This document shows, piece by piece, positions 1 through 64,000 of a stretch of DNA of 64,000 nt (positions are counted from its first letter, which is position 1; each line of letters begins with the position of its first letter). The position numbers were made by a program, and so were the translations under genes. The stretch comes from Marsupella aquatica (lineage: Eukaryota > Plantae > Marchantiophyta). The stretch is taken from positions 7,024,232 through 7,088,231 of the forward strand of contig OZ316896.1 of the NCBI GenBank assembly GCA_973895155.1, written 5' to 3'. The notes below the pieces were generated by a model. The model saw only the letters and a list, made by a program, of their open reading frames with translations. It had not been told where the DNA came from and ran no database searches.

Positions 1-3000
1 ACATGTATGGTTTCCCTCGTGTATGCCTCTTATAAAAGTCTTCACAAGAACACGAAGGGAAACAACAGATTTGCACCCAATATGTGTGCGGAACTTGTGA
101 ATCAGTCTCGTGAGTGGTGATCAAGTATCTCCAACCCCATCCATTTCCGGTAGTTACCTTCTCATTTCCGACAACTCTCATGTGTTCTTGTGTAGTGGAA
201 ACGATGCGCTTGAGCAACTCTGGAGTATTGCTGAAACGCTATCGTGCACCCTTACCATTTCGGGTTTTCAACCGACGGTCCACATTAGTTAGATCGATTC
301 GTTCGGGGAATGAGTTAACATCAATTCGTAGGTTGACCCGATTGGGGGACGGGAACTCTCCAACTTGATTTGCATCCACATAGGAGAGTCCACTGATCTG
401 GAATCCTAATCCCAGCAGAAACTCTATCTCGGGATGGGAGAGGCAAGTCCCACGCTGAACCTTGAGCGACTCGGGTGGGGGGGTAGTTGAGCTAGAGTTC
501 TGCGTCCTCGGCTCTTGTGACACTTATTGTTAGGATAGAAGTACAACAACTGGCAATGTGGAGACGATAATCGCAACCTGTGAATGGCGACTCCAACAAT
601 TCCCCCTTGTGCGGACTTACATCCAGTCTCCTTGATGAGATTTCTACATTCATCTCTTCCAAAAACGCTTCGGTCAACCGACCCGTTGCAAACAGGTCCA
701 GCACCTCTACCGCTCCGCCTGAGATGCCAGGTCCCATAAGGAACATCAACCTCTCGGATGGAAGGGATCCTTTGGGGGGCATCCCGATGGTCATCCCCGA
801 CATCACACGAAGGTTGAGTCCCCATCTTCTCGGTATCATTGACATTACGACTTGCATCATCACCATCGTCATCTGAAATATGGATAACTCCAGCAGAACA
901 ACCTCCGACAGGGGTTGCCGAAGTTGTATTATTTGCTATTTCTAGGTCCGCAGAAGTCTCCGAAACATTGACGAAGTGAAATTCAGGATAGAGATTACGC
1001 CTTTTTAGTCCTGAAGGAGAAGCTGTTGTGCGTGACACCTTGTCATGTCTGTGGGAGTCATTCTCGTGGATTACAACTGAAGCTTTCCCTTTCCTCTTTG
1101 TGGATGTTGTTCGGAGATCGCCATGTAATGGAACTGTTCTATAGAATTCATACTTAGCTGAAGACTCAAGCAAAAGATTTGCTGCCTTTTCGTAAGCATC
1201 CATGGATCCCATAGCATCGGCGTTCCTATATGCTAATTCAAAAATGGTCGGCCCCTGGCCTCTGTGAACACCTTCACTGTAGGCAGTAAAAGTAGCAATT
1301 TGCCCCGCAGCACGATTCTGGTCCACCTCACATGCTTCAATCAATCCCACTAATTTCTTCATTTGGCAGGATCTCATGGATGCATGGACTGATTCCGCTC
1401 CAGTACAATTTGGCATCAAGGCTGACTCCATTGCGGTTTGCGTCTGCAAAAAAGTAGTCCACAGTCAGACCTGATATGCTAGCGAGGTCGCTAGCAAAAA
1501 CAATGACGTCAAATAGAAATGAAATTGGACACTTACAACGCGGATGAAGTTCCCCCACTGCCTCCACCTCACGACCCACCAAGATAACCATCCTTGGAGA
1601 GATTTCAATTTCCCAGCATAGCAGTTTCCTTCCTTCCACCAACGATGGATTTCGTCAACAACACGGTAGGCCTGAACATATGTTGGTGTTGTTCTCAGCC
1701 TTTCCCACAGTTTATAGTGCTCTCGATGGTGATCTTCTCGAATACCCTCCAATGTGTGACGACGAAGAGATTGAGCAAAGTGAAAGGCGTCACTGTGCTC
1801 CTTCTGTGGGTGACGGACACCTCCAAAAAAACATTCTGAATGGCGATCCATCCAGCCTCGGCATTATCGGCAATAAATCCTCCAATGAGTGGGTCATGCA
1901 CGTCATGATCAGAGGCAACTTCAATCATATATCTCCATGCGGTTTCAAGAGATAAGGAGTCCTCCGCACGGAGCTCACAAGTGAAGATGGTACAAAGGGA
2001 CCTGTAATTATGGTCGTACACATGGGCGCTGAAAGTCAGCCACCCAGTGCTTATTCTCCGCATTACATCAGAACTGACCCATGCTCCTTCCAGCTCACCT
2101 CCACTCTTCATCTGCCTGAGAATATCGACACCAGAACCTGGGCCATTTGTACTCATTTTGAAGACATGAGCCCTATCGGTCTTGCTCCCCTGGCCAGGGA
2201 AAAGGTACCTCTGAACGTAAGGAAAATTATTCCGTGCTTGCATCTCACGAAGAGAATCCAACTCACCTTTTTTTGGGTTATCCATTTTCATGCTCCGGAA
2301 TATGGCCTGGAATTTCTCAACAGTGGACACAACCTTCATCGATTCCCATATCTCTCTCTCTTCTTCTTTTGATAGTTCTGAAGAAGACTCTTGATGCAAA
2401 AGAGAAACCAGGTTTCCTATAGACTTGTTAAGAACACGCCCTGGCGTACACACGGGATTCGCTTTATGAACACCAGAAACTATCACCTTCGCCTGCTTTT
2501 TTGCCAATCGAGATTTCTCTTTCCAAACAACGTGGTCATGGAAACCCATGTGAATAGCCAATCGAGACATATGTTTTGCAACATTTGACTCAAGAGACAA
2601 CTTAGGATAGACATACAAAAGTTTAGCCGGACATTCACGGATGCAGAGAGGCCTCTCCTCACAGAATCCGCACACCAACCCTCCTTCCTCCACAAGCTCA
2701 CCAAGATGAAACGGCTCAGTAAATTGTCCCTTTCCTCGGAAGGAAGAGTCATTTTTTGAACCGGTGTGCTTCAACTTTCTACAGACCAGACTTTGACATT
2801 CAAGTACACCGGCACATCTGACTTTTGACACAGACCAGTGATTGCGAGGTTTGAGATTAGCTGAAGTTGTGAGAAGTCTTGTCCATGGGTAGCTGTCATT
2901 ATCCCTATCCATGTCCTGAAGACCATATCCTCGACGAAATTGACCTTCGACCGGAGGAAGCTCAAAAACGCAGTTTCCGTTGTATGAAGTGGGCAAAGTC

Positions 3001-3581
3001 TGCACTTGAATCTCCTTCCAATCGTTTCCCCTGTGGAAATTTGCCAACTTGCTTGACCCAGTAATATTGAGGAAGGCATCATATGCACTAACTCGATAAA
3101 GAACTGGCTGAGATTGAAACTTGTATTGACTAACTGCTTCAAAAACGGCTTTCTCAGAAGACTTTGTCGACACAGAAGAGAGATCCCGACCCACACTCTC
3201 AGGGGAGATGTCGATAATATCTGGTACTGTCGGTGACGGGCGAGTCGGGGATTCTGGATCAAAAACATTGATATGTGCAATGTCATCCTTACATGAGACT
3301 AGCTCCATAGCTGAACCACACTTCAGGTCCCAAGCTCTCTCTGGAAATATTCCTGAACCATTATCCGACACCTCGTGACTTCTGGATCCATTCCGAGAGT
3401 AAAGGACAAACAACTTCCAGATGAAATCATCTTTCAAAAGCCCAAACCTCGACGAGAGAAAAGACTCCTTGACATAGATAATAGTATTCTCCGGAACATC
3501 TAGAACAACAACATCACCTGTAGTCTTTCTCTCGATCACAACCTTCGATCCCAATGAAGACATGTTGACAGTTTTGGACAT
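1..3581 (-). pseudogene. Mutator-like (MULE) transposase: GCM-like Zn domain + DDE core + C-terminal SWIM finger; disrupted, runs off the left edge
   Basis: ORF 1695-3581 has DSYPW..TTS, CAGVLEC..C, CGFC..CPA..HMGFHDH (GCM/WRKY-GCM1-like), then WVSSDV and GFIADNAEAGW. A frameshift at the A-run ~1824-1831 leads into SDAFHFAQSL (MULE C/DxxH). After a GT-AG intron ~1536-1446 comes CTGAESVH (catalytic E). The frame at 1-238 reads YWVQICCFPSCSCEDF (SWIM). Confidence 0.8.
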
Positions 3582-3590
3582 TACAGTCTA

Positions 3591-3707
3591 CAATCTCTTT
3601 TGGTTGCTCTTTTCTTTGATTGCATTGTACTTTACTTTTTGTGGCAGCTCCTTTGACTTTCATGGTCCCGGAGCTTATAATACATTACCATTACCATTAC
3701 CATTACC
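3591..3707 (+). mobile_element. Short 3' end of a LINE with (CATTAC)n tail
   Basis: Near-identical to 19674-19790, the 3' end of a longer LINE fragment. Flanked by ACAATC on both sides (possible TSD or microhomology). Confidence 0.8.
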
Positions 3708-4372
3708 AACAATCCTCAAATGTGAGATACTTCGCTCTCTTCTTTCTCCAAATACATATGAGGAAACGTGCTTGTGTAGTGTTGGACTCAACGTATTTAT
3801 TTAATAAATGCCTCTTATTCCCGTTATCTGACCATTATTTTGTCTTATATGACACTATTTACGGAATGATAAAGCTAGCGAGATCGCTAGCTCAATGATC
3901 TAAGTAAAATGGTTCAAAACCTTACAAAACACCCTTCACTAGTTCATAGATTTAGTGATCAATTTTTGGCTAGCGATGTCGCTAGCAAAAGTAGTTTCTT
4001 ATAAGAGACCATTATGACCGTTTATATCCGTTGGAATTTGTCAACGGGTACCTATATGTCAACGGTACGGTACATTACCGGACACCTGTCTCTTTGTCAT
4101 TAGATACTTTTCTTTCAGTCGTGAGTTCGGTGGTTCGTATTTCCGGAAGTACATGTATACCTGACAGTGTCTAAAAAATGATTGCGAGGAGAGTCGTACA
4201 GAATATCTGTATCTCTTTTCACGATCGGGCGTTGCATTCAGGTGAAAGCAACAGACGAGGGTACGATTTTGTCTTTGACTGGAAGATCGATTCTCGGGTT
4301 TCTTTATGTTCGCAAAGCGTGTCGCCCTCGACCTTGACCTGTTCATACCCTTATCACTTCACGGACCCACTG

Positions 4373-7300
4373 ATGGAGCCATTGTCTTCACCCGAGAGCT
4401 TGTCATCAATAGGATCGTTCAAGTCAGTCGAGTCAAGCCGAAGGGAGACAAGGTCTACAGTGAACAAGAAGGCGCTCCAGGCGGGATTGAAAACACCGAG
4501 GAGGCCCAAGATGGTGAACCAAGTAGATGTTGTGAATCCTACGTTTCAACCTGGAGCTTCAGAACCCTATTCTGTTGTCATCAATCGCCATCTTTTCCCT
4601 TTTGGAAATGATGAATTTGGATTCCCCCTCGCTCCTCCGAGGATTCCCCTTTGCAGAATGCAAAACATGCAGATCATTCGGTCCTTGCAAACAAACTCGA
4701 CTACGATCGAGACACTCAAGAATGAATTCCAGACGCAGGGATACATCAAAGATGCGCCTCGATTTTACGTCCAAATGATCGGCAAAGATGGCCTTGTCCA
4801 GATGTGCGAGGATGTGATTCGGGAGTCGTGGGATGACATGTGGATTCTTCAGAATGAAGAATTCGAGAGGGAATGTGATTCTCACGAAGCTTTCAAAATT
4901 TTGAAAGACAAAATGTTCTGTGTTTTTGATGGAAATCATCGTCTGTACTCATGGATGCAGCTTGCGGACGAGAATCCCCATGATGTCAAATATCATCCTT
5001 GAGTTGTTTGCTGAATTTTCAAGGGTGACAAGAACTCATTCGTTCAGATTGAGTCGGCGATGCATGCGCTGAATAGGTTTGTTTCTTTTCCTTCAAGCTC
5101 TGAATTGTATATAAAATTCTTTCAGTTCCTCTTGTTAGCGATCTCGCTGACCTGTTTCTTTTGTTCAGGTTGACTCAATGTCACGTTGAGAATTCTTGGG
5201 TCCTTGAAGCAGAGAGAGTCCAGAAGGTGCTCAGTAATGACCTTTCTGTATACAAAGATATCATCGATGCAGACAACTACAAACTTTTCCAACAGAAGAT
5301 GGCAAATATCAGGAAACCGGCTTGGTATTCGAAGAACATGACACTCGATGCCTGCACATACATTCTATCTGCTGCTAATATTGCAACGCAGACGGAAGAT
5401 TTGAAGAAGAAGTTCCAATTGAAAGAAGCGCAAGGAGAACCTCTTTCAAAAGCTGCGCAAGACATGGCAGTGAAAGACATGATGAAGGAGCAACTAGCAG
5501 ATTGGAATGTGAAGGTGCCAAAGATTGGACCTCTCCTGAATCCTGAGTTTGGTGACTTTTTCCAGAAGTGTGTTGAGATGCACAACTACTGCGAACATGA
5601 GAGGAAGGAGGCCCAACGAACAGACGATAAAGGAAGGGGTAATGTGTCATGTGGTCTCGATCGTGCGAGGCTATTTACGGGTGTCTTGTCGTTGACTCCG
5701 CAGCTCAGATGTGTACTCCTCGAGGCACAATGCAGACCTGAGCTTCGCAAGAAGTACTTCCACCCTGGTCAATTCTCGAACAGCAAAACAAAACTTTGGC
5801 TTCACCGATGGGCTGTCTGGGAGCAAGTTGAGTCAATTTGTTCTTCGCTCATGTCTGAGATTATTTCAGATATGATCCCAACTGTCCCAGATGCAAGGAT
5901 CCTTACTTCCTCTGAGAAGACAAAGCCATCGTTGATCCTTGACATAGAGGAGGACTTTGAAGATTTCCAAACTAGAGTGAAATCTTGTTTTTTCAGACAG
6001 ATTTGGCCACCAAAGTTGGGTGAGAAGATTGACATCTCACTTTTTCGGAGGAGGGCGAAGAGATATACGTATTGTTTTTTTGTGGATAGAGAAGTTGCTG
6101 ACAAAACATATTGGTGGTCCTATCCTGCTTGCTTCTCGCCCTCCGTTAAATATGGAGAGTACTCGATGTACCCATGTGAGGGAGTGGAGGCTCCAAGGAA
6201 GATGAGTGAGTGGGAAGTCCTTCACTGTCCATGGTATTTAGAATCAGACAAATGGGCAGTGACATTTGACACAGCAGAGAAGGTAGCATTTCATATGATA
6301 AATCGAGGCTTGATACCAGAGTCGTACATTACAGAGTCCAAATTAGCTCCTGCAGAAGCCGAGGCTGGCGGATGTGAGGCAATGGAGAAAGTTGTTCTTG
6401 GTGTAGCTGCCATTGTCGACCGGAGTAGATCGAGGAGACCTCGCAAGGTGCCGGTGAAGGACACGTCCAAAGATGGATCAGTCTTGTCTGGGAAGCAAAG
6501 TAAGTCTTTTTCTCCTCTTTTTTTCATACCTCATTCAGAGTAATTTTGTCTCAGTCACCTGTCTAACATTAACATGTTTTTCAGAGAAGAGAAAGGCTGC
6601 AGCCTCTGGGAGTTTGAAGAGTGGGGCGGATGATGGAGAAGAACCCAAGTCTCCTGATGTTGAGGTCACAACAAAATCTGCTGTGGACCTGGGTTCAATC
6701 AAGCGTTTAAAGAGGAAGCGCAATGTCCAAATTCTCTCCGACTCGGATGAGGAGGAAGCATGCATCGCGCAAGGAGTAGCACGAATGTGACCTTAAGAAG
6801 GACGGTGAGAGGCATTTCTTGGCAAAGAGCAATCTCATGGAAACTGCAAACTCAATTAGCCAGAGGAAAGTAAGACCTCCCTGGATGGGCGATGCGGATC
6901 AGTGGTTGTCTGGAGTGAGCAAATCGAGCGAACACCCAAACGCCATGATGATCAACGGAAAACATTATGCTGGAATTGGTGCTCACTTGGGTTTCATATT
7001 CCTTCCCACGGGTCATCGAATGAGTGTCACAGACCGGGAGGTCCCGAAGTGGAATGTTTGGAGTGAGAAATTACCATATTATTTCTTTGGAGTCATGCGT
7101 CCGATGCTTGCCGATGATGGTTATGTCGCAGTTCTTCACAGCTCTGACTATAACCATATGAGACAATTTTTTTCTGCCATTGAGCAAAAGAACAAATTTA
7201 AACATGTTCGACAGTATTCGGTTTTGCTTTCATCTCCTCTGTATCAGGCAGATATGGACATCGAGGTAAGATATACTCAATATTTTTGTGCAATTTTTGC

Positions 7301-7885
7301 TAGCGAGCTCGCTAACCAAAAGTGCCCATTTCTGACATATTCTCATTTTCAATTCAGGTGGTTACTCTCATTATGGATGTCTTCTGCAAGGTGGAATTCT
7401 CGGCAAAAGTCCCGAAACATACAGGATATGTTCCAATGACTTCCTCTGAGGATGCCCGCCATAACTCGATGTTGAGTGTTTGCTACCCAAAAACTGATCC
7501 CAGTCCCAAGGCGGCTTTTGCAGGTTCCAATAGATTGTCAGTTGGGTTCATGCAAGCCGTAATGGAGATCCTTACTTTGCCAAAGGACATTGTCATTGAC
7601 TGGACTATTGGAGATGGAAGTGCTTTTTCCGCTGGGGAATATGCTGGGAGATTTGTTGTGGGTGTTGAAGATCGAGACATTCTTCATCTGTGTGCGCAAA
7701 AAACTTTGGCAAATGTGTTGGATAGACATGCCCAGAAGTTGAAAGGGGCCGCAGACCCGAAAAACGATGATCCCAATGATGAAGGGTCGGATGATGAGTT
7801 CACCATCCCAGGAGATGATCAGGGAGGACCTTCAGACGAGAAGGATGAATTCGACCTGGAGCAAAGCACTTGGCCTTTGATGTAG
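4373..7885 (+). pseudogene. Spliced gene: ParB/Sulfiredoxin-like N-terminal domain + C-terminal N4C/N6A (beta-class-like) methyltransferase-like domain
   Basis: FCVFDGNHRL at ~4916-4945 (ParB DGxHR motif). C-terminal VMEILTLPKDIVIDWTIGDGSAFSAGEYAGRFVVGVE resembles the SAM-binding end of N6_N4 MTases, and RPMLADDG resembles RVLKPGG. GT-AG introns at ~5078-5169, 6500-6584 and 7266-7357. In-frame stops at 5000 and 5012 and a disruption near 6790. Confidence 0.65.
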
Positions 7886-9029
7886 AACTCCCTATTTGGT
7901 GTTTTTCTTTTGTTTGTAGAATTTTCGGATGTGTAGTATTGATCCGATTCTGGTGATTTCTTTAGTGATAGGTGTTCGGATTGGTTTTCGGAGGAGAGAT
8001 TCCGCCTTCGGAAAGAAATCGAGAATCATTTTCTTGTGACCCCTGAGAAGGGATTTGCGCTTCCATGCTATGCTAAAAAGACTGCAAAGGAGGGTGATGA
8101 AGTGCCCGTCGTTTTGACTTGGGAGGGGAAAGGTCTGCGGTCAGTGAGGGGTGTTCAGAAAGCCCTTTACTGCCCTCGGTTCATAGATGATGAGGCTGGG
8201 ACTGTAGCACAGTATGTTGACGATTCGGCTGAGGAGACTGATAGGGAGTCAAGTAGCGATCCTAGTAATTCCTCAGATGATTTGGAATCAGAGGATTCTC
8301 AATGACTCATGGTCAATTTCAGATGCAATCTCATTCTAGAAGATATTTGTCATACCAAAGTTTTATTAAAGATGGATTGTGAAAGGTTTTTTGACCTGGT
8401 TTTGCTCATTGTGATGATGCCTTTTCATTCAGTTCAGTGTAGTGAAGATCTCGATTTTTGCATTTGTGAATATTTAAGTTTCTGCATTTTTGTTTTCCGT
8501 AACTGTTTCACAATATATATCGACAATCTTACTTGGGAATCCGCCTGAACTACCCTGAAGTTACGCACAAACTTGCCTCGCTAGCCTGCTGTCCTCGCTA
8601 GCAAAACTCCTGTTTGCTCGCACAATAGAATACCTCTGAAGAACTCATTGTCGCATCGTCCACATCCTCACAGAGCCCCACACCTTTCCCTGCCTTGCTT
8701 GCATACATTTTGCTCTGCTGCCATTATTATGAAAGAGCTTACGTGAACTGTTTGTTTTGACATTTTCTCCCAGTTGTTGACAAGTATAAAAAACAAACGT
8801 AGCTGATTGACTGACCCTAATCTTATGGACAAGTGTTTCCTGGACGTCCAAGTCTAACTGGGCACCTCTATAGGTAACCCATAAGGAGTTACGTCTTGGA
8901 CATAAAACAATTTTATGTCCTAGGTTGTAATTCAGTTAGGGGGTGCATTGACACGCCCTAATGTCAGGCTTTGAGATGCCCTAATAAGGGTTTTCCCTAG
9001 TTTCCTAACTCTTAAACTATCCAATATAT

Positions 9030-11470
9030 ATATCACAGTGCCCAAGGGCAAAGAATGACAAACCACAAGACATGATCCCAAAGGCAAAGCAACCTAATGA
9101 AGGGGAGGAAAAGAGGGGAAAAGGCCAAGAAAAACCAAGCCAAGGGGTCCCTAACCAAAAGCCGACAAAAATGTAACATATATAGGAGCCATGAAGGCTA
9201 ACACCCTACTAAGCGAAGAACTGATCAAAAAGCCTGGTAGAGCTCCGGAGTAAACCGCAAAGGAGGGTCCCAAAGTGGAACCTGAAGGGAGGCTCTAAAA
9301 CCAACTGCCTCAGCCCTACAAAGGAGGGTGAAAGCCTGGGCCCGCTGAAGAGCCACATACACCCGCTGCCAAAAAAGGCGATGAGGACATAACAAGGGGG
9401 AAAGGCCTCCTCTCACTACAATAAATAGCACATGCCCACGGGAACTGCTCAAAGGTAGGGTGGAGAGCACCAAAAACCTCAATGGCAAAGGGGTAGAAAA
9501 GATCCCCTAAGTAGCAAACTGCATAGGCCTCCTCCTTGAGCCGGCGGCCTTGGCAGCTGCATGGCCAGGCACATGGGCGGTGACCGCGACATGGTTCCCT
9601 CCGGTAGGGTCAACAACAACCACATCCCCAAGAGCATGAACTCCAACCGTAGAAAAGACCCGCCTTCGGTCAGGAAGACGATGCAAGGGGGAAGAACATG
9701 TCGTTGCTCCATGGCGTCATGGTAAATAGAGTCTCGGGCAATGGCAACTACCACATCCCAAATATCATCATGGGTGGCAGTCCTCTCGCTCCCATGGCCA
9801 CACCTCAGAATATGAACTCTCAATGAATCCAACGATGCCCCCACAAACACACTTGGGTTGGCCAAGAAGGCAAGGGTGAGCAAGTCCCAACCTAAGGCAC
9901 AATGAAGTGGTAAAGAGGAAGGAGCTCATACGAAGGGGGTCCATAAAGGACTAGCAGATAGCCACGCTTCAGAACCAGTTCCCGCACAAGATAGGAGATG
10001 AGCTCAAACCAAGTCTGAAGGTGCATCCGAGAGCATGCTGGAAAGGGTGTGACGGTGCATGCGATTGGAAATCACCTACTGGACACGGTCCAAATTGTCT
10101 AGAACCACCTCCATGAAGTTAGGAACAACGGCTTGCACAACCTTGGGCCCTGCCTCGGCCAGGACTAAACGGGTCTAGCAAAGGCAAACCTGGAAAGAGA
10201 GGACCCCCTCCTCAACCCCCATGGCGTTGTTAAAGAGGATGGGTTGGAGATCCACAATCAAGCAAGAAGCAAGGGAAGGGCCACCTAGTACTCCCAACTC
10301 CCAAGGCATGCGCATGGGGCAGTGGAAACAGCTAAGGAAATACCCATGCCACCGCTAGAAGGCGTCAGGGAAACCTGTCAAGCCATAAAAGAACCGTCCT
10401 CTCCATCAAGGGGTCTAGGGCCAATAAGGTGTCTAACAATCCCCATCACATTGGTGTCAAAGGATGAGAGAAAGGACAAAAACAAGGGAGTGGGCGGAAC
10501 AGTTTAGAGAAGTATGAAGGGTGTCGGACAAAGCACTAGACCAAAATCATGAAGGCAATTTGGACGTCGCCAAGGGCCACCAACTGGTCGATGTGAAGAA
10601 CATCCTGAGATAATGCCACCTGCAAAAACTCATGGGCAAACATATCCTCCATGAATGGGACCCCCAGGACCCCTAATGCCCTCCTCACGAAGGGAGACAC
10701 CAAGGGGAGGGGAGAAAGAATTTGGGAGAGGATGCAGAGACCAGACCCCGCACTTCCAAGACTGCACCAAAAGGCCAAGAAGCGCTAGCTAATCAACAAA
10801 GTGGAGATAAGCATCCCCAAGGATTGAGATGGGCCCCACCAAATGAGTATCATTAGCAATGGACAAGAAACATGCACCCGGGCAGGGCAAGCAAAGACTC
10901 CAGGAGAGCATAAAAGTGCCATGGCAAATAAAGCCCCATCGATGGGCACGAGAGTGCCTGACTCAGAAAGAATCATTGTGTAGGACCCATGACTAAGTCA
11001 GTTAGGATAGAACAAAAGGGCACAGGTCCCATAGAAAGCCCGAACAAAAGGAATGAGGGAGGCAATCTCCCCACTAGCCTCCCGCAACTTTTCAAAAATA
11101 GCATGTCGAGAGACAATGTTGAAAGCATTGGCCAAGTCCACCTACATGACCGCCCAATCAGGATGGATATTTGCGATCGAACGTAGACCATGCACTACAC
11201 TCTCACAACCCCCCGCCTAGGGTGACCACCTCAAACTGATGAGGGGAGAGTTGAGAAGCAAAAGGTGATTGAGTTTGAAGGAAAACACAACAACTGACCA
11301 TCCAGTAAAGAATTTCACCAATGGCAAGGGGCCGCACCCCAGAAGGCTCCTTGGCCATCGCCAAAAGACGGTTGGCCCCCAGGAGCCGGGCCACAACAAG
11401 GGGAATACGGCTCCCAACAACATGAGCAAAGGTCCCATGGAGGAGGCTACTTTAGCAAATAAGCAGGTGA
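9030..11470 (-). mobile_element. CRE-like (restriction-like-endonuclease) non-LTR retrotransposon, degraded and 5'-truncated
   Basis: RT N-terminal motifs RLLAMAKEPSGVRPLAIGE..LSPHQF..GG (11203-11394). C-terminal zinc knuckle HILRCGHGSERTATHD (9479-9883). Many frameshifts. Confidence 0.7.
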
Positions 11471-14400
11471 GTTCAGGGATTCACTTGGTTAACCTATTAC
11501 TAGGGTTACAATATGCCCTTTGAAGTAGGGTAGAATTTTTAGGGAATTGTATCTCTCTTCTCACAAAATTCAACCAAGTGAGGGACTCCACACTTAGGGA
11601 GGCAATAAACCGGGTATTGAGGGCCAAGTTTTTTGTGCCCCAGTGATTCAAGTTGAGTTGGGGGCCCATTGAGACAGATGCCAAAGTAAAAAATGGACTG
11701 GTCTCAGTGCATTTGGACAAGCTAGTTGCTTAGACCCATGAGCGTATCTTGGAGGCAAGGCGGCAGCCATTGACAAGTTGAAAATGGGGAAACAAGGGCA
11801 TGCCTAGTAGAGTTGCTCCGGACAAGCAATGGGAGTCAAGCCTTTGTTTCCGCTTATGGCAAGACTAGTGTGAGACCAATGACATGGTCCTTATTTGGCA
11901 ATATGATTGAATTTGTATGCGGTACACAACAAGTAGTTGTTGAGACTATGTATCAATTAGCAAGATGGTGAATATTATGGCAATCATGTCCATTAGAGTA
12001 GGGATATATGATAGTTCATTTTTCTGAGCACACAACCAAGGCAGGCAGAGTTACTATTAGGGCCATAAATGAGTGGCTGGAGGAAGAGAGGATTCACCTC
12101 CTTTACCATACCATTGTGCTAATGAGCATGATGGAGCACGGAGGCTCTCCAGGACATCGGTGCAGAGGTAGACATGGTAACTCATGGAAGCAAGTCTCCA
12201 CAACTAAGAATGGAGCTATGTGAGAGGGTGATTTTTCTCAGCATATCACCAATTGTTTTGTGTGTGCATGTTCTTCTTTAGTCAGGTTAAGAGATCCATA
12301 GTGAACTCATATTAGCACGGGTTTGAGTTAGTCTAAGCTTGGCCTCGGCTTATCACAGGTTAGCTCGGCCTGAGCTTAAGTTAAACTTGGGTTTAGGATA
12401 GCTTGAACTGGGCTAGCACAGCTCACCTTGGGGTTGGGCTCAACTTCGCCTAGATTAGCGAGTAGCGGGTTAGCCTAAGGCCGTGGGTTAGGTATAGTCG
12501 GGTTAGATATATAGGATAGTTGGGTTAGCCATTCTTGGGAGTCACTCTACCTCGGCATTGGTTTGACTGAGGGCCCCCTTCAAGGTTTGGCATAGCTTTA
12601 TCCCTTCATGAACTCCATCATGAAAGTCACGCAATTCTGCCATGTACACACCTCAGGATGATCATACTAAAGAGGGTCCTCTGATTCTTTACAAGCAATT
12701 TCCAGGAGCAATTCCAGCCCCTCCAAATGAATGTGCTATCTTTGTCCGGGTCCTCCGCTTCCTTATCTTGCACCGTCTCATCTCCCAGTTCAGGTGGCAG
12801 CTTCTTGGCTAGGACCTCCATGACATTAGTGGCTATCCTCCTGATCTTGGTGGTGAAGGATGGCATGGCTTCTTTCTCAACTTCTAGGAAGGGGATGAGT
12901 CCTTCTGCCCTGGCCAACAGAAAAGACCCAATCAAATGGATCATTCCTCCAGGTCTCATACTATTCGGATCTATCGTCAAAGCCCTTTTCAATCCAAAAG
13001 ACAACCAACCGGATATACACTCCTGGCCAGTGGGCTTTTATGTCCATGGCAATAGCCAACTGATCCCCATTGACCACTCCAGACCGTCCTCGACTGTGTA
13101 TCTATGCCACAAATCCCTTGTACACTGAATCTTTGAAGGATGGGAGGGGAATGTTGGTTACAAAAGTGGGCTCCTTCACCAGTTGAGCCAACTTCTCCAA
13201 TGTGAGTACCCCGAGTGGCTCCAACGAGTAGAATGTGACATCCTGGTTCTATAGTAACAACAATCTGGTCAACTCCTCATTGGAAATTAAATAATGTATG
13301 CACCAAAAAATATCCCCTCCGCTCGCAACTCCATTCCTTCCTCAATGTCCCAGCCTTTCCCTAGGGGAATCCTCATTTTCACTCTCATCATATCGGTCAG
13401 CCCAGTGGCTTGAAATGTCTCCTTACAATCCTCTTGAACCCCCGCTAGAACCGGGGCAAATGTCTCGGGGTAAACTCTCCGAAAGGTCTTCCTAGCAATT
13501 GATGCCCCACTTGCTAGCTTTTGGTCCAGTGGTCATGGCTGACATCCTCGTTTCTTCCTCTTGGGCAATCCATAAAGCAATGTAATCTTGGTAGGCTGCC
13601 TTGTGTATGCAAATATGGGCTGCAGTGAACTTCGGTGAGTTGGATGATGGTCTCATTCACAATCCATAGAACTCAGGAAATACCATGATGCGCAAATTCT
13701 TGTTTCCCCAAGCCCGGACAACCCTTTATCACAATCCAATTCTTTCATCAATTCACCCCAAGATCACCAAACGGGAGTACCAAGCTTCAAATAAAAACAC
13801 CATAAGAGCATTCAAAACTGTGGAGAGAGAAGGTTTTTCAAAAACAAGCTTTCATAAATGTGAGGGAAGCTTTCAGAAGCTTGAGGGAGAAAACAAAAAA
13901 GATCAGGGCGTGTGGAAAAATTGGGGAAGCTTTTCGAAGAGGAACCCCCAAGCTTCCTTATATTTGCTCCCCGTTCCCCTTCGCTCCATCTTGCTCGGGT
14001 GCGGAAGCACCCAGGCCCCCTTCCTTCTTCTTTAGACACTATCCTTGTCATGGTCAGTAAGTCATGGGTAGCACACAACCCAAGAAAAATATCTCTATTT
14101 TTACCAGTTTGTTCCCATGGAAGAGCTTAGGGTGGGACCACAAGCAAAAGACGGATAAAAAATTTCTTAGAACCAACAAAATCCCACCTCTATCTTACAA
14201 GAAGCTGGAAAGCTCTCTCGACTTCAAATAAATGTACTACAATCATGACAACAAAACACATCTAACTCTCCACAAGAACTTCCTCGTTGTGAGAGTGCCA
14301 AATTTTACTAAGTGCTAATAAGCAGGCTAGGGAAAACCTGTGAGTAACCCTCTACTAAAAGCTCAAAGCTAGAGATACTGAGGCCTTCATAAGGAACTGC

Positions 14401-15164
14401 CAATATGATGCCAGGGTATACTGGTCGGACCAAGAAACACCTGAAATTACGACACAATTTCTAGCTAATCTTGTATTCAAATAGCAAACCAACAGCTCAC
14501 TAAGAAAACTCTGTTGGGTACCATCTAAACTCCTGCCAATGTTATGCTGCTTCATTTTTCAAAATTGGTTTGTAGAATGGAACTAAGGGCTGAGCCTATA
14601 AGTCTTGGCTACAACACAATCTTAGGCACCAAATTTCAAGAGCCCCTGGTTGAAGATCACCTTCCGGCTCTGAAAATTCATAGTGTCACTCCTTTGGGTA
14701 ACTTTGGCCAACGGAACAATGAAATTGAACAACAAAACATACAACAAACAAGGTACTAAACCTCCAAAATCAGTTGGACTAAGCATGAGGTAGCATCCTA
14801 GTACTCAACCCTTCTAAAGCTCAATTCTCAACCAACTACAAAGGTGGAATCATAGTAAAGAAAAATGTCAACAAAAGGGCAACTTTATGTAACATCATAA
14901 AACCTCTGGTACAAGTGCACCTCAGTCCAAGACTCTTCTACATACCCTCTCTTCTCCTACTAATATCAACGCCTTGCCTTTGCTAGTGCCACGTCTCATT
15001 GCCCACAAGTCTCCCCATGCCAAGTCCTCCCCGGATGGCCTATCCGGGCCTGGACCATAAGGGAGCTCGGAGTCGGAGTCAGTGGCGCCGGGGCTAAGTG
15101 TTAAGGTAGTCGAGTTCCGCGACTTGAGGATTGGATTGGAGTGGCTAAAAAATATTTAAACATT

Positions 15165-15685
15165 GTAGTTTCTTGTGTTGGAGGACAGATTCCTTGTTGC
15201 TTAATAGAAGCTTTGCCCAAGTGGAGTGGAAGCTAAGACCAAGAAGCATATGCTCCCAATGTTGATATTAGTAGGAGAAGAGAGGGTTATGACCCGGCTT
15301 GCAATTCACATAGGTGAGCATAACCATCCTAGTAGAAAGACCCTTCTCAAGGAGTGCATAGAAGATGATTGAGGATTTGATTAAGAAAATCATGAACCCA
15401 ATCCTCTGGCAAAACCAGCAAGGATCTTGAATTCTGCTATAGGGTTGATAGTGAAAGCTCTTTGCAAACATGTTCACGATATGGTTGATATCAAAGAAAC
15501 TGAAATTTGGAAGTCTCTGATGGTACTTTCCACTCCCCAAAAATTTGCATCTCTTTTTGAAGCATTAGGATAGACCAAAAGGGTGGGGGGTGAGTTAGAT
15601 TTTCTTTTGCAAATGCAAAAGAGGATTAACCTTTCATTTCTCCAAAGGTATTTGCTACCAGGTCAGGGTTGTCAAGACAACAGAC
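15165..15685 (+). pseudogene. Second copy of the GCM-MULE transposase, 5' part (split by retroelement insertion)
   Basis: Translates MTRLAIHIGEHNH (~15289) and GELDFLLQMQKRINLSFLQRYLLPGQGCQDNR, homologous to MSRLAIHMGFHDH and GELDSLREMQARNNFPYVQRYLFPGQGSKTDR in 1695-3581. The left boundary is approximate. Confidence 0.8.
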
Positions 15686-16045
15686 TGTCATGCCAAGGGA
15701 CAGTGCCTCTTGTGCACATCGGCATGTCCCTCGCATGCCAGCTAGGTATGTAGTTAGGGCTAGTGTACTACTTGAGTTAGTGTCATGTTCTTGTAGCGAG
15801 TTTGGGCTATTCTTGAAGCAAAGGTGTTTGTTAGTGTGATGCCTGGACCCGGTCCTACTTAGGGCATGTTTTTCTTTGCCATTTTTCAGTTATTCTTGAA
15901 TCGTTGTTGACAGAGCTCAGACAGTGCTCGTCGGTTCCGTACACGAGATTCACACAATGATTCGTTAGATGCTCCCGGGCGATCTTGGCATCCCGCCGGT
16001 TTTCGATTCGATTTCAGTACGCTTGTTTCTCTCACGCCTTTTATT
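15686..16045 (+). repeat. Terminal repeat A1 (~360 bp)
   Basis: Matches 41435-41645 + 45265-45413 with about 10 mismatches by eye. Not followed by B. Confidence 0.9.
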
Positions 16046-16499
16046 CAAGAAGAACTCTCGAGATAGTGGTGAGGGGAAGAAGATTGCTCGTGACAATTTC
16101 GACAATTTCTGGTGAAGCCATTGCAATTTCTTCGACGGACATCGGAGTGACAAGTTAAAAGTTATGGGTTTATTGTGGTGTTATGTGTATACTTAAGTGT
16201 ATACACATAACACTCCCTTGGGGGCCCCGGGTTTTTCGTTTCCGGCACAATCTTCTTTGACCTGCTAGTCCCGCTTCCAACTGTCACTGCCGATCTGCTG
16301 CCGCGGATTGCTTCCGGCTGCTGTGCCCTCGCTTCGAATTAATGCGTTTGCCCCTTTTCCTCCCGTTTTCTTTCTTTTGGTCGACCGCCACCTGGTTCCT
16401 CTCTTTCCCCCGTCGTTGCTCCTCGGCTGCTCAGCGCCCTGCATAGGGTCGCGCACCACTTTTCTTGTTACGCCGAGTACAAAGCGATAGTCGAGAGGG

Positions 16500-16990
16500 A
16501 GGGGCACACGGCCCTATGCTGCATAATTAAGGAGGGGAGGGGAGTTAAGTCGACTCCCTTCTCGGGAGTACATACAACTCCCTGCTCGGGAGTTTCTGCC
16601 AGAGGGCACGAAGCCCCAATTGCTTTTAGAGGAGGGGAGGGGGAAGCAAAAGGAGGGCACGAAGCCCACTTCACCAACATTAAAGAAGGGGGAGGGGGGA
16701 GTTGAAGCAAAAGGAGGGCACGAGGCCCTATGAGTAATTAAGAGATGGGGAGTACATTCGACTCCCTCCTCTCGGGAGTCACGGTCCTGCCAGGCACGAG
16801 GCCCCATTAAACATTAAAGCAGGGGGAATTACACTCGACACCCTGCTTTTGGGAGTACTTTTGCCAGGGGCGAGCACAAGGGCACGAGGCCCTATGAAGC
16901 AATAAAGAGGGGGGAAGGAGGAGTACATTCGAACTCCCTCACATGGGAGCCCTTCTGCCAGGCGCGAGGCCCTATGCAGGGCTCGAGTTA
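16500..16990 (+). repeat. Hairpin-forming tandem repeats in the retroelement leader
   Basis: About 7 copies of GGGCACGA(A/G)GCCC (16604, 16655, 16716, 16793, 16880...) interleaved with ACTCCC-N-GGGAGT stem-loops (16553, 16577, 16761, 16933). Confidence 0.75.
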
Positions 16991-17563
16991 TTAACTCTTG
17001 GGGGTCCCGTTTCTCTTTTTCCCTTCTCCTACCTTCGTCGTTTTTCTTTCCATATGCACGCCGTTGCATTCTTCATCTTTCAGCTGGATTTTTTCCTTTC
17101 GCCTCGCTGCGTTTGTTGTGTATAGGGTCGCGTGCCTATACACATTCGGGCTTTGGCCGGTCCGCCTGGTTTAAGGCGGACCCGTTTTGCACCGTATTTC
17201 TTTCCCGGGGTCCGGTCGCTACATAGGGATGCGAGCACGGTTTGTGTATACACCTACGGCTTGTGCATACACATTGGGGACCCCATTTCGCCGTTTACTC
17301 TTGTTTTCTTCCGCTTCATTTATTTTGACCCTTATAGGCAAGGCCAGTATACACATAGGGGCTAATTTCATTCTGTTTAGCCCGGCCTCCTTGCCTCACA
17401 TCGTTTGCTTCATTGTGGGTTAATTTTCTGGCCTTGGGGCTGCCATTTCTTTTCTTGTCAGTTTCTTTCCCGAAAGCACCTCATACCACCAGAAAAAGAG
17501 GGGGGGTGGAGACATTTCCTGTTGCTACCATTTCCAATTTGGCACCCCGGGTTAGCATGCAGC

Positions 17564-19375
17564 ATGTCAGCAGAGGAGCCGAGTCGTAGCAGCTCATCAC
17601 CACCAACACCCCGGTACCACTTACGGAGTGATCCATGACCGTTGGTGCCAATTTTGACGACGCCAGCAGACAGCAGCAGCACCCACACCATGCAATCCTT
17701 CTGCTACATTTGGCAATCGCTTTACCACTACCCCGAAGCCTGCTATTGCTTCTCTACCCTTTACTCCTTCTGCATCAGTAATTGTTCCAGCTTCATCGAC
17801 ATACAGCATGGATGCCAGTCACTCATCTAGCCGCATTGAGCGCTTCAGTGGGCGGCCCGACACTGTTTCTTTGCGTGAGTTCAAATCCACTTTCTATACT
17901 GTCATTTACGAATTGGAGTTGAAGTATGGCAGCAATTTCACAAATGTGTTTGCATTTAAGCAGCTAGCCAGGTATTGCACCATGAGGCTTTGGATGTGTA
18001 TGAACAGCATTCTCAATGGCTGCTTGCTGTCACACAGTTGCCTAACCCTACCTATGCCAGTGCAATTGCGGCAGCCTCACAATTGGCCTTACAGAATGCC
18101 ATTGCAGCCCATGCTGCTGCTCCTACCACTTCCCCTCCTACTCCAGTTCCTACCACTGCGACAGTTACTCCCACTGTCTTGGCACAGGCTACATCAGACA
18201 TTTCTCCCACCATTGATTCCCCTGCCTTTGCTGATCCAGTGGCTGAGTTTTTCCAGGTTCTTGAATTGGAATTCCCAATCAAGAGTGCTGACAAAATCAT
18301 GCAGTTGGCCACCTTTGTGAGGCAGCGCGATGAAACATTGAAGATGATATATCGCCGGCTTCTCAAGCTGAAGGAGGACACCCAGAGCATCACTGACCTG
18401 GAAGCTGCTCATCGCTATCTTCGCGCATTGGAGGGCACACCAGCTCTCCATTCGCAAGTGTTGCAACAAGTATTCTCAGAGTTTGGAGACAGCTACACCC
18501 TACTCAATGTCTATGACACTACTGAGAAACTTGAGTTGGCCCATGCACATTATGAGGCCAGTATTGCGCATCCACCACGATCCAGGTACCAAGCTGCTGC
18601 CCCTACACTGGCCACCCCTTTCCGTGTGCCACAGTATGGTTCCAAGACCAAGCCAGCCCATGCTGCTTTCATGCTGCCATCTTGCAACTATTGTGGTAAC
18701 CCCAATCACAAGGCTAATGAATGTGATATTATTGCTGAGGACCTGTCTTGTGATTTTTGCGGGAAAGTGGGTCACTTGGAGGCAGTTTGTTTTGCCAAAT
18801 TCCCAGAGAGGAAGTAGCAATGACAGTAGGCCTCTCATCCTACTCCTATTTCCACTCCCCCACCAGCTAGGAGGGCTCCTACTGCATCAGTTGCTGCTCC
18901 TTCCAGTGGCAAAGCACCCGGTGCCAACAAATTGCCCAAGCAACAACAGAAGCAACCAGCTCAGAAGGAGGCTCACAACGCACAGGCAACTCAACTCCAG
19001 TCTTTGACTCATGAGGTTGAGTCCTTACGTGCCCAACTTGCCAACATCAAAGGCAAGTCCACTGCTTCTGCTGGTCCTTCTCAATCGGCTGGTCACGTGC
19101 AACCCATCCCTGGCCCAGGCACCACTGATAGCTCAGCATCTCTACCCTGCTCTTTCTATGGCTTGCCATTTGATGCTCATATGGGTGAGTGTGTGTTTTC
19201 CTCTGCTACACAGCCTGGCCTTACAGCAGAATTTTCAGATTCATTTTGCCCTTCCTATTTTGCTTACCAGCAGGCCAGTGCTGCCTCCCGTATTGCTCCC
19301 ACACGCCGCATTGTATAGGCTGATGGTCTTGCTGCCGGTCCTATGACTAGAGCGAGGGGAGCTCGGGCTGTCATG
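17564..19375 (+). pseudogene. gag of the gypsy-like element
   Basis: IERFSGRPD gag-like start, two zinc knuckles (CNYCGNPNHKANEC, CDFCGKVGHLEAVC). Stops at 17636, 18815 and 19316, plus frameshifts. Confidence 0.8.
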
Positions 19376-19788
19376 ATGGAAGGATATTGACAGGAAAAAG
19401 AGGGTTTGTCAACTATATGATAGCTCTAGTATAGAGAATGAATATCATGTATTCATTGCTTGCAAGTTTTATGAGGGGGTTAGGATGGCATCTCAAATCT
19501 TGGTGAAAGATTTGTATGCATTGTTTGGTCTGCCCCCTCAGCAACTTGGAAGATATATCTTTGCGGTGGATAGGGAAAGGAGAATAGGTTTGGAAAATCT
19601 TTCAGGGCTCTCTAGGTCCATAGGGCTCTCTAGGTCCATAGTTTCTTTGAGGACATAGTTGTCCTCTTTTGAGCAATCTCTTTTGGTTGCTCTTTTCTTT
19701 GATTGCATTATACTTTACTTTTTGTGGCAGCTCCTTTGACTTTCATGGTCCCGAAGCTTATAATACATTACCATTACCATTACCATTA
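19376..19788 (+). mobile_element. 5'-truncated LINE (RTEX/L2-like C-terminus) with (CATTAC)n tail
   Basis: Encodes KRVCQLY..ENEYHVFIACKFYEGVR (LINE ORF2 CCHC end). Removing 19376-19788 rejoins gag and protease in frame (RAVM|PQSF). No TSD seen. Confidence 0.75.
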
Positions 19789-21018
19789 CCCCAATCTTTT
19801 CAGCCACTCACACTTGCTGAAGAGCGCACCTTGTTGGCAAGGGGGGAGGGAGCTGCAGCTACATCCATTCCACCACCAGGTGCTGCTGACATTTCACAGG
19901 GAGTTGTTTCTCCTGAGTTACTTGAGCATTTCACCTCCCGTATGGCACAAAGGATTCTTACAACTCCACTTTTCAGTTGCCATGATTTACAACTGGATGC
20001 TAGAGCTGTCATGAGAGCGCTAGCAGGCTCATTGCATTCTTCATCAGCCCTTGTGCCACCAGTTTTGGAGGTCCAATCTCATGTACATACTGGACCTTCT
20101 TCTTCTCCATTACATGCTTCCACTGGTTTGGCTATCCCAGTACCAATTTCCAGTGGTAGCGATGATAGTATTGCTGCAGATTGTATGACCAGAGCTACAC
20201 TGGATTCTGGTCATGCTGCTCCATCTTTCCTGACTATGCTGTTGAGTGGAAAGACCGTGGATACTAACTCCCTTCACAAGGTACCTCATCATTTGCCAAA
20301 AGTGGTGCCTAGCGACAGGACTTCAATTTCCACCACCATTGCCATTGTTGACAATAGGAATTCAACAATCAAGTTGGAGGATCACACTCCTCAGGTGGTC
20401 ATGCTAGACACAGGTGCTCAACCAGTGATATTGGGCATTCAGTTTGCCAAGAAGATGGGACTGCTGACTGATCATTTACAGCAATCCAAGTGGCACATTC
20501 GGACTACTAGTGGCACTGTGGAGGATGTGTTGGGTGAGAGTTCTACTTTACTCACTCTCACTTTTAATGGAGGTACAGATCAGGAACTGCATTTCCCAGT
20601 CAAATGTTTGGTTACCAATGCCACTACGTATGATGTGCTCATTGGCCAGGAGGCTTTGTTCCCACCAGGTTTTACCATTGACAACTGGCATGAGCATGCA
20701 TACTACAGAGCTAATTGGCATACGGATGGCTCACACTTGGGCTACATTCCACTTGATTTGCATGGTGCTCATACACCTATGGCTCACCACTGTGTGTTGA
20801 AAGCAGTGCACACAGCTACCTATGTCAACCACCCATTGCAGGATTGGATTGAGGAGGATGATGATGAGGTGGCTGCTGCACATGCTGTTGCACGTATAGC
20901 AGCACTTTCCATCAATGTAGATCATCAACCAAAGGTGGTACAATGGCTCCAAGCAGCCCTTGGACCTTTGGTGGCTGCATTGCGCAAATTTGAGGACCTT
21001 GGGCAGCACAATGGATAA
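19789..21018 (+). pseudogene. Aspartic protease region of pol
   Basis: VMLDTGAQPVILG catalytic motif and YDVLIG C-terminal motif. Confidence 0.85.
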
Positions 21019-22272
21019 CCAATAGCCCCAATCTTGAGCGCACCAGTTACATGGACTCCTCCTTCGGATGACCTTACATTGCTTGAGCTTTTTGGTGGCA
21101 TTTCTACAGGCCTGGAAACTCTCCTACAACTGGCATGGTGGTGAAGCAGTACATCTACGTGGACATTGATCCAGGTGCAAGGCAAGTGGCTGAATCCCGT
21201 CTGCTGGAATTTTCAAAGCAATTTCCCCAGCAGTTTCCACACAGTGCATGGAAGTTTGCATTTTCTTTCTTCCCTCCAGATATCCAGCTTGTCCAGCACC
21301 GGCACTTAACCCTTCTTGGCTCCCTTGATTTGATCATAGTTGGTTGGGAATGCCAAGGGTTTTCAACTGCTGGTCACGGTGCTGGACTGCATGATTCTCG
21401 TTCTGGCCTTTTCACAGCATTGGTTCAGATTCTCACCTGGGCTCAATCCCTTTATCCTGCTGTTGGTTATATCATTGAGAATACTCCATCTCAGTTTGAC
21501 CAGCGTCCACAAGTCAAAGAGGATTTCAGTGTGGTCCAGCACTACTTGGGACCACCCCTTCTCATTGATGCAGTGCACTGTGGTTCTTATGCACATCGTT
21601 TTCATAACTTTTGGACTAACCTTGCACCACCTTCCTTGCTGGAGTTAGCTCTTCACCACACATCCAGGGACACTAACCTCACAGTGGACCAGATTTTGGA
21701 TCCTAACAGTTCTTGCCAACCAGTTACACGGCAAGAGCCAGCACCTTGGTATCCAACCAATACCATTGGACAGCCCCGTGCTGCTTGGCCTATATTTGTG
21801 TCCTTTCCAGGTGCACATGCTTTTCAGGGTGATGGTCTTGGCCTGGTTTATCGACATTCTACCGGTACATGGGATGAACCTAGTCCTGAGGAGAGAGAAC
21901 GGGCTATGGGCTTCCAACCCGGTACTATAGGTCACACCAAGATCACCAGGCTGGCCAGGAATGCTTTACTTGGCAGGGTAATGGATCTTAATGCTCTCAC
22001 TTGGCTTCTGGTCACTTGCATCCTTTTTCAGATGTACATTCATCCAGCATCTGGAGTTCCAGCTCTACCACTCCATGGTGCTGCTACATGGCATCCAAAC
22101 CAGGTGCACTTACCTCTATTCAACACTCACTGCTTCAGTCCAAGTGTTGGGGGGGAGGAGGTCCCTTGTAACGTGATTGACAATATTTCTGAGTTTCATG
22201 GTGTGGACCAACTCCGATCAACAGGTACAACAGGCCTTGGAGAGGCCTCATCACCTTATCAGCAGCATGCTA
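21019..22272 (+). pseudogene. C5-cytosine DNA methyltransferase domain (DNMT3-like) within pol
   Basis: Motif I LLELFGGISTGLE (~21077). After a frameshift ~21130: YVDID, GWECQGFS (motif IV, Cys retained), IIENT (VI), AHRFHNFWTNL (VIII), ERERAMGF (IX), RNALLGRVMD (X). Confidence 0.85.
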
Positions 22273-23177
22273 CACTAGTAGAAATTGGGGTGTTTTATGA
22301 CTAAGTTTTACGACTGCCCATGACTCCTTGTGACTAAAGTTTGGGGGGTATCAAGCCAGTCGTAATTTTGACATTCAGTCTTATTTAAAGTGACTGAAAT
22401 TGAGTGGTCAACTATGTGACTAGGGTTTAAGACACATTTTGTGACTAATAACGACCAAATCCGTACTTGGGCATTTTGGGATTTGGAGAAGGTGTAGTCT
22501 TACAAATGACTACTTTTGTAGTCATTTGTATGACTCAAAATGAGGTATGAATTAGTCACAAACAGTCAATGAGGAAGAGTTTCCTTTCGCATATATGACT
22601 GGTGCTATGGTTCAATATCGGAACACAGGCGACTGATTATGACTAGTTGGTCTTAAAAGTTTAGAGTGTATGGGCACATTAGTGACAGATCATGACTACA
22701 GATGACTAATCATTCTTAAAAATCTTAAGATTGGGCTAGACTGGTTGGTCTTATTGGGGACCACGATGTAATATATCACGGTCATATCTTAATGACCCAA
22801 AATGACTCATTAGTCTAGTTCACGACTGCATTCTTTGACCTTTTTGGTCAAAATTTTGACTCGACCTAAGGCAATTGGAGCCTGCACATAGCACTAGAAC
22901 CATGACTAATAGTCAACTCAAGCATACAAGCATACATTCAAGCACTCAAGCATACAAGTACACAAGTTTTACATGAAAACATGAGAGACAACATAGTTCT
23001 ATTTGAATCTTAGAACTCATATTAACTATTGAACACACATACATAATTTCATACAAACAAAGTTGTCACAACATGATCAGTGGATGATCCAGTGAATCTC
23101 AATTCAACTCTGCATTATGAGATATCTAGGTAACATTTGGCACCAATCATGCAGTTGTTTCTAAGTTTAGGCTAAAA

Positions 23178-26100
23178 CTACAAACCACACATTTCAGGTG
23201 TCCTTATGTAATCTGTTGGCCACAACACCAAAGAGTTCAGAGCATCTGCAATAATTGTCTGTGGCAGGTCATCATTCAAATTAGGAACTGGTAAAGGGGT
23301 CTTTGGGTTCACAAGCTTTGTCAACAACACTACAGAATACCCTGCTGGTATTTCTTTGCAATGGAATGTAATCTGCTCAGGGCGCAATTTTCCATACCCT
23401 ACACACAACTCATTTTGTTGTGGTGAGAACAATACATACTCAGGATGTGTCTGAGTTTTCAATTCTGCATCAACTTTACGCTTCTTTGCCGCTGCCACTC
23501 TACCACTTGCCCTGGCCCGACTCTTCACCTTCCGAATAGGTCTCCCAGCAGCTGAAAGCTCTACTTCTACTCCACCGTCTGTGGTCACACCCTGTATGTC
23601 ACCTGCCTGTGATGGAATTTGGGTCTCCACCTGGCCCTCCGTTTTGCATCCATTCTCACCGGCTTTGGCAACTTCTATTAACTCTTCATATGAATCCAAA
23701 CTGGGGGTATTCAGTACATTGGTAACCTCTGCAATAAGAAAATAGCAAGTCAACAGCCTATCAGCATTTTTGCCTTATCTCCAATCATGGAAACATATAA
23801 CAAAACACATTTTTTGCCTCATCTCCAATCATGGAAACATATGAGAAACCTTACCTTCCATTGCTGGGGCCATGGTACCCTCCACATCCCTTTCTGTGGG
23901 CTCCACCTCCATTTGCTGTTCAATGTTACCCTCTGGATTCATCAAATTGGAGTAATGTGACAGGTCTCTAGAACCTCCATTCCATATTGCATTCATTATA
24001 CATTTGTATTGGTCTTCTTGCACACGAATAAGCTTCTGAACATCTTCCTTTAAAGCAGTCAACTCACTTGCCATTTCACTCAATTTCACGGTCACATCAT
24101 TCTCATGAGACTCCATACATTTCAGACGATCTGATAAATCGCTAAGAGAACATGATCCACCTCCCTGCAAACACATATGTCCAACAGAGTCAATCCATTA
24201 CACCTGGAAAATAATATATGGTCCCATTGTTCATGCAAACTAGGGAATGTGGACCTCAAAGAACACTATCTGGTATGAGTACTCACTTGGTTCGAAGGAT
24301 CACTCTGGCCAGATTTCTGCTTCTGTTTTCTTGCTTCAGCTCTCACCTCTTCTTTTGTAGGGGACTGTCCATTTTGTGCCTTCTGCATACATCATATTTT
24401 CACACATTATTTGCTCGGACACAAAAAAACTCCAATACATTGTAGAAGCTAGGTCTGCCAATCCAACGATTATTCTTACCAGCTGCTCTACTATCGGAGC
24501 ATTCCCTTTCCTTCCCGTCAAGTTAAGGTTCTGAACGTTGCCACGTGCATATGCCATCTGGGAACTCTTACTCTTGCCGGATTCACTCAAGAAGTGATGG
24601 ACTAGCTTGCTCCATTGAAGAGGATCTGTCAATGGGGGAGCAGACATTCTTTGGTCCTCTCCACCTTCTTGAAACAACACGTGCAATCTCCACCTCTCAT
24701 TTTTCAGAATTGTCTTTGCATGAGCCTGAAGACACTCCATGGCTACTCCATCCGGATGGCCCACATATTTCCATTTTGCGGCTACATTGTCAACAACTTG
24801 TTGCCAATCTGCTGGATGCTGCTGCACAAAATTCACCACACTCAAATCCAGCCATCGCAATATTTCACCTTTCAAGTCAGCCAACCAACGATTCTTCCCT
24901 GCAGATGCACTGTTCACCCAACGGTTGCTCCCAATGTCCACTACTCCTTTCTTGGTTCTGTTAGGTCCTGCATTGCTTTCTGTGGTACTGCTTGGTGTGA
25001 CAGGTTTAGGATTCGCTGGAACTTTTGCACTACCCTTTAGTGGACTTCTAATGCCCCTGCATCATCCCACATCCATGTGACATCATACAATAGTAACATC
25101 AATACCTTTGTATACGTCAAATAGTGGATACCAATTGCAATCTAACTTGCAACCTGACCATCTTCACAGAATGCCCATCTCCCAGCCAAGTATTGTTTAT
25201 TGTTTCATAAGTGTAACTTACCAGATGCTTTGCCGACACTCTGTGGATAAGAGGCAGGCTCAACTACCTGTACATCTTCCCCACCAGCCAACCAATCAGG
25301 CTCTGGCCATTGCTCAGAACCATAGGCTACAATTGTCCCTTGTCCTGCCTCTACTTCAGGTTCATAGTAAACCTCCTTGTCAGTTACTCCCCAATCCAGG
25401 ATGGACAGAATCTGTAGTCACATAATTAAGCACTTTAATTAGGTCTCTAACATCACACTAGCATACCCTTTATATATTTCCAAAGTAATTTACATAAATG
25501 CCAGAATTGAAGGGCAATCCCTACTCACATCTCCAATCGTCTCCTGTGGCTCCATACTGCTCAGTATGTTGTGTTGGTCTACCTTGGCCCCGTGTAATGT
25601 GTGGTGGTGGTGGACCCGTAACATACACAACAGTGTGGCCAGCAGGTGGTGGTGGTCCATACCCATCCACTTGTGGGGCTGCTCTCCCCTGAGAGGGTGC
25701 ACTGTGTGTTGGTGGTGCTCCATACACCACAGTGTACCCCTCGCTGCGTGGGGTTGCTCTAACCTGACCTTCACCTGTGCTGTGGGTATGTGTTGTTGCT
25801 CTACTTGCAAAGGAGGGTGGGATGTGCCCACCATGTGGTGCAGCTCCATACACAATAGTGTGACCACCTACACCAACAGTTGTTGTTCCATACCCACTGC
25901 TCTGTTGGGTTTTACCTGGAGGTGGAGGTGATATGTGCCCAGCACGCCCCACTAGTCCAGACCCACGTGCAATGTAATGCACTATGCTTCGCCCTCCAGA
26001 TGTTGTTGTACTGTGCCCACAGCCCATACCCCGAGCAGCAAGTCCACCTCTCTTAGCCTGCAAGAACATATGTGCAAGGACAATAAACTTAAAAGAAGTA

Positions 26101-26771
26101 TCAGTGATTTCACTAACTCTGGACATTCTTTTGTCCAATTTTTGATCATAAAATTTCCAACAACAATTATTCTTTTCCCTATAACTTGAGTTCTAGAGTA
26201 CATTGTATGTTATGCATAGAATTATTAGGAGTAGCTTGTTAAGCTTCATATATCTTGATCAAAAAATTTCAAATATGATATTGATAAGTCTCATATTTAT
26301 CTACAATTTAGTTGATTTAAATTTCCAAAAAGTTGTTATGAAATTTCCAAATCGTTAATAATATTCCAGAATTAGTGAAACTATTGATAAGTATCTTCCT
26401 TTGACTTGCCACACTCACATGAGCCAAACATATCACTAATGTGATACACTACTTCAACACTTCATTACCACAATTTTGTTGGGCTCCACGACAGTATGCT
26501 TGCCCTGCCCATATTCTTCATCATCTGCATCGGGCTCCTCCTCTGGATAGTACTCTACATCATCAAATTCCTTATGGTTTTCATCGGATCCAACATCTTG
26601 CCCATCATCTGCAGAATCTGCCATCGATGGAATGTCCTTCACTACTAGTCTCTCACTGCGTCGCCGAGGTCCACTTGCACTGTCACTGATGCTTTGCCTA
26701 GCCCTTTTCTGCACTACACTTCTCCTCTCTGGGAGCCTGCATGCCATCCAAAAGAAACATCCATTGAACAA
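23178..26771 (-). pseudogene. CACTA TnpA/Ptta-like accessory gene (multi-exon)
   Basis: ORF 24336-24941 LKNERWRLH...QWSKLVHHFLSESGKSKSSQMAYARG resembles plant Ptta/En/Spm transposase. Terminal exon 23178-23753 (VGYG..HCKEIPAGYSVV..PLPVP..VLWP). Exon structure is not fully resolved. Confidence 0.6.
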
Positions 26772-26991
26772 CTCTAGTAAACATAGCTACATTCATTCCC
26801 ATTAATGAGCAAAGTCTGGATAGGTTCTGTGGATGATAATTGTTCCCTTACAAAGCGGAAAATCCTTGTCTGAGCTCAGCTCTCAAAGCTGCCAGCCTCT
26901 CATCAACATATGCTGCATGTATCATGGCTTGCTTTTCAGACTCACTCATCTCATCATCATCTTCTTCCATGATCCTATTCAATGACAAACA

Positions 26992-29900
26992 TTATTGCAT
27001 ACGCATGGTGTCAGGCTCAGCCTCTACAAATGGCTCCTCACCCTCCCAAGCATCCACCCGTGTTAGAGGAACATACTCCGTGCTTGTCTGAACAGTACCA
27101 ACGTCTCCAGTACGTGGTTGTTCAAATGCACTATGTCTATCTAAATGAAACTCTAGCTTTGACCCTTCTACCCTACAATTTCTGGGCAGCTTATGACACA
27201 CTACCCTCCAACTTGGGTTCTCTTCCACATCCAAGAAGAAGGCCTGCTCCACCTGACTGGGATACACAAAAGGCTGCTCCCATTCGGGCAACTTGGACTT
27301 GAAATTGGCAAGCAGAAAGCCATCCCGATCTCTTTTCATACTGGCCCTGTTACCACGCCACACTTGTCTTACCCATTCACCCTTCATCAAAATTACAGGA
27401 GTGGATGTGGCTCCATAGTCAAGAAGCCAGATATCACTTAGTTCTCCTACATACCCCATCTGCAACACTCCTCTACTTTCATCAGTGCTCTCATGCTGAA
27501 ATACACAAATGAGCCCACAATCATATGTTACCCTGGAAGAAGTTGTTTCATCTCTCACTCTATAGTGATTGCCATATGCTGCCATCCGTTTGTAAGACTT
27601 TACCAGCAACCATGGAGGATTGGACAGGAGATAGACATCTGCATCCATATTAGGATGGCTTGCATGATGCTCTCGAACTGTGCATCTCAGCCATTCTGAC
27701 ATGCATGGGAATGTGGCAGACGTGCTTGATTGAATAGCCTTCTGTGCCTCATACTCCCTACACATATAAGTGCATGGATTTAGCAATCAGAGTACACATT
27801 CTATACATGTCTGCAATTTAGAAACCAAGGGCAGCAAAGAAAATTGAAAACAAGTTACATACAGGGAGACCAAAGTAGGTACTCACTCTAGCCAGGGTTG
27901 CATTGCATCAGTGTTTTCCAGAACGTACTGATGAGCCAAGTCTCTAATTTTGATGGTCAGCTTCACTGTGGTTGCAGCACCTTGTAGGACTTCCCCAGAC
28001 ACCCCTTCTTCTTCATCAGAATTCCATACTCGCCTTGTCACATGCTCGTAATCTGCTAGGTACTCTGTGATGTAGCCCAGAGTTTCATCTTTTATATAAC
28101 CCGGAGCCATACTTGCCTCTGGCCTATAGTAAGATCGCACATGACCCTTCATCAACTTCATGTACCGCTCTAGGGGGTACAACCAGCATGCTGTCACCGG
28201 CCCATACTGGTCTATTTCTTCCACAACATGGATGAGCAGATGAGTCATTACATCAAAGAATGCAGGCGGGAAATATATTTCAAGATCGCACAACAATAGT
28301 GCCACATCTTTCTTCAACTGGGGAAACTGTGCAGCATCCCACACCTTCACACAAACTCTGCGGAACACATCACTCAGACGCAATATAACTTTACGCACAG
28401 GCTCTTGCATGAGGCCCCTCAAGCACAATGGCAGGACTTGTTGCATCATGACATGGTAGTCATGGGTTTTCATACTACCAAATTGGAATTTGTTATCCTG
28501 CACATGCCTCTTGAATGCACTAGCATAATCTGTAGGAGCTCGGAGTGAACTCAACCTTGATAAAAAGGTCTGCCACTCTGTGTCTGTGCAACAATATGGT
28601 GCTTGGTACTTCAAAAACACGTTTGCCCTACTCTGGTGTGTTGTAAGCCAAAGGTGGGGTCGAATTCCCCTGTCCTGTAGATCCATACGTACAGAGCCCG
28701 TGTCCTTTTCTCCACTCAAAAATCGGAGTAGACTCTCGCATATGTTCTTCTCTATGTGCATAACATCAATATTATGTTTGTTTGGATCAAACTCCTGCAA
28801 CTCCAAAACATCAAGCAATGAGCAAATCTCAATCTTCATAATACATACATACTACTTCATACAATCTAACAACTAAATTGACTGAATCACATATATGGGT
28901 TGTTGGGGAGAGGAGCTTACTCGCCAATACTCCAGCTGCAAGTCCAAAATGGACTGTCATTTCACACCATACAACCTTGCAGGATCCCGTACTCCATCCT
29001 CTGCTCCTCCATCTGCATCATACTGTGCCTTGGCAGCCCCCCAAGAACTTATTTGCTCCTTCACTCGAGGTGGGGGACTGCGAAGCTCCGTGCGCTTGTT
29101 AAAATGTGCTATAAGATTGGGTCTACGTCTGTAAGGGTGATCAGAGGGCAGAAATTGACGGTGACCAAGGTATTTGATACACTTCAAGGACTTTTAATAG
29201 TCACTTGTCACATGGGGGCCACATCTTGTGCAAGCTAAATATCCTTTCCCAACCTGGCCTGCAATCATGCTATGGGCAGGGTAATCTGCAATAGTCAACA
29301 TTATAATAGCTCTAAACAAGAATGGATTGGCTTCACCAATCCTCTGCAGCATATCATATGTGAGCACTCCAGTGTACCATAGCTTTCTTAGTTCCTCTAC
29401 TAGAGGAGCAAGATACACATCTATATTGGCTGCAACAACACTGTCTGGCCCTGGAATCAACAATGCCAACATTACAAAGAACTGCTTTGTAGTCAACCAT
29501 GGGGGAAGGTTGTAATTCAAAAGGGTTACAGGCCAACAAGAGTACGCATTGTTCTTCTCGCCAAATGGGAACACCCCATCCAATGATAACCCAAGCCTAA
29601 CATTCCTTGTCTCCCTAGAAAACTCAGGATACGCATCATCAATCAACTTCCATTGCTTTGAATCTCCAGCATGGCGTTGTAGCCCATCTCGACTTTTGTT
29701 CTTAGCTGTCCATGTCATCAACTCTGATATGGCACGGCTCCTGAACATTTGCTGCAGTCTGGGAATTATAGGAAAGTGACGGAGTACTTTTGTAAGTTGC
29801 TTGGACTTCCCATTGTTCCGGTACCTGTGCTTCCCACATGTAGGGCATGTCAACTTCTTCTGATGTTCGTTTCTGAAAAGACCATGCCCATCAGGACAGA

Positions 29901-30732
29901 CATGTATTGACTCATAGTTCAGCCCAAGTTTTGATATCAATCTCTTTGCCTCGTACATGTTTTTTGGCACTAGATTACCTCCTGGTAGCACTGTTTTTTG
30001 CAAGAAGGCCAGAACCTCGGACACAAAGATGTTTGGCACATTGTGGTTCCCACAAATATTCAGAAACATTAGCACAAATGCTAATTTGGAACAATTGCTT
30101 CCTGGGAACAGCGGATTGAAGGCCTCCTGAACTTCGGTTGGGGAGCCAAACAGGGTGTCCTCTCCAGCTGTAGCCTGTTGCCCAATCTCAAACTCATCTG
30201 AAGACTCGTGGTCATCACCCGGTGCGGTCTCAAACTCTTCTACATCTTCCATGTCCCGCATTGCATCCATGTCCTGGAAAATATCCTGCACCATTTGCTG
30301 AACATTGATCCCTTTTTCTGCAGGCTGCTGAAGGACTTCGGACCCACCCAGTTGAGTCATCACATTTGCCAACCAACCAGTGAAGAACTGGTCTCGCCTT
30401 GCACTATTTGCATTCTCAAAGTCAGCCCTCCATTCCTCATCTGAAGAATCAGCCTCATTCGGATTGTTTGTAACACGCCAACGAGGGTGTCTCCCATGAA
30501 TTGCCAAGTGCCCATGAATCTGCCTCAAGACTCTGGTGTGGGAGCCATTGCATTGAGTGCAAGGACATCTCATTCGTGAACTTGGACCTGACCGTGCCAC
30601 TTTGGCCTGTTCCCGATTCCAGAGCTTCTGGTCATGTTGGGAAACCCTCATTGGATGATGTAGAGGCAACCTGGCAGATGTTGGATGGGTCCAAGGGGGA
30701 GGGTGACCTACGGACACTCTTCTAGACTCCAT
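26992..30732 (-). pseudogene. CACTA transposase (Tnp2/TnpD with DUF4218/DUF4216-like C-terminus)
   Basis: Motifs CPCTQC, IHVCPDG..CPTCGKHRY, FPIIPRL, RNVRLGLSLDG, YNLPPW, IDVYLAPLVEEL, ADYPA, HRQFLPSDHPYRR, IDVMHIEKN, FPPAFFDVMTHL, YPLERYM. Stop at 29194; introns ~28840-28956 and ~27760-27885. Confidence 0.9.
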
Positions 30733-31145
30733 CTTAGAGTTTAGAACACAGGCACTCAGATTTAATTGTCATTTCATTATGAAAGTGGAAAATACATTTC
30801 TTGTTTAGTTGTGTTCCGATGTTCACACTATCTACCAAAACATATGATATGATATAGTGTAGTAAATCATGCATAGACTTTCTACAACCACCAAAAAAAC
30901 AAGAAAGGTTCCTGAATCGTGTACCTATTCTCAGGTCACACTGTAACAAAATTCCTAACTGTCTCAGGGTGTCACCTCCTTTGCTGTCCTCACTTATACT
31001 GCCTCAGTCTGCAATGGCCAACCAAGCACGTACATCCATGACCATATCAGAGTCCAATCACCTATAGTCATAGACAAACGTGCCTGGTGTGAGAGCAGTA
31101 TGAGATCTCCTCATGTTATTACCAGAGTTCATCTGGATACCCGCC

Positions 31146-31703
31146 CTATTCTCGATGGTAGTCACACCTGAGGTACACTGGCATGTACATCAGGTCATCA
31201 AGGAGTATGCCCTGGGCATACCAAGGTGGGGTTCCATCTGTGCCTACAAGAAGTGGTTCTAATGCCCTCCACTGGGGGGAGCGAGCTACCAAGTCCCTCC
31301 ATTGTGTGCTAATTAGTTTATATTTGCAAATGTCTTGTGCGGTTGACCACAGAAGAATTTTGGGCCACACATCCGACAACATTATATCATCTGGCAAACT
31401 AGGCAACAAGGAAGTCCCCACAACATTCTGCTCTTCAATTTCATTTGCTGAAAAATAAGATTCATCGTCTCTTGCATCCTCAGGCGGTGTTGAAATATGT
31501 TTCAACACCAACCCATGCAGGAGAGTCCAAACAGTGGCCAGCCATGTGGCAACCCGGAGGAGGAGCCTACATAGCGCCTGTTGATGTAAGAAAGGCAACA
31601 TACCCACCAAAGTCTGCCGCCAAGATTTCAGCCCACCCAGTAAGTTTATAGTGACACCCCCTGGCAGCAGTAAAATAAGTCCAATTGCGACCAACCATAA
31701 CAA
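31146..31703 (-). CDS. F-box-like protein (CACTA cargo)
   Basis: LPSLPDDIMLSDVWPKILL...KYKLISTQWRDLV resembles the F-box consensus. Start uncertain. Confidence 0.45.
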   Translation of the reverse strand: MLWLVAIGLILLLPGGVTINLLGGLKSWRQTLVGMLPFLHQQALCRLLLRVATWLATVWTLLHGLVLKHISTPPEDARDDESYFSANEIEEQNVVGTSLLPSLPDDIMLSDVWPKILLWSTAQDICKYKLISTQWRDLVARSPQWRALEPLLVGTDGTPPWYAQGILLDDLMYMPVYLRCDYHRE

Positions 31704-31787
31704 GCTACGTTAGTTCAAATATCACATTTATTTCAAAGATGTGATTTGTACACAAAGCTTCTCAAAACTGATGCTACTACGTACTCC

Positions 31788-32660
31788 TCACTCTGATTCA
31801 GAATCGCTAATAACCTCTTCCTCACTTGTTGTCACATAGTTTTCACTGTGAGGATCCTGACCCTTCCGTGGCCAGGCCTCAAAAAGATCATAGTCCATTG
31901 GGTTTTGACGCTTCCCAGCTGCTACTGATTCCACAAGCCAAGCATATGAAACCACAAACACATTATGGGACATGACATAAAAGCGAATGTCACCCTTCCC
32001 AAACTTGCGGCAGGCTTTGGGATATGACTTAGTAATGACATGAGTGGTGTCCTCTGTTATATTCTCCTCCACTGTCCCACCTAGGTCAAGCATTGTGGAC
32101 TTGTACACTTTGCACTTAACCTCTCCAATTCCCGCCTCCACAAAAACCATGCTCAGCCCTTTCAGAATGGGGGTTGGTTGCTTCATCTCCTTAGCCAACA
32201 TACTCTTCAGCCTTCTTGAGCTTTGTCCTTTGTTGAGTACAGGTCCATATTGGACATCAGCAAGCCGTGCCTTTGCTTCCCAGACTTCTTGTTCAGCCCA
32301 AGCTAATGCAGTAGCTTCTTCATCCTCCCACAGTTCATATTGCTCAGTATCCCGTACAATCTAATGTGCTATGGAATCTGTGATCCAAGAGGCCTCAACT
32401 ACTTTTAGGCCTTGCTCAGTAATTGCAGAATTCATGTAGGACCATGACCATTTCTTTATCACTGATAGCCATGTCCCTACAACAACATGTGTAGTCTATG
32501 GAGTGATGTCCTGCACTACAATGCCATGGAGCTCAGAGAATTGTTTCTGTACAGTTGGCCAATGCACTTTGGTCAACCCATGCTGGCCATGGACCAAAAT
32601 GGCTCTGACCCCTGTAAACATTGCTGGGTGGTCACACTTTCTACGTTTCCCAGGCTCCAT
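31788..32660 (-). pseudogene. Tandem BRCT-domain protein (CACTA cargo)
   Basis: BRCT1 MFTGVRAILV..GIVVQDITP*TTHVVV..VVEASWITDSI (two TAG stops). BRCT2 LKGLSMVFV..LGGTVEENITEDTTHVIT..VVSYAWLVESV. Confidence 0.75.
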
Positions 32661-33279
32661 GTACACACACCCTACGTGATCAGAGTGAATATTGGAAGAG
32701 TGGGTTCACCTGCCAATAGAAGGACACCAAAATTCCTGCTTTTTAAGTTGATCCGGTCCACTGTTGCTCAAGTCCAATTTTGATAGGTACAGGGGATATG
32801 TGAACAATAAGTACTAGGCACCTGCACCGATGCAAGACATTGTTTGAGTATATACTAGGAAATCCATATCAAAGGTAAAATGAAGTGCAACCAACTTGTC
32901 ATGGCCGCACATACATATTTTGTTGTAAAGGAGGATACATTCAATGACAAAGTTATAGGGCAATTTGATTAATTGCATGCCTGATAATTTATATGCTTAC
33001 AACTTTGAAGTCCTGTTTTAATTTAGCAGTCTGATGAGAGTGTTTGTGAAAATGACCACTCAGCCTAAATACTTCCAAGAAGGCTTGTAAGGATAATTTT
33101 TTATAGGCATGTACCCAGCCACTGACGCTAGAGCACAGGATAAGTGCTGCCTATACAAACTTGCCTACCCAACTCCTTTTCAAAATTGGAATCTCTGCAA
33201 TCCCCAAAAAATAGTACATCCACATCAGGTGCCCTGTGCATGTACAATGTTCAGCTTCACAGCCAAGATATGTGATCTC

Positions 33280-33960
33280 TCACAGGAGTGCGCAAGGTAG
33301 GATCAATGGCATGGCGATGACAATAAATATCCATCGATCAACACCATGTGCAGAGTGATCATAGATTTCTCTATCACAAGCATAACCCTCTGCTTGATGA
33401 TCTTTCAAGCAATGATAGAGCCACATAGTGGGACACCTAGCACAATGGACTATGTCAGCCCAATACTCATCATCATGCTCACCACATGCCTTGCACCTAT
33501 GAAGTGGGCAAGTTGTGGCATGAGCAGGCAAACACTCAAAACAGAAAAACCTCACACAAAAACGGTCTGGACATTTCCTAACATCCGGTGCAGCATCAAC
33601 AAAGCCCTCATAGGACCCCAACTTCCCACACTGTGCACACTTAGCCTGCTTCTCCAAACAATCAATGCACATCCAGTCTCCCTGGTGTGTTGATGGGAGG
33701 CCCACCCCTGGACAATTGTTTTCTGCAGCAAGGTGAGACTCCGGGTTGAGGTGGAAATGCCTCATGCAAGGGCCCTCACAGATGACCAAGCTCCCACCAT
33801 CGTCACAAATGGCACAACAATGAGCTGCCTTCTGGAAAATCTGACTTGCAGAGAAGTTAGTAACGTGTGGCCAGGTACACCTGTGTTGCTCACCTCTATC
33901 ACACGCTTTTTTGCTGGAATTTTGGGGTGTGCCATGCCTACGCATGAGACAGACAGTACA
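33280..33960 (-). CDS. EDM2/NSD-type composite PHD-finger protein exon (CACTA cargo)
   Basis: CAICDDGGSLVICEGPCMRHFH..CIDC..CAQCGKLGS..C...C..FFCFEC..CPLHRCKAC..CARCPTMW..CL closely follows the EDM2 PHD cassette pattern. Confidence 0.7.
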   Translation of the reverse strand, partial: CTVCLMRRHGTPQNSSKKACDRGEQHRCTWPHVTNFSASQIFQKAAHCCAICDDGGSLVICEGPCMRHFHLNPESHLAAENNCPGVGLPSTHQGDWMCIDCLEKQAKCAQCGKLGSYEGFVDAAPDVRKCPDRFCVRFFCFECLPAHATTCPLHRCKACGEHDDEYWADIVHCARCPTMWLYHCLKDHQAEGYACDREIYDHSAHGVDRWIFIVIAMPLILPCALL

Positions 33961-36900
33961 ATTAAGTAGACAATACAGGCAATACATTTTGGCAGACTTT
34001 ACAAACAATATGTTTTAGCAGACTTCACAGAAAGTAAAATTTAGCATTTAAGGTACAACGGCAACTTATACTGCAATGAATTGCAATGGCCACACAAGGA
34101 TGCAGGGCAGACATACTTTTGGTTTGTTGAGCCCACACACAAACTGATCTCCTAGTACAATTGCTCCACCAGCACCTCAATTTCGTGGCTATGATTCACC
34201 AAAAAAGATCTGCAACAACATTTCATGCATTTGAATCACATACAATAATCATCACATGAAAAACAGGCATTTTTCCAACAAGATTGGGATCAAGTAGTGT
34301 GATGAGGGTTATACTTTATACATCCTATATAGGCTATGATAGTGAGACAAATAAGTTTGAATACGTGACTGTATGGGATGTTTGCAGGTTATGACATGGC
34401 CCATTAATTCTGTCATATAATGTTACAATGTTGGCCAAGTTAAAGCAGTCATTCAAGCAGTCTTTCATTGGAGAATTTAAAGAGAGCTTGCTTAATTCTT
34501 ACATTAGGATATTCCACTTAGTGCAGCCAAATTAGGATAAGTTATATACTATGGATCCTAAACCCTGCACCCAAATTGCTCAAACTTCAAAATTTTAAAT
34601 AAATATCCGCGGTGCTTAAGTCAGAACATTAAGTTATAGGTCATTGCACTCTGGTCTGTGCATACGGTGTGACAAGTGCTCCTCTACAACGTGTGATCCA
34701 AACATGTGTAGACACCAAACGCACCGGTGGTGGGGTTTGGGAGGCCAGGACAAGTGACATCGCCAGGCACACTGCAGGATGGCGAGTGGTTCCAGATGAT
34801 ACATTGTGCTCTATGCAAAAATCGACATCCAAGAGAACGGTCATCCAACTCTGGGCCAGAAGCCCGACAGGCAGGATAGTCATATTGGCAACTGTGTACA
34901 CACCCTTGGGCCCTAATTTGTGGCGGGTCATGTACGAGAGACAGAAATACCAAGGATGTTGGGAAGGGTAGAGAAGCAGGTACATGCCGACTGTAGTTAT
35001 TCCTGGCAACAACAAGGTACTCAAAGTACCATGCAAACTGGGCAGGAAGGATCCCAAGTCTCACATACTCAAGGCGCAACCTCTCTGCCTTGCGTGCAAG
35101 CCGCACATGTTCAGCATTGCGGGTGCTCACCATAATTGTTGCTTTTGTTCAGATGTCTTGTGTTCACGTCCTTTGACGTCCTTCGATCAGCAAGGTGAGC
35201 AGGAGCTGTACTTGCCTCACCAACAACAACCAACCTGAACTTATCAGTTCCCACTCACTATGTCATTCCCTTGATTCCAACTAGAGGTCATAGTATAAAC
35301 TTAGCATGAAACACTCCTAATCAACAATGTTGCAAACTACAATATCCAGAAAGACTGAAAGTCTCTGCCTGCAGTGAGCAACAGAGAGGTAGTTCACTGC
35401 TTGCAAGAGTGAACTGAGCAGGAGTGTAGGCAGACTGGCATTCAGTTGGCACAACTATATTTTGCATCAACACAAAAGCTCTTATAAACATGATATGCAT
35501 GAAACTCGTCAATAAAATAGAAGGAAACTAAAGAGTGGATGCAAAACAAAGCATATTACAGCACAGGTCGGCACAGGAAGTGGCCCGCAGCACTCAGTCA
35601 AACTTCATAACCAAAGTACAGACTGTGTACACAATAAGGAGCTTCCTAAAAAAGAGGCCACCAAAAGGGGTGGCAGAAAGGTCACTTGACAAAATGAAGA
35701 TGGGAATGAAAAAACTGCCTCCAAGCTCAATACATGTGACCAAGTATATATTCAAAGAGGATCCCCAACAGAGTAGAAGACAGTATGATCCCAATTACTA
35801 TGTTCTATCCATAACTACACGATCTGAAAAATGTTATGAGCAGACATGAAGAAGCCAGCAAAACAAAGCAAACAGAGCAAAACAGAGCATGGATCGAGAA
35901 AATGAACAACATCTAGTTCTTACGCAAGAAACTCAGTGACAGCAAACAAATTCACCAGCCCCCAGGGAGTGAAAAGCAAATGAGTACCAAGCCAACCAAC
36001 TAAGACTGACTATGAAATGCAAGTGACATCATTTCAACCAAAAAATACAATAAAGCACTTAGGCAACATTAATATAGAAGTGTAGTGGAATTATATCATG
36101 CGACAAATCGTACTTGGTTCTACCTGAGGTGTACAGGCATACTGCCCTCAGGTAGAATGTGTATGCAATTACATACACATGAGGATCCCAAACAAAGCAT
36201 ACAACAATATGATCTGAATTCCCAATTACTCTGTTCTGTCTATACCTATGTTCATCAAAAAATGTTATGAGCAGACATTGAGAAGCTAGCAAAACAGAGG
36301 AGCCAATCGAAGCCAAAATATTACATTGGAGGTTGAATACAGCAGTCACCGCCAAGAATGTATGCATGAAACAAACATGAAGGTATCGAATATGTATATG
36401 CATTCTAGACTTTCATGCTAGACAGTGGCCAAAGTTAAAATGAACTAGTTTTGACTTTATGACTCTCATAATGAAAATATTTTATTTCAGAATTATATTC
36501 TATTTCAGAATTGGTTCAACTCTGTGGATTGTGAACTGTCCCACTTGGAATTCCACTATTTGGGCTATCTAAGAATGCAGTTCAAAGGACATACAGTGCA
36601 AGACAGTTAGAGATCATGTCTTCATTCCGACGTCTAATTGGACATTTTATGTCACAAACTGCGCAAGCAATGAAGTCCATGGAATTGTCTCAAAAATGCA
36701 GCTTCTATTGTTGGTAAAAGCAACTATGAGTTTCCTATTGAGTGCCCCCGATGCACAATACTACCAGAGGCCCACTTTAGACTGCGATGGCTGTCATTAC
36801 TTATTGGGAACTCGGATGCATATATATTGAAATGCTTCGCAGAGTGTTCCAACCACAAAAAACCTAACATCAATCTCAACATTCAGTCCCGTCTCAGAAT

Positions 36901-38563
36901 TGATTTAGAGGAGGCTTAGCATTCAGTACAGTGTCAACAATCAGTCTTGTCTTCACATTCAACATCCGATTGCAAGGGGCTTCGATGAAAGCACAAGACA
37001 GAGCTATAGAAGAAGAGACAGAGGAAGGCAGGTGTGTGTTCGGGGAAAATGTGAAGCTCCAAAGACCACCCTAAACTGAAATTGCAGCGCGCAGTTGGCC
37101 GGTCGTAGGTTGATAAAAGCAAAGCATAGAGCCACTGGGACGTCTGCAATCTTTCCGTCGCAGTTGAGGTCCTATGCCTGATGACATGATCAAGAATGAG
37201 TAGCTACAATGTCCAGTCTCTCTTGACAGTGTGACATAGCAGCAATACATACATTGGATCAAAGCACGAGTCGGAGAAAAACAATGAGAGATAAAAATGG
37301 ACTTTTGCTCACCCATGTGCTGGATGGAAGAATGCAGCTACGAGGGCCGGTCTCCAACTACAGCTCCTTGATGGCAAACCGCAGGCTCTTCCTAGTTCTT
37401 CAACCAAAAACTCACCCGAAACACACTCTTGCAATGTCCTGAGTTAGTCGCAACAACTCCAATGTAGGTTGCAGCTGCCAATCCGTTCCCTCCGCCCTCC
37501 TTGCCAATGCCAACTCCCAATAGCAATGAGGCTTGTTCAGCTGACCTCCTTCGTAGGAGCTCCCAACTCCCAAAGCAAAACCGTCACTACTCACAGCTAA
37601 AAAACGGTCCCTGGACCTTGTCGCTGCCAATGTGCATCGTGCACTCAGTTCTCCTGCCCACCAAGAACTTCAACTATAACTTCAACTCCAATGCCCAAGA
37701 AGATTGATGAGCTCCTTAGTCAAAGACGCAGCTGGAAGGGTATGCATGCACTTACAGTTCACTAAGCTCCAATGCCCGGGACGATTGAGGAGCTGCTCTT
37801 GAGACTGGTTGCAGCTTGAATGGTAAGACCATAGGAATCCCGCGACGTTGTTCGAGCTCACAATACGCTTGGAAGAGAAGGATAGAGCTGCAGTAGACTT
37901 CACCCTAAGTCTTTACGCCTCCCACACAGGTCCCGCATTAGTAAAGCTTGTGCAGTGCCTTCCGCAGCAGTAGCGAAACTCCCGATTGACTCCCTCCTTC
38001 CGCAGCAGTAGTGATCACCTCCCTTGGCGCAGCTGCGAATGTGCTCTACTTGCAGCCCAAGGACTCAAATGTGTCCAGCACGCAGTGATGGAAGCCACAG
38101 CAATGGGAGCACGCATGGACGGGACCCACACCACCACAATGAGCTTGTAGTTTTACGAGGGAAAGTGAAGGAAATGCGCACCCTAGCCAGCCGCAAGGAT
38201 GCACTTCCGCCTTGGTGTCTGCAAACTCTCCCGTCTCCCGATCGAAGGAAGCTCAGACATGTGTGACTAAACGGGGACGTGCGACTAAACGGGGATGTGC
38301 GACTAAACGGGACGCAGGAACGGAAAAGTTTGACCTGATGGTGGCGATCAACTCCATCCAATGGTGCGTGTCCCCCAATTAACCCCCTCCCCCTTGAGAT
38401 CGATATAACCCCCACACCCATGTGATATAACCCCCCTAAACCCCCTTTAGGTGTCTTGGTAAAACCCCCCCTAAACCCCCTTTAGGTGTCTTGCTACAAC
38501 CCCCCCTAAACTTTGGCAGGAAGGGTTACATGCATGTGGATGAGTTAGCTAGGCCTAAACTGT

Positions 38564-39821
38564 ATGTGTGGAGACTACAAGCCACTGAACCTGGTCACAC
38601 CCCAGGACAGGTACCCCATGCCACGGCCAGAGAAGCTATTTGACAGCATTGGAGACTCAGACATCTTCACTCTTGTGGATCTAAGGCAAGGCTTTAACCA
38701 GATTTTGCTGCTTGCAAAGGACCGCAAGAAAATAGCTTTCCATGGCAGTAACCAACTATGGGAGTGGTTGGTGATGCCATTTGGCTTGAAGAATGCGCCC
38801 ATATTCTTTTAAAGAGTCATGGACCAGGTTCTTCAAGGTGCTGAGTTTCTGAAATGCTACATTGATGATGTGTTGGTCCACAGCAAAGGATTTGACCAGC
38901 ATCTACTTGACCTTGAGGAGCTATTCATGAGGCTTAAGAAGGTGAACCTAAAGATACACCCCAAGAAGTGTGAATTTGCTGTCAGATCAGTAGTATACCT
39001 TGGGCACCACATTCTTCCAAATGGAACCATGGCTCACTGGGCCAAGGTGGTATCCATCTTGGAAATGCCCACTCTTACCGATGTTCACACTTTGAGGAGT
39101 TTTATTGGGTTGTGCAATTACTACCGGATCTACATCAAAGATTTCAGCACCATTGCACACCCATTGTATGTTTTGTTGAAAAAGAATGTGACTTGGACAT
39201 GGAGTACATATGCTGAGGCAGCATTTGCCACTTTGAAGGAGAAGCTCTCTGAATACCCGGTGCTGAGAAGACCTGATTTCAGCAAGGTCTTTGTGCTACA
39301 CACAGATTGGAGTGCCCTTGGGATTGGTGCCATTCTGGGCCAGCATGATGAGGAAGGTAAAGAGTACGTCATTGCCTATGCATCCAGGAGCAACAATCAG
39401 GCAGAGAGTCATTATTCTTCGTATGAGGGTGAATGCCTTGTTGTTGTGTGGGCTGTCATACATTACAGGCCCTACCTCTATGGGACTAGGTTTGTCCTCT
39501 ACACCGACCACCAGCCCTTGAAGTGGTTGATGACCAACAACAAGCTTACTGACAAGCTTGCTCGTTGGGCGCTCATACTCCAGGAGTATGATTTTGAGGT
39601 AATTCATAGGCCTGGTGTGACACATCAAAATGCTGACACTATGTCCCGCAGCCCTTTGATTGCCTTTGATGATTCCTCAGATGCACGGCAGGATTTTGAC
39701 CAGGTTTCCATCCTGCCTACATTTCATGCATCTACCTATCTTGCTTTGCTGCCATGTTATGTTGTTGACCAACCTGGGGTGGACATATGGGAGGACAGCG
39801 ACACTCTGAGATTTTTGCAGC
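38564..39821 (+). pseudogene. Reverse transcriptase (N-terminus missing) + RNase H
   Basis: MCGDYKPLN, DLRQGFNQI, MPFGLKNAP, YIDD. RNase H motifs HTDWS, YEGEC, TDHQPL, NADTMSR. Stop at 38810. Confidence 0.92.
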
Positions 39822-41216
39822 ATGGGAGTACCCATACAGGTTACTGCAACCCAGAGAGACCAAATTCAGCAAAGGTCCAAGCGCTACTTGTGGAAGGGAG
39901 ATCATCTCGTGCACTGCTTGCCAGACAAGGAAGTGGTGGTTCCACCCATTCATGAGAGGGTTGGCCTTATCCGTAAGGTACATTATGAGCTTGGTCATTT
40001 TGGCATCAAGAGGACTTATAGCCTCTTGGTTCCCCATTATCATTGGAGAGGCATGCATGGCCAGGTTCGAGATGTTATTGCCCGGTGTGAGCAGTGTGAT
40101 AGGGTAAGGACTTCTTTCACATCTTGGCAACCCACACTTCATCCACTCCCTATTCAGGGCATGTTTTATTGCTGGTCATGTGATTTGGCTGGAGAATTAC
40201 CCCTCACTTCTCAGGGTAATCTCTACATCATGATCATGATAGAGCATTTCTCCAAGTGGATAGAACTTGTGGCATTGCCGGATAAGACCTCTCGTAGCAC
40301 CAGCCAGGCATTCCTGCAACAAGTTCTCAGTCGCTTTGGAGCTTGTGCAGAATGTCTCACAGACCAGGGCTCAGAGTTTAGAGGAGAGTTCCAAGAGCTA
40401 CTTGATCAGGCCCTCATTGATCATCGACGGACATCACGAGATCACCCACAGGCAGAGCGCATGGTTCAGACATGCAAGAAGGGCCTCCAAAAGATTTGCC
40501 TCACCAAAAACAAGGAGGATTGGGACCTGGCCTTACCTTACATTGCTATGGGGTATAGGATGTCCAGACATGCATCACTGTCTAACTTTTCTCCCTACTT
40601 CTTGTTGTTTGGTCGTCACCCAGTTCCACCTTTTGCTATTGCTGCTCACATGCTTCAGGTGGTGGACTTGGATTCAGCTGTGACTTGGTCTGATGTGATC
40701 TCTAAGAGGGCTGCCCTATTCAAGAGGGTTATGCCCATGGCCATGGAGAATTTGGCCATTGCACAGCATAGGGACACATTGCGTTATGCACACACATGAG
40801 GGGGCAGTTTTCAGCCCAAGGTCAGGAAGTTTGATGTGGGAGATTTTGTGTACTTGCAGCGGCAAGCTAACGACACCCTAGACACCTCTATCAGTCGTAC
40901 TATTCTCAGGGTTAAAGCTATTCGATCGTTTGGAGTGCTAGAGTTACAAGGGGCAGATGGGCGCACAATTGCTGACAATGCCAAGAATTGTGCCCCTTGT
41001 CATCTGCCTAACCTGGATCCCACCATTGTGACTTCTACCTGGATTCCACCTGTGGACTACCCTTGCAAAGTGTATTTGCGAATTGACGATGTTGACCAGA
41101 TGCTGCTGTGTGATAATTGCAATGGAGGGTACCATCTTTTCTGCCTTCGGCCTGAACTTACCCACGTGCCAGAAGGGTTATGGTTTTGCCCTTCCTGTGC
41201 TCCACATGCTACCTGA
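39822..41216 (+). pseudogene. DDE integrase with C-terminal PHD finger
   Basis: HHCC (HYELGH..CEQC), SCDLAG, TDQGSEF, AERMV. Stop at 40797. PHD MLLCDNCNGGYHLFCLRPEL..PEGLWFCPSC. Confidence 0.92.
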
Positions 41217-41256
41217 CTTTTCTTCAGCCCTCCTTTTGGCTGTGGTTTGGGGGGGA

Positions 41257-41432
41257 TACAGAGGTTTACACCTCCACTACGTACATACCACCTCAGTTGC
41301 TTTTTCTTGGCACTTGTGAATGTGATTGGACTTTTTCTAAGGATGTTGGTTGCTAGCAGCTTGCACATATGCATTGCCGGTGACTTGTATGTTTTTGATA
41401 CACTATGGCTACGATACTATAATGTCACGATA
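41257..41432 (+). repeat. Repeat B1, preceded by a polypurine tract GGGGGGGA (41249-41256)
   Basis: Matches 45414-45585 and ends CACGATA, followed by GC and then A2. Confidence 0.9.
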
Positions 41433-41434
41433 GC

Positions 41435-44400
41435 TGTCATGCCAAGGGACAGTGCCTCTTGTGCACATCGACATGTCCCTCGCATGCCAGCTAGGTATGT
41501 AGTTAGGGCTAGTGTACTACTTGAGTTAGTGTCATGTTCTTGTAGCGAGTCTGGGCCGTTCTTGAAGCAAAGGTGTTTGTTAGTGTGATGCCTGGACCCG
41601 GTCCTACTTAGGGCATGTTTTTCTTTGCCATTTTTCAGTTATTCTTGTTATGAGGTAACTAGTCCTAGACCAGACTAAGAGGTTACCTTTATCATGGTTA
41701 CCTCAAGACACTATATATACACCCGGTTGATCCCCAACCGAGTGATTCATTCATTCATTCAATCTCTCTCCCTCTCCAACTATGTATGAATCCTATATCA
41801 CAACACATTATCAGCACGACTCTCGGAGGCTGAGCACTTGAATTTTTTAGGGATTCGACAAGTGACAAAAATTAGACACTTGAGGGAATCCCAAGACAAA
41901 ATCCCTTCAAGGAAACCTTCATTTGAGAGTCCATGTCAACCTGGCGTTGGAAATTGATGGAGTATCCTCTATGAGAAACTGACTCCCAAGAAATTAGAAG
42001 AAACAAAATCAGAAGGAGAGGCTGATCAGACAAAGAGTCGAACCCATGGATTGACCCTTATGGGATCATTAATAAAAGCTTTAGAGGGATTGATTCTGAA
42101 ATGCAAGATTGAAAGTACACAACATGATTTATTGAAGGAGGAGAAGAAACACTGCAGCGCAAAGTCCATAGAGAAACCAGGATAAAGCTTGGGCTGGAGT
42201 CAATCAATCCAATCAAAGAGACCTGATTGAATAGAGGCAGAGCACAATCAACAAAATTTCAATCAAGGTGAGATCTGAAAAGGCACCACACCCTATAGAG
42301 AACGAATGTTGCATTAGGGCTCAACAACCGGAGGGTGAAAAGGACTGAAGGAAATTTGAGGGATGGAAACCTCATGAGAAGACAACACAGTGATCACGGA
42401 TGCAGCCGCAAAGCCATGCAAAAGGGGGAGAATCGATGCACAAGCCCAAAACGGCAAAATTTGGACCAGGCTTTTCGAGAAACCATCGACAAAACTTGAT
42501 AAGTGCAAAACCCCCATACTTGCAACTCATTATAAAGAGTATTTTTACTTACAAAAGAATCAGATCACTTAAAGCATCTTTTCAAAGCTTTTAAATCACT
42601 TTAAGATACATGTGTAATCCTTAACATAAACCTAAATCACAAGCTTACACTCTCATTTTATAAATGTGAATAATGTGCCTTTACACATTACCTACCAATA
42701 CACATGTTGAGTTTACAAGCATTTATACACATTGGATACATATAACATGGTTGTTACACCATTAATATCACTTTCCACCATAGGGGGAGGAAAGCACATT
42801 GTACCCACAACTATCTCCCACCTCCTAATGTCATTTAATTTGGTTCATTCACCTTCTAGTACCATTTGAACTTATACACTTTCTGGTATCATTTGATCTC
42901 ATAAGATCCAAACGGACTCAGATAAGGGACTTTCCATGACTAACAAAGGTAAAGGTAGAGATGATTTGATAATGGGCAAAGTCCCTAATCTCATCTATAC
43001 ATGAGTTAATGAGGAGTTAATATGGGCAAAGCCCATAATCTAACCCCTACATTCTCTTGATCAGTGGGCATTCCTATCGGATCTTACCTATAGATGAGTT
43101 CCAAATTTCAGAGATATTCCTAACACTCACAATTTCAAGAGAAAATAACATGCATTTTATGCAGATCAATGGGAAGAAACTTCATTGTCTCTAACTTATC
43201 TACTCAAAAACTTAAACCAAACTCGTGATACACTACAATGGAAAGTACCTCTATACTTGGCCATACACATAGTGATTAAGACCCAAAACCAGAATCTTAT
43301 ACTTTGATTAAAGTTTTATACACTTTTAGCATGCATGCCTTTACAACTTGTACAGAAGTAAGACCACAAACCTCATCCCTTCGGACCTAGGATCATGTTC
43401 ACCAGACAAAATGAAAACACTTACTCTAAGACACTGGACTAGGATAAGGGAATTAGAAAACTAACAATGTTAAAGGTATGGTACAGATGTTTGGATTATG
43501 GGCAAAGCCCCTAACCTCATCTAGTCAAGACTCAATGCGGGGTTAATATGGGCAAAGCCCGTAATCTACCTTGATACACTCTTCATTTTAGGGAACGGAA
43601 TAACATCGCGGACCAATGACACATTCACCTTTGTGTATTACTATTAAACAAATCTCTTAGATTGAAACTAAAATTAAGACAATTTTCATCCCCACACCCA
43701 ACATAGAATTAACGGGAAAACAATATGAATTAGATGCAGACCAAGGGAAAGAAACTCAATTCTCTCAAAACTTATCTATTGAAGAACTTGAGTCCACCTA
43801 CACCACAATTGTACGTACAACTAGTACTTGGAAACTAAACAGAGACTATCCTCATATATCTCTATACGAGGTGCCAAATAGTTTAGGGGGAGCATCTTAT
43901 CTCCACAAGTTACTCTAACTTCAAATCTCCCTACATGGCTATCCCATGTCTCAATAATATTTTGAATCTACTTACATGGCCTGCTACCCCATGTCTTGAC
44001 ACACTTGTCAAACTACCCCGTGATATTTGCAGACGTGCAGGCAGACGTGCCACTCACGGGAGACCTAACTTAACCGACACCCTCTGGTGTGATTCTGGTT
44101 CATACACCCTCTGGTGTAGCTTGAGACCTAACACCTCTAGTGTCAACAACCCTGTGTCCACTAGCACCTCTGTGCCTCCTGACACCTTCGTGTCCATCAG
44201 CACCACTATACTCTCAAATGAGCTTATTGCCATAGACTCTCCCATGATAACATTGCCCCATCCTACCCACATATGGGTCTTTTATCTTGACTTTGGGCAT
44301 TTCTAAATATGGTACTTACACCATACCAAACTAGGACTTTTCTATCATTTTTATAATAATACATGATTAGCATCCGTTGATGCAACATGTCTACTCCACA

Positions 44401-45413
44401 CTTTGGAAAACTCCCATTTAGCAATTGGGCTAATTAGCACCTTCGGTATCAATCCAGTGATCTGAAACATATAGGATAATGCCACTGCATCCCCACACAA
44501 CCCACATTAATTATCTTAATACCCCCTGGTATTAGATAGCATGCATAAGCCATACTAAAACATGACATGGTTCCTCCAGCTACTAACCAAACTACTAATT
44601 ATTTGGAACTTAGATTGTTTATTTGATGCAAGGCCATACAAGTGACCCAAATTTCAAATGCGGAGAACTAGACAAAGTTTTTCATGAAGGCATTGACCCC
44701 TCCTGTCCACAGACACCACTGCCATGCAATTGAACTCCGAAGCTTACACCGCCTGATTACTACTGATTGACACACACCACCACTGTGGTTCAACTCTCAC
44801 ATCTCACCAAGAGAACCAACCGGCTGTACTCTTTTTCCTTTAGGGTCATATATTTTATTTTTTCTCTACTACCCTGGTAGAGTTGTTTTTACCCCAATCT
44901 AGCACCGCTAAAGGTTTTAATGAGGCAGTCCACCTCTTTGGTCAATCAAACATACATGTCTATAAGCATGCAAACACTTTTTACTATCACTGAAACTCAT
45001 CCCGTGCAAGTCTATAAGCATGGTGATAGATTTTTCTTACCTAGTTCTAGGACTAGTCTAGATTGTCTCCATAACTCCCATTATGTAGCCAAGGGGGAGT
45101 GTTATGAGGTAACTAGTCCTAGACCAGACTAGGAGGTTACCTTTATCATGGTTACCTCAAGACACTATATATACACCCGGTTGATCCCCAACCGAGTGAT
45201 TCATTCATTCATTCAATCTCTCTCCCTCTCCAACTATGTATGAATCCTATATCACAACAATTCTTGAATTGTTGTTGGCAGAGCTCAGACAGTGCTCGTC
45301 GGTTCCGTACACGAGATTCACACAATGATTCGTTAGATGCTCCCGACCGATCTTGGCATCCCGCCGGTTTTCAATTCGATTTCAGTACGCTTGTTTCTCT
45401 TACGCCTTTTATT
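41435..45413 (+). repeat. Repeat A2 (interrupted by copia insertion at 41646-45259)
   Basis: 41435-41645 and 45265-45413 reconstruct A1. Confidence 0.9.
41646..45259 (+). mobile_element. Non-autonomous Ty1/copia LTR element (Bianca-like), 160-bp LTRs, TSD ATTCT
   Basis: LTRs at 41646-41805 and 45100-45259 (TG...CA, one mismatch seen). PBS-like TATCAGCACGA at ~41809, PPT AAGGGGGAG at 45091-45099, degenerate RNase H tail ~44650-44745. ATTCT at 41641-41645 and 45260-45264. Confidence 0.88.
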
Positions 45414-45585
45414 TATAGAGGTTTACACCTCCACTATGTACATACCACCTCAGTTGCTTTTTCTTGGCACTTGTGAATGTGATACTTTTTCTAAGGATGT
45501 TGGTTGCTAGCAGCTTGCACATATGCATTGCCGGTGACTTGCATGTTTTCGATACACTATGGCTACAATACTATATGTCACGACA
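45414..45585 (+). repeat. Terminal repeat B2
   Basis: Copy of B1 ending CACGACA, directly followed by TSD AGAC. Confidence 0.9.
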
Positions 45586-46570
45586 AGACCTCACATCTTC
45601 AAAATGACCGTGAAGGGTTATGGTTCTGGTGTAGATCTTTTGCGGTAGATGCAACCGGGTGAAAGAGTCAAAGGAGCCTGGGTGAGTTTTGATGTCATGC
45701 ATCGTGTGACAACCAATTGGTTTACTTTTAGCGTGCACATCTATGACCATAACTTCCGTGCTCTTTGTACAATTTTCACATGCGAGCTGAACGATGAAGA
45801 CGCCAAGTCCTTCAAAAAGGCTTGGAGAGTTATGATAGAGGTTTGCAAGGAAAATGGATTACAGGATGTTGTCATCCAAGGGTTTATGGCGGACAATGCA
45901 CAAGCAAGATGGAATGTTGTCTGCAATGTTTTTTTGGGTGGACACCCAACCCCAGAGCGAGAGCGCTATGATGCATTTCACTTTAATTTATCAATCTTTT
46001 CATTGACATTCCAAGGAAGGAGTATTGGAAGAATGTCAATCGGAACATCGAAGATTGTGGGAGAAGGTAAGAAACACTCCGACATTTGTGGTAGTGTATC
46101 AGGTATCTCGAGAGATTGTGTTGTGGTGGCAATCAAGAAACTATGTACCAGGAAAGCTCATGATGCTACAAAGTTGGATATCCTGGTGGGTGGTTCACTG
46201 GAGCCAGTGGGGGAATTTTATGCAAGTGGTATGATATATATCTCCTCTCTTGTGTGTCATTGTACATCAACTTTAGACTAGCGTAAGGTGCTAGTTTGAT
46301 TTGCAAGTAATTCACATGTTGAAAAGATGAATGCAATACATTACAGCCAATATGTCCACAAATTGCAAGAATTAGAGTTTGAAATAGTATTTGACGTTTG
46401 TATTACATGATCATTGTTGCCAGCGCCGGGCGCTCGTAATAGAATGATACTTATTGTTGAACTTGTACTATGGCAGAGAGAAAGCGCACAAGAAGGTGCC
46501 TTGATTCCCAACAAGTATAGGATCAGAATCAAGGCATGCCTCCATGAAAGCATGGGCTACAAAGAAACTA
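45586..46570 (+). pseudogene. Second GCM-MULE transposase copy, 3' part (DDE core)
   Basis: PHIFKMTVKGYGSGVDLL, WVSFDVMHRV, GFMADNAQA, YDAFHF, SWWVVHWSQWGNF. Intron at 46229 is in the same position as in copy 1. PTSIGSESRHASMK follows. Confidence 0.85.
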
Positions 46571-47649
46571 TAGATGAAGTCTTGGGTTAACAATCCTGAA
46601 GGAGGGGAGGGAGCTAGTGTGCAGGATGAACAATTAATGGTGAAGCTCATGGAAACTCCCTTGTGGAAGGCCCACAACGTGCTGAAGGTCAGGGATAGTG
46701 TTTCAAATGGCTTCATTCATCCAATGAACTTTGTTGTAGCAACTCCTTGTGAACCATCTCCACTGCCTTCAAAGAGACAGAAGGATCAAAGCATTGGACC
46801 AGAGAATTGTACAAGGCCTTCTCGGCCTAAATCTCCACCAACCATGAAAGACAAGCCTCCTACAAAATCACAGATTGAACTTGAAGCGAGCTGGAGATGA
46901 CATATCCAGCATGTTGACTGAGTTTACCCGCATCAGCAAGCGTTCCCAAGATGATTTTGGGGATAAAAAGATGCTCACAGAAGCTAAGGCTGCCATGATG
47001 AATTCCAAGAAACAAGAATATGACAAACAAGGGTAAAGAGGCTGAGACCAGACGAGTAGGGCAAGCAAGGCAAAATGTCTTGGCATAAGTTGCAATTTAG
47101 GAGAAGATGAAAAGCATTGGTATTCTCAATAAAGATGAATTCAGTGAGAAATACAAAGCAGTTTTTGGAGTGTAGCTTGTAGTACCTGGTTAGGGCAATT
47201 TTGAGGCTTGGTTTTGAGGTATAGCTAAGTAGCAGTACTGTTGAGATGACAGTTAAATTAAGATACTTAGTTGGTTTTATGATGGATATATTGTTCACTA
47301 CAAACACTTTTGTATCCAACATAATTACTGAAATAGTGATGCACCATGGTGCGCAAAGGTTGATGCTTCGACCACAGTCACTGTGATTGATTGAATTTCA
47401 TTCTGCTGTGACCAGGTTCATAATCACTGCAATTGATTGAATTTATGCTTTCACATGGAAACTGTGATTGATTAAATCTGGATTTGTGTTGTAGCTGTAG
47501 ACTCAAACGGATGTACAAATGAAACCACAAATAATCATGATGCAGGAGGATCAGTTTGCCAAAACAATTTGATTTATTTATATGTAAAAAGAGCCAATCA
47601 CACTTTACATATGCTCTATTTGTTGAGTTTCAAAACTACAGCATATGTT

Positions 47650-48191
47650 ATCATAGGTCTGCAATGGCATGATAACAGACTGCAGACCGAGCCCAATTCC
47701 ATAGCATGGAGTCAAAATGAATAATGTTATCATGCTTCATATAAAGAATGAAATTTATAATCCTCTGTTCAGGACTGAGCTTACATGGTCAGGCAGAGAC
47801 TTTAGCACATATTCCTGTAGATCGTGCATTACAAGTGATGGTTGGGGCAACTTTAGCACAAAGCTCAAGAAATTCATCTATAGTAAAATTGGTCAGCTCT
47901 CTAAAACTATTTGGACTCACCCTCAACTTGCTGAGCACATCATGCATTGGAACGTATTGCAGGATTAACATAAACCTGGGTCTCCCTAGAAAGCTCGATT
48001 GGCTGGAAGGAATGGAGCATTTGGAGGTATGAAGCCATGGACATCACGAGCAACATCATCAATTGCTGAATAGTCGCCTCCATCTCTTCCTCGTCACTGG
48101 AGCTTTCAGAGGTGCTATTGCTCCCGTCATCACTGCTATCAGTCTCTGATGATGAAAGTATCTCAAACGGAAACACATGGTCCATGTTCAA
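47650..48191 (-). pseudogene. PIF/Harbinger (ISL2EU-like) transposase N-terminal fragment
   Basis: Acidic N-terminus, then FRELTNFTIDEFLELCAKVAPTI..ARSTG..LSPEQRIINFILYMKHDN..WNW, an HTH region typical of DDE_Tnp_4 transposases. Frameshifted, no catalytic core seen. Confidence 0.5.
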
Positions 48192-50409
48192 CCTTCTGCC
48201 TCCTATGATGTTGGCAGTAGCTAGTACATTGCCCAGATCGCCCAGGTCTCGATGAAGCTTTGGCTATGGTGGACAGGATGTTGTTCCCAACAGATCCTCT
48301 CAATCACTACACTCTGAAGCTCTTGATAGCTATATGTGACTATGATAGATAGCCGCTTCCAGCACACCCTCTTGCTACACCACAAACCCGACTACAAAGC
48401 TCTCAATAGTATGGCTATGGTGGACAGCCGCTGAGCACGCGCGCCTTCTCAATGCAAAGCTCACGAGAAGCTCATTGCTTAGACTGAGCACCTCGTACAC
48501 ATAGAGGACTTCCGGGAGATCGCGCACTCCTAAGTTGTCCAAGAACTCACAAACTATGATGCTTGAACCTTAACCTGAGTTAAACAGGCACCGAGGTGTT
48601 GACACCTGTCCACATTGTGCTAACTCACCAGTGGTTGGAAAGGTAGGCAACATTGCGGCTATTTGATTTTTGAGGGTGATTTTTCTTAACTCACAATGAG
48701 AAGACAGGTGACTTTACGGATATCTCTAGTGTCTTTTTTCCTTTGCACACTAAACATTTTTTTCTGAGAATGTGCATGAAACTCTCTTGTTGTTTTGTGA
48801 GAATGCGCATCAAACTTAATACCAATATTGCTTATGGAATCAACGCGCCTAACCTACCAAATAGCTCTCCATTTTCCATCTAGGACTATCTCAAAACAAT
48901 AATAAAATGTTAACACATAACCATTTGATTGTCAACCCATAGCTCTCAGTCTTCCATCCAAGAATGCCCTCAATACAAGAATAAACTGTGTGTATTAAGT
49001 TAATAGACTCGTATGTTTTGACTTGGACTTTTGTTGACTAAAGGGATCCAGCCCTCCTCCCAACAATTCTCCATCCCATACCCATCCTCCCTCCAACTCA
49101 TAGCCATTTGACTCTCAACCCATAGCTCTCCATCTTCCATCCCATACATCTTTACTTGGATCAATTTTCAAGCCATCCGCCTTCCAACCCATAGCCATTT
49201 GACTCTCATACATCTTCACTTGGATCAATTGCCAAGAATATACAAGTTTCATGAGGTATCATACATTTTGGCTCTTGGTGCTAATGGGTTTTTCCATTAG
49301 CATGTGAAAAACATATTTAGAAATTAAACCCCACTATCACGGAGAGAAATTTTTAGGTTTTTTCATCCCAATGCATAACTTAATAAGAAAAAATGGGGAG
49401 ACCTTGATTTCTTAGAACCACGCAAGTCCACCCTGTTAGAATTCCTCTCACTCACTCAACTAAAACATTTGTAAAAATGTAACGTAAAGTACTGGTCATG
49501 TGTGTTACTCTTCATTCAGTGAACTAAAAAATTGTAAAATAATGTAACTCAAAATAGTGGTCATATGTTTTGGTGGGCGTGTCTCCAAGCAGTACGGTTC
49601 TGGTTTCGCAAGGTACTCTCTTTGAACATCTCTATTCTGGATCCATACCTGTTTGTTTGCCTTTTCGGGAGTAAAATCTCTTTTCATGTAGTTTAGTCAC
49701 TCGTTGCTCGAAAGCGAGTTTGGGTCCAGCGAGCGATCCTTCCATGCTTACGACCTCACTCTAATCAGATTGGCGCCCAACTTGTATCGTATCAGAGCAT
49801 TGCAGTCTGATCAGTCTTAGAAACGGCCGAGCAAGAGCTGGGCATTCTGCGAGGGGGGTCTCAACGCTTCGAAGTTGAGATTTGAAAGCAATGCAGGTAT
49901 CAACGTGTCGACGCGGAGAAGAAATGAAATACTGAGGGATGCGAACTGCAAAAGACGAACAGGCATTTGATGACAGTGGCTATAGTCTCTGAAAGAAATT
50001 AATTTGTTGCTATGGAGACGATGGGAAGCAGAGGCAGCTCGTTTTAGAGCACGGGGAATTCATGATGGGTATGACATCAAAATGAGAGCAAAGCAGGGCT
50101 GAAGCTCACCACGAAAGCCATTTCGTAGTACATGCGGAGATCTCATATAGCCGGCAACGAGTACTGGAGTGGTAGATGCCCATTTTATCGGATTGCTAGG
50201 TTTCTAGTCGAACTCTAGCATTCTTGTTTCCTAATAATGAAAACCAGGTCAAGAAACGAGATACTTAATAGTAAAGCACGTTACTGTTGCTTGAACACGA
50301 AGACCTGACCAAGCCAACGGAGAAATGGTGGTGACAGAGCCGCCGACCCACTGAGTTAACTGCAGAAGCGGACCGAAAGTTTTTGTGGTTGCAGTGCTCA
50401 TTACTAGAT

Positions 50410-53400
50410 ATGTTTTCGCCGGCTCGCGGAAGGATTGGTTCCGTCCGAGGGAAGGGAGGAGTAGTGGGAGGAGCTGCCAGCCCCTCTCCAGCTCCATCGT
50501 CTCCTGCTCTCACGGCTCACCTTACAGGCGCTGGCGCACTCCGTGGAGGGCTTTCTCCTTTGTCTCCGTGGTCCTCTTCTAGCACTCCCGTACCTGCCAG
50601 GTAGCACCTCTATTCAATTCTAAGCCTGTCACTATCTTTCATAGTTGTTTGAAGATATAGCACAGGAGTCCAGTTTAGTAGAGCTATGTAGAAAAATGAA
50701 TGGAGAACTTCGCCATTGTGAGAGGGTTTATGGTGTTTTACCAGTGCTGCACACCCCTCATCGTCTATTGGGACATCGATCACTCTGAGCAGAGCTCCAT
50801 GTGTTAACTTTCGTTTATTTTCTTAGGACATCACCGGTTCTGAGGAGTGGAGACAAGGTTGGTGTGGATGGTAGCCAACCAGTGTTCGTTAGCGACTTCC
50901 CTCAACAGCTCCGCACATCTCACATTGAACGTCCTGTCCTAAGAACTGGTACAACCTCAATGAGTTGATTTGGTTCGCGAACTAGCTTGTCGTCAGGGTT
51001 CAGGATTTCTCCTGTTAGAATGTTTTTGTGCAAAGCATGCTTAAAGTGCTCAGTTTCGGTAAGGGCATCGTTACTATGTGGCGCGTCAGTCGATTTGATG
51101 TTTTGAGTCTTAGGTTGAAATTTTGATGCACCGTAAACCATAGGTTTCTGCAATATGATCTGTAAGAAAATCAAGATGGGCTTGGTGATGATTTCAAGAT
51201 TCGTGATTTTATTTCGGCTGCAGCTCTTAGTTCAAGTATCTCGATTCGTCTCTTGCTCTGACGTGTGACAGATACTGGAATTCATGGCGGTATGGAGGGA
51301 AAAAATGGTCTTTCATGGGTTCTCCACGGAGAGAATCTTTTCGTATGGAGCCATCTTAACAGTCGTGGTCCTCAAGGTTGCGCCGTTCTCACAATTCCTC
51401 CTCAATTTTCGCGTGATGGTCGTGGAAGTGATCCAAAGCTGGGCGAAAATTGGTTGGTTTGCATATTTGGGAGGCAGGTAAAGGATTGTAGCGATGTGAG
51501 CTTCGTCAAAGCTTGCCATTCTGCGGGTGTAATCATGTGTAACAAGAAGAACCTGGCAGTTGTGTACTGGCCTGATGCCTTCACGGATGGTGATACTTGT
51601 GTCAGTCTTGGACCTGAGGAGAAAATTGATGGGCCGTCAGGATTGAATGCCTCCGTCGATGAAAGTAGGTTAAATACGCGCCGGTCGTTTTCGAGCTGGA
51701 CGGGTAATGCCGGTGGCAATGCTGTGGACTTGATGAATTCCCTGGTTGCCTCACCTATGGATGGAGCAAATAGTGACGCATGCGTCGCAGTAGCGGGGAG
51801 GTCCAATGGGGACTTGTGGCGCATTGACTGCAGTGCAGATGGGATAAGTCGGCAAAAGATAGCTCGAGATGTTGTGAGTCAGGATATGGGACTGATCGCT
51901 TTCAATAGCTCAACCGCGCGTTCGCTTGTCTGGCGTTCGGGCCCGACTGCTGGCTTTCGGCCACTCCTGTTATTGACTGCATCTGGTCTTGAGTGCTGGA
52001 ACGTGACCCTGGCAGCAGGTGGCAGTGTGAGTCTAGCTTGGAGTTATGATATCTTAGTAGAGAAGGACGTTTTGAAGGATTTGGCCAATCACAAGCAAGT
52101 TTGGCTGTTGGACTTGCAAGTTGATGATAATGGGAACAATTTTACAGTGCTCATTGTGTCGTTCTTGAAGGACAGAATAAATAGTTCAAGCTACATGCAG
52201 TATTCTCTCCTTACTTTCTTCGACACTACTCCCCCTCATGGTAAGGTGATAAGGAAAGCCCCATTGCAAGTCATACTTCCTAAAGCAAGAGTAGAAGAAG
52301 AGGAGTTCCTGTATTCCATGCGTCTTCGGATTGGAGGTAAACCTGCGGGATCTGCTGTGATCTTATCTGGTGATGGAACTGCCACAATCACCCACTTTCG
52401 CAGTGGAAGTCTTCGACTTTATCAATTTGATTTAGCCTGGGGTGCAGGAAAGGTCTTAGATGCATCTGCTGTTCCTCCATTAGAAGATGGCGACGACGGT
52501 TCTTGGCTGGTGCTCACAGAGAAGGCAGGTGTTTGGGCTGTTCCTGAAAGGACTATATTCCTTGGTGGTGTGGAACCTCCAGAGAGAAGCCTTTCTCGCA
52601 GAGGAAGTTCTAACGAGGAATCTGCCAAAGAGGAACGACGACGTGTCTTTGGGGAGAATGTGGCTCTCCGTCGTGTAAGCTCAGAGACCGGAGTCGTAGC
52701 AGAGAATAGGGAGAAAGTAATTGCCAGACCGAATCAAAAACACCTTCATGATGAAGAGGCGGAAGCCATCGCCGGAAGGCTGTTTCATCAATACGTGACT
52801 TCTGGAAAGGCAGAATCGGCTTTTGAAAAGCTTGAACAAGCTGGAGGATTTGAGAGAGAGGGTGAGATGAACATCTTCGCCCGTACTAGCAGACAAATAG
52901 TTGATACCTTGGCCAAGCATTGGGTGGCTGGTGGAGCTGGCAATGCTGCAGTCATGGCTGCAGTTTCATCTCAACTTTTAGAAAAGCAACGAAGGCATCA
53001 GCAGTACCTCAATTTCCTTTCAGTGACAAAGTGTCATGTTGGGCTTCAACTAAAGCAAAGTAAGTTTGACCTAGAACAGCTCACCTAGTCCCTTCTTGCC
53101 CCTTCCTATCATTCAGCCAGTAAAGGATTAGTCTCTATTGATACAATTGGTACTATCGATAGCATCAGCTATCAATTGCTACTTGTGAGGATAAATACCG
53201 AGGACCACGTTTCATTTGACTTGAGCTGAATTGTGAAACTTATTTCGTTGCCATTGTAACCAAGGGGTAAATACGTGAACGTGCCATTGTTGGATTGGAT
53301 TTTTCTTGTGGACCTACCGGACGTCTCATCGGGTTCACTGGATTTCCTTCATTTGTGTGAAAATTATTAAGTAGATTCTTTACTGGGTCCCTACTAGGTG

Positions 53401-56365
53401 GATTGTGAATATTCTATCTGTGTGGTTTAACAGGATGGACACTTCATGCAATCATGGAGCATGGGGAGAAACTTGCTGGCATGGTGCAATTGCGAGAATT
53501 ACATAATAGTTGGGCTCAGGCACGAACTCATAATACGGACGCGGAGCAGTCAGAGACCATTGAAGTGGGAGGTGCACTGTGGGACACTGTCCAACTTGTT
53601 GGGGAAAAGGCCCGTAGGACTAATGTCATGCTGATGGATAGAGAGAAGTCAGAGGTGTTTTACACTCGCGTGTCAGATTTAGAAGAGTTCTTTTCATGCC
53701 TCCAACAGCACGGAACCTCTATTGTTGGGCGCGAGCAACCACTCAGGGTTCAAATTGATCGGCTCTGTGAGATAGCTGAGTCTGCAACAAGCCTGATACG
53801 ATCTGCCATCCGATACAGGGACACCTATCAGACTTGGTATCCTTCACCTGAAGGACTGACACCTTGGTATTGTACACCCACAGTGCGATCTGGAGTGTGG
53901 AAAGTAGCAACTATGATCTTAGATAGAAAGGCAGAAGCAAGCGTATCGGTGCCCTCAATGGAACCGCTATTAGGTTCGTGGCTAGAAGAAGTTGCGGATG
54001 TGTTGCTAGAAGGGTATGCGGGAGCAATCACAGCAAAGGTAGAGCGGGAAGAAGAATATCGAGGCTTGCAAATGGAGTATTGGAATCGAAGAGATACGCT
54101 TTTTACTGCTCTCCAGCAGCACGCTAAGGCAATCGCTACTACATCAGTACAGGTTTGAATTTCCCCAGGCTGGTGTTGAAAATATTTGATGCATGTGTTG
54201 TTTGGCTGACGTGCTTGTTTTTCAGCATGGTTGTATTCATTTTCCTTGAAAGGGATTTCGAGCTTTTTGTGCTCACGACATGTATTGTCGTTTTGAAGCA
54301 GCATCTTAAGGTTGACAACGTAGAACGACAACGGCAACTTGTGCTCCAGAAATTGTATCTATCTCTTACAGCTCTTGCACGGCGCCATGCAGGCTACCAA
54401 ACTCTTTTCAACATATGTACTGATCTTAATGACAGGGATCAGTTATGCAAGCTAATGGTAAGCCACTGTACATTTTTATGCGGCCACCACAGTTTCTCCT
54501 GTACAAATGGCTCGAGTGGCTCGCCCATGTATCGCTTTTATCTCTTTCCATGGTCAGAAGACAAATGTCTTTTCTTGCTGTCATGTCACCATCTGTTAAT
54601 GTTTCATGTTTCCGAATAAGATAGGAAGGATCATATTTGGTTCTATTATCAATTGCAAATTCAAATGGGAAGTGACAGTCTCAATCTTGAAGTGTCACCG
54701 TTTCAAAGTCAGTCGTCCATTCAAGTGCTTGAATTGCACCTTCATGTGTTGACTCGATAGAAATACGCTTCTCGGTTTTTTGTCTAGAACTTGAGGCTCG
54801 TTGGGGTACCAAAGAGTTGGGTGATTTTGATTCCAAAGCGCTTGTGGTGGCATGCAGATAACTCATAAATTTTGGATAATTTTTGCAGCATGAAAGCATG
54901 GGATTGCGGGAGGGTCGTTTCAGTCATTATGTGTTTGAGCAACTCTATAAAAGAAAACAATACTCCAAGCTATTGCGCTTTGGAGAAGAGTTCCAACAAG
55001 AGTTGTCATCATTTATGCAGGAGCATTTACAACTTCGGTGGTTGCATGAATTGTTCAGAGAACAATATATGTCTGCCTCTGGTACCTTACAATCTGTAGC
55101 ACTTCTTCCCGACTTTCCAGTCACAGTAACTGGAATGTACACAAAAGATTCTGAGGATGGTTTCAGGTACAAAGAGAAACTTAGAGATCGCCGGCGATTG
55201 TTATATTTAGCCAAGTTGGCAGCCCTTTCCGGTAAGGATGTACTATCTTAACTAAAGCCATCAATCTGGATCGTAACCAAAAAATCTGAGCTTTAGGGTT
55301 TCGGGTTTAGGGTATATTCTAGCTACCCAGATATATTCTAGCTTCCCAGATAAGCGTTCGAGCCCGGAGCGGGGTTGACAGTTATTGTTAAATGACCTTT
55401 TTGGTATGGAAGTAACTCTGGTCTGGTGGATGGTAGCTTCACACAAAAAATGGATGACTAGACTGTCTCGCAAATAGGCTTTGTTTGATTGCTGAACAGT
55501 CTTTGGAGATTTTCAAATATCCATCGGTATTGGATTTTACAGGTGGTGACCTGGGAGGTGGAGATAAGGTTGAACGTATCAATGCAAATATAGCTATCAT
55601 TGCAGTTCAGGTCAGTTCTCTTGGTCGTAATTTCCTAGTTGTGCATTAACATGTGGTTTCTGGTTTTTGTCCTCCGTCGCCCTACTGATACCCTCACTGA
55701 TTGCTATTGGCTTATATTCGGTTCGTCCGTTTGCAAACTTTTGTGAAGGCTGGTTTTTGCTCTTTCTATGTGAGACCTTAAGCTACTGCCTGTGTGGTGG
55801 ACCCATGCAGGAAGAGGCTGTAAAGAAAGGTAGTTGTGGAGGTGAAATTCTACATTCTGGGCAGCTAGTGGAAGTATGCTTGAAAAGTGGAGACCGACAT
55901 CTTCTTTTGCAGGCTTTTGATGTCTTCGCATATGCTGGCGAAAGCTTCCGAAAGGGAAATAAGAGCCTCCTTGAGGCAGCATGGTTACGTGCAGCAGATA
56001 AAGATAAATGGGCACAAATAAGGCAAATCTCTGAAGAGGAAGGCTGGAGTGATGAGCATCATTGGCAGTTCCTGCAAAGTACTGCTTTATTTCAAATCTC
56101 AAAGAAATGCTATGGGGAGGGAAGCCCTTGTTACGGGGCCCCCTTTCAAGAGATCTTGCCTTTACTGGAGAGTGATGTAGGACTTTTGGATGCTAAGGGA
56201 AAGTTGACGAGATTGGAAACGGGCAAAAAGTCTGTGGAAGGAATTCTTATGCAACATTCAGGGTTTCCTGATGCGAGTGATGCAATGCTAACTGCTCTCC
56301 GTATGGGAGCTGCTTCTGGGAATGAATACGATGACAAGGAGGCAGAGATTATTGTCGAACTCTAG
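50410..56365 (+). CDS. NUP133: Nuclear pore complex protein Nup133, 8 exons
   Basis: Exons ~50410-50600, 50827-50948, 51272-53059, 53434-54152, ~54302-54457, 54889-55231, 55543-55610, 55811-56365 with GT-AG introns. Plant Nup133 motifs MFSP, PVFVSDFPQ, KAPLQVILPKARVE, SGDGTAT, LYQFDL..GKVLDAS, GGVEPPERSLSR, MDREKSEVFY. Confidence 0.93.
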
Positions 56366-58329
56366 CTGGAACACAATCGACTTGGCGGGGAAGAGGGATT
56401 AATTTGAAGCTTTCGCTTATGCCCATGTTCATGACAAGCTTAGATTGAGAACCTAAACGCTTCACATGATGGCTCGCCTCTATTATTGGAACTTTATTTT
56501 GTTTCCGAGGGTCCTGAAATGTGACATTGTTCAACAATGATTCACAACGTTTTGATGGAATAGTGAATCCTTCTTATTAACTTTACATCGACAATCAGCG
56601 TGGACTCGAAACTACTCTCTGACAATTCCTTCCGGGGATCACTGTGTGAAGGTAGTGTCAGAGGTCAACTCAGTGTCAAGCGAATCTTATCGAGAGGAGT
56701 ACGCACCCGCTTGATAGGCCTGTACAAGGGTGATTACATATCTTTCATCCCTTGCTTTTGCAATTATGGATCGGTTGACATCAGAAAGGCTCGAGATCCT
56801 TTCTGTTCATGCTGTTATTATTGTATCTAGAAGTTTTTCCGTTATGACTTTCTCCCTGTAGTTAATTAATTATAATCTGTGTGTCTGGGTTGCAGTCTGA
56901 CTTTCTGCCCAAGTCTGGAGGACCAAGGTGGGAGGTTAGATGTGGAGGTCTTAATTTATAGCAGACTCTCGTAGAAATTTGAGGGAGCCAGAAGTATGTT
57001 TAAAAAATCCGATGCCTCTGATGCACTTTGGTTTTGGATACTTCCAATGCTCAGTCTTTGCTTTTGGTAAGGTGGGGAGCATTTCGTGTGATGACAGATA
57101 TGATCGTTGTTAGGTGTCAGTTCTTTATGTCAACTTCTTCCTGGGACTTGCTGGAGTTGTTGAACTGGGGGAACAAGGTGTCTATCAGCCTTTAACCAAG
57201 GGATTCTCAATTCTCCCGCTTTCGAGTCTTTAACCAAAGACTGGAGTCGGCCTGTAATGCATTCGATTTGGGCCAATTGGCAAATTTCTTGCAGGTGCTT
57301 AGGATGCATTCCAATATCTGCACTGTTTAATCCCCGTCCTTCCTGTGGAGCATCTCTTTGTACATTTTTAAATTTTTGGGTGTCTTACTTATTGCTGGGC
57401 CTAGTTCTCAATCGCATTGGCATTGATCATACTCCTTTGGACCTGAGACATCGTAACCTTAGGGTCCTTTGTGGACAATGATAATATCTATCCGCTACCC
57501 AGATTTAGATAATTCTGGAGTGAAAAGGATACCAAGTTTACAAGGCGGGAGCTAGCCAGAAGGGCTAAGTCTTGTACGCCCTGCAGTGCCCCAATATACT
57601 CTTCCCATACACCAATTTCGAGGGTGTCGTGAGCTCGTGAAACTCGAACGGGCTTAGTGTTGGGTGACACAATTGGGGTGAAAGAGTAAAGTTGAATATT
57701 TTTACTTACCAGCCATTGATGTGTAAAGCAAACTCACGGGTCAAGACTCAGTATGATAGCAAAGAATAAATCACACTAAGTGGAGCTTACTGACTTTTCT
57801 ACCATTTCAAAGCCTTAAAGACTGATCTTTGTTAAATGTTTAGTCTCAAATAGACTGAGTTTGCTCATTCCCATGTGTAAGATGTTTTGCCCACTCTGTG
57901 GATTGTTTAACATCTGTTATTTTGCACCTGAAATTCACATGGATTGGATTTTTGTAAGAATTCTCTTTGAGAAGCACATTTTGATCTCTATTTCAGATTC
58001 TTCTAGCACTTGTTTTTTGTAGGGATATTTTTTCATTAGGGGTCTCTTGCAAATTCTCTACCTGCACATTTCTGTTTGTGATGAAAACACCTTAATTTTT
58101 GGGGCACCATGTCATAAATATTAAACATAAAAAAAACTAAAATATAAATTAAGAGTTGTCATTTAGTAAAACAAAGTTATCATTTTGATGCTTATCAAAG
58201 ATATATCAGTGTTTTATATTAACATGTTTGTATTTTTTAATTGTTTGCAAGTTTGAAAAAATCAATCGATAAAAATATACATAATTAAAGTCTATTTGAT
58301 TTCACATTGTAAAATTAAATAATAAATCT

Positions 58330-58800
58330 CCTTAGTATTTGATAAAATTTGTCAATGTTTGATTCATTGGAAAATTCAAGATCAAGATTTAAAAATTCAT
58401 GATCTTTTTAATAATGTCTTGATAAAATCTTTCAATGTCACTCATTGGAAAATTAAAGTAAAATTAAAAACTCATCATCTCTTTAGTATTTGACAAAATC
58501 TATTAATGTTAGGTTCATTGGAAAGCTAAAGAAATTTAGATACTCGTGATCTCTCTATTTCTTGACAAATAATCTCAATGTCACACATTAGAAAGCTAAA
58601 AAGATTGAAAACCTCTTGATCTCTTGAATACCATGACAAAATCTGACATAAAATTTGTAAATATCAGACTCAATGCTAGAAAGCTAAAAGAATTCATGAA
58701 CTCATAATCAAAATTTCTTATACTAACACTCATTGGAAAGGCAAAGATATTCAAAAACCCATATGGAACTTGATAAATTTGTCAATTTGAGGCTCATTGG
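58330..58800. repeat. Degenerate AT-rich tandem repeat (~60-bp unit)
   Basis: Recurring TTGATAAAAT..TCAATGT..CATTGGAAA units. Confidence 0.6.
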
Positions 58801-59099
58801 AAACCCTTTTCTCGATTAAGAGATATCACAATCTCGTCACCGTCACAAACTTAGGCGCTACAAATTGATTTCTTTGAATACGTCACCATTGCTTGTCCAC
58901 AATGCTTGCTTCCCGGCTTGAATTGTTCGCATCTCTTAGATAGTCTTCAACTAAAGCTCACTCTAAACACAGGTTGACACCAAATGCAATCTCTATGTCA
59001 AAGAAACAATTGTTGGTCTTCCTCTCACACCATAGCTTTCTTAAATAAAAATAACTACAAATCCTTTGTTTGAAGTGATGGCTCGTTTGTTTTGTGTGT

Positions 59100-60748
59100 T
59101 CTTCCCACCAAATTGACAAGCGCTCTTTTGCCAACAATTGAGTGTTGTGCTCTAGTTTGTCTTGTGGCGGTAATGCTCAATGTAACTCACAAACAATCAA
59201 TCAAGAATGGTTGAAAGATGATTTCTCTAATGTGTAAAAAAAACCTATAAGAAAACTCAATTCTTCCACATTCAACCTTCCGTTTGATAAATCTCTATCT
59301 TTTGAGCATTTGTTTTTGTATGAGCAAACACCAACACCATTGGGAGACTCAAAATTGTTGGTTATCGCCTTGATGAAAATTGATTTCACTTGATCACACA
59401 AACATTCCTTGGATGAACATGGGGGTCCACGGATTAATTAATGTTTTGTTCCCTTGTTAATGAGCACAAAAATGAACAAATGTTATAAATCAATTGCCAA
59501 TGGGATGCATCACTTTTGTGGCTAATGTCTTGCCCAAAGCTACCCACCCACTTTGGGGAAGGAAGTTTTACTTTTGTGAAGGATACTTAGAGTACTTTGT
59601 GCATACTACTGATATCTACATAAACTAATGGAAACCTGCTACAAACTGTTAAGAACCTGCCTACAGATCACACTTCAGTCAAAATTGTAAAAAGTATTGT
59701 TTGAACATTTTTTAATGTTCTCAATCACTCCATCCCAACTTTAGAAATCTATGGGACTCCAGGTGACGGGGACGTGCAAAACATTACTAACCTAACTCTT
59801 AGTCCCAATGTAATGTTTGGTTATTTACTCACATCACCCTTTACTCAAATCACCCTTAGGTGGAGAAGTATTCACATCATGTTCCAGACATGCTTCATTT
59901 TCCAATTACTTCTTAAAAACAAGACTCACCTAGAATTGACTTGTCAAGAGCAGTGTAGCATGGACGAAGAATCCTATTATTTTGAGGACTGACTGGTGTC
60001 TTGTATCACTACATTTGGCAACTAACTCTCCTACAATGTGTTAATATGTGGTTCACTAGGCTTTGGGGCAAAATTGGTTAATTAGATAGTGACACCGGGA
60101 TGAACCTCCACCTGGAAAGCGGAAGTTTCACCCCACTTTAGTGTCTTCATAGACCCCTGTGAGATGTGTCTTCCAAATTTGCTAGCTCCATGTGTGGCCA
60201 TATCAGCATTTTTGTCACAAACCAAGAGTTTTGTCTTTATGGAAATACACAAACACAACCATGTGTGTTGACTTGAGACCACAAAAAATTGTCACACCTG
60301 GTCACCATACAAAAATGCCCAAGGAACAGATAATACTCAAGGTAACAACAATAATTGCATGAATAAGGGGCGGATAGGATTGTATGTCAACAATGAACGG
60401 TGATATTCTTCCCACCAAATCGCCAAGCGCTCTTTTGCTAACAGTTGAGTGCTATCCTCCAGTCTGTCTTGTGATGGTAATGTTCAATGTAACTCACAAA
60501 CAATCAATCAAGAATGGTAGAAACACAATTTCTCCAATGTGTAAGCAAAAACCATCAAAAGACTCAATTCCTCCACATTCAACCATCCGTTTGATAAATG
60601 TCCTCTATCTTTTGAGCATTCTCTTTTGTACGAGCACACACCAAGACCATCGGGAGACTCAAAACTGTTGGTTATCGCCTTGCTGAAAATTGATTTCACT
60701 TCATCACACACACATTCCTTGGATGAACATGGGGGTCCACGGATTAAT
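59100..60748. repeat. ~340-bp diverged direct duplication (59100-59440 and 60408-60748)
   Basis: Both start CTTCCCACCAAAT and end GGATGAACATGGGGGTCCACGGATTAATT. Confidence 0.8.
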
Positions 60749-63700
60749 TCAAATTTAGTAATTTCTTCTAACCCTCTTAATTTTTTAAATGCCTTAGTTT
60801 CTTGCAATCAAGTACTTTAGAGTAAATGTTACCTTTTTAAGACTCTACTTTGGCTAGGCTCACAATTAGTCCTTATTTTTTAAAAGGAGAGACTCTCACT
60901 AGGCTCAATCGGGCAACTAGAACTGAACAGTTGGATGGACTGTAGCTTATATACCCATTGGTTGATAACTTTACAATACTCATGGTTTATACATCAGTGT
61001 CACCTGAATAAAGAGCCCCTAAAAATACAGCTCAAAATTAAAGGTTAAAAAGTTTACGTATTTCTTTTTCAACAAATATAATTATACCCATAGTACAATA
61101 GTTAAACACAGTGTACAATAGTTGATGTAATCGTCTTTTTCAAAGTGAGAAAGTATTCTACCTCTTGTTGAAAGAGAATCACTACAAGACAAAGAAGCAA
61201 GCATGTTCCAGGATGAGCATGTTATTTGATTCTGCCTAGATTTGGGATCTAATCATTGTACAAACTTGGAGAAAATGGATTTGAATCCCAAACCTTTCCA
61301 ATGTATGACCCTCATCAATTCAATCAGAAGAAAGAGAAGGGAAGCAAAGGTAGAAGCAAATGGGAGTGCGGGAGGAAAAAATGAAACACTGCTAATTGAC
61401 ATTTGGTGGATTTGTTTGCTCCACACCAAATGGAGTGAAAGGTTGTGTGAAAGGCAAATAATGAACATCTATTGTCTGCAACCATGTCTCCGATATATTT
61501 ACACGTGATGAGCGGGGCGATGAGTCGGCAAAATAAATAAATTATCATTGGACCTGATAAGGATGAGAAAAACCTTTCTTTGACTGATAATATTGAGAAA
61601 TTTGTATGTTTAATGAAAATTGTTCCAATGGATGTGTTTGAGAAAATCTTTGTCGTGCAACCATTGCAGAGTAGTCTCTATATACAAAGAGTATTATTCA
61701 CCGGGATTATTCAAAAAATGATATCGCCATGGGGCCCACACTAATTTGCATTTGTTAATTGTATAATGAATCCAATACCACTCGGCAAGGACCTTAATAA
61801 TTGTTTTCACAACCATGTAAGCAATTAGTGGGCAAGGATGCTGAATAAGAGGCTTTCATGGATTACTTTCTTGAAGGTAGTGTTGTACCCAAACTGCCCG
61901 TGACTATGCAGAATTAAACTAATACCTGGTTGCAGGGTTTCTGGCCACCCTTGGACAATAGAGCAAAGTTGTACACAATTCATACTAGAGTTGCCTCTAC
62001 ATTTGAAATCAGCAGGAACCCAGGTTCCCTCACAATTTCCTACCCTCAAAAGGCTTATTAGTTTTCTTGTATTGCAGAAGAAGAGGTTAGAAGTCACAAT
62101 TTTGAATCCCAATCTAACCTCTTTGTTCCAAGTTGGTAGTTTTATTGTAACTCAAAGTCACAACTAAAATGATGTTAGCATGGACTTCTTTTGTCCTCCC
62201 TCATGAAGCTTCCTGGTGGGCTTTGGGTTCTCGCTAATGAGTTCATTTGTGCAAAGGCAAATAAAGGACAAAATAATTGTTATGGTCAAGGAGTAATGAC
62301 CACCATAATGTAGAGACATCAAATCTTGATGTACTCATGTATCCATTGGGCAAAGCAATGGAATTTGGTATGGATAAGGCCTGGATTGTTAGCTCCTTTC
62401 GCTCCAAAGGATATAGAGAGGTGTTTGAGATTTGACATTAATCACACTCATGTAATTTATTTCCATACAGATTGGGTCTGATTCTTAGGAACAACTTTCA
62501 TCTATAAGCCAATGTAACTTGGCCGTGATCTAGGAGTCCAGCCATGGCAGCCTAAACGTAGTTACACACTTGGACTACGTAGTTACACACAATTTACGTT
62601 TGGAGGGATAGTTATCCCTTGTGGTGGCTCAAACGCCTCATCTTTTGATGTTGAGCCATTGAGCACGAGCTCTGGTGGCTATGGTGTGACCGACCAGGTT
62701 ATGTGTATGTAATGTGGATACGCAAGGGGCGTTTGGCTTGACACTTGTATTTGATCAGATTGGACATGATCGGTTGAATGTGTATTGTTGGCGTTGATCA
62801 TGGTTCAATTTCTATGAAGATTGTGCGGATTTGTTTGTCATTTACAGTAAAGCACGATTATTATCCTAAAATGGTTGGACAACCATAATGAGTACTTAAG
62901 GTACCGTCACCGGTCTGAACTAAGGAGATCTACGTAACAACCACGTCAAGTGTCATGCCTTTACTAAGTAATGAGTAGAGGATGATCCAAAGTAGCCCCC
63001 AAAATAAAATTGTATCTAGGGCCAACATCAATTGGCGCTTTACTAAGACGCCCTCATGCTTGTGCAGCAAAGGGTCATCCCACCCTTCCGGGCACTCATA
63101 GACCAAAGAGAGAAATCTCTCGAGCATAAGGCAAAAAGGCCAGCTGGATTTTGTCTCACAAGGCATTCGCGCACTTGTCATCTTTCGACTAGAGCTCTCG
63201 ATAGAACGCAATGCAATGATCTACTCACTTCATACTCACGTTACTAGATTTGTCAGGCAGAATGGAGTCAGGAAGAACATGGAGAGCGGAGGTTCCCCCG
63301 GCTAGGAACAAGAAGGGAGCTCTGTCTTCACAGGAGAAGATCCGCAACTCCCTGGGCCCTCAGCTTACAAAATAACAAAACATACGTGCAAACGTCCAAT
63401 GGGTATTAAATATCAAATCCGCAAATAATATTACAACACCGTTCTAAGCAACAAGGTCCTTGTTTATATTTGAAACCGATTAGAAGAGGTGAAGGGTTTT
63501 TTTAAATGTGTCCCAAAGTTAATGAATTGAAGGCCCATGGTAATACCTAATGACACGCGTCACTTGTTCATTGGACCACCGTCACTTGTTCATTGGACCA
63601 GTGGATTAGGGGGTTCTAATTTCAAGAAGGACAATAGTGAAGCCCAATGGGTTTGTGTTGAGTGTGGTGATTTCAATATTTGTAATATTTGCTCTCAGTT

Positions 63701-64000
63701 TTCAGAAGTGGATGCTCCCATCCCATATGTATGGAGCAACATTAAGAATCCGTGGCCCAGTAAGATATTTGGCACTTTACAGACAGGAGTAGTGGATGAC
63801 TTCTTTAGCTTGTTAAGTGCAATGTCACCTCTAATATCTTGTAGTGAGATTTTGTTGGAATCTTCTGGAGAACTTTGATACGTCCCGTATGTAGTTTAAA
63901 TTAGATGTTTGTGTGCTAAAGCCCCAATGGCTTTCACTCATTAAATTAAATATGCATTCATGATTGAATCTTTTCGCAAAAGAATTTTTTTAGAGGCTTT

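Follow-up and report, generated by a model that had tools for sequence, protein, structure and literature searches.

A repeated 18-bp palindrome in the non-coding DNA of a Mutator-like element of Marsupella aquatica, a candidate target for a protein that the element encodes

An 18-bp palindrome, GCTAGCGAnnTCGCTAGC (that is, GCTAGCGANNTCGCTAGC), with the core and spacing GCTAGCG-N4-CGCTAGC, recurs in a transposon at the left end of the 64-kb stretch of DNA analysed here (the window). Its distribution is far from random: it belongs to the element and, within it, to non-coding DNA. The sites are likely to be docking points for one of the proteins that the element encodes, and are predicted to let the element control or protect itself. 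The palindromes are a real, family-conserved feature, and we tentatively take them to be sites bound by an element-encoded protein, most probably a ParB/Srx-like, methylase-like accessory protein that would recognise and mark the element's own DNA in the manner of VANC proteins on VANDAL elements. The features on which this reading draws are as follows.

1–1443, minus strand: 3' part of the transposase-like gene, which leaves the window at the left end; the relative L001 is colinear with it.
1444–1536, minus strand: transposase-gene intron of 93 nt, GT..AG.
1478–1495: exact palindrome, GCTAGCGAGGTCGCTAGC, in that intron, 41 nt 3' of the 5' splice site.
1537–3581, minus strand: main exon of the Mutator-like transposase gene, with a frame change at an A7 run near 1826–1832 in the window copy.
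3582–4372: divergent intergenic (promoter) region between both genes.
3874–3891: exact palindrome, GCTAGCGAGATCGCTAGC, in the divergent region; position 3880 is often A in other copies.
3969–3986: exact palindrome, GCTAGCGATGTCGCTAGC, in the divergent region, with TTTT/AAAA flanks and a local depth peak.
4373–5076, plus strand: gene 2 exon 1, ParB/Srx-like domain (GNHR motif), with in-frame TGA codons at 5000 and 5012 in the window copy.
5134–5151: degenerate palindrome, GTTAGCGATCTCGCTGAC, with 3 mismatches, in gene 2 intron 1 (5077–5168).
5169–6499, plus strand: gene 2 exon 2, mostly helical.
6585–7265, plus strand: gene 2 exon 3, conserved LPTG segment; a 2-nt length difference from other copies near 6785 changes the frame.
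7299–7316: one-mismatch palindrome, GCTAGCGAGCTCGCTAAC, within intron 3 of gene 2 (7266–7357).
7358–7882, plus strand: gene 2 exon 4, with a stretch resembling the SAM-binding part of N6_N4 DNA methylases.
8578–8602, minus strand: two direct half-sites (8578–8585 and 8595–8602), reading GCTAGCGAGG on the minus strand, with their starts 17 bp apart.
46278–46294: relic palindrome, CTAGCGTAAGGTGCTAG, some 45 nt past the 5' splice site in the corresponding intron of the second, diverged transposase copy.

The two genes are divergent, gene 2 lying on the strand opposite the transposase, and both fall within one high-copy repeat, represented by thousands of contigs in four runs. Read depth is high over 1–8700 and falls more than 10-fold after about 8.7 kb, and contig joints from 1373 to 8025 and from 870 to 6050, as expected of internal-deletion derivatives, span both genes; an earlier note on this DNA had proposed that the two genes make up one element, and this is upheld. 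Both genes of the window copy are disrupted, so none of this need be active today. The same note's assignment of the transposase to the Mutator-like elements (MULEs), which are marked by long terminal inverted repeats and 8–11 bp target duplications, agrees with the ESM Atlas, where the ten best named clusters all hold MULE-clan families (top score 0.87, a lead only), but the matches are weak and below curated cut-offs. A MULE/MuDR transposase domain was not matched in Pfam even at E≤10, there was no sequence match in the PDB, and a Pfam search of the element's nine ORF pieces gave no family at E≤0.01. The GCM domain that had also been named was confirmed by no tool. All four database homologues read through into the intron at 1444–1536 at one common codon (…IR[LV]|V…). 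A CxC..-type (SWIM-like) motif was read by eye at the window edge, in the 3' part of the transposase.

In a scan of the whole window, the palindrome was exact at three positions and had one mismatch at 7299–7316, against a chance expectation of 0.00 and with no match in any of 100 shuffles (0/100); the fifth site, at 5134–5151, was found when up to three mismatches were allowed. The half-site GCTAGCGA occurs nine times, all within 1478–8602, where 0.61 would be expected in the window. The hexamer GCTAGC is found nine times in 1–8700 (1.69 expected), each time within one of the sites, and ten times outside (10.26 expected). Among 8- to 10-mers, the half-site alone is over-represented in the element's 1632 non-coding bases, a CATTAC microsatellite aside. 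In all, 7.1 kb hold five 18-bp inverted repeats and a pair of half-sites. These counts bear out the claim that the palindrome stands at multiple sites in the element, with the correction that only three copies are perfect and the one at 5134 is clearly degenerate. They agree also with its reported absence from the rest of the window, as no further copies were found in the 64 kb beyond the element sites.

As had likewise been claimed, every site is non-coding, lying in GT..AG introns (1444–1536 on the minus strand, 5077–5168 and 7266–7357), in the 791-bp divergent intergenic region or, for the half-site pair at 8578–8602, in the 3' non-coding end just inside the collapse in repeat depth. Three of the four defined introns carry the motif, no palindrome being found in the gene 2 intron at 6500–6584. 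Non-coding DNA makes up about 1632 of the element's 8700 bases, and by our own arithmetic six independent placements would all fall in it with a chance of about 5e-5.

The palindrome is also found in relatives. In L001, a metagenome relative known from a contig of 2078 bp and with a transposase 63 % identical to that in the window, the homologous intron holds three 26-bp palindromes, TATTGCTAGCGCCGGCGCTAGCAATA, at spacings of 84 and 90 bp (0.43 matches would be expected by chance; 0 of 200 shuffles reached 3). Core, spacing and intron are shared with the window, whereas the inner bases differ symmetrically (GA..TC to GC..GC) and there are three copies rather than one, the middle one inside a perfect 29+29-nt inverted repeat. 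In the split second transposase copy of the window, the relic described in the earlier note was recovered with the relaxed pattern CTAGCGN{4,7}GCTAG, which matched only the three exact palindromes and 46278–46294, with 0.01 matches expected; the relic is therefore real, and differs from the palindrome by one additional spacer base and a C-to-T change in one arm. No relative of gene 2 was found beside copy 2 or elsewhere in the window. The L001 palindromes in the same intron, together with the relic, make the motif a feature of the family, and its recurrence fits a cis-element tied to that transposon family. Among the copies of the element itself, 39 of 281 positions vary, namely 1 of the 32 specified palindrome positions and 38 of the other 249 (Fisher one-sided p = 0.043), two of the 38 being free central bases. 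This conservation signal is modest, with a common G>A at 3880 in palindrome 1, and while no variant is listed in 3963–3990 across the four runs, equally long variant-free runs occur in the same stretch at 4010–4038 and 4040–4070. Loose-end consensus sequences of other copies retain TTTTTGGCTAG and GCTAGCAAAAATAG beside unlike flanks.

The gene 2 protein is colinear with a 1207-aa liverwort protein. An AF2 model of its N-terminal domain (pLDDT 84.1) aligned in VIA-align with Myxococcus xanthus ParB (7bnr_B) with Z 6.7 and rmsd 2.2 over 69 residues, below Z 8, and the nine of 39 chains that gave Z of at least 5 were all ParB, Noc, KorB, free serine kinase or 1vk1. The best Foldseek values for this domain, E 0.93 against the PDB and 0.39 against BFVD, do not reach the usual thresholds, the best BFVD match (prob 0.93, E 0.39) bearing the name of a ParB/RepB/Spo0J protein; none of 33 homologues matched Pfam ParBc. 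The residues G-N-H-R are nearly invariant in 60 sequences, and resemble DGQHR in DndB, whose fold is ParB/Srx. Beyond the N-terminal domain no helix-turn-helix was detected: an AF2 model of the 443 residues that follow was helical (mean pLDDT 62.6) and had no Foldseek match at E≤0.001 (best 2.6). No ParA-like gene was found in the element (Pfam on nine ORF pieces; two genes only). The palindrome has no evident likeness to the parS consensus, and the conserved motif is GNHR, not the ParB arginine patch. The label 'parS-like' used in the earlier note thus holds for the palindromic form, but is weak given the middling fold scores and the missing helix-turn-helix and ParA-like gene.

Towards its C-terminus the window copy matches Pfam N6_N4_Mtase at E 0.16 and NCBIfam PRK13699 at E 2.1e-4 (21 bits against a cut-off of 244), and in the ESM Atlas it scores 0.89 to N6_N4 clusters. 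The colinear liverwort homologue (P0166) matches Pfam N6_N4_Mtase at E 5.2e-5 (23.7 bits, cut-off 26.7) and a PHROG 'DNA methyltransferase' at 8.7e-7. No Pfam family was found in gene 2 at curated cut-offs. The likeness covers only profile positions of about 150–218, some 55 residues in the SAM-binding part. The catalytic motif of the N6_N4 class is D/S/N-P-P-Y/F; none is recognisable in gene 2, where the sole candidate reads LPTG in four of four relatives. What stands of the methyltransferase claimed earlier is hence a SAM-binding-like segment, with matches under the curated cut-offs.

If the palindromes are protein targets, each half-site, (T)TTTGCTAGCGA(G), would be read by a dimeric protein acting on the whole element through transcriptional control, anti-silencing or DNA modification; the need to act on the whole element may be why the sites are spread along it, tolerated outside exons only. 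The half-sites in direct orientation are unable to form a hairpin, an argument for reading by a protein. The binder would be the accessory protein rather than the transposase. Against that choice, classical ParB reads sequence with a part other than its ParB/Srx domain, no helix-turn-helix was found behind this domain in gene 2, and the palindrome travels with the transposase intron in L001 and copy 2. Phage ParB-like activators of DNA dioxygenases are described as being without any DNA-binding domain (PMC13229309).

A rather unlikely alternative, and the main rival, is that the transposase binds the sites through its Cys/His-rich N-terminal region, as at the subterminal repeats of En/Spm, Ac and Mu, the internal copies serving autoregulation of the divergent promoter. 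The direct half-sites 17 bp apart just inside the depth collapse suit this reading, as do the Cys and His columns invariant in the N-terminal half of five aligned transposases and the retention of the palindrome in the transposase gene's intron across three diverged lineages, with no gene 2 beside copy 2. However, end recognition leaves the intron copies 1.5 to 7 kb from the end unexplained, the window does not reach the element's left end, a nested insertion could equally account for the depth drop, and no Pfam DNA-binding domain was found.

That the palindromes are functionless, self-propagating palindromic or tandem sequences, multiplied through slippage, template switching or gene conversion and persisting only where coding selection is absent, we consider quite unlikely. 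Relatives do differ in copy number (1 and 3), a site in L001 has expanded into a 60-bp perfect palindrome, some copies are without the stretch between the promoter palindromes (joints from 3895 to 3962 or 3964), and both the 5134 site and palindrome 1 decay in some copies; but the same dynamics are described for functional VANC targets (PMC5735166). Moreover, at about 50–63 % protein identity the 7-base core and the 4-base spacing persist while flanks and inner bases change, and the motif occupies five separate non-coding compartments.

It is improbable that the methylase-like domain itself targets the sites, modifying them at GCTAGC or at the 8-mer, or that a host factor targets them. Hexamer palindromes are the kind read by type II methylases, each arm contains GCTAGC, all nine GCTAGC of the element fall within the sites, and the CpG observed/expected ratio is 0.70 in the element against 0.41 in the rest of the window. 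Against this, the higher ratio may reflect only the element's youth, and the domain amounts to the short SAM-binding-like segment, with LPTG as the sole candidate for the catalytic motif. Least probable, by a small margin, is that the palindromes work as hairpins, formed in RNA or in single-stranded or cruciform DNA (for example in splicing, intron retention or small-RNA pathways), and not as duplex protein sites: the introns at 1444–1536 and 5077–5168 fold better than shuffles (z -3.0 and -2.7; palindrome-free intron z -0.5), the L001 change preserves arm complementarity and its middle site lies in the long inverted repeat, but any DNA palindrome folds as RNA, so the folding test does not discriminate, two sites are in the divergent promoter, the central 2–4 bases vary freely, the 7299 intron reaches only z -1.1, and the terminal direct half-sites cannot pair (z -1.2 for that stretch).

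ParB-like and methylase-like accessory genes of eukaryotic transposons have been on record since 2011, with further reports in 2025 (brown and red algae), with DNA targets undefined and functions untested in those accounts; such genes with nearby inverted repeats in algal transposons, described in 2025, are already known. This locus extends the class of accessory proteins to Mutator-like elements, with named relatives in a liverwort and a fern, and provides a well-defined candidate target, the 18-bp palindrome with its 7-base core and constant 4-base spacer, together with a naturally occurring variant of the specificity in L001 and a placement that matches VANC21, the sole experimentally studied case. 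The self-binding hypothesis can therefore be put to a direct test with a handful of oligonucleotides and protein domains. A fuller version, possible though doubtful as a whole, is that plant-lineage Mutator-like transposons recruited a prokaryote-type ParB/Srx-methylase-like protein whose dimer would load at GCTAGCG-N4-CGCTAGC in promoter, introns and end, co-evolve with its sites (GA..TC against GC..GC arms) and serve as an epigenetic shield or mark, a VANC-like independent invention built on parS-like loading logic.

Among known systems, the 12-bp subterminal repeats of En/Spm are bound by TnpA, a non-catalytic protein that the element encodes and that influences methylation and promoter activity as well. 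They resemble the present sites as short motifs in direct and inverted pairs near the element end and in the promoter, but are subterminal only, whereas the sites here are mostly internal, in introns. With the bacterial ParB–parS and DndB–operator systems the element shares a ParB/Srx-fold domain (here predicted) and short inverted-repeat cis-sites, and its two palindromes in the divergent promoter recall DndB, which binds two palindromes in its own promoter (PMC4619093, PMC4507180). The clustered palindromic loading sites of ParABS are matched in form only, and the present element differs in having no ParA, no detected helix-turn-helix and a eukaryotic setting with introns.

Closer parallels, compared by their descriptions, are PAG2 and PAG3 of red-algal Plavaka and Mutator elements, where inverted-repeat arrays adjoin the ParB-like gene PAG3 in Plavaka (bioRxiv 10.1101/2025.02.11.637652), and Sola1-1_Ec32 of Ectocarpus, which encodes a 1104-aa ParB-like and methylase protein from a gene opposite the transposase (PMC12477816). 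They share with the present element ParB-like N-terminal and PF01555-type methylase-like domains (here predicted) in a DNA transposon, with the gene on the strand opposite the transposase, inverted repeats proposed as self-binding sites and 7BNR_B as best structural match. Both domains are in one protein here, as in Ectocarpus, whereas in the red algae PAG2 and PAG3 each carry one of them, alongside SET or 2OG partners; here single palindromes are dispersed over introns and promoter, rather than forming a tandem array beside the gene, and the host transposon is Mutator-like, with named relatives in a liverwort and a fern. VANDAL21 of Arabidopsis is likewise a Mutator-like element with an accessory gene, its motif copy number shifts among related copies by local repeat formation, and VANC21 is found at its introns and its intergenic and terminal non-coding DNA, as are the palindromes here (PMC5735166). 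The VANC21 motif is a 9-bp YAGTATTAY in tandem arrays, in contrast to an 18-bp inverted repeat with fixed spacing (PMC5735166), and the accessory protein here is instead ParB/Srx-like and methylase-like, binding to the palindromes and hypomethylation being hypothetical at the present locus.

Three exact copies of the palindrome GCTAGCGANNTCGCTAGC are present in the window, at 1478–1495, 3874–3891 and 3969–3986, and a further copy at 7299–7316 has a single mismatch; none is expected by chance, and none of 100 shuffles contained any match. When up to three mismatches were allowed, a fifth site, GTTAGCGATCTCGCTGAC, was found at 5134–5151. The half-site GCTAGCGA, which in register is (T)TTTGCTAGCGA(G), occurs nine times, all within 1478–8602, compared to 0.61 expected, and the two lone half-sites at 8578 and 8595 are direct copies on the minus strand, 17 bp apart. 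The GCTAGC hexamer was found nine times in 1–8700 (1.69 expected) and ten times in the remainder of the window (10.26 expected), and, a CATTAC microsatellite aside, no 8- to 10-mer other than the half-site is over-represented in the non-coding DNA of the element. The introns of the transposase-like gene and of the accessory gene (gene 2) are as follows.

1444–1536, minus strand: intron of the transposase-like gene, 93 nt, GT..AG, containing the palindrome at 1478
5077–5168, plus strand: gene 2 intron 1, GT..AG, containing the palindrome at 5134
6500–6584, plus strand: gene 2 intron 2, GT..AG, without a palindrome
7266–7357, plus strand: gene 2 intron 3, GT..AG, containing the palindrome at 7299

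The transposase-like gene occupies the minus strand of 1–3581 and its product is a large protein. The relatives of this product in a database of 5.8 billion are just four unnamed proteins, and the intron was defined from these because all four turn to junk right after ...WGNxIR[LV], the point at which the window has GTAAGT. The gene 2 introns were drawn from the reading frames and from homologues starting or stopping at matching positions. The palindromes at 3874 and 3969 are within the 791-bp divergent intergenic region, and the half-sites at 8578 and 8595 are located 3′ of the last open frame. Approximately 1632 of the 8700 bases of the element are non-coding, and by our own arithmetic the chance that six independent placements would all hit it is about 5e-5. 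Both the positions claimed for the motif in an earlier note made from the sequence alone and its confinement to introns and intergenic DNA are upheld.

The same note had reported a relic of the palindrome in a diverged second copy of the transposase, and this too was recovered. The relaxed pattern CTAGCGN{4,7}GCTAG matches the three exact palindromes and 46278–46294 only and, as 0.01 matches are expected, the relic is not a chance occurrence, though its spacer is one base longer than in the exact palindromes. A separate relaxed scan (≤2 mismatches, gaps of 2–7) had a loose control (mononucleotide shuffles, mean 0.6, maximum 5) and was set aside as a basis. The second copy, which is about 50 % identical at the protein level, is split at about residue 450, its halves are separated by 29.9 kb of inserted DNA, and no gene 2 relative was found near either part.

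15289–15684: second transposase copy, residues ~318–450
45580–46231: second transposase copy, residues 448–663 (this part of the copy extends to 46900)

Retrotransposon-like sequence was seen at 9–12 kb and elsewhere in the window, and a PHD-finger-like open frame (40800–41216) and a 608-aa open frame (51262–53088), both lying amid such sequence, are possibly host genes.

A metagenome scan yielded 77 candidate stretches, one of which was confirmed as a relative. This 2078-bp contig, L001, shares 63 % identity over transposase residues 339–588, and its homologous intron, which begins with GTAATG after ...WGNYIRL, includes three 26-bp palindromes, TATTGCTAG[C/T]GC[C/T]GGCGCTAGCAATA, spaced 84 and 90 bp apart (three matches versus 0.43 expected, with none of 200 shuffles reaching three). 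L001 shares with the window the GCTAGCG core and a spacing of 4 bases. On each arm the inner bases are different (GA..TC in the window versus GC..GC in L001), and TATT takes the place of the TTTT flank. The middle palindrome is centred in a perfect 29+29-nt inverted repeat (1172–1231), which suggests recent growth of the palindrome via template switching or conversion. In the same intron of the three lineages, namely the window element, its second copy and L001, the first palindrome begins 31–45 nt past the 5′ splice site. Judged from these sequences, the palindrome is a feature of the transposon family. A search of viral contigs using a pattern from the transposase alignment gave no relative (none of 24 stretches confirmed), while the two-palindrome pattern had two hits in viral contigs. 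In prokaryotic genomes, the two-palindrome pattern was found at 20 loci, eight of them from Solirubrobacterales MAGs that carry GCTAGCG-N4-CGCTAGC palindromes in clusters (L003, 3085–3102; L004, 2990–3100), one identical to the window site at 3969. In L004, a ribbon-helix-helix gene (RHH_1, E 2.2e-5) follows downstream of the palindromes and a phage prohead protease is encoded nearby. This phage-like locus was rejected as a relative of the element, and its palindromes probably represent an unrelated operator of similar form.

Contigs from four public sequencing runs (labelled as three organisms) were aligned to 1–9000 at a likeness of at least 80 %, with 2394, 7476, 293 and 1018 contigs aligning per run. 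In all four, each 300-base bin as far as 8700 has a high summed depth, which drops to 286.9, 418.3, 0 and 4.62 in the bin 8701–9000 and is low already at 8688. Some contigs, from runs X3 and X5, have 1373 fused to 8025 and 870 fused to 6050. With the 3′ portions of the transposase gene and gene 2 directly connected, they resemble non-autonomous derivatives formed by internal deletion of the element. Hence, the two genes are parts of one repeat unit, as had been proposed from the shared palindromes. Just beyond the half-sites lies either the right boundary of the element or a nested insertion, and no LTR pair that would mark the latter was found in 8300–22000. The copy in the window is a pseudogene, with a transposase frame that shifts at an A7 run (1826–1832), in-frame TGA codons in gene 2 at 5000–5002 and 5012–5014, and, also in gene 2, a 2-nt length difference from other copies near 6785.

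The element (1–8650) has a CpG observed/expected ratio of 0.70, compared to 0.41 for the remainder of the window (8651–64000), and either the element is young or it has undergone less CpG decay than its surroundings. In run X1, the depth of the 3601–3900 bin is 3–4 times that of adjacent bins. A 117-bp stretch at 3591–3707, containing the TATA-like box and 5′ leader of the transposase gene and a (CATTAC)n run, recurs 16 kb away at 19674–19790 (98 % identity) without the remaining element.

Alignment of the same four runs to 3790–4070 gave 40 variants at 39 positions in total. No variant was found at 3963–3990, which includes the second promoter palindrome and its flanks, and runs X1, X3 and X6 of the four have a depth peak there. 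In the first promoter palindrome, G>A is common at 3880 and both free central bases also vary. Overall, 1 of 32 specified palindrome positions is variable versus 38 of 249 others (Fisher one-sided p=0.043, the unbiased value; p=0.003 for 3827–4009 applies to a zone picked after the data were seen). Because stretches of comparable length at 4010–4038 and 4040–4070 are likewise free of variants, support for conservation of the palindromes among copies is modest. The loose-end consensus of other copies reads ...CAGTTTTTGGCTAG and GCTAGCAAAAATAG... beside dissimilar flanks, and two contigs omit the stretch between the palindromes (3896–3961 or 3896–3963).

With the threshold relaxed to E≤10, the transposase-like protein still had no Pfam match, and a profile search of PDB sequences gave nothing meaningful (best E 0.22). 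In the ESM Atlas, all ten of the best clusters include MULE-clan families (top score 0.87), a placement that we treat as a lead only. A minus-strand open frame at 2–238 leaves the left edge of the window, ending ...CCFPSCSCEDFYKRHTRGKPYM, which by eye resembles the beginning of a SWIM-type zinc finger, a domain located C-terminally in Mutator-like transposases.

For gene 2 exon 1, 191 relatives were found at E≤0.001 (1.84 billion representatives searched), none of the 33 scanned matching Pfam ParBc, and a sequence profile search of the PDB with the ParB-like domain found nothing. G-N-H-R is almost invariant across a 60-sequence alignment, three members of which have weak Pfam matches to DndB (best E 0.066) and three to DUF1015 (best E 0.0056). 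DndB, which has a DGQHR motif and a ParB/Srx fold (PMC4619093), binds within its own promoter to a pair of TACG-N10-CGTA palindromes (PMC4507180). The AF2 model of exon 1 has a pLDDT of 84.1 (>90 over most of residues 70–209), and with it Foldseek gave no match at E≤0.001; the top PDB rows were sulfiredoxin, PadC, Noc and ParB-N (best E 0.93), and those from BFVD were proteins named ParB/RepB/Spo0J (best E 0.39, prob 0.93). VIA-align, given Foldseek's own 39 chains, aligned 69 residues with Myxococcus xanthus ParB (7bnr_B) at an rmsd of 2.2 and a Z of 6.7, which like any Z <8 is rated middling by the tool. Nine of the 39 chains reached Z≥5, each a ParB, Noc, KorB, free serine kinase or 1vk1.

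The middle exon (443 residues) gave a helical model with a mean pLDDT of 62.6, and Foldseek found no credible fold match for this region. The exon at 7358–7882 is similar to the portion of N6_N4 methylases that binds SAM (Pfam E 0.16; NCBIfam PRK13699 E 2.1e-4; ESM Atlas 0.89). P0166, a named liverwort protein of 1207 aa, is colinear with gene 2 and matches N6_N4_Mtase at E 5.2e-5 (23.7 bits, under the cut-off of 26.7); in PHROG, it matches a DNA-methyltransferase family at 8.7e-7.

4484–5074: corresponds to P0166 residues 126–321
5185–6300: corresponds to P0166 residues 328–683
7373–7717: corresponds to P0166 residues 1060–1170

Methylases of the N6_N4 class have the catalytic motif D/S/N-P-P-Y/F. 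No such motif was recognised in gene 2, and because the sole candidate segment is instead LPTG in all four relatives, the methylase-like domain may be inactive. The name ParB-MTase used in the earlier note is thus fair as a label for the architecture, and not for either activity.

We predict that the palindrome is recognised as duplex DNA by a protein dimer and does not act as a hairpin, because the inverted half-sites have a fixed spacing with free central bases, the lone half-sites stand in direct repeat, and sites are present in the promoter as well as in introns; RNA folding does not discriminate between the two. The predicted binder would act on the element as a whole, which fits sites in all types of non-coding compartment and not at the ends alone. 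VANC21 occupies these same compartments of VANDAL21, a Mutator-like element, and the copy number of its motif also differs between relatives (PMC5735166). By this analogy the accessory protein is our favoured, if tentative, candidate for the binder. The main rival, binding by the transposase, would account for a palindrome that accompanies the transposase intron and for half-sites at the apparent element end, and we consider it less likely. Phage ParB-like activators of DNA dioxygenases have no DNA-binding domain (PMC13229309), so a ParB fold should not be equated with the reading of parS.

A literature search found no description of palindromes in introns of ParB-like/methylase accessory genes and, outside the supplements of Petroll et al., no defined target sequence for the proteins they encode. 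Related combinations are on record. In Plavaka elements, PAG2 combines a PF01555 methylase with SET, and PAG3 a ParB-like domain (best match 7BNR_B) with a 2OG oxygenase; inverted repeats in tandem arrays adjoin PAG3 and self-binding was proposed, and homologues of Plavaka accessory genes are found in Chondrus Mutator elements (Petroll et al., bioRxiv 10.1101/2025.02.11.637652). An Ectocarpus Sola1 element encodes a 1104-aa ParB-like and methylase protein opposite its transposase (PMC12477816), and eukaryotic methylase clades linked to ParB were listed by Iyer et al. (PMC4738411). The palindrome feature is real and conserved and, while precedents exist for the concept, the specific motif, its placement and its host element are new here, and these render the self-binding hypothesis testable.

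Follow-up and report, generated by a model that had tools for sequence, protein, structure and literature searches.

Transposons that carry a ParB-like accessory gene have been described in algae. In the brown alga Ectocarpus, the element Sola1-1_Ec32 encodes a 1104-residue protein with ParB-like and N4C/N6A-methylase parts opposite its transposase, and the available portion of the paper proposes that the accessory protein binds and modifies its own transposon (Dinatale et al. 2025, PMC12477816). In red algae, PAG3 is presented as ParB-like, with inverted-repeat arrays beside it, in the parts of the preprint at hand (Petroll et al. 2025, bioRxiv 10.1101/2025.02.11.637652). Among liverworts, the Marchantia sperm N4-cytosine methylases MpDN4MT1a/b belong to the host, retain an intact TSPPY motif and have proven 4mC activity, as summarized in the accessible text of their description, which mentions no ParB part (bioRxiv 10.1101/2021.02.12.428880). 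A fusion of ParB-like and methylase domains on a transposon is therefore not new, being already in print, as far as these sources go, for algal transposons. Among the results listed by our full-text literature search, there was no bryophyte or land-plant report of ParB-like and methylase-like transposon helper genes, and we know of no organism in which the function of the algal helper genes has been tested.

Here we describe such a gene in a 64,000-nucleotide stretch of DNA from the liverwort Marsupella aquatica, referred to as the window. Together with its relatives in Riccia, it places ParB-like and methylase-like helper genes in land-plant-type genomes. On balance, we lean towards regarding it as the dead second gene of a two-gene DNA transposon, whose product would combine a ParB fold with a methylase-like part lacking the usual catalytic motif. 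In intact copies it would likely bind the palindromes of the element and not function as an ordinary methylase.

A divergent gene pair in a multi-copy repeat

As modeled, the accessory gene comprises five exons on the + strand from 4373 to 8305, amounting to approximately 1193 codons when the 2-bp gap is allowed for, with a start at ATG 4373 and a stop at TGA 8303-8305 (Table 1). In alignments with relatives, the homologues continue across its exon junctions, and contigs of public runs placed on the window showed no splice joints at the introns. The first-pass annotation had described an intron-containing gene divergent from its neighbor, and this arrangement was recovered, as the ATG lies head-to-head with the adjacent gene across a 785-bp gap. 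The span of 4373..7885 given there was too short. An end at 7885 was rejected since the TAG at that place lies inside the GT..AG intron 4 and is followed by a fifth exon, whose translation aligns with the C-terminal ends of Riccia P0138 (E 1e-4) and P0137 (E 0.017).

Table 1. Positions of genes, domains, motifs and lesions in the window
Feature	Position	Strand	Basis or remark
Transposase-like gene	1-3587, runs off window start	-	630-codon ORF at 1695-3587
Divergent region between the genes	3588-4372	.	two palindromes and 117-bp segment
Accessory-gene exons	4373-5076, 5169-6499, 6585-7265, 7358-7881, 7966-8305	+	sequence and homologue alignment
Accessory-gene introns	92, 85, 92 and 84 nt; intron 3, 7266-7357; intron 4, 7882-7965	+	all GT..AG
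Predicted ParB/sulfiredoxin-fold domain with inserted helical stretch	4628-5076	+	AlphaFold2 model residues ~86-235, exon 1
DGNHR motif	4928-4942	+	strand then helix start in model; kept as WDGNHR in Riccia and in relatives without names
Two in-frame TGA codons	5000-5002, 5012-5014	+	reading of window copy
Exon 2, conserved central region, ~443 residues	5169-6499	+	118 relatives at E <= 1e-3
2-bp deletion, frame shift	6785-6791	+	other copies: +TG behind 6785 or +GT behind 6791
Putative beta-class amino-methyltransferase-like domain	6945-7733, split by intron 3	+	collinear with Riccia C-terminal domains
IFLPTG at catalytic motif IV position	6996-7013	+	read directly from alignments
Motif I-like, putative SAM-binding stretch DIVIDWTIGDGSAFSAGEYAGRFVVGVED	7586-7672	+	PF01555 positions 166-211 of 221; 5hek alignment; hhalign
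Perfect palindrome	1478-1495	.	apparent short intron of transposase-like gene, read by eye
Perfect 18-bp palindrome GCTAGCGAGATCGCTAGC	3874-3891	.	between the two genes
Second perfect palindrome	3969-3986	.	between the two genes
Degenerate palindrome, 3 mismatches	5134-5151	.	inside intron 1
Palindrome copy, 1 mismatch	7299-7316	.	inside intron 3
Two direct half-sites TCGCTAGC	8578 and 8595 (8578-8602)	.	~270 nt past stop, near repeat-depth fall

The window copy of the accessory gene is broken, its frame being interrupted by the two TGA codons and by the loss of 2 bp; it is a pseudogene, unable to make the protein. For the comparison of copies, contigs of public runs, including X1 and X3, were placed on the window, and four runs were used for position 5000. 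In most contigs of these four runs this position is C, which turns the first TGA into CGA for Arg; by depth, C accounts for 13053 of 13053 in X3 and 461.7 of 666.6 in X1, and the relatives carry R at the same position of the protein alignment. Compared with the majority in X1, the window copy shows C-to-T and G-to-A at 107 of 178 places and the reverse direction at 25. The same genomes probably also contain intact copies.

The number of contig pieces per run on the stretch ranged from 659 to 3750 at 85-99% likeness and from 207 to 7661 at a likeness of at least 90%. Their summed depth was even over bins 1-8400 and then dropped to the level of the flanking contigs with zero differences. Both genes have a high summed depth, which falls after approximately 8400, and they therefore belong to one multi-copy repeat, the linkage of the pair in other copies being read from depth. 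The transposon setting proposed earlier agrees with this even depth over both genes. Inverted repeats of at least 40 nt were absent from the window, so that no terminal repeats were found there, and neither terminal repeats nor a target duplication could be read because the left end of the element lies outside the window. An Rfam search over the window gave no match. In the region between the genes, a 117-bp segment (3591-3707) is 98% identical to 19674-19790, which lies in a retroelement.

The reading frame of the transposase-like gene changes near 1824-1830, where some family contigs carry an extra A behind 1824, and further ORFs lie at 1465-1863, 424-1464 and 2-238. A homologue search with the 630-codon ORF returned four proteins, all unnamed and without Riccia locus tags, and the alignment of the family contains a conserved D...D...SDAFH block, which we take to resemble the Mutator layout. 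A profile of this alignment detected nothing significant among PDB sequences, and the 'MULE' label previously attached to the ORF could not be confirmed, as Pfam gave no match for it, its downstream ORFs or the four homologues.

Searching with exon 2 of the accessory gene retrieved 118 database proteins at E <= 1e-3. Six of the ten clusters looked up have names, all from Riccia sorocarpa and including the 1207-residue P0126, and all 26 matches to the C-terminal domain are Riccia proteins as well. The named relatives are hypothetical proteins of this liverwort, up to 1207 residues long, and Riccia holds dozens of fragmentary paralogues. Exon 2 had neither a Pfam match nor a PDB sequence match in sequence and profile searches, the profile of the central-region alignment gave nothing significant against PDB sequences, and no homologue was found when exon 2 was used as the query against longer proteins. 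Dynein clusters, offered as a match to exon 2 with a best protein-atlas score of 0.87, were taken as noise and rejected. A metagenome scan with a single protein produced 61 pattern matches, with no relative among them. The DGNHR, IFLPTG and DIVIDWTIGDGSAFSAGEYAGRFVVGVED motifs pointed out in the first-pass annotation were all located, and judging from the alignments they are not chance features, since their blocks are kept in the 118 exon-2 relatives and the 26 Riccia C-terminal relatives.

The ParB-like front domain and the 18-bp palindrome

The front domain is predicted to adopt a ParB/sulfiredoxin (Srx) fold. Its AlphaFold2 model has a mean pLDDT of 62, with 64-90 in the core blocks, and spans the ParB N-terminal domain only, not the helix-turn-helix part. 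With VIA-align, the model was superimposed on residues 37-131 of Myxococcus ParB with a Z of 6.8 and an rmsd of 2.7 Å over 95 residues, and on ten ParB, Noc and KorB entries with Z of 6.2-6.8 (92-102 aligned residues, rmsd 2.6-3.2 Å), Z staying below 8 throughout, a range that VIA-align rates as common. In an unbiased structure search, 12 of 48,161 PDB chains reached Z >= 2, the best being KorB with a Z of 6.1; the titles of six of the 12 name ParB, KorB or Srx, and the remaining six are presumably ParB/Srx-fold or DUF262 proteins. The best 11 Foldseek rows obtained with the model were all ParB, Noc or Srx (top E 0.083, probability 0.92). On the level of sequence, Pfam detected no ParB family in 19 family members even at E up to 10, the N-terminal alignment profile had no match among PDB sequences, and the sole profile hint of ParB was a PHROG 'ParB-like partition protein' match at E 0.16. 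The earlier ParB-like call is borne out by the predicted fold, as given by AlphaFold2, Foldseek and VIA-align. We assume that the strand and helix bearing DGNHR sit at the place of the arginine-rich GERR-type box of ParB.

A palindrome of 18 bp, GCTAGCGA-NN-TCGCTAGC, occurs in five copies in the window, all of which are inside the element, in introns or in the intergenic promoter region. Five matches were observed where 0.06 were expected, and none of 100 shuffles reached five. The apparent intron of the transposase-like gene that houses one of them runs on the - strand from a gtaag donor near 1536 to a ttttgcag acceptor near 1447. By eye, the flanks of the sites have little in common except, in some cases, a short T-run to one side with an A-run opposite, so that copying of a longer duplicated intron was rejected as their source. 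The palindrome is a likely candidate for a binding site. Counting against palindrome binding, there are only five copies, two of them degenerate, the half-sites near the repeat edge would equally fit transposase sites, and the modeled front domain does not extend to a helix-turn-helix.

The alternative that survives best, which we nevertheless consider unlikely, is that the palindromes serve as transposase or host-factor sites, or as hairpins for splicing or small RNA, and that the ParB/Srx domain is a nucleotide-using enzyme or a nuclease. The half-sites TCGCTAGC lie near the right edge of the repeat, the usual place of transposase binding, and one palindrome is within the apparent intron of the transposase-like gene itself. 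A helix-turn-helix domain is not part of the modeled ParB N-terminal domain, and the proteins listed under the ParB/Srx fold include kinases, sulfiredoxin and restriction-type proteins. However, transposase sites are not usually laid out as palindromes dispersed through the interior of an element. That inverted repeats accompany a ParB-like gene in red-algal Plavaka, as reported in the accessible part of the preprint (bioRxiv 10.1101/2025.02.11.637652), also speaks against this explanation.

The methylase-like back domain

At the family level, profile comparisons show homology between the back domain and beta-class N6/N4 DNA methyltransferases, confined to the SAM-binding motif I region. The family profile matched M1.HpyAVI (E 3.3e-4) and, in two collinear stretches, CcrM (E 2.1e-3) among PDB sequences, and hhalign aligned the family with phage methylases over 55 columns (probability 96%, E 4e-9). 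PF01555 matched 10 of 17 family members at E <= 0.1, the best at 1.9e-7, and its gathering cut-off of 26.7 bits was not reached by Riccia P0126 (23.7), P0127 (24.8) or P0124 (26.2). The window piece matched PF01555 at E 0.15 and 12.4 bits, which is not significant, and a precomputed match exists for four of the 26 Riccia relatives. A phage tblastn search returned weak matches, all methylases (best E 6e-3), and the two retrieved are stand-alone enzymes of 250 residues and not ParB fusions. Since the AlphaFold model of the C-terminal part is of low confidence (pLDDT 42.5), its Foldseek matches serve as support only; CcrM was found at E 6e-6 over 260 columns, among 13 matches at E <= 1e-3. Taken together, the family-level profiles uphold the N6/N4-methylase-like assignment of the first-pass annotation, and from which families match, a prokaryotic origin of the accessory protein may be inferred.

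The absence of a DPPY-type motif, which had also been pointed out, was confirmed, with LPTG at its place and DLPTG or DMPSG in Riccia. At the motif IV position, the window reads FLPT and Riccia reads DLPT, DMPS or DLSS, in the context LDLPTG or LDMPSG, and the DpnA-like phage comparators have ADIPYN, that is, DIPY. Neither the catalytic motif (D/S)-P-P-(Y/F) nor DIPY stands at this position in the window copy or in the aligned Riccia relatives. This degenerate motif argues against plain methylase activity. The G-x-G loop of motif I is kept, as GDG in the window and GGWG in Riccia.

Less likely still is that intact copies encode an active N4C/N6A methyltransferase, tethered by the ParB-like part, with which the element would mark itself to escape 5mC-based silencing. 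The preserved G-x-G loop is consistent with such activity, genuine adenine methylases give the best matches, and considering that the closest phage enzymes carry DIPY and not DPPY, the main departure in D-L-P-T is at the aromatic position. The same idea is raised by the Ectocarpus authors in the text available (PMC12477816). However, every aligned Riccia member with coverage of the position has T or S in place of the aromatic residue, the lineage of the window lacks the Asp of motif IV as well, the profile alignment is limited to the motif I region, and the window copy is dead.

We regard it as highly improbable that a host or former host gene, such as one related to the liverwort N4C methylase, or a chance ORF merely lies beside a transposase, because, although annotation treats the Riccia relatives as ordinary genes and Marchantia has a host N4C methylase, the stretch exists in multiple copies, many of them diverged, the window copy has decayed with a C-to-T excess, the paralogues in Riccia number dozens and are fragmentary, the TSPPY that the seen part of the preprint gives for the Marchantia enzymes (10.1101/2021.02.12.428880) is absent here, and the 118 relatives exclude a chance ORF.

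Our preferred reading remains a dead transposon gene whose intact counterparts would likely encode a palindrome-binding protein. In an intact copy, the protein would recognise the 18-bp palindromes of its element, as ParB, KorB and Noc each recognise their own sites. The methylase-like module, with its G-x-G loop, may bind SAM or DNA but would not perform ordinary catalysis, and the pair could help the element to assemble a transposition complex or to escape host silencing. A farther-reaching version, doubtful in our view and yet ahead of each alternative above, is a eukaryotic counterpart of ParB/parS, in which the ParB-fold protein would load on the palindromes and the SAM-binding but catalytically altered methylase module would mark, read or shield the DNA of the element, providing a self-recognition and anti-silencing device for a land-plant transposon family. 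Experimental handles are given by the confinement of the palindrome to non-coding parts, the degenerate catalytic motif and the probable intact copies. If the protein does bind the palindromes, this would reveal how self-recognition of transposon DNA works inside a eukaryotic nucleus.

Comparison with known systems

With bacterial ParB, Noc and KorB (PDB 7bnr, 7ng0 and 8qa8, among others), the front domain shares the predicted fold, at Z of 6.1-6.8 over 92-102 residues. In contrast to bacterial ParB, it does not appear to keep the GERR-type residues, contains a helical insertion and has no Pfam ParBc match. The back domain is homologous to DpnA, M1.HpyAVI and CcrM (PF01555) from motif X to motif I, with the same order of the motif IV region followed by motif I, and enzymes of this type head its Foldseek matches, whereas profiles do not align its N-terminal half and FLPT, DLPT or DMPS replaces D-P/I-P-Y. 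Unlike these enzymes, the methylase-like domain here is embedded in an intron-bearing eukaryotic protein of 1190 residues. With MpDN4MT1a/b it shares a prokaryote-type beta-class amino-methyltransferase domain in the liverwort lineage, although the TSPPY reported for those proteins, in the portion of the preprint available, is absent from the window family (10.1101/2021.02.12.428880).

The red-algal PAG2 and PAG3 of Plavaka and Mutator elements are comparable in having a ParB-like N-terminal domain on an accessory protein and inverted repeats of the element proposed as its sites, and according to the same excerpts a different accessory protein of those elements likewise carries an N6-adenine methylase-like domain (10.1101/2025.02.11.637652). 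While the red-algal elements distribute ParB with a 2OG oxygenase and methylase with SET over two proteins, ParB-fold and methylase-like parts are joined here in one, and the tandem repeat arrays described there contrast with single palindromes dispersed in introns and the promoter region.

The Sola1-1_Ec32 protein and the window gene, likened here by description, differ in that the window copy is dead and has a degenerate catalytic motif. The carrier of the former is a 21.5-kb Sola1 element of a brown alga, as far as the source describes it, whereas here the host is a plant and the transposase-like gene belongs to no Pfam family. Both encode proteins of similar length (approximately 1100 residues in Ectocarpus and 1190 here) with a ParB-like front and an N4C/N6A-type methyltransferase back, and both genes lie opposite a transposase or transposase-like gene inside the element. 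The window gene thus fits the published algal layout of a large two-domain protein opposite a transposase(-like) gene in a repeated element.

Gene model and decay of the window copy

The predicted accessory gene opens with an ATG at 4373 on the + strand, 785 bp from and head-to-head with the - strand ORF 1695-3587 (630 codons) of the transposase-like gene. Its introns, predicted from the sequence, measure 92, 85, 92 and 84 nt and are all GT..AG, the third donor being placed at 7266-7267 by reading of the sequence printout. The first-pass annotation had ended the gene at 7885. This position lies inside intron 4, and the exon 5 product matches the C-terminal tails of the Riccia sorocarpa (liverwort) hypothetical proteins P0138 (E 1e-4, 35% over 55 residues) and P0137 (E 0.017). 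The proposed start, splicing and divergence from the neighbour were retained, and the 3' end was moved to 8305. Homologous proteins in two protein alignments, A1 and A2, continue across the remaining junctions. The 'MULE' label given to the neighbour is unproven, as the transposase-like ORFs had no Pfam match.

The accessory gene copy in the window is dead, a relic. Exon 1 carries in-frame TGA codons at 5000 and 5012, and two bases near 6785-6791 have been lost, causing a frameshift. In contigs of the four public sequencing runs, most of the depth at 5000 in every run supports C (CGA, Arg) for other copies (13053/13053 in run X3 and 461.7/666.6 in run X1), and other copies also contain two additional bases, either TG after 6785 or GT after 6791. 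The X1 majority differs from the window at 178 places, of which 107 are T or A in the window and C or G in the majority, with only 25 in the reverse direction. We infer that this T/A excess fits a silenced copy whose methylated cytosines were deaminated. The transposase-like gene also shifts frame near 1824-1830, where some family contigs contain an extra A, the majority form in X1 only.

Positions of the predicted exons, the palindrome copies and a neighbouring element in the window
Feature	Position	Strand	Description
Exon 1	4373-5076	+	predicted accessory gene model
Exon 2	5169-6499	+	predicted accessory gene model
Exon 3	6585-7265	+	predicted accessory gene model
Exon 4	7358-7881	+	predicted accessory gene model
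Exon 5	7966-8305	+	predicted accessory gene model
Palindrome copy	1478		perfect; apparent short intron of transposase-like gene
Palindrome copy	3874		perfect; region between two genes
Palindrome copy	3969		perfect; region between two genes
Palindrome copy	5134		three mismatches; accessory gene intron 1
Palindrome copy	7299		one mismatch; accessory gene intron 3
CACTA/EnSpm-type element	26992-30768	-	Transposase family tnp2 (E 4.8e-54), DUF4218 and DUF4216 ORFs

Front and back domains of the accessory protein

The earlier reading of a ParB-like domain joined to an N6/N4-methylase-like domain was supported by the predicted fold for the front and by family profiles for the back. Neither exon 1 nor any of 19 aligned relatives matched a known domain by sequence methods, and a PHROG 'ParB-like partition protein' match at residues 179-219 (E 0.16) is only a hint. 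Modelled by AlphaFold2 together with 18 relatives, exon 1 gave a mean pLDDT of 62, with core blocks at 64-90 and residues 1-62 disordered. While Foldseek against the PDB returned nothing at E <= 0.001, each of its first 11 rows was a ParB, a Noc or a sulfiredoxin (best E 0.083, probability 0.92). VIA-align of the model with ten ParB/Noc/KorB entries, candidates taken from the Foldseek rows, gave Z 6.2-6.8 and rmsd 2.6-3.2 Å over 92-102 aligned residues, placing model residues ~86-235 on ParB ~37-131. In a separate, independent search over 48,161 representative chains, only 12 reached Z >= 2. Six were KorB, two sulfiredoxins, PadC, the pNOB8 ParB N-domain and Spo0J; the others were free serine kinase, SbnI, Atu1540, SspE, BrxU and a DndBCDE-DndI entry, which we take to be ParB/Srx-fold or DUF262 proteins. 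Although Z values under 8 are modest, the list contained no other fold. DGNHR lies at the strand-to-helix turn of the model (E182-185, H190-200), presumably where ParB carries its arginine-rich box, and the match is confined to the nucleotide-binding N-domain.

In the case of the back domain, window exon 4 by itself matched nothing beyond PF01555 (E 0.15, profile positions 166-211 of 221) and PDB entry 5hek (E 0.079). Riccia proteins P0124, P0127 and P0126 match the same PF01555 stretch at E 9.4e-6 to 5.2e-5, with scores of 23.7-26.2 bits, below the cut-off of 26.7. PF01555 was found at E <= 0.1 in 10 of 17 aligned family members (best 1.9e-7), and a precomputed match exists in 4 of 26 Riccia proteins. 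Against the PDB, the family profile matched M1.HpyAVI (E 3.3e-4, 8.1e-4) and CcrM (E 2.1e-3, two collinear stretches) and no other entry. PHROG methylase families matched at E down to 4.2e-9, and hhalign with two phage DpnA-like methylases gave a probability of 96% and E 4e-9 over only 55 columns. Foldseek on a poor C-terminal model (pLDDT 42.5) gave 13 matches at E <= 1e-3, with CcrM first (E 6e-6, 260 columns) and M1.HpyAVI and M.BceJIV also on top. Considering the family-level profile and Foldseek matches, the back domain is a diverged beta-class amino-methyltransferase fold, in which the motif IV region precedes motif I. The absence of DPPY/SPPY, pointed out in the first-pass annotation, was confirmed: the motif IV position reads IFLPTG in the window and LDLPTG, LDMPSG or LDLSSR in Riccia, against ADIPYN in the phage comparators. 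The motif IV aromatic residue is absent from the window and from all aligned Riccia members covering the site, and the window lineage lacks the Asp as well; the motif I G-x-G loop is retained. Judging from these motifs, SAM or DNA binding may persist and a standard methylase is unlikely.

The repeat unit, its palindromes and neighbouring elements

Each run had 659-3750 contig pieces on 4300-8400 with 85-99% likeness. Within the region 1-12000, summed word depth was even over bins up to 8400, spanning both genes; beyond 8400 it fell (in X3, by a factor of about five for the 8401-8800 bin) until it equalled the depth of contigs matching the flank without difference. Since summed word depth is not a copy number, we took it solely as a sign that the accessory and transposase-like genes lie within one multi-copy unit, whose right edge falls in the interval of about 8400-8800. 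The transposase-like gene continues beyond the start of the window, which makes the left end, terminal repeats and target duplication unreadable; a search of the window found no long inverted repeat.

The most useful new point is an element-specific palindrome found only in introns and the promoter. Allowing up to three mismatches, GCTAGCGA-NN-TCGCTAGC is present five times (0.06 expected; five copies were reached in 0/100 shuffles), and it is the sole recurring perfect palindrome with 8-nt arms across the 64 kb. All five copies are within the repeat and in non-coding DNA. Close to the edge of the repeat, at 8578 and 8595, are two half-sites in direct orientation. Inspection by eye showed that the flanks have little in common, apart from a short run of T on one flank and a run of A on the opposite flank at certain sites; therefore, the repeating unit is the motif, and a duplicated intron was rejected. 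Bacterial ParB-family proteins read short palindromes. In red-algal Plavaka, the inverted repeats that adjoin a ParB-like accessory gene have been suggested to be its binding sites (bioRxiv 10.1101/2025.02.11.637652). Because of these two parallels, the palindromes are likely candidate sites on which the accessory protein would land, while they may instead serve transposase binding or an RNA-level role.

The window DNA is eukaryotic and plant-like. It encodes a tnp2-type transposase (PF02992, E 4.8e-54) and a gypsy-type RT-RNaseH-integrase, along with a Nup133-like host gene whose nearest atlas cluster is mostly Streptophyta. A retroelement-like ORF run at 17658-22304 (+) comprises gag-like ORFs and a gag-aspartyl-protease ORF (19651-21018), directly followed by a 405-codon ORF (21087-22304, +) that matches C-5 cytosine DNA methylase PF00145 (E 7.2e-6, 26.1 bits, cut-off 22) within profile 49-102 only and may encode a retrotransposon-borne DNMT. 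The start of the protease ORF (19674-19790) is 98% identical to a 117-bp segment at 3591-3707, between the two transposon genes, and the overlapping 3601-4000 bin had elevated depth in two runs. Fragments of a second, related transposase family at 15289-16045, 41257-41805 and 45100-46281 show 38-48% protein identity to ORF 1695-3587; the three sites have direct repeats of 96-99% identity in common, with no accessory gene or palindrome copy beside them. ORFs at 31788-34014 (-) match a BRCT domain (E 1.2e-7) as well as a PHD-like zinc finger (E 2.4e-5), and may represent a host gene lying among the transposons. A separate lower-copy repeat occupies 9000-10000, where many contig joints, including joints that go back, at ~9050-9130 suggest a short tandem or rearranging repeat.

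Relatives and known systems

With exon 2 as the query, a full HMMER search retrieved 118 proteins (E <= 1e-3), 18 of them at <= 1e-30. Most are short fragments of ORFs in ENA and Logan assemblies, with identity up to 43-65%. Six of the ten clusters looked up are named, all as Riccia sorocarpa hypothetical proteins; among the members of these clusters are two of full length, P0126 (1207 aa) and P0028 (1191 aa). In a second search, for which a Riccia C-terminal fragment served as the query, all 26 matches came from Riccia. Many of them are gene models that have been split or fused, as would be anticipated where transposon relics have been annotated. The UniRef label 'Trimethylguanosine synthase' on several Riccia members (P0124, P0126, P0127 and others), and 'Profilin' and 'Plant heme peroxidase family profile' on one each, look like automatic names or fused transposon-relic models and not functions. 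The window protein shares 22-33% identity with the Riccia proteins in the compared domains; by this measure it belongs to a related but distinct family.

Among the papers listed by full-text literature searches, none was a bryophyte or land-plant report of such an accessory gene. The Marchantia N4C methylases are described as host genes with TSPPY (bioRxiv 10.1101/2021.02.12.428880). In algae, Iyer et al. 2016 (PMC4738411) list ParB-linked methylases, and Dinatale et al. 2025 (PMC12477816) describe Ectocarpus Sola1-1_Ec32, which encodes a 1104-aa protein opposite the transposase; this protein combines a ParB-like part with an N4C/N6A-type methylase domain and is proposed to bind and modify the transposon that carries it. 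Petroll et al. (bioRxiv 10.1101/2025.02.11.637652) describe PAG2 as an N6A methylase with SET, and PAG3 as a ParB-like domain with a 2OG oxygenase and adjacent inverted-repeat arrays. Taken together, the accessory gene belongs to a known, little-studied kind.

Follow-up and report, generated by a model that had tools for sequence, protein, structure and literature searches.

Copies of the Ty3/gypsy retrotransposon family described here begin and end at a palindrome inside what is likely their long terminal repeat (LTR), and comparison of their sequences makes it likely that the integrase cuts at this palindrome, not at the ends of the cDNA. The textbook view is that LTR elements and retroviruses integrate by the ends made in reverse transcription. 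With slightly less assurance, we regard the family as probably belonging to an ancient line of streptophyte Ty3/gypsy elements in which the attachment site has moved into the LTR as a palindrome, and in which integration would proceed by cleavage of one chosen copy of that palindrome and end-joining. If this is true, junction cleavage would for the first time be the obligatory route of an LTR retroelement, and of one that is missed by LTR-finding programs. A first-pass annotation had read the element in the window (the whole 64-kb stretch of DNA analysed) as a DDE-integrase retrotransposon with split direct repeats in place of LTRs and a non-canonical route of replication; this interpretation is supported overall, with the amendments given below.

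Structure of the window copy

Features lie on the plus strand unless stated otherwise. The left end of the element is A1 alone (15686..16044), which starts with the left attachment half-site TGTCATG. The right end comprises B1 (41256..41432, ending CACGA(C/T)A), a GC spacer (41433..41434) in the middle of the attachment palindrome GA(C)A-GC-TGTC, A2 (41435..45412, interrupted by a nested LTR element) and B2 (45413..45585), which ends with the right attachment half-site CACGACA; the B1/A2 junction reads CACGATA-GC-TGTCATG. A1 and A2 are identical at 209/213 and 148/154 positions on the two sides of the nested 3.6-kb element, B1 and B2 match at 166/172 positions with 4 gap positions, and a BLAST search of the window found no B copy after A1. 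BLAST and the repeat alignments agree with the annotated layout A1...B1-GC-A2-B2, and its boundaries were nearly correct, the relatives placing the end of A1 at 16044 (not 16045) and the start of B1 at 41256 (not 41257).

The outer ends are flanked by a 4-bp target-site duplication, AGAC (15682..15685 and 45586..45589), which directly precedes TGTCATG on the left and follows CACGACA (ending at 45585) on the right. The host transposase family has a second copy in the window (1698-3587, minus strand), of which residues 340-472 align to 15289-15684 and residues 470-630 to 45580-46068; the host gene was therefore split by the element with nothing lost. This alignment agrees with the earlier argument that the host transposase frame validates both the TG...CA ends and the duplication.

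The element is 29.9 kb long, of which about 16 kb is a nested CACTA transposon. Its coding region begins with a gag region bearing a CCHC zinc knuckle (17658..19318; PF00098, E 0.0012), broken across several frames, and an insert of about 400 nt that is missing from the relatives (19387..19790, boundaries approximate), whose final 117 nt match window positions 3591-3707 at 98%. There follow an aspartic protease (20368..20658; PF13975, E 7e-6) and a Dnmt3-like C5 cytosine methyltransferase (21040..22150; PF00145, E 7e-6; top PDB match DNMT3A, E 0.0017), whose motif I (LFGGISTGL) is out of frame with motifs IV-X. The CACTA transposon (22273..38550, minus strand; Tnp2 at 29194-30768) comes next; its right terminus was not found. 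About 130 residues of pol between the methyltransferase and the reverse transcriptase (RT) are absent, and RT (YIDD) and RNase H (38564..39700) carry a premature stop near 38810. The integrase has an H2C2 zinc-binding domain and an rve DDE core (39810..40796; PF17921, PF00665) and a C-terminal part with a PHD finger (40800..41216; PF00628, E 4e-10). The LTR element nested within A2 (41646..45259, 3.6 kb) has 160-bp LTRs identical at 159/160 positions and a 5-bp duplication, ATTCT. The protease and gypsy DDE integrase named previously are borne out by their domain matches (PF13975, PF17921, PF00665); that list lacked the methyltransferase, the PHD finger and the LTR element in A2. The window copy is dead.

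Generality of the layout

Since the window copy is decayed and holds three nested inserts, its layout might be put down to a one-off rearrangement, a tandem insertion or a misassembly, a reading that we practically dismiss: the same layout is found in 11 complete relatives with differing target sequences, in L156 (integrase identity 53%; B-nn-A-B) and, by the accessible text of PMC5890265, in Klebsormidium. Judging from these copies, A...B-A-B is the normal form of the family. The relatives were drawn mostly from a single metagenome scan, and their hosts are probably one or few and related; within this sample, 29 of the 59 independent loci whose 3' ends can be read have the B-nn-A-B end, and the other 30 stop after B1 (the A...B form, with no repeats). 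The first-pass annotation had asked whether independent insertions with different 4-bp duplications all show the split layout; the layout does recur, but not in all of them. None of the 22 complete copies, the window copy included, carries whole A+B LTRs at both ends, the arrangement that the first-pass annotation had named as the mark of a one-off locus, nor does any relative with both ends visible. A 4-bp target duplication with at most one mismatch flanks 18/21 complete relatives at unrelated target sequences; L013 and L025 have no matching duplication, and that of L071 has two mismatches. Comparison of copies further indicates that the inserted ends have lost the 2-nt spacer. Prokaryote assemblies yielded 75 loci when scanned; this group is represented among them by L147 and L156 alone, and seven of the others have ordinary paired LTRs. 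Viral contigs scanned with the integrase alignment gave no matches. A second scan yielded 66 distant loci, used as outgroup only, most of which are taken, by size and identity, as plant pararetroviruses (7-9 kb RT-bearing genomes).

The A...B copies may be direct integration products, from a one-LTR circle or from cDNA cut at both palindromes, and not later B1 x B2 recombinants, a view that we rate at nearly even and that concerns this form only and fits the main explanation. It accords with the 30 loci just mentioned, with a 4-bp duplication in 9/10 of the complete ones, with the presence of the form at 7/19 loci in the youngest third, and with the agreement in form within six pairs of loci sharing a flank. 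Against it, the share of the form climbs with the age proxy (7/19, 9/20, 14/20; p 0.055-0.095), a solo A-B with the duplication CAAT in L041 indicates that recombination between repeats happens, and collapse in short-read assembly may also produce A...B.

Priming signals

Directly after A1 lies a putative self-priming primer-binding site, TCAAGAAGAACT (16045..16056), to which the predicted 5' end of the RNA, AGTTATTCTTGA (15888..15899), is complementary at 11/12 positions (shuffle p 0.001 for the window copy). The complement occupies the same position in 21/23 A1 copies, and the pairing is maintained by different letters in three subfamilies, including those of the window and L147; in the window copy, the primer has its one mismatch and the TATA box is not clear. 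The annotated PPT-like G run is a polypurine tract of seven G (41249..41255) that adjoins B1. A search for tRNA genes in the 64-kb window found none. The statement that no canonical tRNA site follows A1 is true but incomplete, since the self-priming site occupies that place. From these signals the element appears to be tRNA-independent by Tf1-type self-priming, a route already known: Tf1/Sushi and Tcn1 chromoviruses are described, in the accessible parts of PMC4600332 and PMC6317226, as self-priming from the RNA 5' end, at a site immediately downstream of U5. Because this site follows A1 and its pairing is conserved, the LTR used in reverse transcription is likely B-GC-A (U3-R-U5); A1 would likely contain the promoter, transcription start, R and U5, and the start of B1 is likely that of U3.

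Two kinds of junction

The spacer between B1 and A2 is 2 nt in 30/30 copies, whereas the length of the A2/B2 joint is altered in 14/29 (Fisher p 6e-6), and such variable length is the pattern expected of joined cDNA ends. The B-GC-A palindrome, kept in relatives at 52-53% integrase identity, bears out the earlier idea of a pre-built junction with a 2-nt spacer. A2/B2 joints are exact in 14/29 copies and overlap at a shared AT in 5 more; they also include one-base losses and gains and larger deletions. In L073, B2 comes after a 134-nt copy of sequence lying upstream of the G tract; this copy begins at GG/ATACC, which resembles the usual plus-strand start. We consider it unlikely that reverse transcription itself makes A...B-GC-A-B, either by re-priming from an integrase nick or by an end-to-end jump of RT, so that host end-joining would be unneeded. 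The exact joints and those overlapping at AT could reflect template jumping, and such a route could account for the absence of the mirror form A-B-A...B (B precedes A1 in 0/25 intact A1 starts); the one-base changes, the larger deletions and the L073 insert, however, resemble ordinary end-joining.

Joint types are intermixed inside well-supported clades of a star-like junction tree, in which 8/21 forks are well supported. B1 and B2 have per-element variants in common and show no position-specific grouping; an element's own B1 is the closest neighbour of its B2 in just 6/22 elements, because post-insertion decay swamps this signal. Some copies end at an inner CACGACA 15 nt upstream; free choice of site by the integrase was rejected as a reading of them because the shortening also occurs at B1 and differs between L005 and L006, which are one insertion. 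Separately, a 2-nt loss at ATAT could also come from slippage after insertion.

A model for integration

We propose that the RNA would start inside A1 and end in A2; in most relatives its start would lie about 30 nt downstream of a TATA box. The minus strand would be primed by the first 12 nt of the RNA, in the style of Tf1, and the plus strand by the G tract, giving a linear cDNA, B-GC-A...B-GC-A, with true ends ATAC... and ...AAT and so without TG/CA. Integrase would then act on the 5' repeat, cutting each strand of its palindrome between CA and GC and leaving a pair of recessed CA-3' ends; with their 2-nt overhangs, these would have the shape of processed retroviral ends. The A2/B2 joint would arise by imprecise joining of the cDNA's own ends, in a two-LTR circle before integration or by host repair after it, and the sequences accord with either order. 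The weakest step is the preference for the 5' palindrome, which may become double-stranded first, after second strand transfer; we put it forward tentatively, at somewhat below even. The predicted A...B-GC-A-B would be the sole product retaining both the promoter and the 3' R, and therefore the only one that could copy itself again.

The suggested non-canonical route is in part upheld, through the self-priming site that would make it independent of tRNA, but a simple, symmetric two-LTR circle is a poor fit. A symmetric circle predicts both products at equal frequency; complete copies comprise 11 of A...B-A-B and 0 of its mirror (p 0.001), so this model is disfavoured and an extra asymmetry must be assumed.

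The model draws support from HIV-1 integrase, which is able to cleave a palindromic LTR-LTR junction at an internal position (PMC1905944, in its accessible text). Both HIV-1 and foamy virus integrases are described as cutting the palindromic CA..TG junction of two-LTR circles internally, and circles opened in this way can integrate (accessible parts of PMC1905944, PMC4372172 and PMC1180852). By these accounts junction cleavage is a side route in these viruses and the palindrome arises only when cDNA ends are joined, whereas in the window family it is encoded within the repeat, the predicted cDNA ends lack TG/CA, and every intact-ended copy has used it. Whether junction-bearing circles are true precursors has long been disputed, and what evidence there is, from HIV-1 and foamy virus, speaks for no more than a side route; a family apparently built for junction integration makes the question directly testable. 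A DDE enzyme also opens a junction of abutted ends with a 2-3 nt spacer in insertion sequences of the IS3/IS30 type, which, unlike the window element, are bacterial and, as DNA transposons, go through no RNA step.

Relation to known elements

The element has the Ty3/gypsy order (gag, protease, RT, RNase H, integrase), an RT of that type, a DDE integrase with an H2C2 domain, TG...CA ends and a 4-bp duplication, and its repeats are bordered on the inside by a primer-binding site and a polypurine tract; the best solved-structure match of L147 is Ty3 Gag-Pol (E 7e-100). It differs from Ty3/gypsy LTR elements, in which two whole LTRs flank each copy, in that none of the 22 complete copies has them. 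Tf1/Sushi and Tcn1 likewise have two whole LTRs and integrate by their cDNA ends. The window element resembles the Tf1/Tcn1 chromoviruses in domain order and in self-priming, predicted here from sequence complementarity, but has a PHD finger in the place of their chromodomain, plus a methyltransferase.

The noted likeness to PAT/Ngaro elements, SymbioDIRS-Dnmt3 among them, holds for the split direct repeats A...B-A-B, and some of those elements carry methyltransferases; the priming sites, target duplications and enzymes, including protease and DDE integrase, are of LTR type. PAT/Ngaro elements (DIRS order) encode a tyrosine recombinase in place of a DDE integrase and protease, and insert without a variable target duplication, whereas the window family duplicates 4 bp of unrelated targets. 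No tyrosine recombinase matched in the scanned ORFs of the element or in L147. The layout that SymbioDIRS-Dnmt3 and KnitGypsy-Dnmt3 have in common, as far as the accessible text of PMC5890265 goes, might suggest PAT/Ngaro-like replication, in which a full-length RNA through B2 forms a circle via the A/B repeats and the DDE integrase has replaced a tyrosine recombinase. We think this quite improbable: the conserved self-priming site after A1 and the G tract before B1 point to ordinary LTR-type priming, the A2/B2 joint varies while the templated B1/A2 joint does not, and among solved structures the RT is closest to Ty3. The family shows that split repeats of the DIRS type can arise with a DDE enzyme.

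A Gypsy polyprotein with a Dnmt3-like domain, KnitGypsy-Dnmt3 of Klebsormidium nitens, is described by de Mendoza et al. 2018 (PMC5890265), where a figure legend gives its repeats as DIRS-arranged and its domains as typical Gypsy, with no mechanism in the accessible text. By that description it is like our element in both the methyltransferase within the Gypsy coding region and the DIRS-like repeats; the same text treats the alga only and holds nothing on priming, target duplication, the palindrome or the A...B form. In the freely accessible text of the literature searched, a Gypsy element with a DIRS-like layout was found in PMC5890265 only. The model proposed here would account for a layout previously left as that one line of legend. 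The family itself suggests that algae, liverworts and related plants harbour a lineage of retrotransposons with a methyltransferase and a PHD finger, which paired-LTR search tools would overlook, most of all in its repeat-free A...B form. In the RT phylogeny that the first-pass annotation had called for, built without named references of Tcn1, Chlamyvir, Phygy and Selgy and without the named KnitGypsy sequences, K. nitens RTs fall in the window subclade (support 0.92). The element is a moss-, liverwort- and alga-type retrotransposon; K. nitens proteins are 49-57% identical to its integrase, and its nearest named protein, at 85%, is from the liverwort Calypogeia fissa.

Structure and coding content of the window element

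The retroelement occupies 15686-45585, ends in TGTCATG and CACGACA and has AGAC flanking each side. A1 (15686-16044) matches A2 at 209/213 and 148/154 positions on either side of a nested 3.6-kb LTR element, B1 (41256-41432) matches B2 at 166/172, GC separates B1 from A2, a run of seven G stands directly before B1, and no B was found behind A1. The repeat matches and flanks thus bear out the A1...B1-GC-A2-B2 layout with AGAC duplication proposed by the first-pass annotation. The host transposase frame, said there to be restored when the element is removed, could be aligned to a second family copy in the window, whose residues 340-472 correspond to the left flank and 470-630 to the right flank in one continuous alignment; because this copy spans the insertion continuously, the element boundaries are right. 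The spanning copy is a 630-aa transposase-like ORF at 1695-3587 on the minus strand, and the insertion target lies on the plus strand at 15289-15684 and 45590-46068, neither having a Pfam match. Just to the left of the insertion, 14944-14970 and 15261-15287 form a perfect inverted repeat of 27 nt, and a gene of Nup133 type (PF08801), whose exons are long, lies at 51262-56365.

Pfam domains follow the order zinc knuckle, aspartic protease, C5 cytosine methyltransferase, RT, RNase H, H2C2, rve integrase and PHD finger. No tyrosine recombinase was detected among the element ORFs, 14 further window ORFs and two long ORFs of L147, a relative from a prokaryote assembly, in agreement with the earlier claim of a protease and DDE integrase instead of a recombinase. 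The element is Ty3/gypsy by its enzymes and priming; it lacks paired LTRs and does not belong to the DIRS order. DNMT3A is the best solved-structure match of the methyltransferase (E 0.0017). Its catalytic motif (domain at 21040-22150) is GWECQ in the window and several relatives and GWPCQ in others, the cysteine being constant and the proline before it variable.

The window copy is dead because of frameshifts, an RT stop, a 400-nt insert and a 16-kb CACTA insertion, the last of which cost about 130 residues. The nested CACTA element (22273-38550) encodes Tnp2 plus ORFs that match PHD-like, BRCT and F-box domains, and its right terminus was not found. The last 117 nt of the 400-nt insert (19387-19790) are 98% identical to 3591-3707, just upstream of the transposase-like ORF and 12 kb outside the retroelement.

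Family-wide distribution of the split repeats

The split-repeat layout is real and family-wide. A metagenome scan confirmed 502 loci, of which the best 80 were kept; we left out six repeats of another insertion (shared flank), 13 whose 3' end could not be read (three of these were of sufficient length yet lacked B) and two interrupted loci. This left 59 loci: 29 show B-nn-A-(B) at the 3' end, where nn is a 2-nt spacer, and 30 stop after B alone, with A1 outside view in 19 of these 30. Both ends were visible and intact in 11 copies of the former type and 10 of the latter; 18 of these 21 complete copies are flanked by a 4-bp duplication whose two sides differ at no more than one position (L071 has two mismatches, and L013 and L025 no notable duplication). 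The target sequences are mutually unrelated; the first-pass annotation had asked whether the layout recurs in independent insertions. It had also named full A+B LTRs at both ends of relatives as the sign of a one-off locus; none of the complete copies, the one in the window included, has them. In L156, whose integrase is 53% identical and whose repeats cannot otherwise be aligned, the 3' end again runs G tract, B (106 nt), CACGACA-GC-TGTCACG, A and B; L147, a self-closed contig related to L156, shares this joint. A solo A-B with the duplication CAAT was found in L041, and L079 contains two B-A-B 3' ends and a duplicated integrase region within 4.2 kb (87-92% identical).

Two distinct joints and a putative self-priming site

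All 30 B1|A2 joints have a spacer of 2 nt (GC 7, AC 10, GT 6, AT 5, TC 1, AA 1), with letters that fit the pattern expected if a methylated GC had decayed; this spacer sits in the middle of the palindrome GACAGCTGTC and is missing at inserted ends. In contrast to this constancy, the A2|B2 joint is exact in 14/29, substituted in one and altered in length in 14 (p 6e-6), and its types are mixed within supported clades of a tree whose 24 rows are poorly resolved. The A2 of L073 continues into sequence that begins 134 nt upstream of the G tract, at a point resembling the normal plus-strand start. Mean distances (within element 0.093, B1-B1 0.116, B2-B2 0.126, B1-B2 between elements 0.123) give no position-specific grouping of B1 and B2. 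We infer that A2|B2 probably represents two joined cDNA ends, formed anew at each insertion.

In 21 of 23 A1 copies examined, 15 nt across the A1 end can pair at 12-15 of 15 positions with a site inside A1 that follows a TATA-like box by about 30 nt; of the two misses, L071 has the site deleted and L048 a misplaced A1 boundary. The pairings in the window (AGTTATTCTTGA with TCAAGAAGAACT) and in L147 (ACATCTTTGTCA with TGACAAAGATCT) differ in letters and retain complementarity. Judged by sequence only, this arrangement is like the self-priming described for Tf1 and Tj1 (PMC4600332) and resembles that predicted for Tcn1 (PMC6317226). Several imperfect 30-36 nt repeats (16500-16980) occur in the leader, which runs from the primer site to gag. 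The small LTR element at 41646-45259, inserted exactly within the A2 copy of the self-primer sequence, is young (LTRs 159/160 identical) and has no ORF above 139 aa.

A model for the asymmetric ends

By established LTR mechanics, a primer site after A and a G tract before B would lead to a cDNA that carries B-GC-A at either end and has the termini ATAC... and ...AAT, not TG...CA. Cutting the palindrome after CA on both strands would leave a recessed CA-3' end on each side, with a 2-nt overhang and shaped like a processed retroviral end. Retroviral integrase is capable of internal palindrome cuts of this kind (PMC1905944), and a circle opened by such a cut is able to integrate (PMC4372172). A cut at the 5' palindrome with joining of the cDNA ends would yield A...B-GC-A-B, and a cut at the 3' palindrome the mirror form A-B-GC-A...B. 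B precedes A1 in none of 25 intact A1 starts (24 loci and the window); therefore, a symmetric circle is insufficient. Our guess is that the 5' repeat would be the first to become double-stranded and hence be preferred. Copies of the A...B form may have arisen directly or through later recombination; their proportion tends weakly to be higher among copies that an age proxy ranks as older (7/19, 9/20, 14/20; p 0.055-0.095).

Relatives and earlier descriptions

The layout has already been printed as a remark: de Mendoza et al. (2018; PMC5890265) described KnitGypsy-Dnmt3 of Klebsormidium nitens, with DIRS-like repeats and Gypsy domains in the legend of Fig. 4c, the same layout on Gypsy-type domains as in the window element, and the accessible portions of its text and review file give no mechanism. 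A 2026 preprint mentions streptophyte Gypsy-DNMT3, its available part not discussing termini. The literature searched yielded no mention of the self-priming site, the conserved internal palindrome, the contrast between joints, the repeat-less form or the missing mirror form. Chlamydomonas Gypsy-7a_cRei shares the PHD finger with the window element but has near-ordinary LTRs instead of split repeats (PMC9940879), and thus the split form, tested in three streptophyte-type branches only, need not span the whole PHD clade.

Among named proteins, the closest integrase comes from Calypogeia fissa (85%), identity to proteins of Klebsormidium nitens is 49-57%, and Marchantia, Klebsormidium, Closterium and Haematococcus records include relatives in RT-RNase H that also bear PHD and methyltransferase domains. 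In a FastTree analysis of 146 RT-RNase H rows, none of them from a named plant reference lineage, all PHD-bearing rows fall in one clade (support 0.98), and a subclade (0.92) unites the window, L027, L033, L147 and streptophyte proteins with no chlorophyte protein. Methylase content varies among the PHD-clade proteins P0187, P0191, P0192 and P0217: in P0187 the cytosine methyltransferase follows RNase H and precedes integrase, and in other members of the clade a Dam-type adenine methylase (PF05869) replaces it. L147 (3-6632) encodes Gag-protease-methyltransferase and then RT-RNase H-integrase-PHD in the same frame with one stop codon between them, which suggests read-through. L147 and L156 are eukaryotic transposon contigs in a cyanobacterial genome bin.

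Follow-up and report, generated by a model that had tools for sequence, protein, structure and literature searches.

The 64,000-nucleotide stretch of DNA analysed here (the window), from the leafy liverwort Marsupella aquatica, contains a Ty3/gypsy-type retrotransposon copy that is dead and has been split by insertions. Its family carries a DNMT3-type cytosine methyltransferase (DNMT) domain between protease and reverse transcriptase (RT), and intact relatives of this copy are predicted to methylate new element DNA. Taken as a whole, this reading is considered reasonably probable. The identity of the element and its membership of the family are held with high confidence, and DNA methylation as the function of the domain in intact relatives is evenly poised. 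The region at 21019-22272 was confirmed to encode a real C5 methyltransferase domain that is an integral part of the polyprotein.

The ORF at 21087-22304 (405 aa) matched PF00145 over the motif IV region with 26.1 bits (E 7.2e-6), which exceeds the curated Pfam cut-off of 22 bits, and relatives scored 28-51 bits; the HMM search proposed with the initial annotation was therefore positive. The same ORF was matched by 120 database proteins of near-equal length (best E 4.6e-154, 66% identity), which excludes a chance resemblance. Motifs I, IV, VI, VIII, IX and X were found 3' of the protease where the initial annotation had placed them, together with the one TAA and the one-base frameshift that it had reported (Table 1). 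The intact relatives P0175 and P0122 do not have this stop and read ...SHGEPIRPLL... at the corresponding site, and the SAM loop of motif I (F-x-G-x-G) is kept as LELFGGISTG at 21082-21111, ahead of the frameshift.

Table 1. Features of the retroelement copy and its insertions (positions refer to the window)
Feature	Position	Strand	Evidence or remark
Left target-site duplication, AGAC, 4 bp	15682..15685	+	directly 5' of TGTCATG
X1, 5' terminal repeat	15686..16045	+	starts TGTCATGCC; BLAST vs X2
gag	17808..19387	+	ORFs, tblastn, PF00098; CCHC zinc knuckle ~18680-18727
Foreign insertion, ~400 bp, gag-protease linker	19388..19791	+	gap in tblastn match to P0175
Aspartyl protease domain	20371..20658	+	in ORF 19651-21018; PF13975, PF13650
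In-frame TAA, protease/DNMT boundary	21016-21018	+	translation ...LGQHNG*PIAPIL...
DNMT3-type C5 cytosine methyltransferase domain	21019..22272	+	PF00145, relatives 66-71% identical, family profile, predicted fold
Motif I, LLELFGGISTGLE	21079-21117	+	protease frame, 3' of TAA 21016-21018
Frameshift, one base missing	21130/21131	+	protease frame to frame of ORF 21087-22304
Motif IV, GWECQGFS	21342-21365	+	ORF 21087-22304
Motif VI, IENTPS	~21474-21491	+	ENT 21477-21485
Motif VIII, SYAHRFHNFWTNLAP	~21585-21629	+	His at 21603-21605 where family has Arg
Motif IX, EERERAMGF	~21888-21914	+	
Motif X, LLGRVMDLN	~21966-21992	+	
Inserted block, 16.3 kb	22273..38563	-	CACTA-type end CACTAGTAG at start; tnp2 transposase, DUF4218, DUF4216 ORFs
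RT (N-terminal part missing) and RNase H	38564..39955	+	RVT_1, RT_RNaseH, RT_RNaseH_2
Integrase (H2C2 zinc finger and rve core)	39810..40799	+	PF17921 51.5 bits, PF00665 53.2 bits
PHD finger, pol C-terminus	41082..41198	+	ORF 40800-41216; PF00628 40.1 bits, E 3.7e-10
G-run TGGGGGGGA, polypurine-tract-like	41248..41256	+	directly 5' of Y1
Y1, internal copy of 3' terminal repeat	41257..41433	+	41257-41430 = 45414-45583 at 94.8%
X2, second X copy, interrupted by nested small LTR element	41434..45413	+	BLAST
Nested small LTR element in X2	41646-45259		160-bp LTRs, TG...CA ends, 5-bp duplication ATTCT
Y2, 3' terminal repeat	45414..45585	+	ends ...GTCACGACA; AGAC 45586-45589 next

The element spans 15686-45585 and comprises gag, protease, DNMT, RT, RNase H, integrase and a PHD finger. 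The order of protease, RT, RNase H and integrase in Pol is that of Ty3/gypsy elements (Metaviridae), and a Pol of this kind, with a DDE integrase, that also includes a DNMT3-type domain is the arrangement of the KnitGypsy-Dnmt3 type. No tyrosine recombinase was detected by Pfam in the window or in seven relatives, and rve and Integrase_H2C2 are present instead. The zinc knuckle of gag matched zf-CCHC (PF00098) with E 0.0012 and 19.3 bits, below the 20.8-bit cut-off; residues 3-292 of P0175 were placed by tblastn on 18491-19387, and the gag N-terminus matches P0122. Two lesions interrupt the gag gene, a frameshift near 17.97 kb and a stop codon in frame at 18815-18817. The protease, which aligns with those of P0122, P0175 and P0015, matched PF13975 with E 7.2e-6 and 26.9 bits, slightly below the 28.2-bit cut-off, and PF13650 also matches. 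The RT and RNase H region is 83% identical to residues 506-820 of P0121 and has an in-frame stop at 38810-38812; the integrase is reached by a frameshift from the RNase H frame and has an in-frame stop at 40797-40799. A PHD finger also follows the integrase in relatives. Neither the leader ORF nor the ORF at 19377-19658 had a Pfam match, and no tandem repeats were found in the long 5' leader.

The position of the domain between protease and RT, as initially described, holds for the family; in the window, however, RT is not directly adjacent, as a foreign block begins at 22273. This block matched PF02992 (183 bits), PF13960 (90 bits) and PF13952. Its 20-nt CACTA-type end has a sole match, at 22273, and a search for the second CACTA terminal inverted repeat that allowed up to 3 mismatches was negative, the right border being defined solely by resumption of the retroelement at 38564. 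At the block the retroelement lacks about 126-131 codons, which belong to the DNMT-RT linker and the RT start, and the distance from the DNMT start to the RT anchor is 17.4 kb in the window, compared with ~1.5 kb downstream in all 28 loci with RT coverage. In the ~400-bp insertion, whose ORF had no Pfam match, the segment 19674-19790 recurs at 3591-3707 with 98% identity. Judged by its sequence, the window copy is dead, given its stops, its frameshifts, the loss of the motif VIII Arg, the 16.3-kb insertion and two further insertions. The earlier suggestion that the element could methylate its own cDNA or target site does not hold for this copy, being precluded by the stop, the frameshift, the motif VIII His and the split polyprotein; for the family it is a hypothesis.

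The domain is widespread in related polyproteins. A total of 172 database proteins (the 120 of near-equal length and 52 longer ones) have it in the same polyprotein, the domain partners being protease, RT, RNase H, integrase and PHD, and in metagenome contigs a relative is encoded at 510 of the 598 sites that matched the search pattern. Clustering at 50% identity yielded 614 clusters with E at or below 1e-30, and among the best 150 of these, 80 are at least 1000 aa long. The named source organisms are Calypogeia fissa, Sphagnum balticum, S. magellanicum, Klebsormidium nitens and three green algae, and the sequence evidence places the same DNMT retrotransposon family in liverworts and mosses. 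A Nup133 ORF, as a separate observation, has 94% identity to a C. fissa protein, which points to a Calypogeia-like liverwort as host. One relative carries the label of a bacterial methyltransferase in the record of a metagenome-assembled genome. Retroelement DNMT domains are also easily miscounted as host DNMT genes, which calls for caution in genome annotation.

The initial annotation had proposed to look for the domain in other family copies, and it was present in all related copies examined: in the 81 sequences compared, namely the window and 80 loci, the alignment covers no less than 90% of 301 codons in every case and all 301 without a gap in 68. Nothing was found in favor of a single capture of host DNMT3 sequence at the window locus, separate from the element family, and such an event is extremely improbable: the domain occupies the same place in every aligned copy, with protease 5' and RT 3' of it in many independent proteins and loci, it lacks introns, and in intact relatives it continues the protease reading frame. 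Most metagenome copies have decayed, only 4 of 54 distinct sequences being stop-free over the 301 codons. Intact lineages of the family exist: P0175 (1315 aa), whose 90%-identity cluster has 8 members, has an intact gag-protease-DNMT-RT order with the ECQ form of motif IV.

Among characterised C5 methyltransferases, the domain is closest to DNMT3, as judged from sequence profile and predicted fold. The family profile matched DNMT3A (7.3e-22), DNMT3C (2.1e-21) and DNMT3B (6.7e-20) best in the PDB, and more weakly DRM (2.3e-11), M.HhaI (5e-10) and DNMT2 (5e-8). The DNMT domain of an intact relative was modelled by AlphaFold with pLDDT 91.3 and pTM 0.90, and the top Foldseek matches of this model were all DNMT3A/B/C (E 6e-18, target-normalised TM 0.80-0.83). 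The motifs run from I to X, i.e., in the normal (non-DRM) order, as in host DNMT3A, DNMT3B and DNMT3C (structures such as 5yx2, 6u8p and 8tci), with which the domain also has the DNMT3-like AHRxR..W.NL and LLGR motifs in common. Unlike these host enzymes, the retroelement domain, which is ~20% identical to them, lacks PWWP and ADD, is embedded in a polyprotein, has EC in place of PC and has a longer interval between motifs VIII and IX. A DNMT tree of 86 rows, composed of retroelement domains only and without an outgroup, placed the window within a 19-row clade (SH-aLRT 100), and the deepest split (SH-aLRT 99) did not separate this clade from a Klebsormidium-like clade, so that in this tree the window domain groups with the K. 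nitens Gypsy-DNMT3 sequences.

DNMT2 methylates RNA despite its DNA-methyltransferase fold. The retroelement domain, which is part of an RNA-handling polyprotein and has DNMT2 among its weaker PDB matches, might likewise methylate RNA, such as the genomic RNA of the element or a primer tRNA, and RNA methylation was raised by de Mendoza et al. for a LINE-borne DNMT (PMC5890265). This is considered improbable, since DNMT3A/B/C are far closer to the domain than DNMT2 (7e-22 vs 5e-8) and provide all top Foldseek matches. According to the preferred reading, that of a DNA methyltransferase, the polyprotein or a protease-released DNMT would act within the reverse-transcription complex or the pre-integration complex, or close to either, and deposit 5mC de novo on element DNA that has just been synthesised or inserted. 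If the domain behaves as DNMT3 does, CG sites would be methylated. A new copy methylated in this way would resemble the methylated DNA already resident in the genome, or its expression would be damped, and targeting would rely on chromatin recognition by the C-terminal PHD finger.

The motif IV context GWECQ had been regarded as unusual, with the catalytic Cys kept. It is true that Cys is retained and that Glu replaces Pro, but this is not a peculiarity of the locus: Glu is the conserved residue here throughout the clade and precedes the Cys in 53 of 54 distinct copies, the Pro-Cys dipeptide is likewise absent, with Glu for Pro, in 12 of 12 aligned proteins, and in the wider family ECQ is found more often than any other form (73 of the best 150 clusters, compared with 44 for PCQ). 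To our knowledge, the Pro of this dipeptide is near-invariant in C5 methyltransferases, and its replacement by Glu could therefore mean changed or lost chemistry; a literature search on mutagenesis of the motif IV Pro found nothing on Pro itself. The substitution beside the catalytic Cys favors an alternative that is nevertheless thought unlikely, namely a conserved pseudo-enzyme with a DNMT3 fold, perhaps binding SAM or DNA, that would not transfer methyl groups. Such a protein might bind DNA or chromatin for the element, or act like DNMT3L as a partner through which the host methylation machinery is recruited or blocked. Consistent with it, the DNMT domain of K. nitens was reported to show no de novo methylation in yeast, a result from which its authors drew no conclusion because human DNMT3B failed there too (PMC5890265). 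The K. nitens domain, however, has the canonical PCQ, so its failure in yeast is not tied to Glu. Pseudo-enzymes usually lose catalytic residues, and here the Cys (53 of 54), the motif VI Glu and Asn (53 and 54 of 54), the FGG..G of motif I and the family Arg-x-Arg are all kept.

Other motifs are less uniform. In motif VI, Glu-Asn is kept and the Val of Glu-Asn-Val is replaced by Thr. In motif VIII, HRLRN is the commonest form in the family (first Arg in 39 and second Arg in 34 of 54 copies), whereas the window has HRFHN, with His for the second Arg, so that Arg-x-Arg is a feature of the family that the window copy has lost. Both Arg residues were reported to be essential in Dnmt3a, substitution abolishing its activity (PMC4802922).

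Comparison of the window with the loci gave pN 0.214 and pS 0.731 for DNMT (n=80) and pN 0.123 and pS 0.768 for RT (n=28), and dN/dS, whose estimation the initial annotation had recommended, was ~0.09-0.11 in pairs where dS was computable. Purifying selection has thus acted on the DNMT domain, at roughly half the stringency seen for RT. Such selection indicates that the domain has a function, not which one, and in this respect is also compatible with a pseudo-enzyme. By these comparisons, GWECQ is kept as a family trait under purifying selection. Independent (convergent) origins of the Glu were considered and are not claimed: among the 71 of 86 rows with a known motif IV state, 3 changes are required on the best tree, yet uniting all 37 Glu rows in one clade was not rejected (AU p 0.45).

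The ends of the element combine features of different retroelement classes. The right AGAC (45586-45589) directly follows ...CACGACA, and the same pattern of ends and duplications was found in 7 other independent copies; the target duplications of the 8 independent copies are perfect 4-bp repeats in 6 and have one mismatch in 2. The termini are of the TG...CA type (TGTCATG...GACA). Plain identical LTRs at both ends were not found, as the 5' end consists of X only and the 3' end of Y X Y. In BLAST comparison of X1 and X2, 15685-15898 corresponds to 41434-41647 at 98.1% and 15892-16045 to 45260-45413 at 96.1%. The order X1 ... Y1 X2 Y2 was observed in the window and in loci L003, L013, L015, L022 and L050; in L075 the Y end is kept beyond a deletion, and in L042 and L062 BLAST paired X1 and X2 only. 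Y was absent upstream of X1 in every copy examined. The G-run is at the same place in all eight of these loci, and no recognisable tRNA-complementary primer binding site was seen by eye 3' of X1. Integrase-type insertion (TG...CA, 4-bp duplications) combined with DIRS-like split repeats would imply a replication route that has yet to be worked out, and poses a question about how such elements replicate.

A broader proposition, possible though rather doubtful, is that retrotransposon DNMT3 domains include a large group, maintained by selection and represented in land plants, that has Glu in place of the catalytic-loop Pro, reflecting either acid-tolerant catalysis or a host-manipulating decoy, together with this unusual replication route. 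The conserved Glu poses a sharp biochemical question. If ECQ domains are active, C5 methyl transfer would tolerate or exploit an acidic residue beside the nucleophile; if they are inactive, bryophyte retrotransposons would carry a DNMT3 decoy that manipulates the host methylation machinery. Cytosine methylation is the main route by which plants silence transposons, and a transposon with its own de novo methyltransferase would therefore reverse the relation. Liverworts and mosses offer tractable genetics and known methylation pathways, including host DNMT3, so that with the family in these plants, what a retroelement gains from a DNMT would become testable in land plants.

A literature search for DNMT-carrying retroelements returned algae only, in agreement with the earlier statement that such elements have been reported in algae and are not standard in land plants; the supplements of PMC5890265 and PMC12344493, which were outside its scope, may list bryophytes. 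The closest known system is KnitGypsy-Dnmt3 of the charophyte Klebsormidium nitens (de Mendoza et al. 2018, PMC5890265), termed 'streptophyte Gypsy-DNMT3' in a 2026 preprint (10.64898/2026.05.21.726589). As described in PMC5890265, it likewise has a Ty3/gypsy-type Pol, a non-rearranged DNMT3-type domain within the polyprotein, split direct repeats 'as in a DIRS retrotransposon' and a DNMT under purifying selection. The K. nitens protein P0109 matched the window ORF with 76% coverage and 31% identity (E 2e-30) and has the motifs GSYAHRxRxWWTNLAP, ERERAMGF and LLGxxMD in common with the window family. Klebsormidium-like proteins P0155 and P0161 pair a gag zinc knuckle with DNMT, and the K. nitens domain order was inferred solely from these two. 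Unlike KnitGypsy-Dnmt3, the window family has a land plant host, with close relatives from Sphagnum mosses, is only 31-34% identical and has ECQ, not PCQ, in motif IV.

SymbioDIRS-Dnmt3 of Symbiodinium also has a DNMT3-type domain in a split-repeat retroelement, and it is the only retroelement DNMT presented in that paper as methylating CG de novo, in yeast (PMC5890265). It is, however, a dinoflagellate DIRS element with a tyrosine recombinase, whereas the window family has a DDE integrase, TG...CA termini and 4-bp duplications. EpiLTRs of Euglena and Cymbomonas are likewise LTR-type elements that combine a cytosine methyltransferase with a chromatin reader, their DNMT being sister to DNMT4 and accompanied by a Dam-type adenine methylase and a chromodomain (10.64898/2026.05.21.726589); the window family, in contrast, has a DNMT3-type domain only, without Dam, and its chromatin reader is a PHD finger, not a chromodomain. 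Finally, the window family resembles chromoviruses in having a chromatin-reader module at the integrase C-terminus (a chromodomain in chromoviruses), but differs from them in its PHD reader, its DNMT and its split rather than long terminal repeats.

The stop-to-stop open reading frame (ORF) at 19651-21018 carries an aspartyl protease in the Pfam scan (PF13975 and PF13650), and the ORF at 21087-22304 matches the C-5 cytosine DNA methylase profile PF00145 with 26.1 bits, above the cut-off of 22. The initial annotation had described C5-MTase motifs downstream of the protease, interrupted by one stop and one frameshift, and every particular of this description was borne out by translation. The protease frame reads ...LGQHNG*PIAPILSAPVTWTPPSDDLTLLELFGGISTGLETLLQLAWW, where the stop is the TAA at 21016-21018 and motif I lies just after it, whereas the second frame, downstream of the frame change, reads ...TGMVVKQYIYVDIDPGARQVAESR. 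As intact relatives are continuous here in a single frame (...GLEALLQSGMVVQRYFYVDID...), the window lacks one base at 21130/21131. Motif VIII is HRFHN in the window and HRLRN in most of the family, as judged from the DNA copies compared; in Dnmt3a, substitution of either motif VIII arginine nearly abolishes activity (PMC4802922).

The DNMT domain is a feature of a retroelement family. The window ORF matches 120 database proteins of near length and 52 longer ones, whose Pfam partners (precomputed and re-scanned) are protease, RT, RNase H, integrase and PHD. The named sources comprise Calypogeia fissa (65% identity), Sphagnum balticum, S. magellanicum, Klebsormidium nitens (31%, E 2e-30), Haematococcus lacustris, Chromochloris zofingiensis and Monoraphidium neglectum. 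One related protein in the 71% identity class, P0175 (1315 aa), has an unbroken gag-protease-DNMT-RT frame, and its 90% cluster contains eight members. When 1.84 billion representatives were searched with a profile, 614 clusters came out at E <= 1e-30, and 80 of the best 150 of these reach at least 1000 aa. Pattern searching of metagenome contigs gave 598 matches, 510 of which code for a relative. Capture of a host fragment at this locus only had been considered initially, but the domain is present in all 80 loci kept; each of them, like the window, can be aligned across 90% or more of the 301 codons, with the full 301 ungapped in 68 of the 81. In addition, P0046, a protein assigned to a Candidatus Obscuribacterales bin and labelled there as a DNA cytosine methyltransferase, falls in the same 90% cluster as the gag-protease-DNMT polyprotein P0221 (1359 aa); its bacterial label probably arose as a binning artefact, from a eukaryotic contig in the bin.

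The GWECQ context of the catalytic Cys had been noted as unusual, yet it is not peculiar to this locus. All 12 of the close proteins aligned have Glu before the Cys, as do 53 of 54 distinct DNA copies, and the Cys is likewise retained in 53 of 54, which makes the Glu-Cys pair a family trait and not a lesion of the window copy. The residue is Glu in 72, Pro in 35 and Lys in one of the 108 database matches in which the motif was located (motif IV could not be located in 64 of 172), and in the best 150 of the 614 clusters it is Glu in 73, Pro in 44 and another residue in four, with the motif not found in 29. The best tree takes three changes of state at this residue, but a tree that unites every Glu row in one clade is not significantly worse (AU p 0.45), so the change may have arisen once or several times.

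By sequence profile and predicted structure, the domain resembles DNMT3. A profile of 15 family sequences was closest to DNMT3A (E 7.3e-22, 80.9 bits), DNMT3C and DNMT3B, with weaker matches to DRM (2.3e-11), M.HhaI (5e-10) and DNMT2 (5e-8), and the aligned region takes in motifs IV to VIII together with the ER..GF...LLGR end, which is DNMT3-like. The AlphaFold model of the P0175 domain, built from a 24-row alignment (pLDDT 91.3, pTM 0.90), had only DNMT3A/B/C catalytic domains as best Foldseek matches (E 6e-18, target-normalised TM 0.80-0.83, ~20% identity). A quick IQ-TREE analysis of 86 rows, comprising retroelement domains only and no outgroup, gave two halves (SH-aLRT 99 each). The first has the order RT, RNase H, DNMT, integrase, PHD and includes green-algal proteins; the second is of the protease-DNMT-RT type, and within it lie a Klebsormidium-like clade with FPCQ, a PCQ clade of 26 rows and the clade of 19 rows (SH-aLRT 100) to which the window belongs. 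Two domain orders occur in the wider family, RT-RNase H-DNMT-integrase-PHD and protease-DNMT-RT-RNase H-integrase (P0138, P0203, P0141 and P0149 against P0175, P0127 and P0221), and the deepest split of the DNMT tree separates them.

Selection has maintained the DNMT domain, at about half the stringency seen for RT. In comparisons of the window with the metagenome copies, the median synonymous difference in DNMT was 0.731, which is saturated, and the non-synonymous one 0.214 (n = 80); the values for RT were 0.768 and 0.123 (n = 28). The dN/dS estimate suggested in the initial annotation came to 0.08-0.11 for the pairs with computable dS, and the median among the metagenome copies themselves was 0.35 (1411 pairs), in which selection and post-insertion decay are mixed. 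Only four of the 54 distinct sequences, the window among them, are stop-free over the 301 codons, and the majority of the stops arose by CAA/CAG to TAA/TAG or TGG to TAG changes. The observed/expected CpG ratio in the window is 0.23 in the DNMT part, 0.27-0.42 in the element and 0.68 in the exon of the host Nup133 gene, and transitions make up nine of the 10 differences between the X1 and X2 repeats. Stops, CpG depletion and transitions fit the decay of methylated DNA, and the first two fit deamination of methylated cytosines. The 80 metagenome loci show many stop codons, mainly C-to-T or G-to-A, almost without indels over the 301 codons.

Features of the element and its surroundings (window positions)
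Feature	Position	Strand	Details
X1 repeat	15685-16045		copy X2 at 41434-41647 + 45260-45413, 98.1% and 96.1% identity
gag with CCHC knuckle	upstream of protease		frameshift near 17.97 kb; stop 18815-18817
Foreign insertion, ~400 bp	19388-19791		in gag-protease linker
GWECQGFS	21342-21365	+	translation
IENTPS, SYAHRFHNFWTNLAP, EERERAMGF, LLGRVMDLN	3' of GWECQGFS, in this order	+	translation
Inserted block, 16.3 kb	22273-38563		between DNMT and RT; CACTA-type end CACTAGTAG at 22273
In-frame stops	38810-38812, 40797-40799	+	
Y1 repeat	41257-41430		copy Y2 at 45414-45583, 94.8% identity
Nested small LTR element, 3.6 kb	41646-45259		splits X2; 160-bp LTRs; ATTCT 5-bp duplication
Host Nup133 gene	51262-56365		first long exon is the 94% C. 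fissa match

The block between DNMT and RT contains minus-strand ORFs for tnp2 transposase, DUF4218 and DUF4216 (Pfam); a search for its second inverted end found none. The distance from DNMT start to RT anchor is ~1.5 kb in all 28 related loci with RT coverage and 17.4 kb in the window, implying that ~126-131 codons were lost with the insertion. The retroelement restarts at 38564 within RT and continues through RNase H, an additional frameshift and integrase; its reading ends with a PHD finger (PF00628, 40.1 bits) at the C-terminus and the stop at 41214-41216. ORFs with BRCT and PHD matches inside the block (31788-34014, minus strand) may be captured host fragments. A 117-bp part of the insertion in the gag-protease linker is repeated 16 kb upstream at 3591-3707 (98% identity), and the ORF of this insertion has no Pfam match. 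Long ORFs on both strands at 424-7885 (630, 479, 346, 275, 219 and 189 aa), which have no Pfam match at E <= 0.001, may be part of another mobile element.

The N-terminal part of Nup133 encoded by the ORF at 51262-53088 is 94% identical to a C. fissa protein, with lower identity to Marchantia paleacea (69%) and Riccia sorocarpa (63%), so the window derives from a leafy liverwort near C. fissa, a land plant. Retroelement DNMTs have been published for dinoflagellates and the charophyte K. nitens (PMC5890265), in agreement with the initial annotation, and are named as 'streptophytes' in PMC12344493 and a 2026 preprint (10.64898/2026.05.21.726589). Our literature search, which covered the openly readable text of papers, found none that describes an element of this type from land plants. 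The window element is filed as a land-plant member of the Gypsy-DNMT3 kind, a kind already known from algae.

What is shown directly is the element's anatomy, a DNMT3-like domain that retains the Cys, the Glu-Asn and the SAM loop, selection on this domain, and the presence of intact lineages. The proposed mechanism is that the domain of intact relatives would work while reverse transcription and integration take place, or shortly afterwards, and would put 5mC onto the element's own DNA; the PHD finger would read chromatin; such self-methylation was proposed for DIRS elements by de Mendoza et al. (PMC5890265, Discussion). Two points weigh against self-methylation: in yeast, no DNA methylation was obtained with the K. 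nitens domain, a result its authors rate inconclusive (PMC5890265), and the Pro before the catalytic Cys is replaced by Glu. The main rival is a conserved non-catalytic role of the domain, with RNA methylation a distant second. The conserved Glu-Cys motif is one of two features worth attention, the other being the integrase-type insertion of a split-repeat element.

The repeats follow the order X1, internal part, Y1, X2, Y2 in the window and in five metagenome loci (L003, L013, L015, L022 and L050), and no Y copy lies upstream of X1 in the window. The nested element has 99% identical LTRs, TG...CA ends and a purine run before its 3' LTR. Eight independent copies (the window, the five loci above, L042/L062 as one locus, and L075) share a TGTCATG start, a ...GACA end, a G-run before Y1 and a 4-bp flank duplication, which is perfect in six (AGAC in the window, GGTC, CCAA, AACC, TTTT and CCAC) and has one mismatch in two (ATTA/ACTA and GCTA/GTTA). 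No tyrosine recombinase was detected by Pfam in the window or the scanned relatives. The Klebsormidium element combines a DIRS-retrotransposon repeat structure with Gypsy-element domains, according to a figure legend (Fig. 4, PMC5890265). In the window family, split direct repeats like those of DIRS/Ngaro elements occur together with a DDE integrase, TG...CA ends, 4-bp target duplications and the G-run that precedes Y1.
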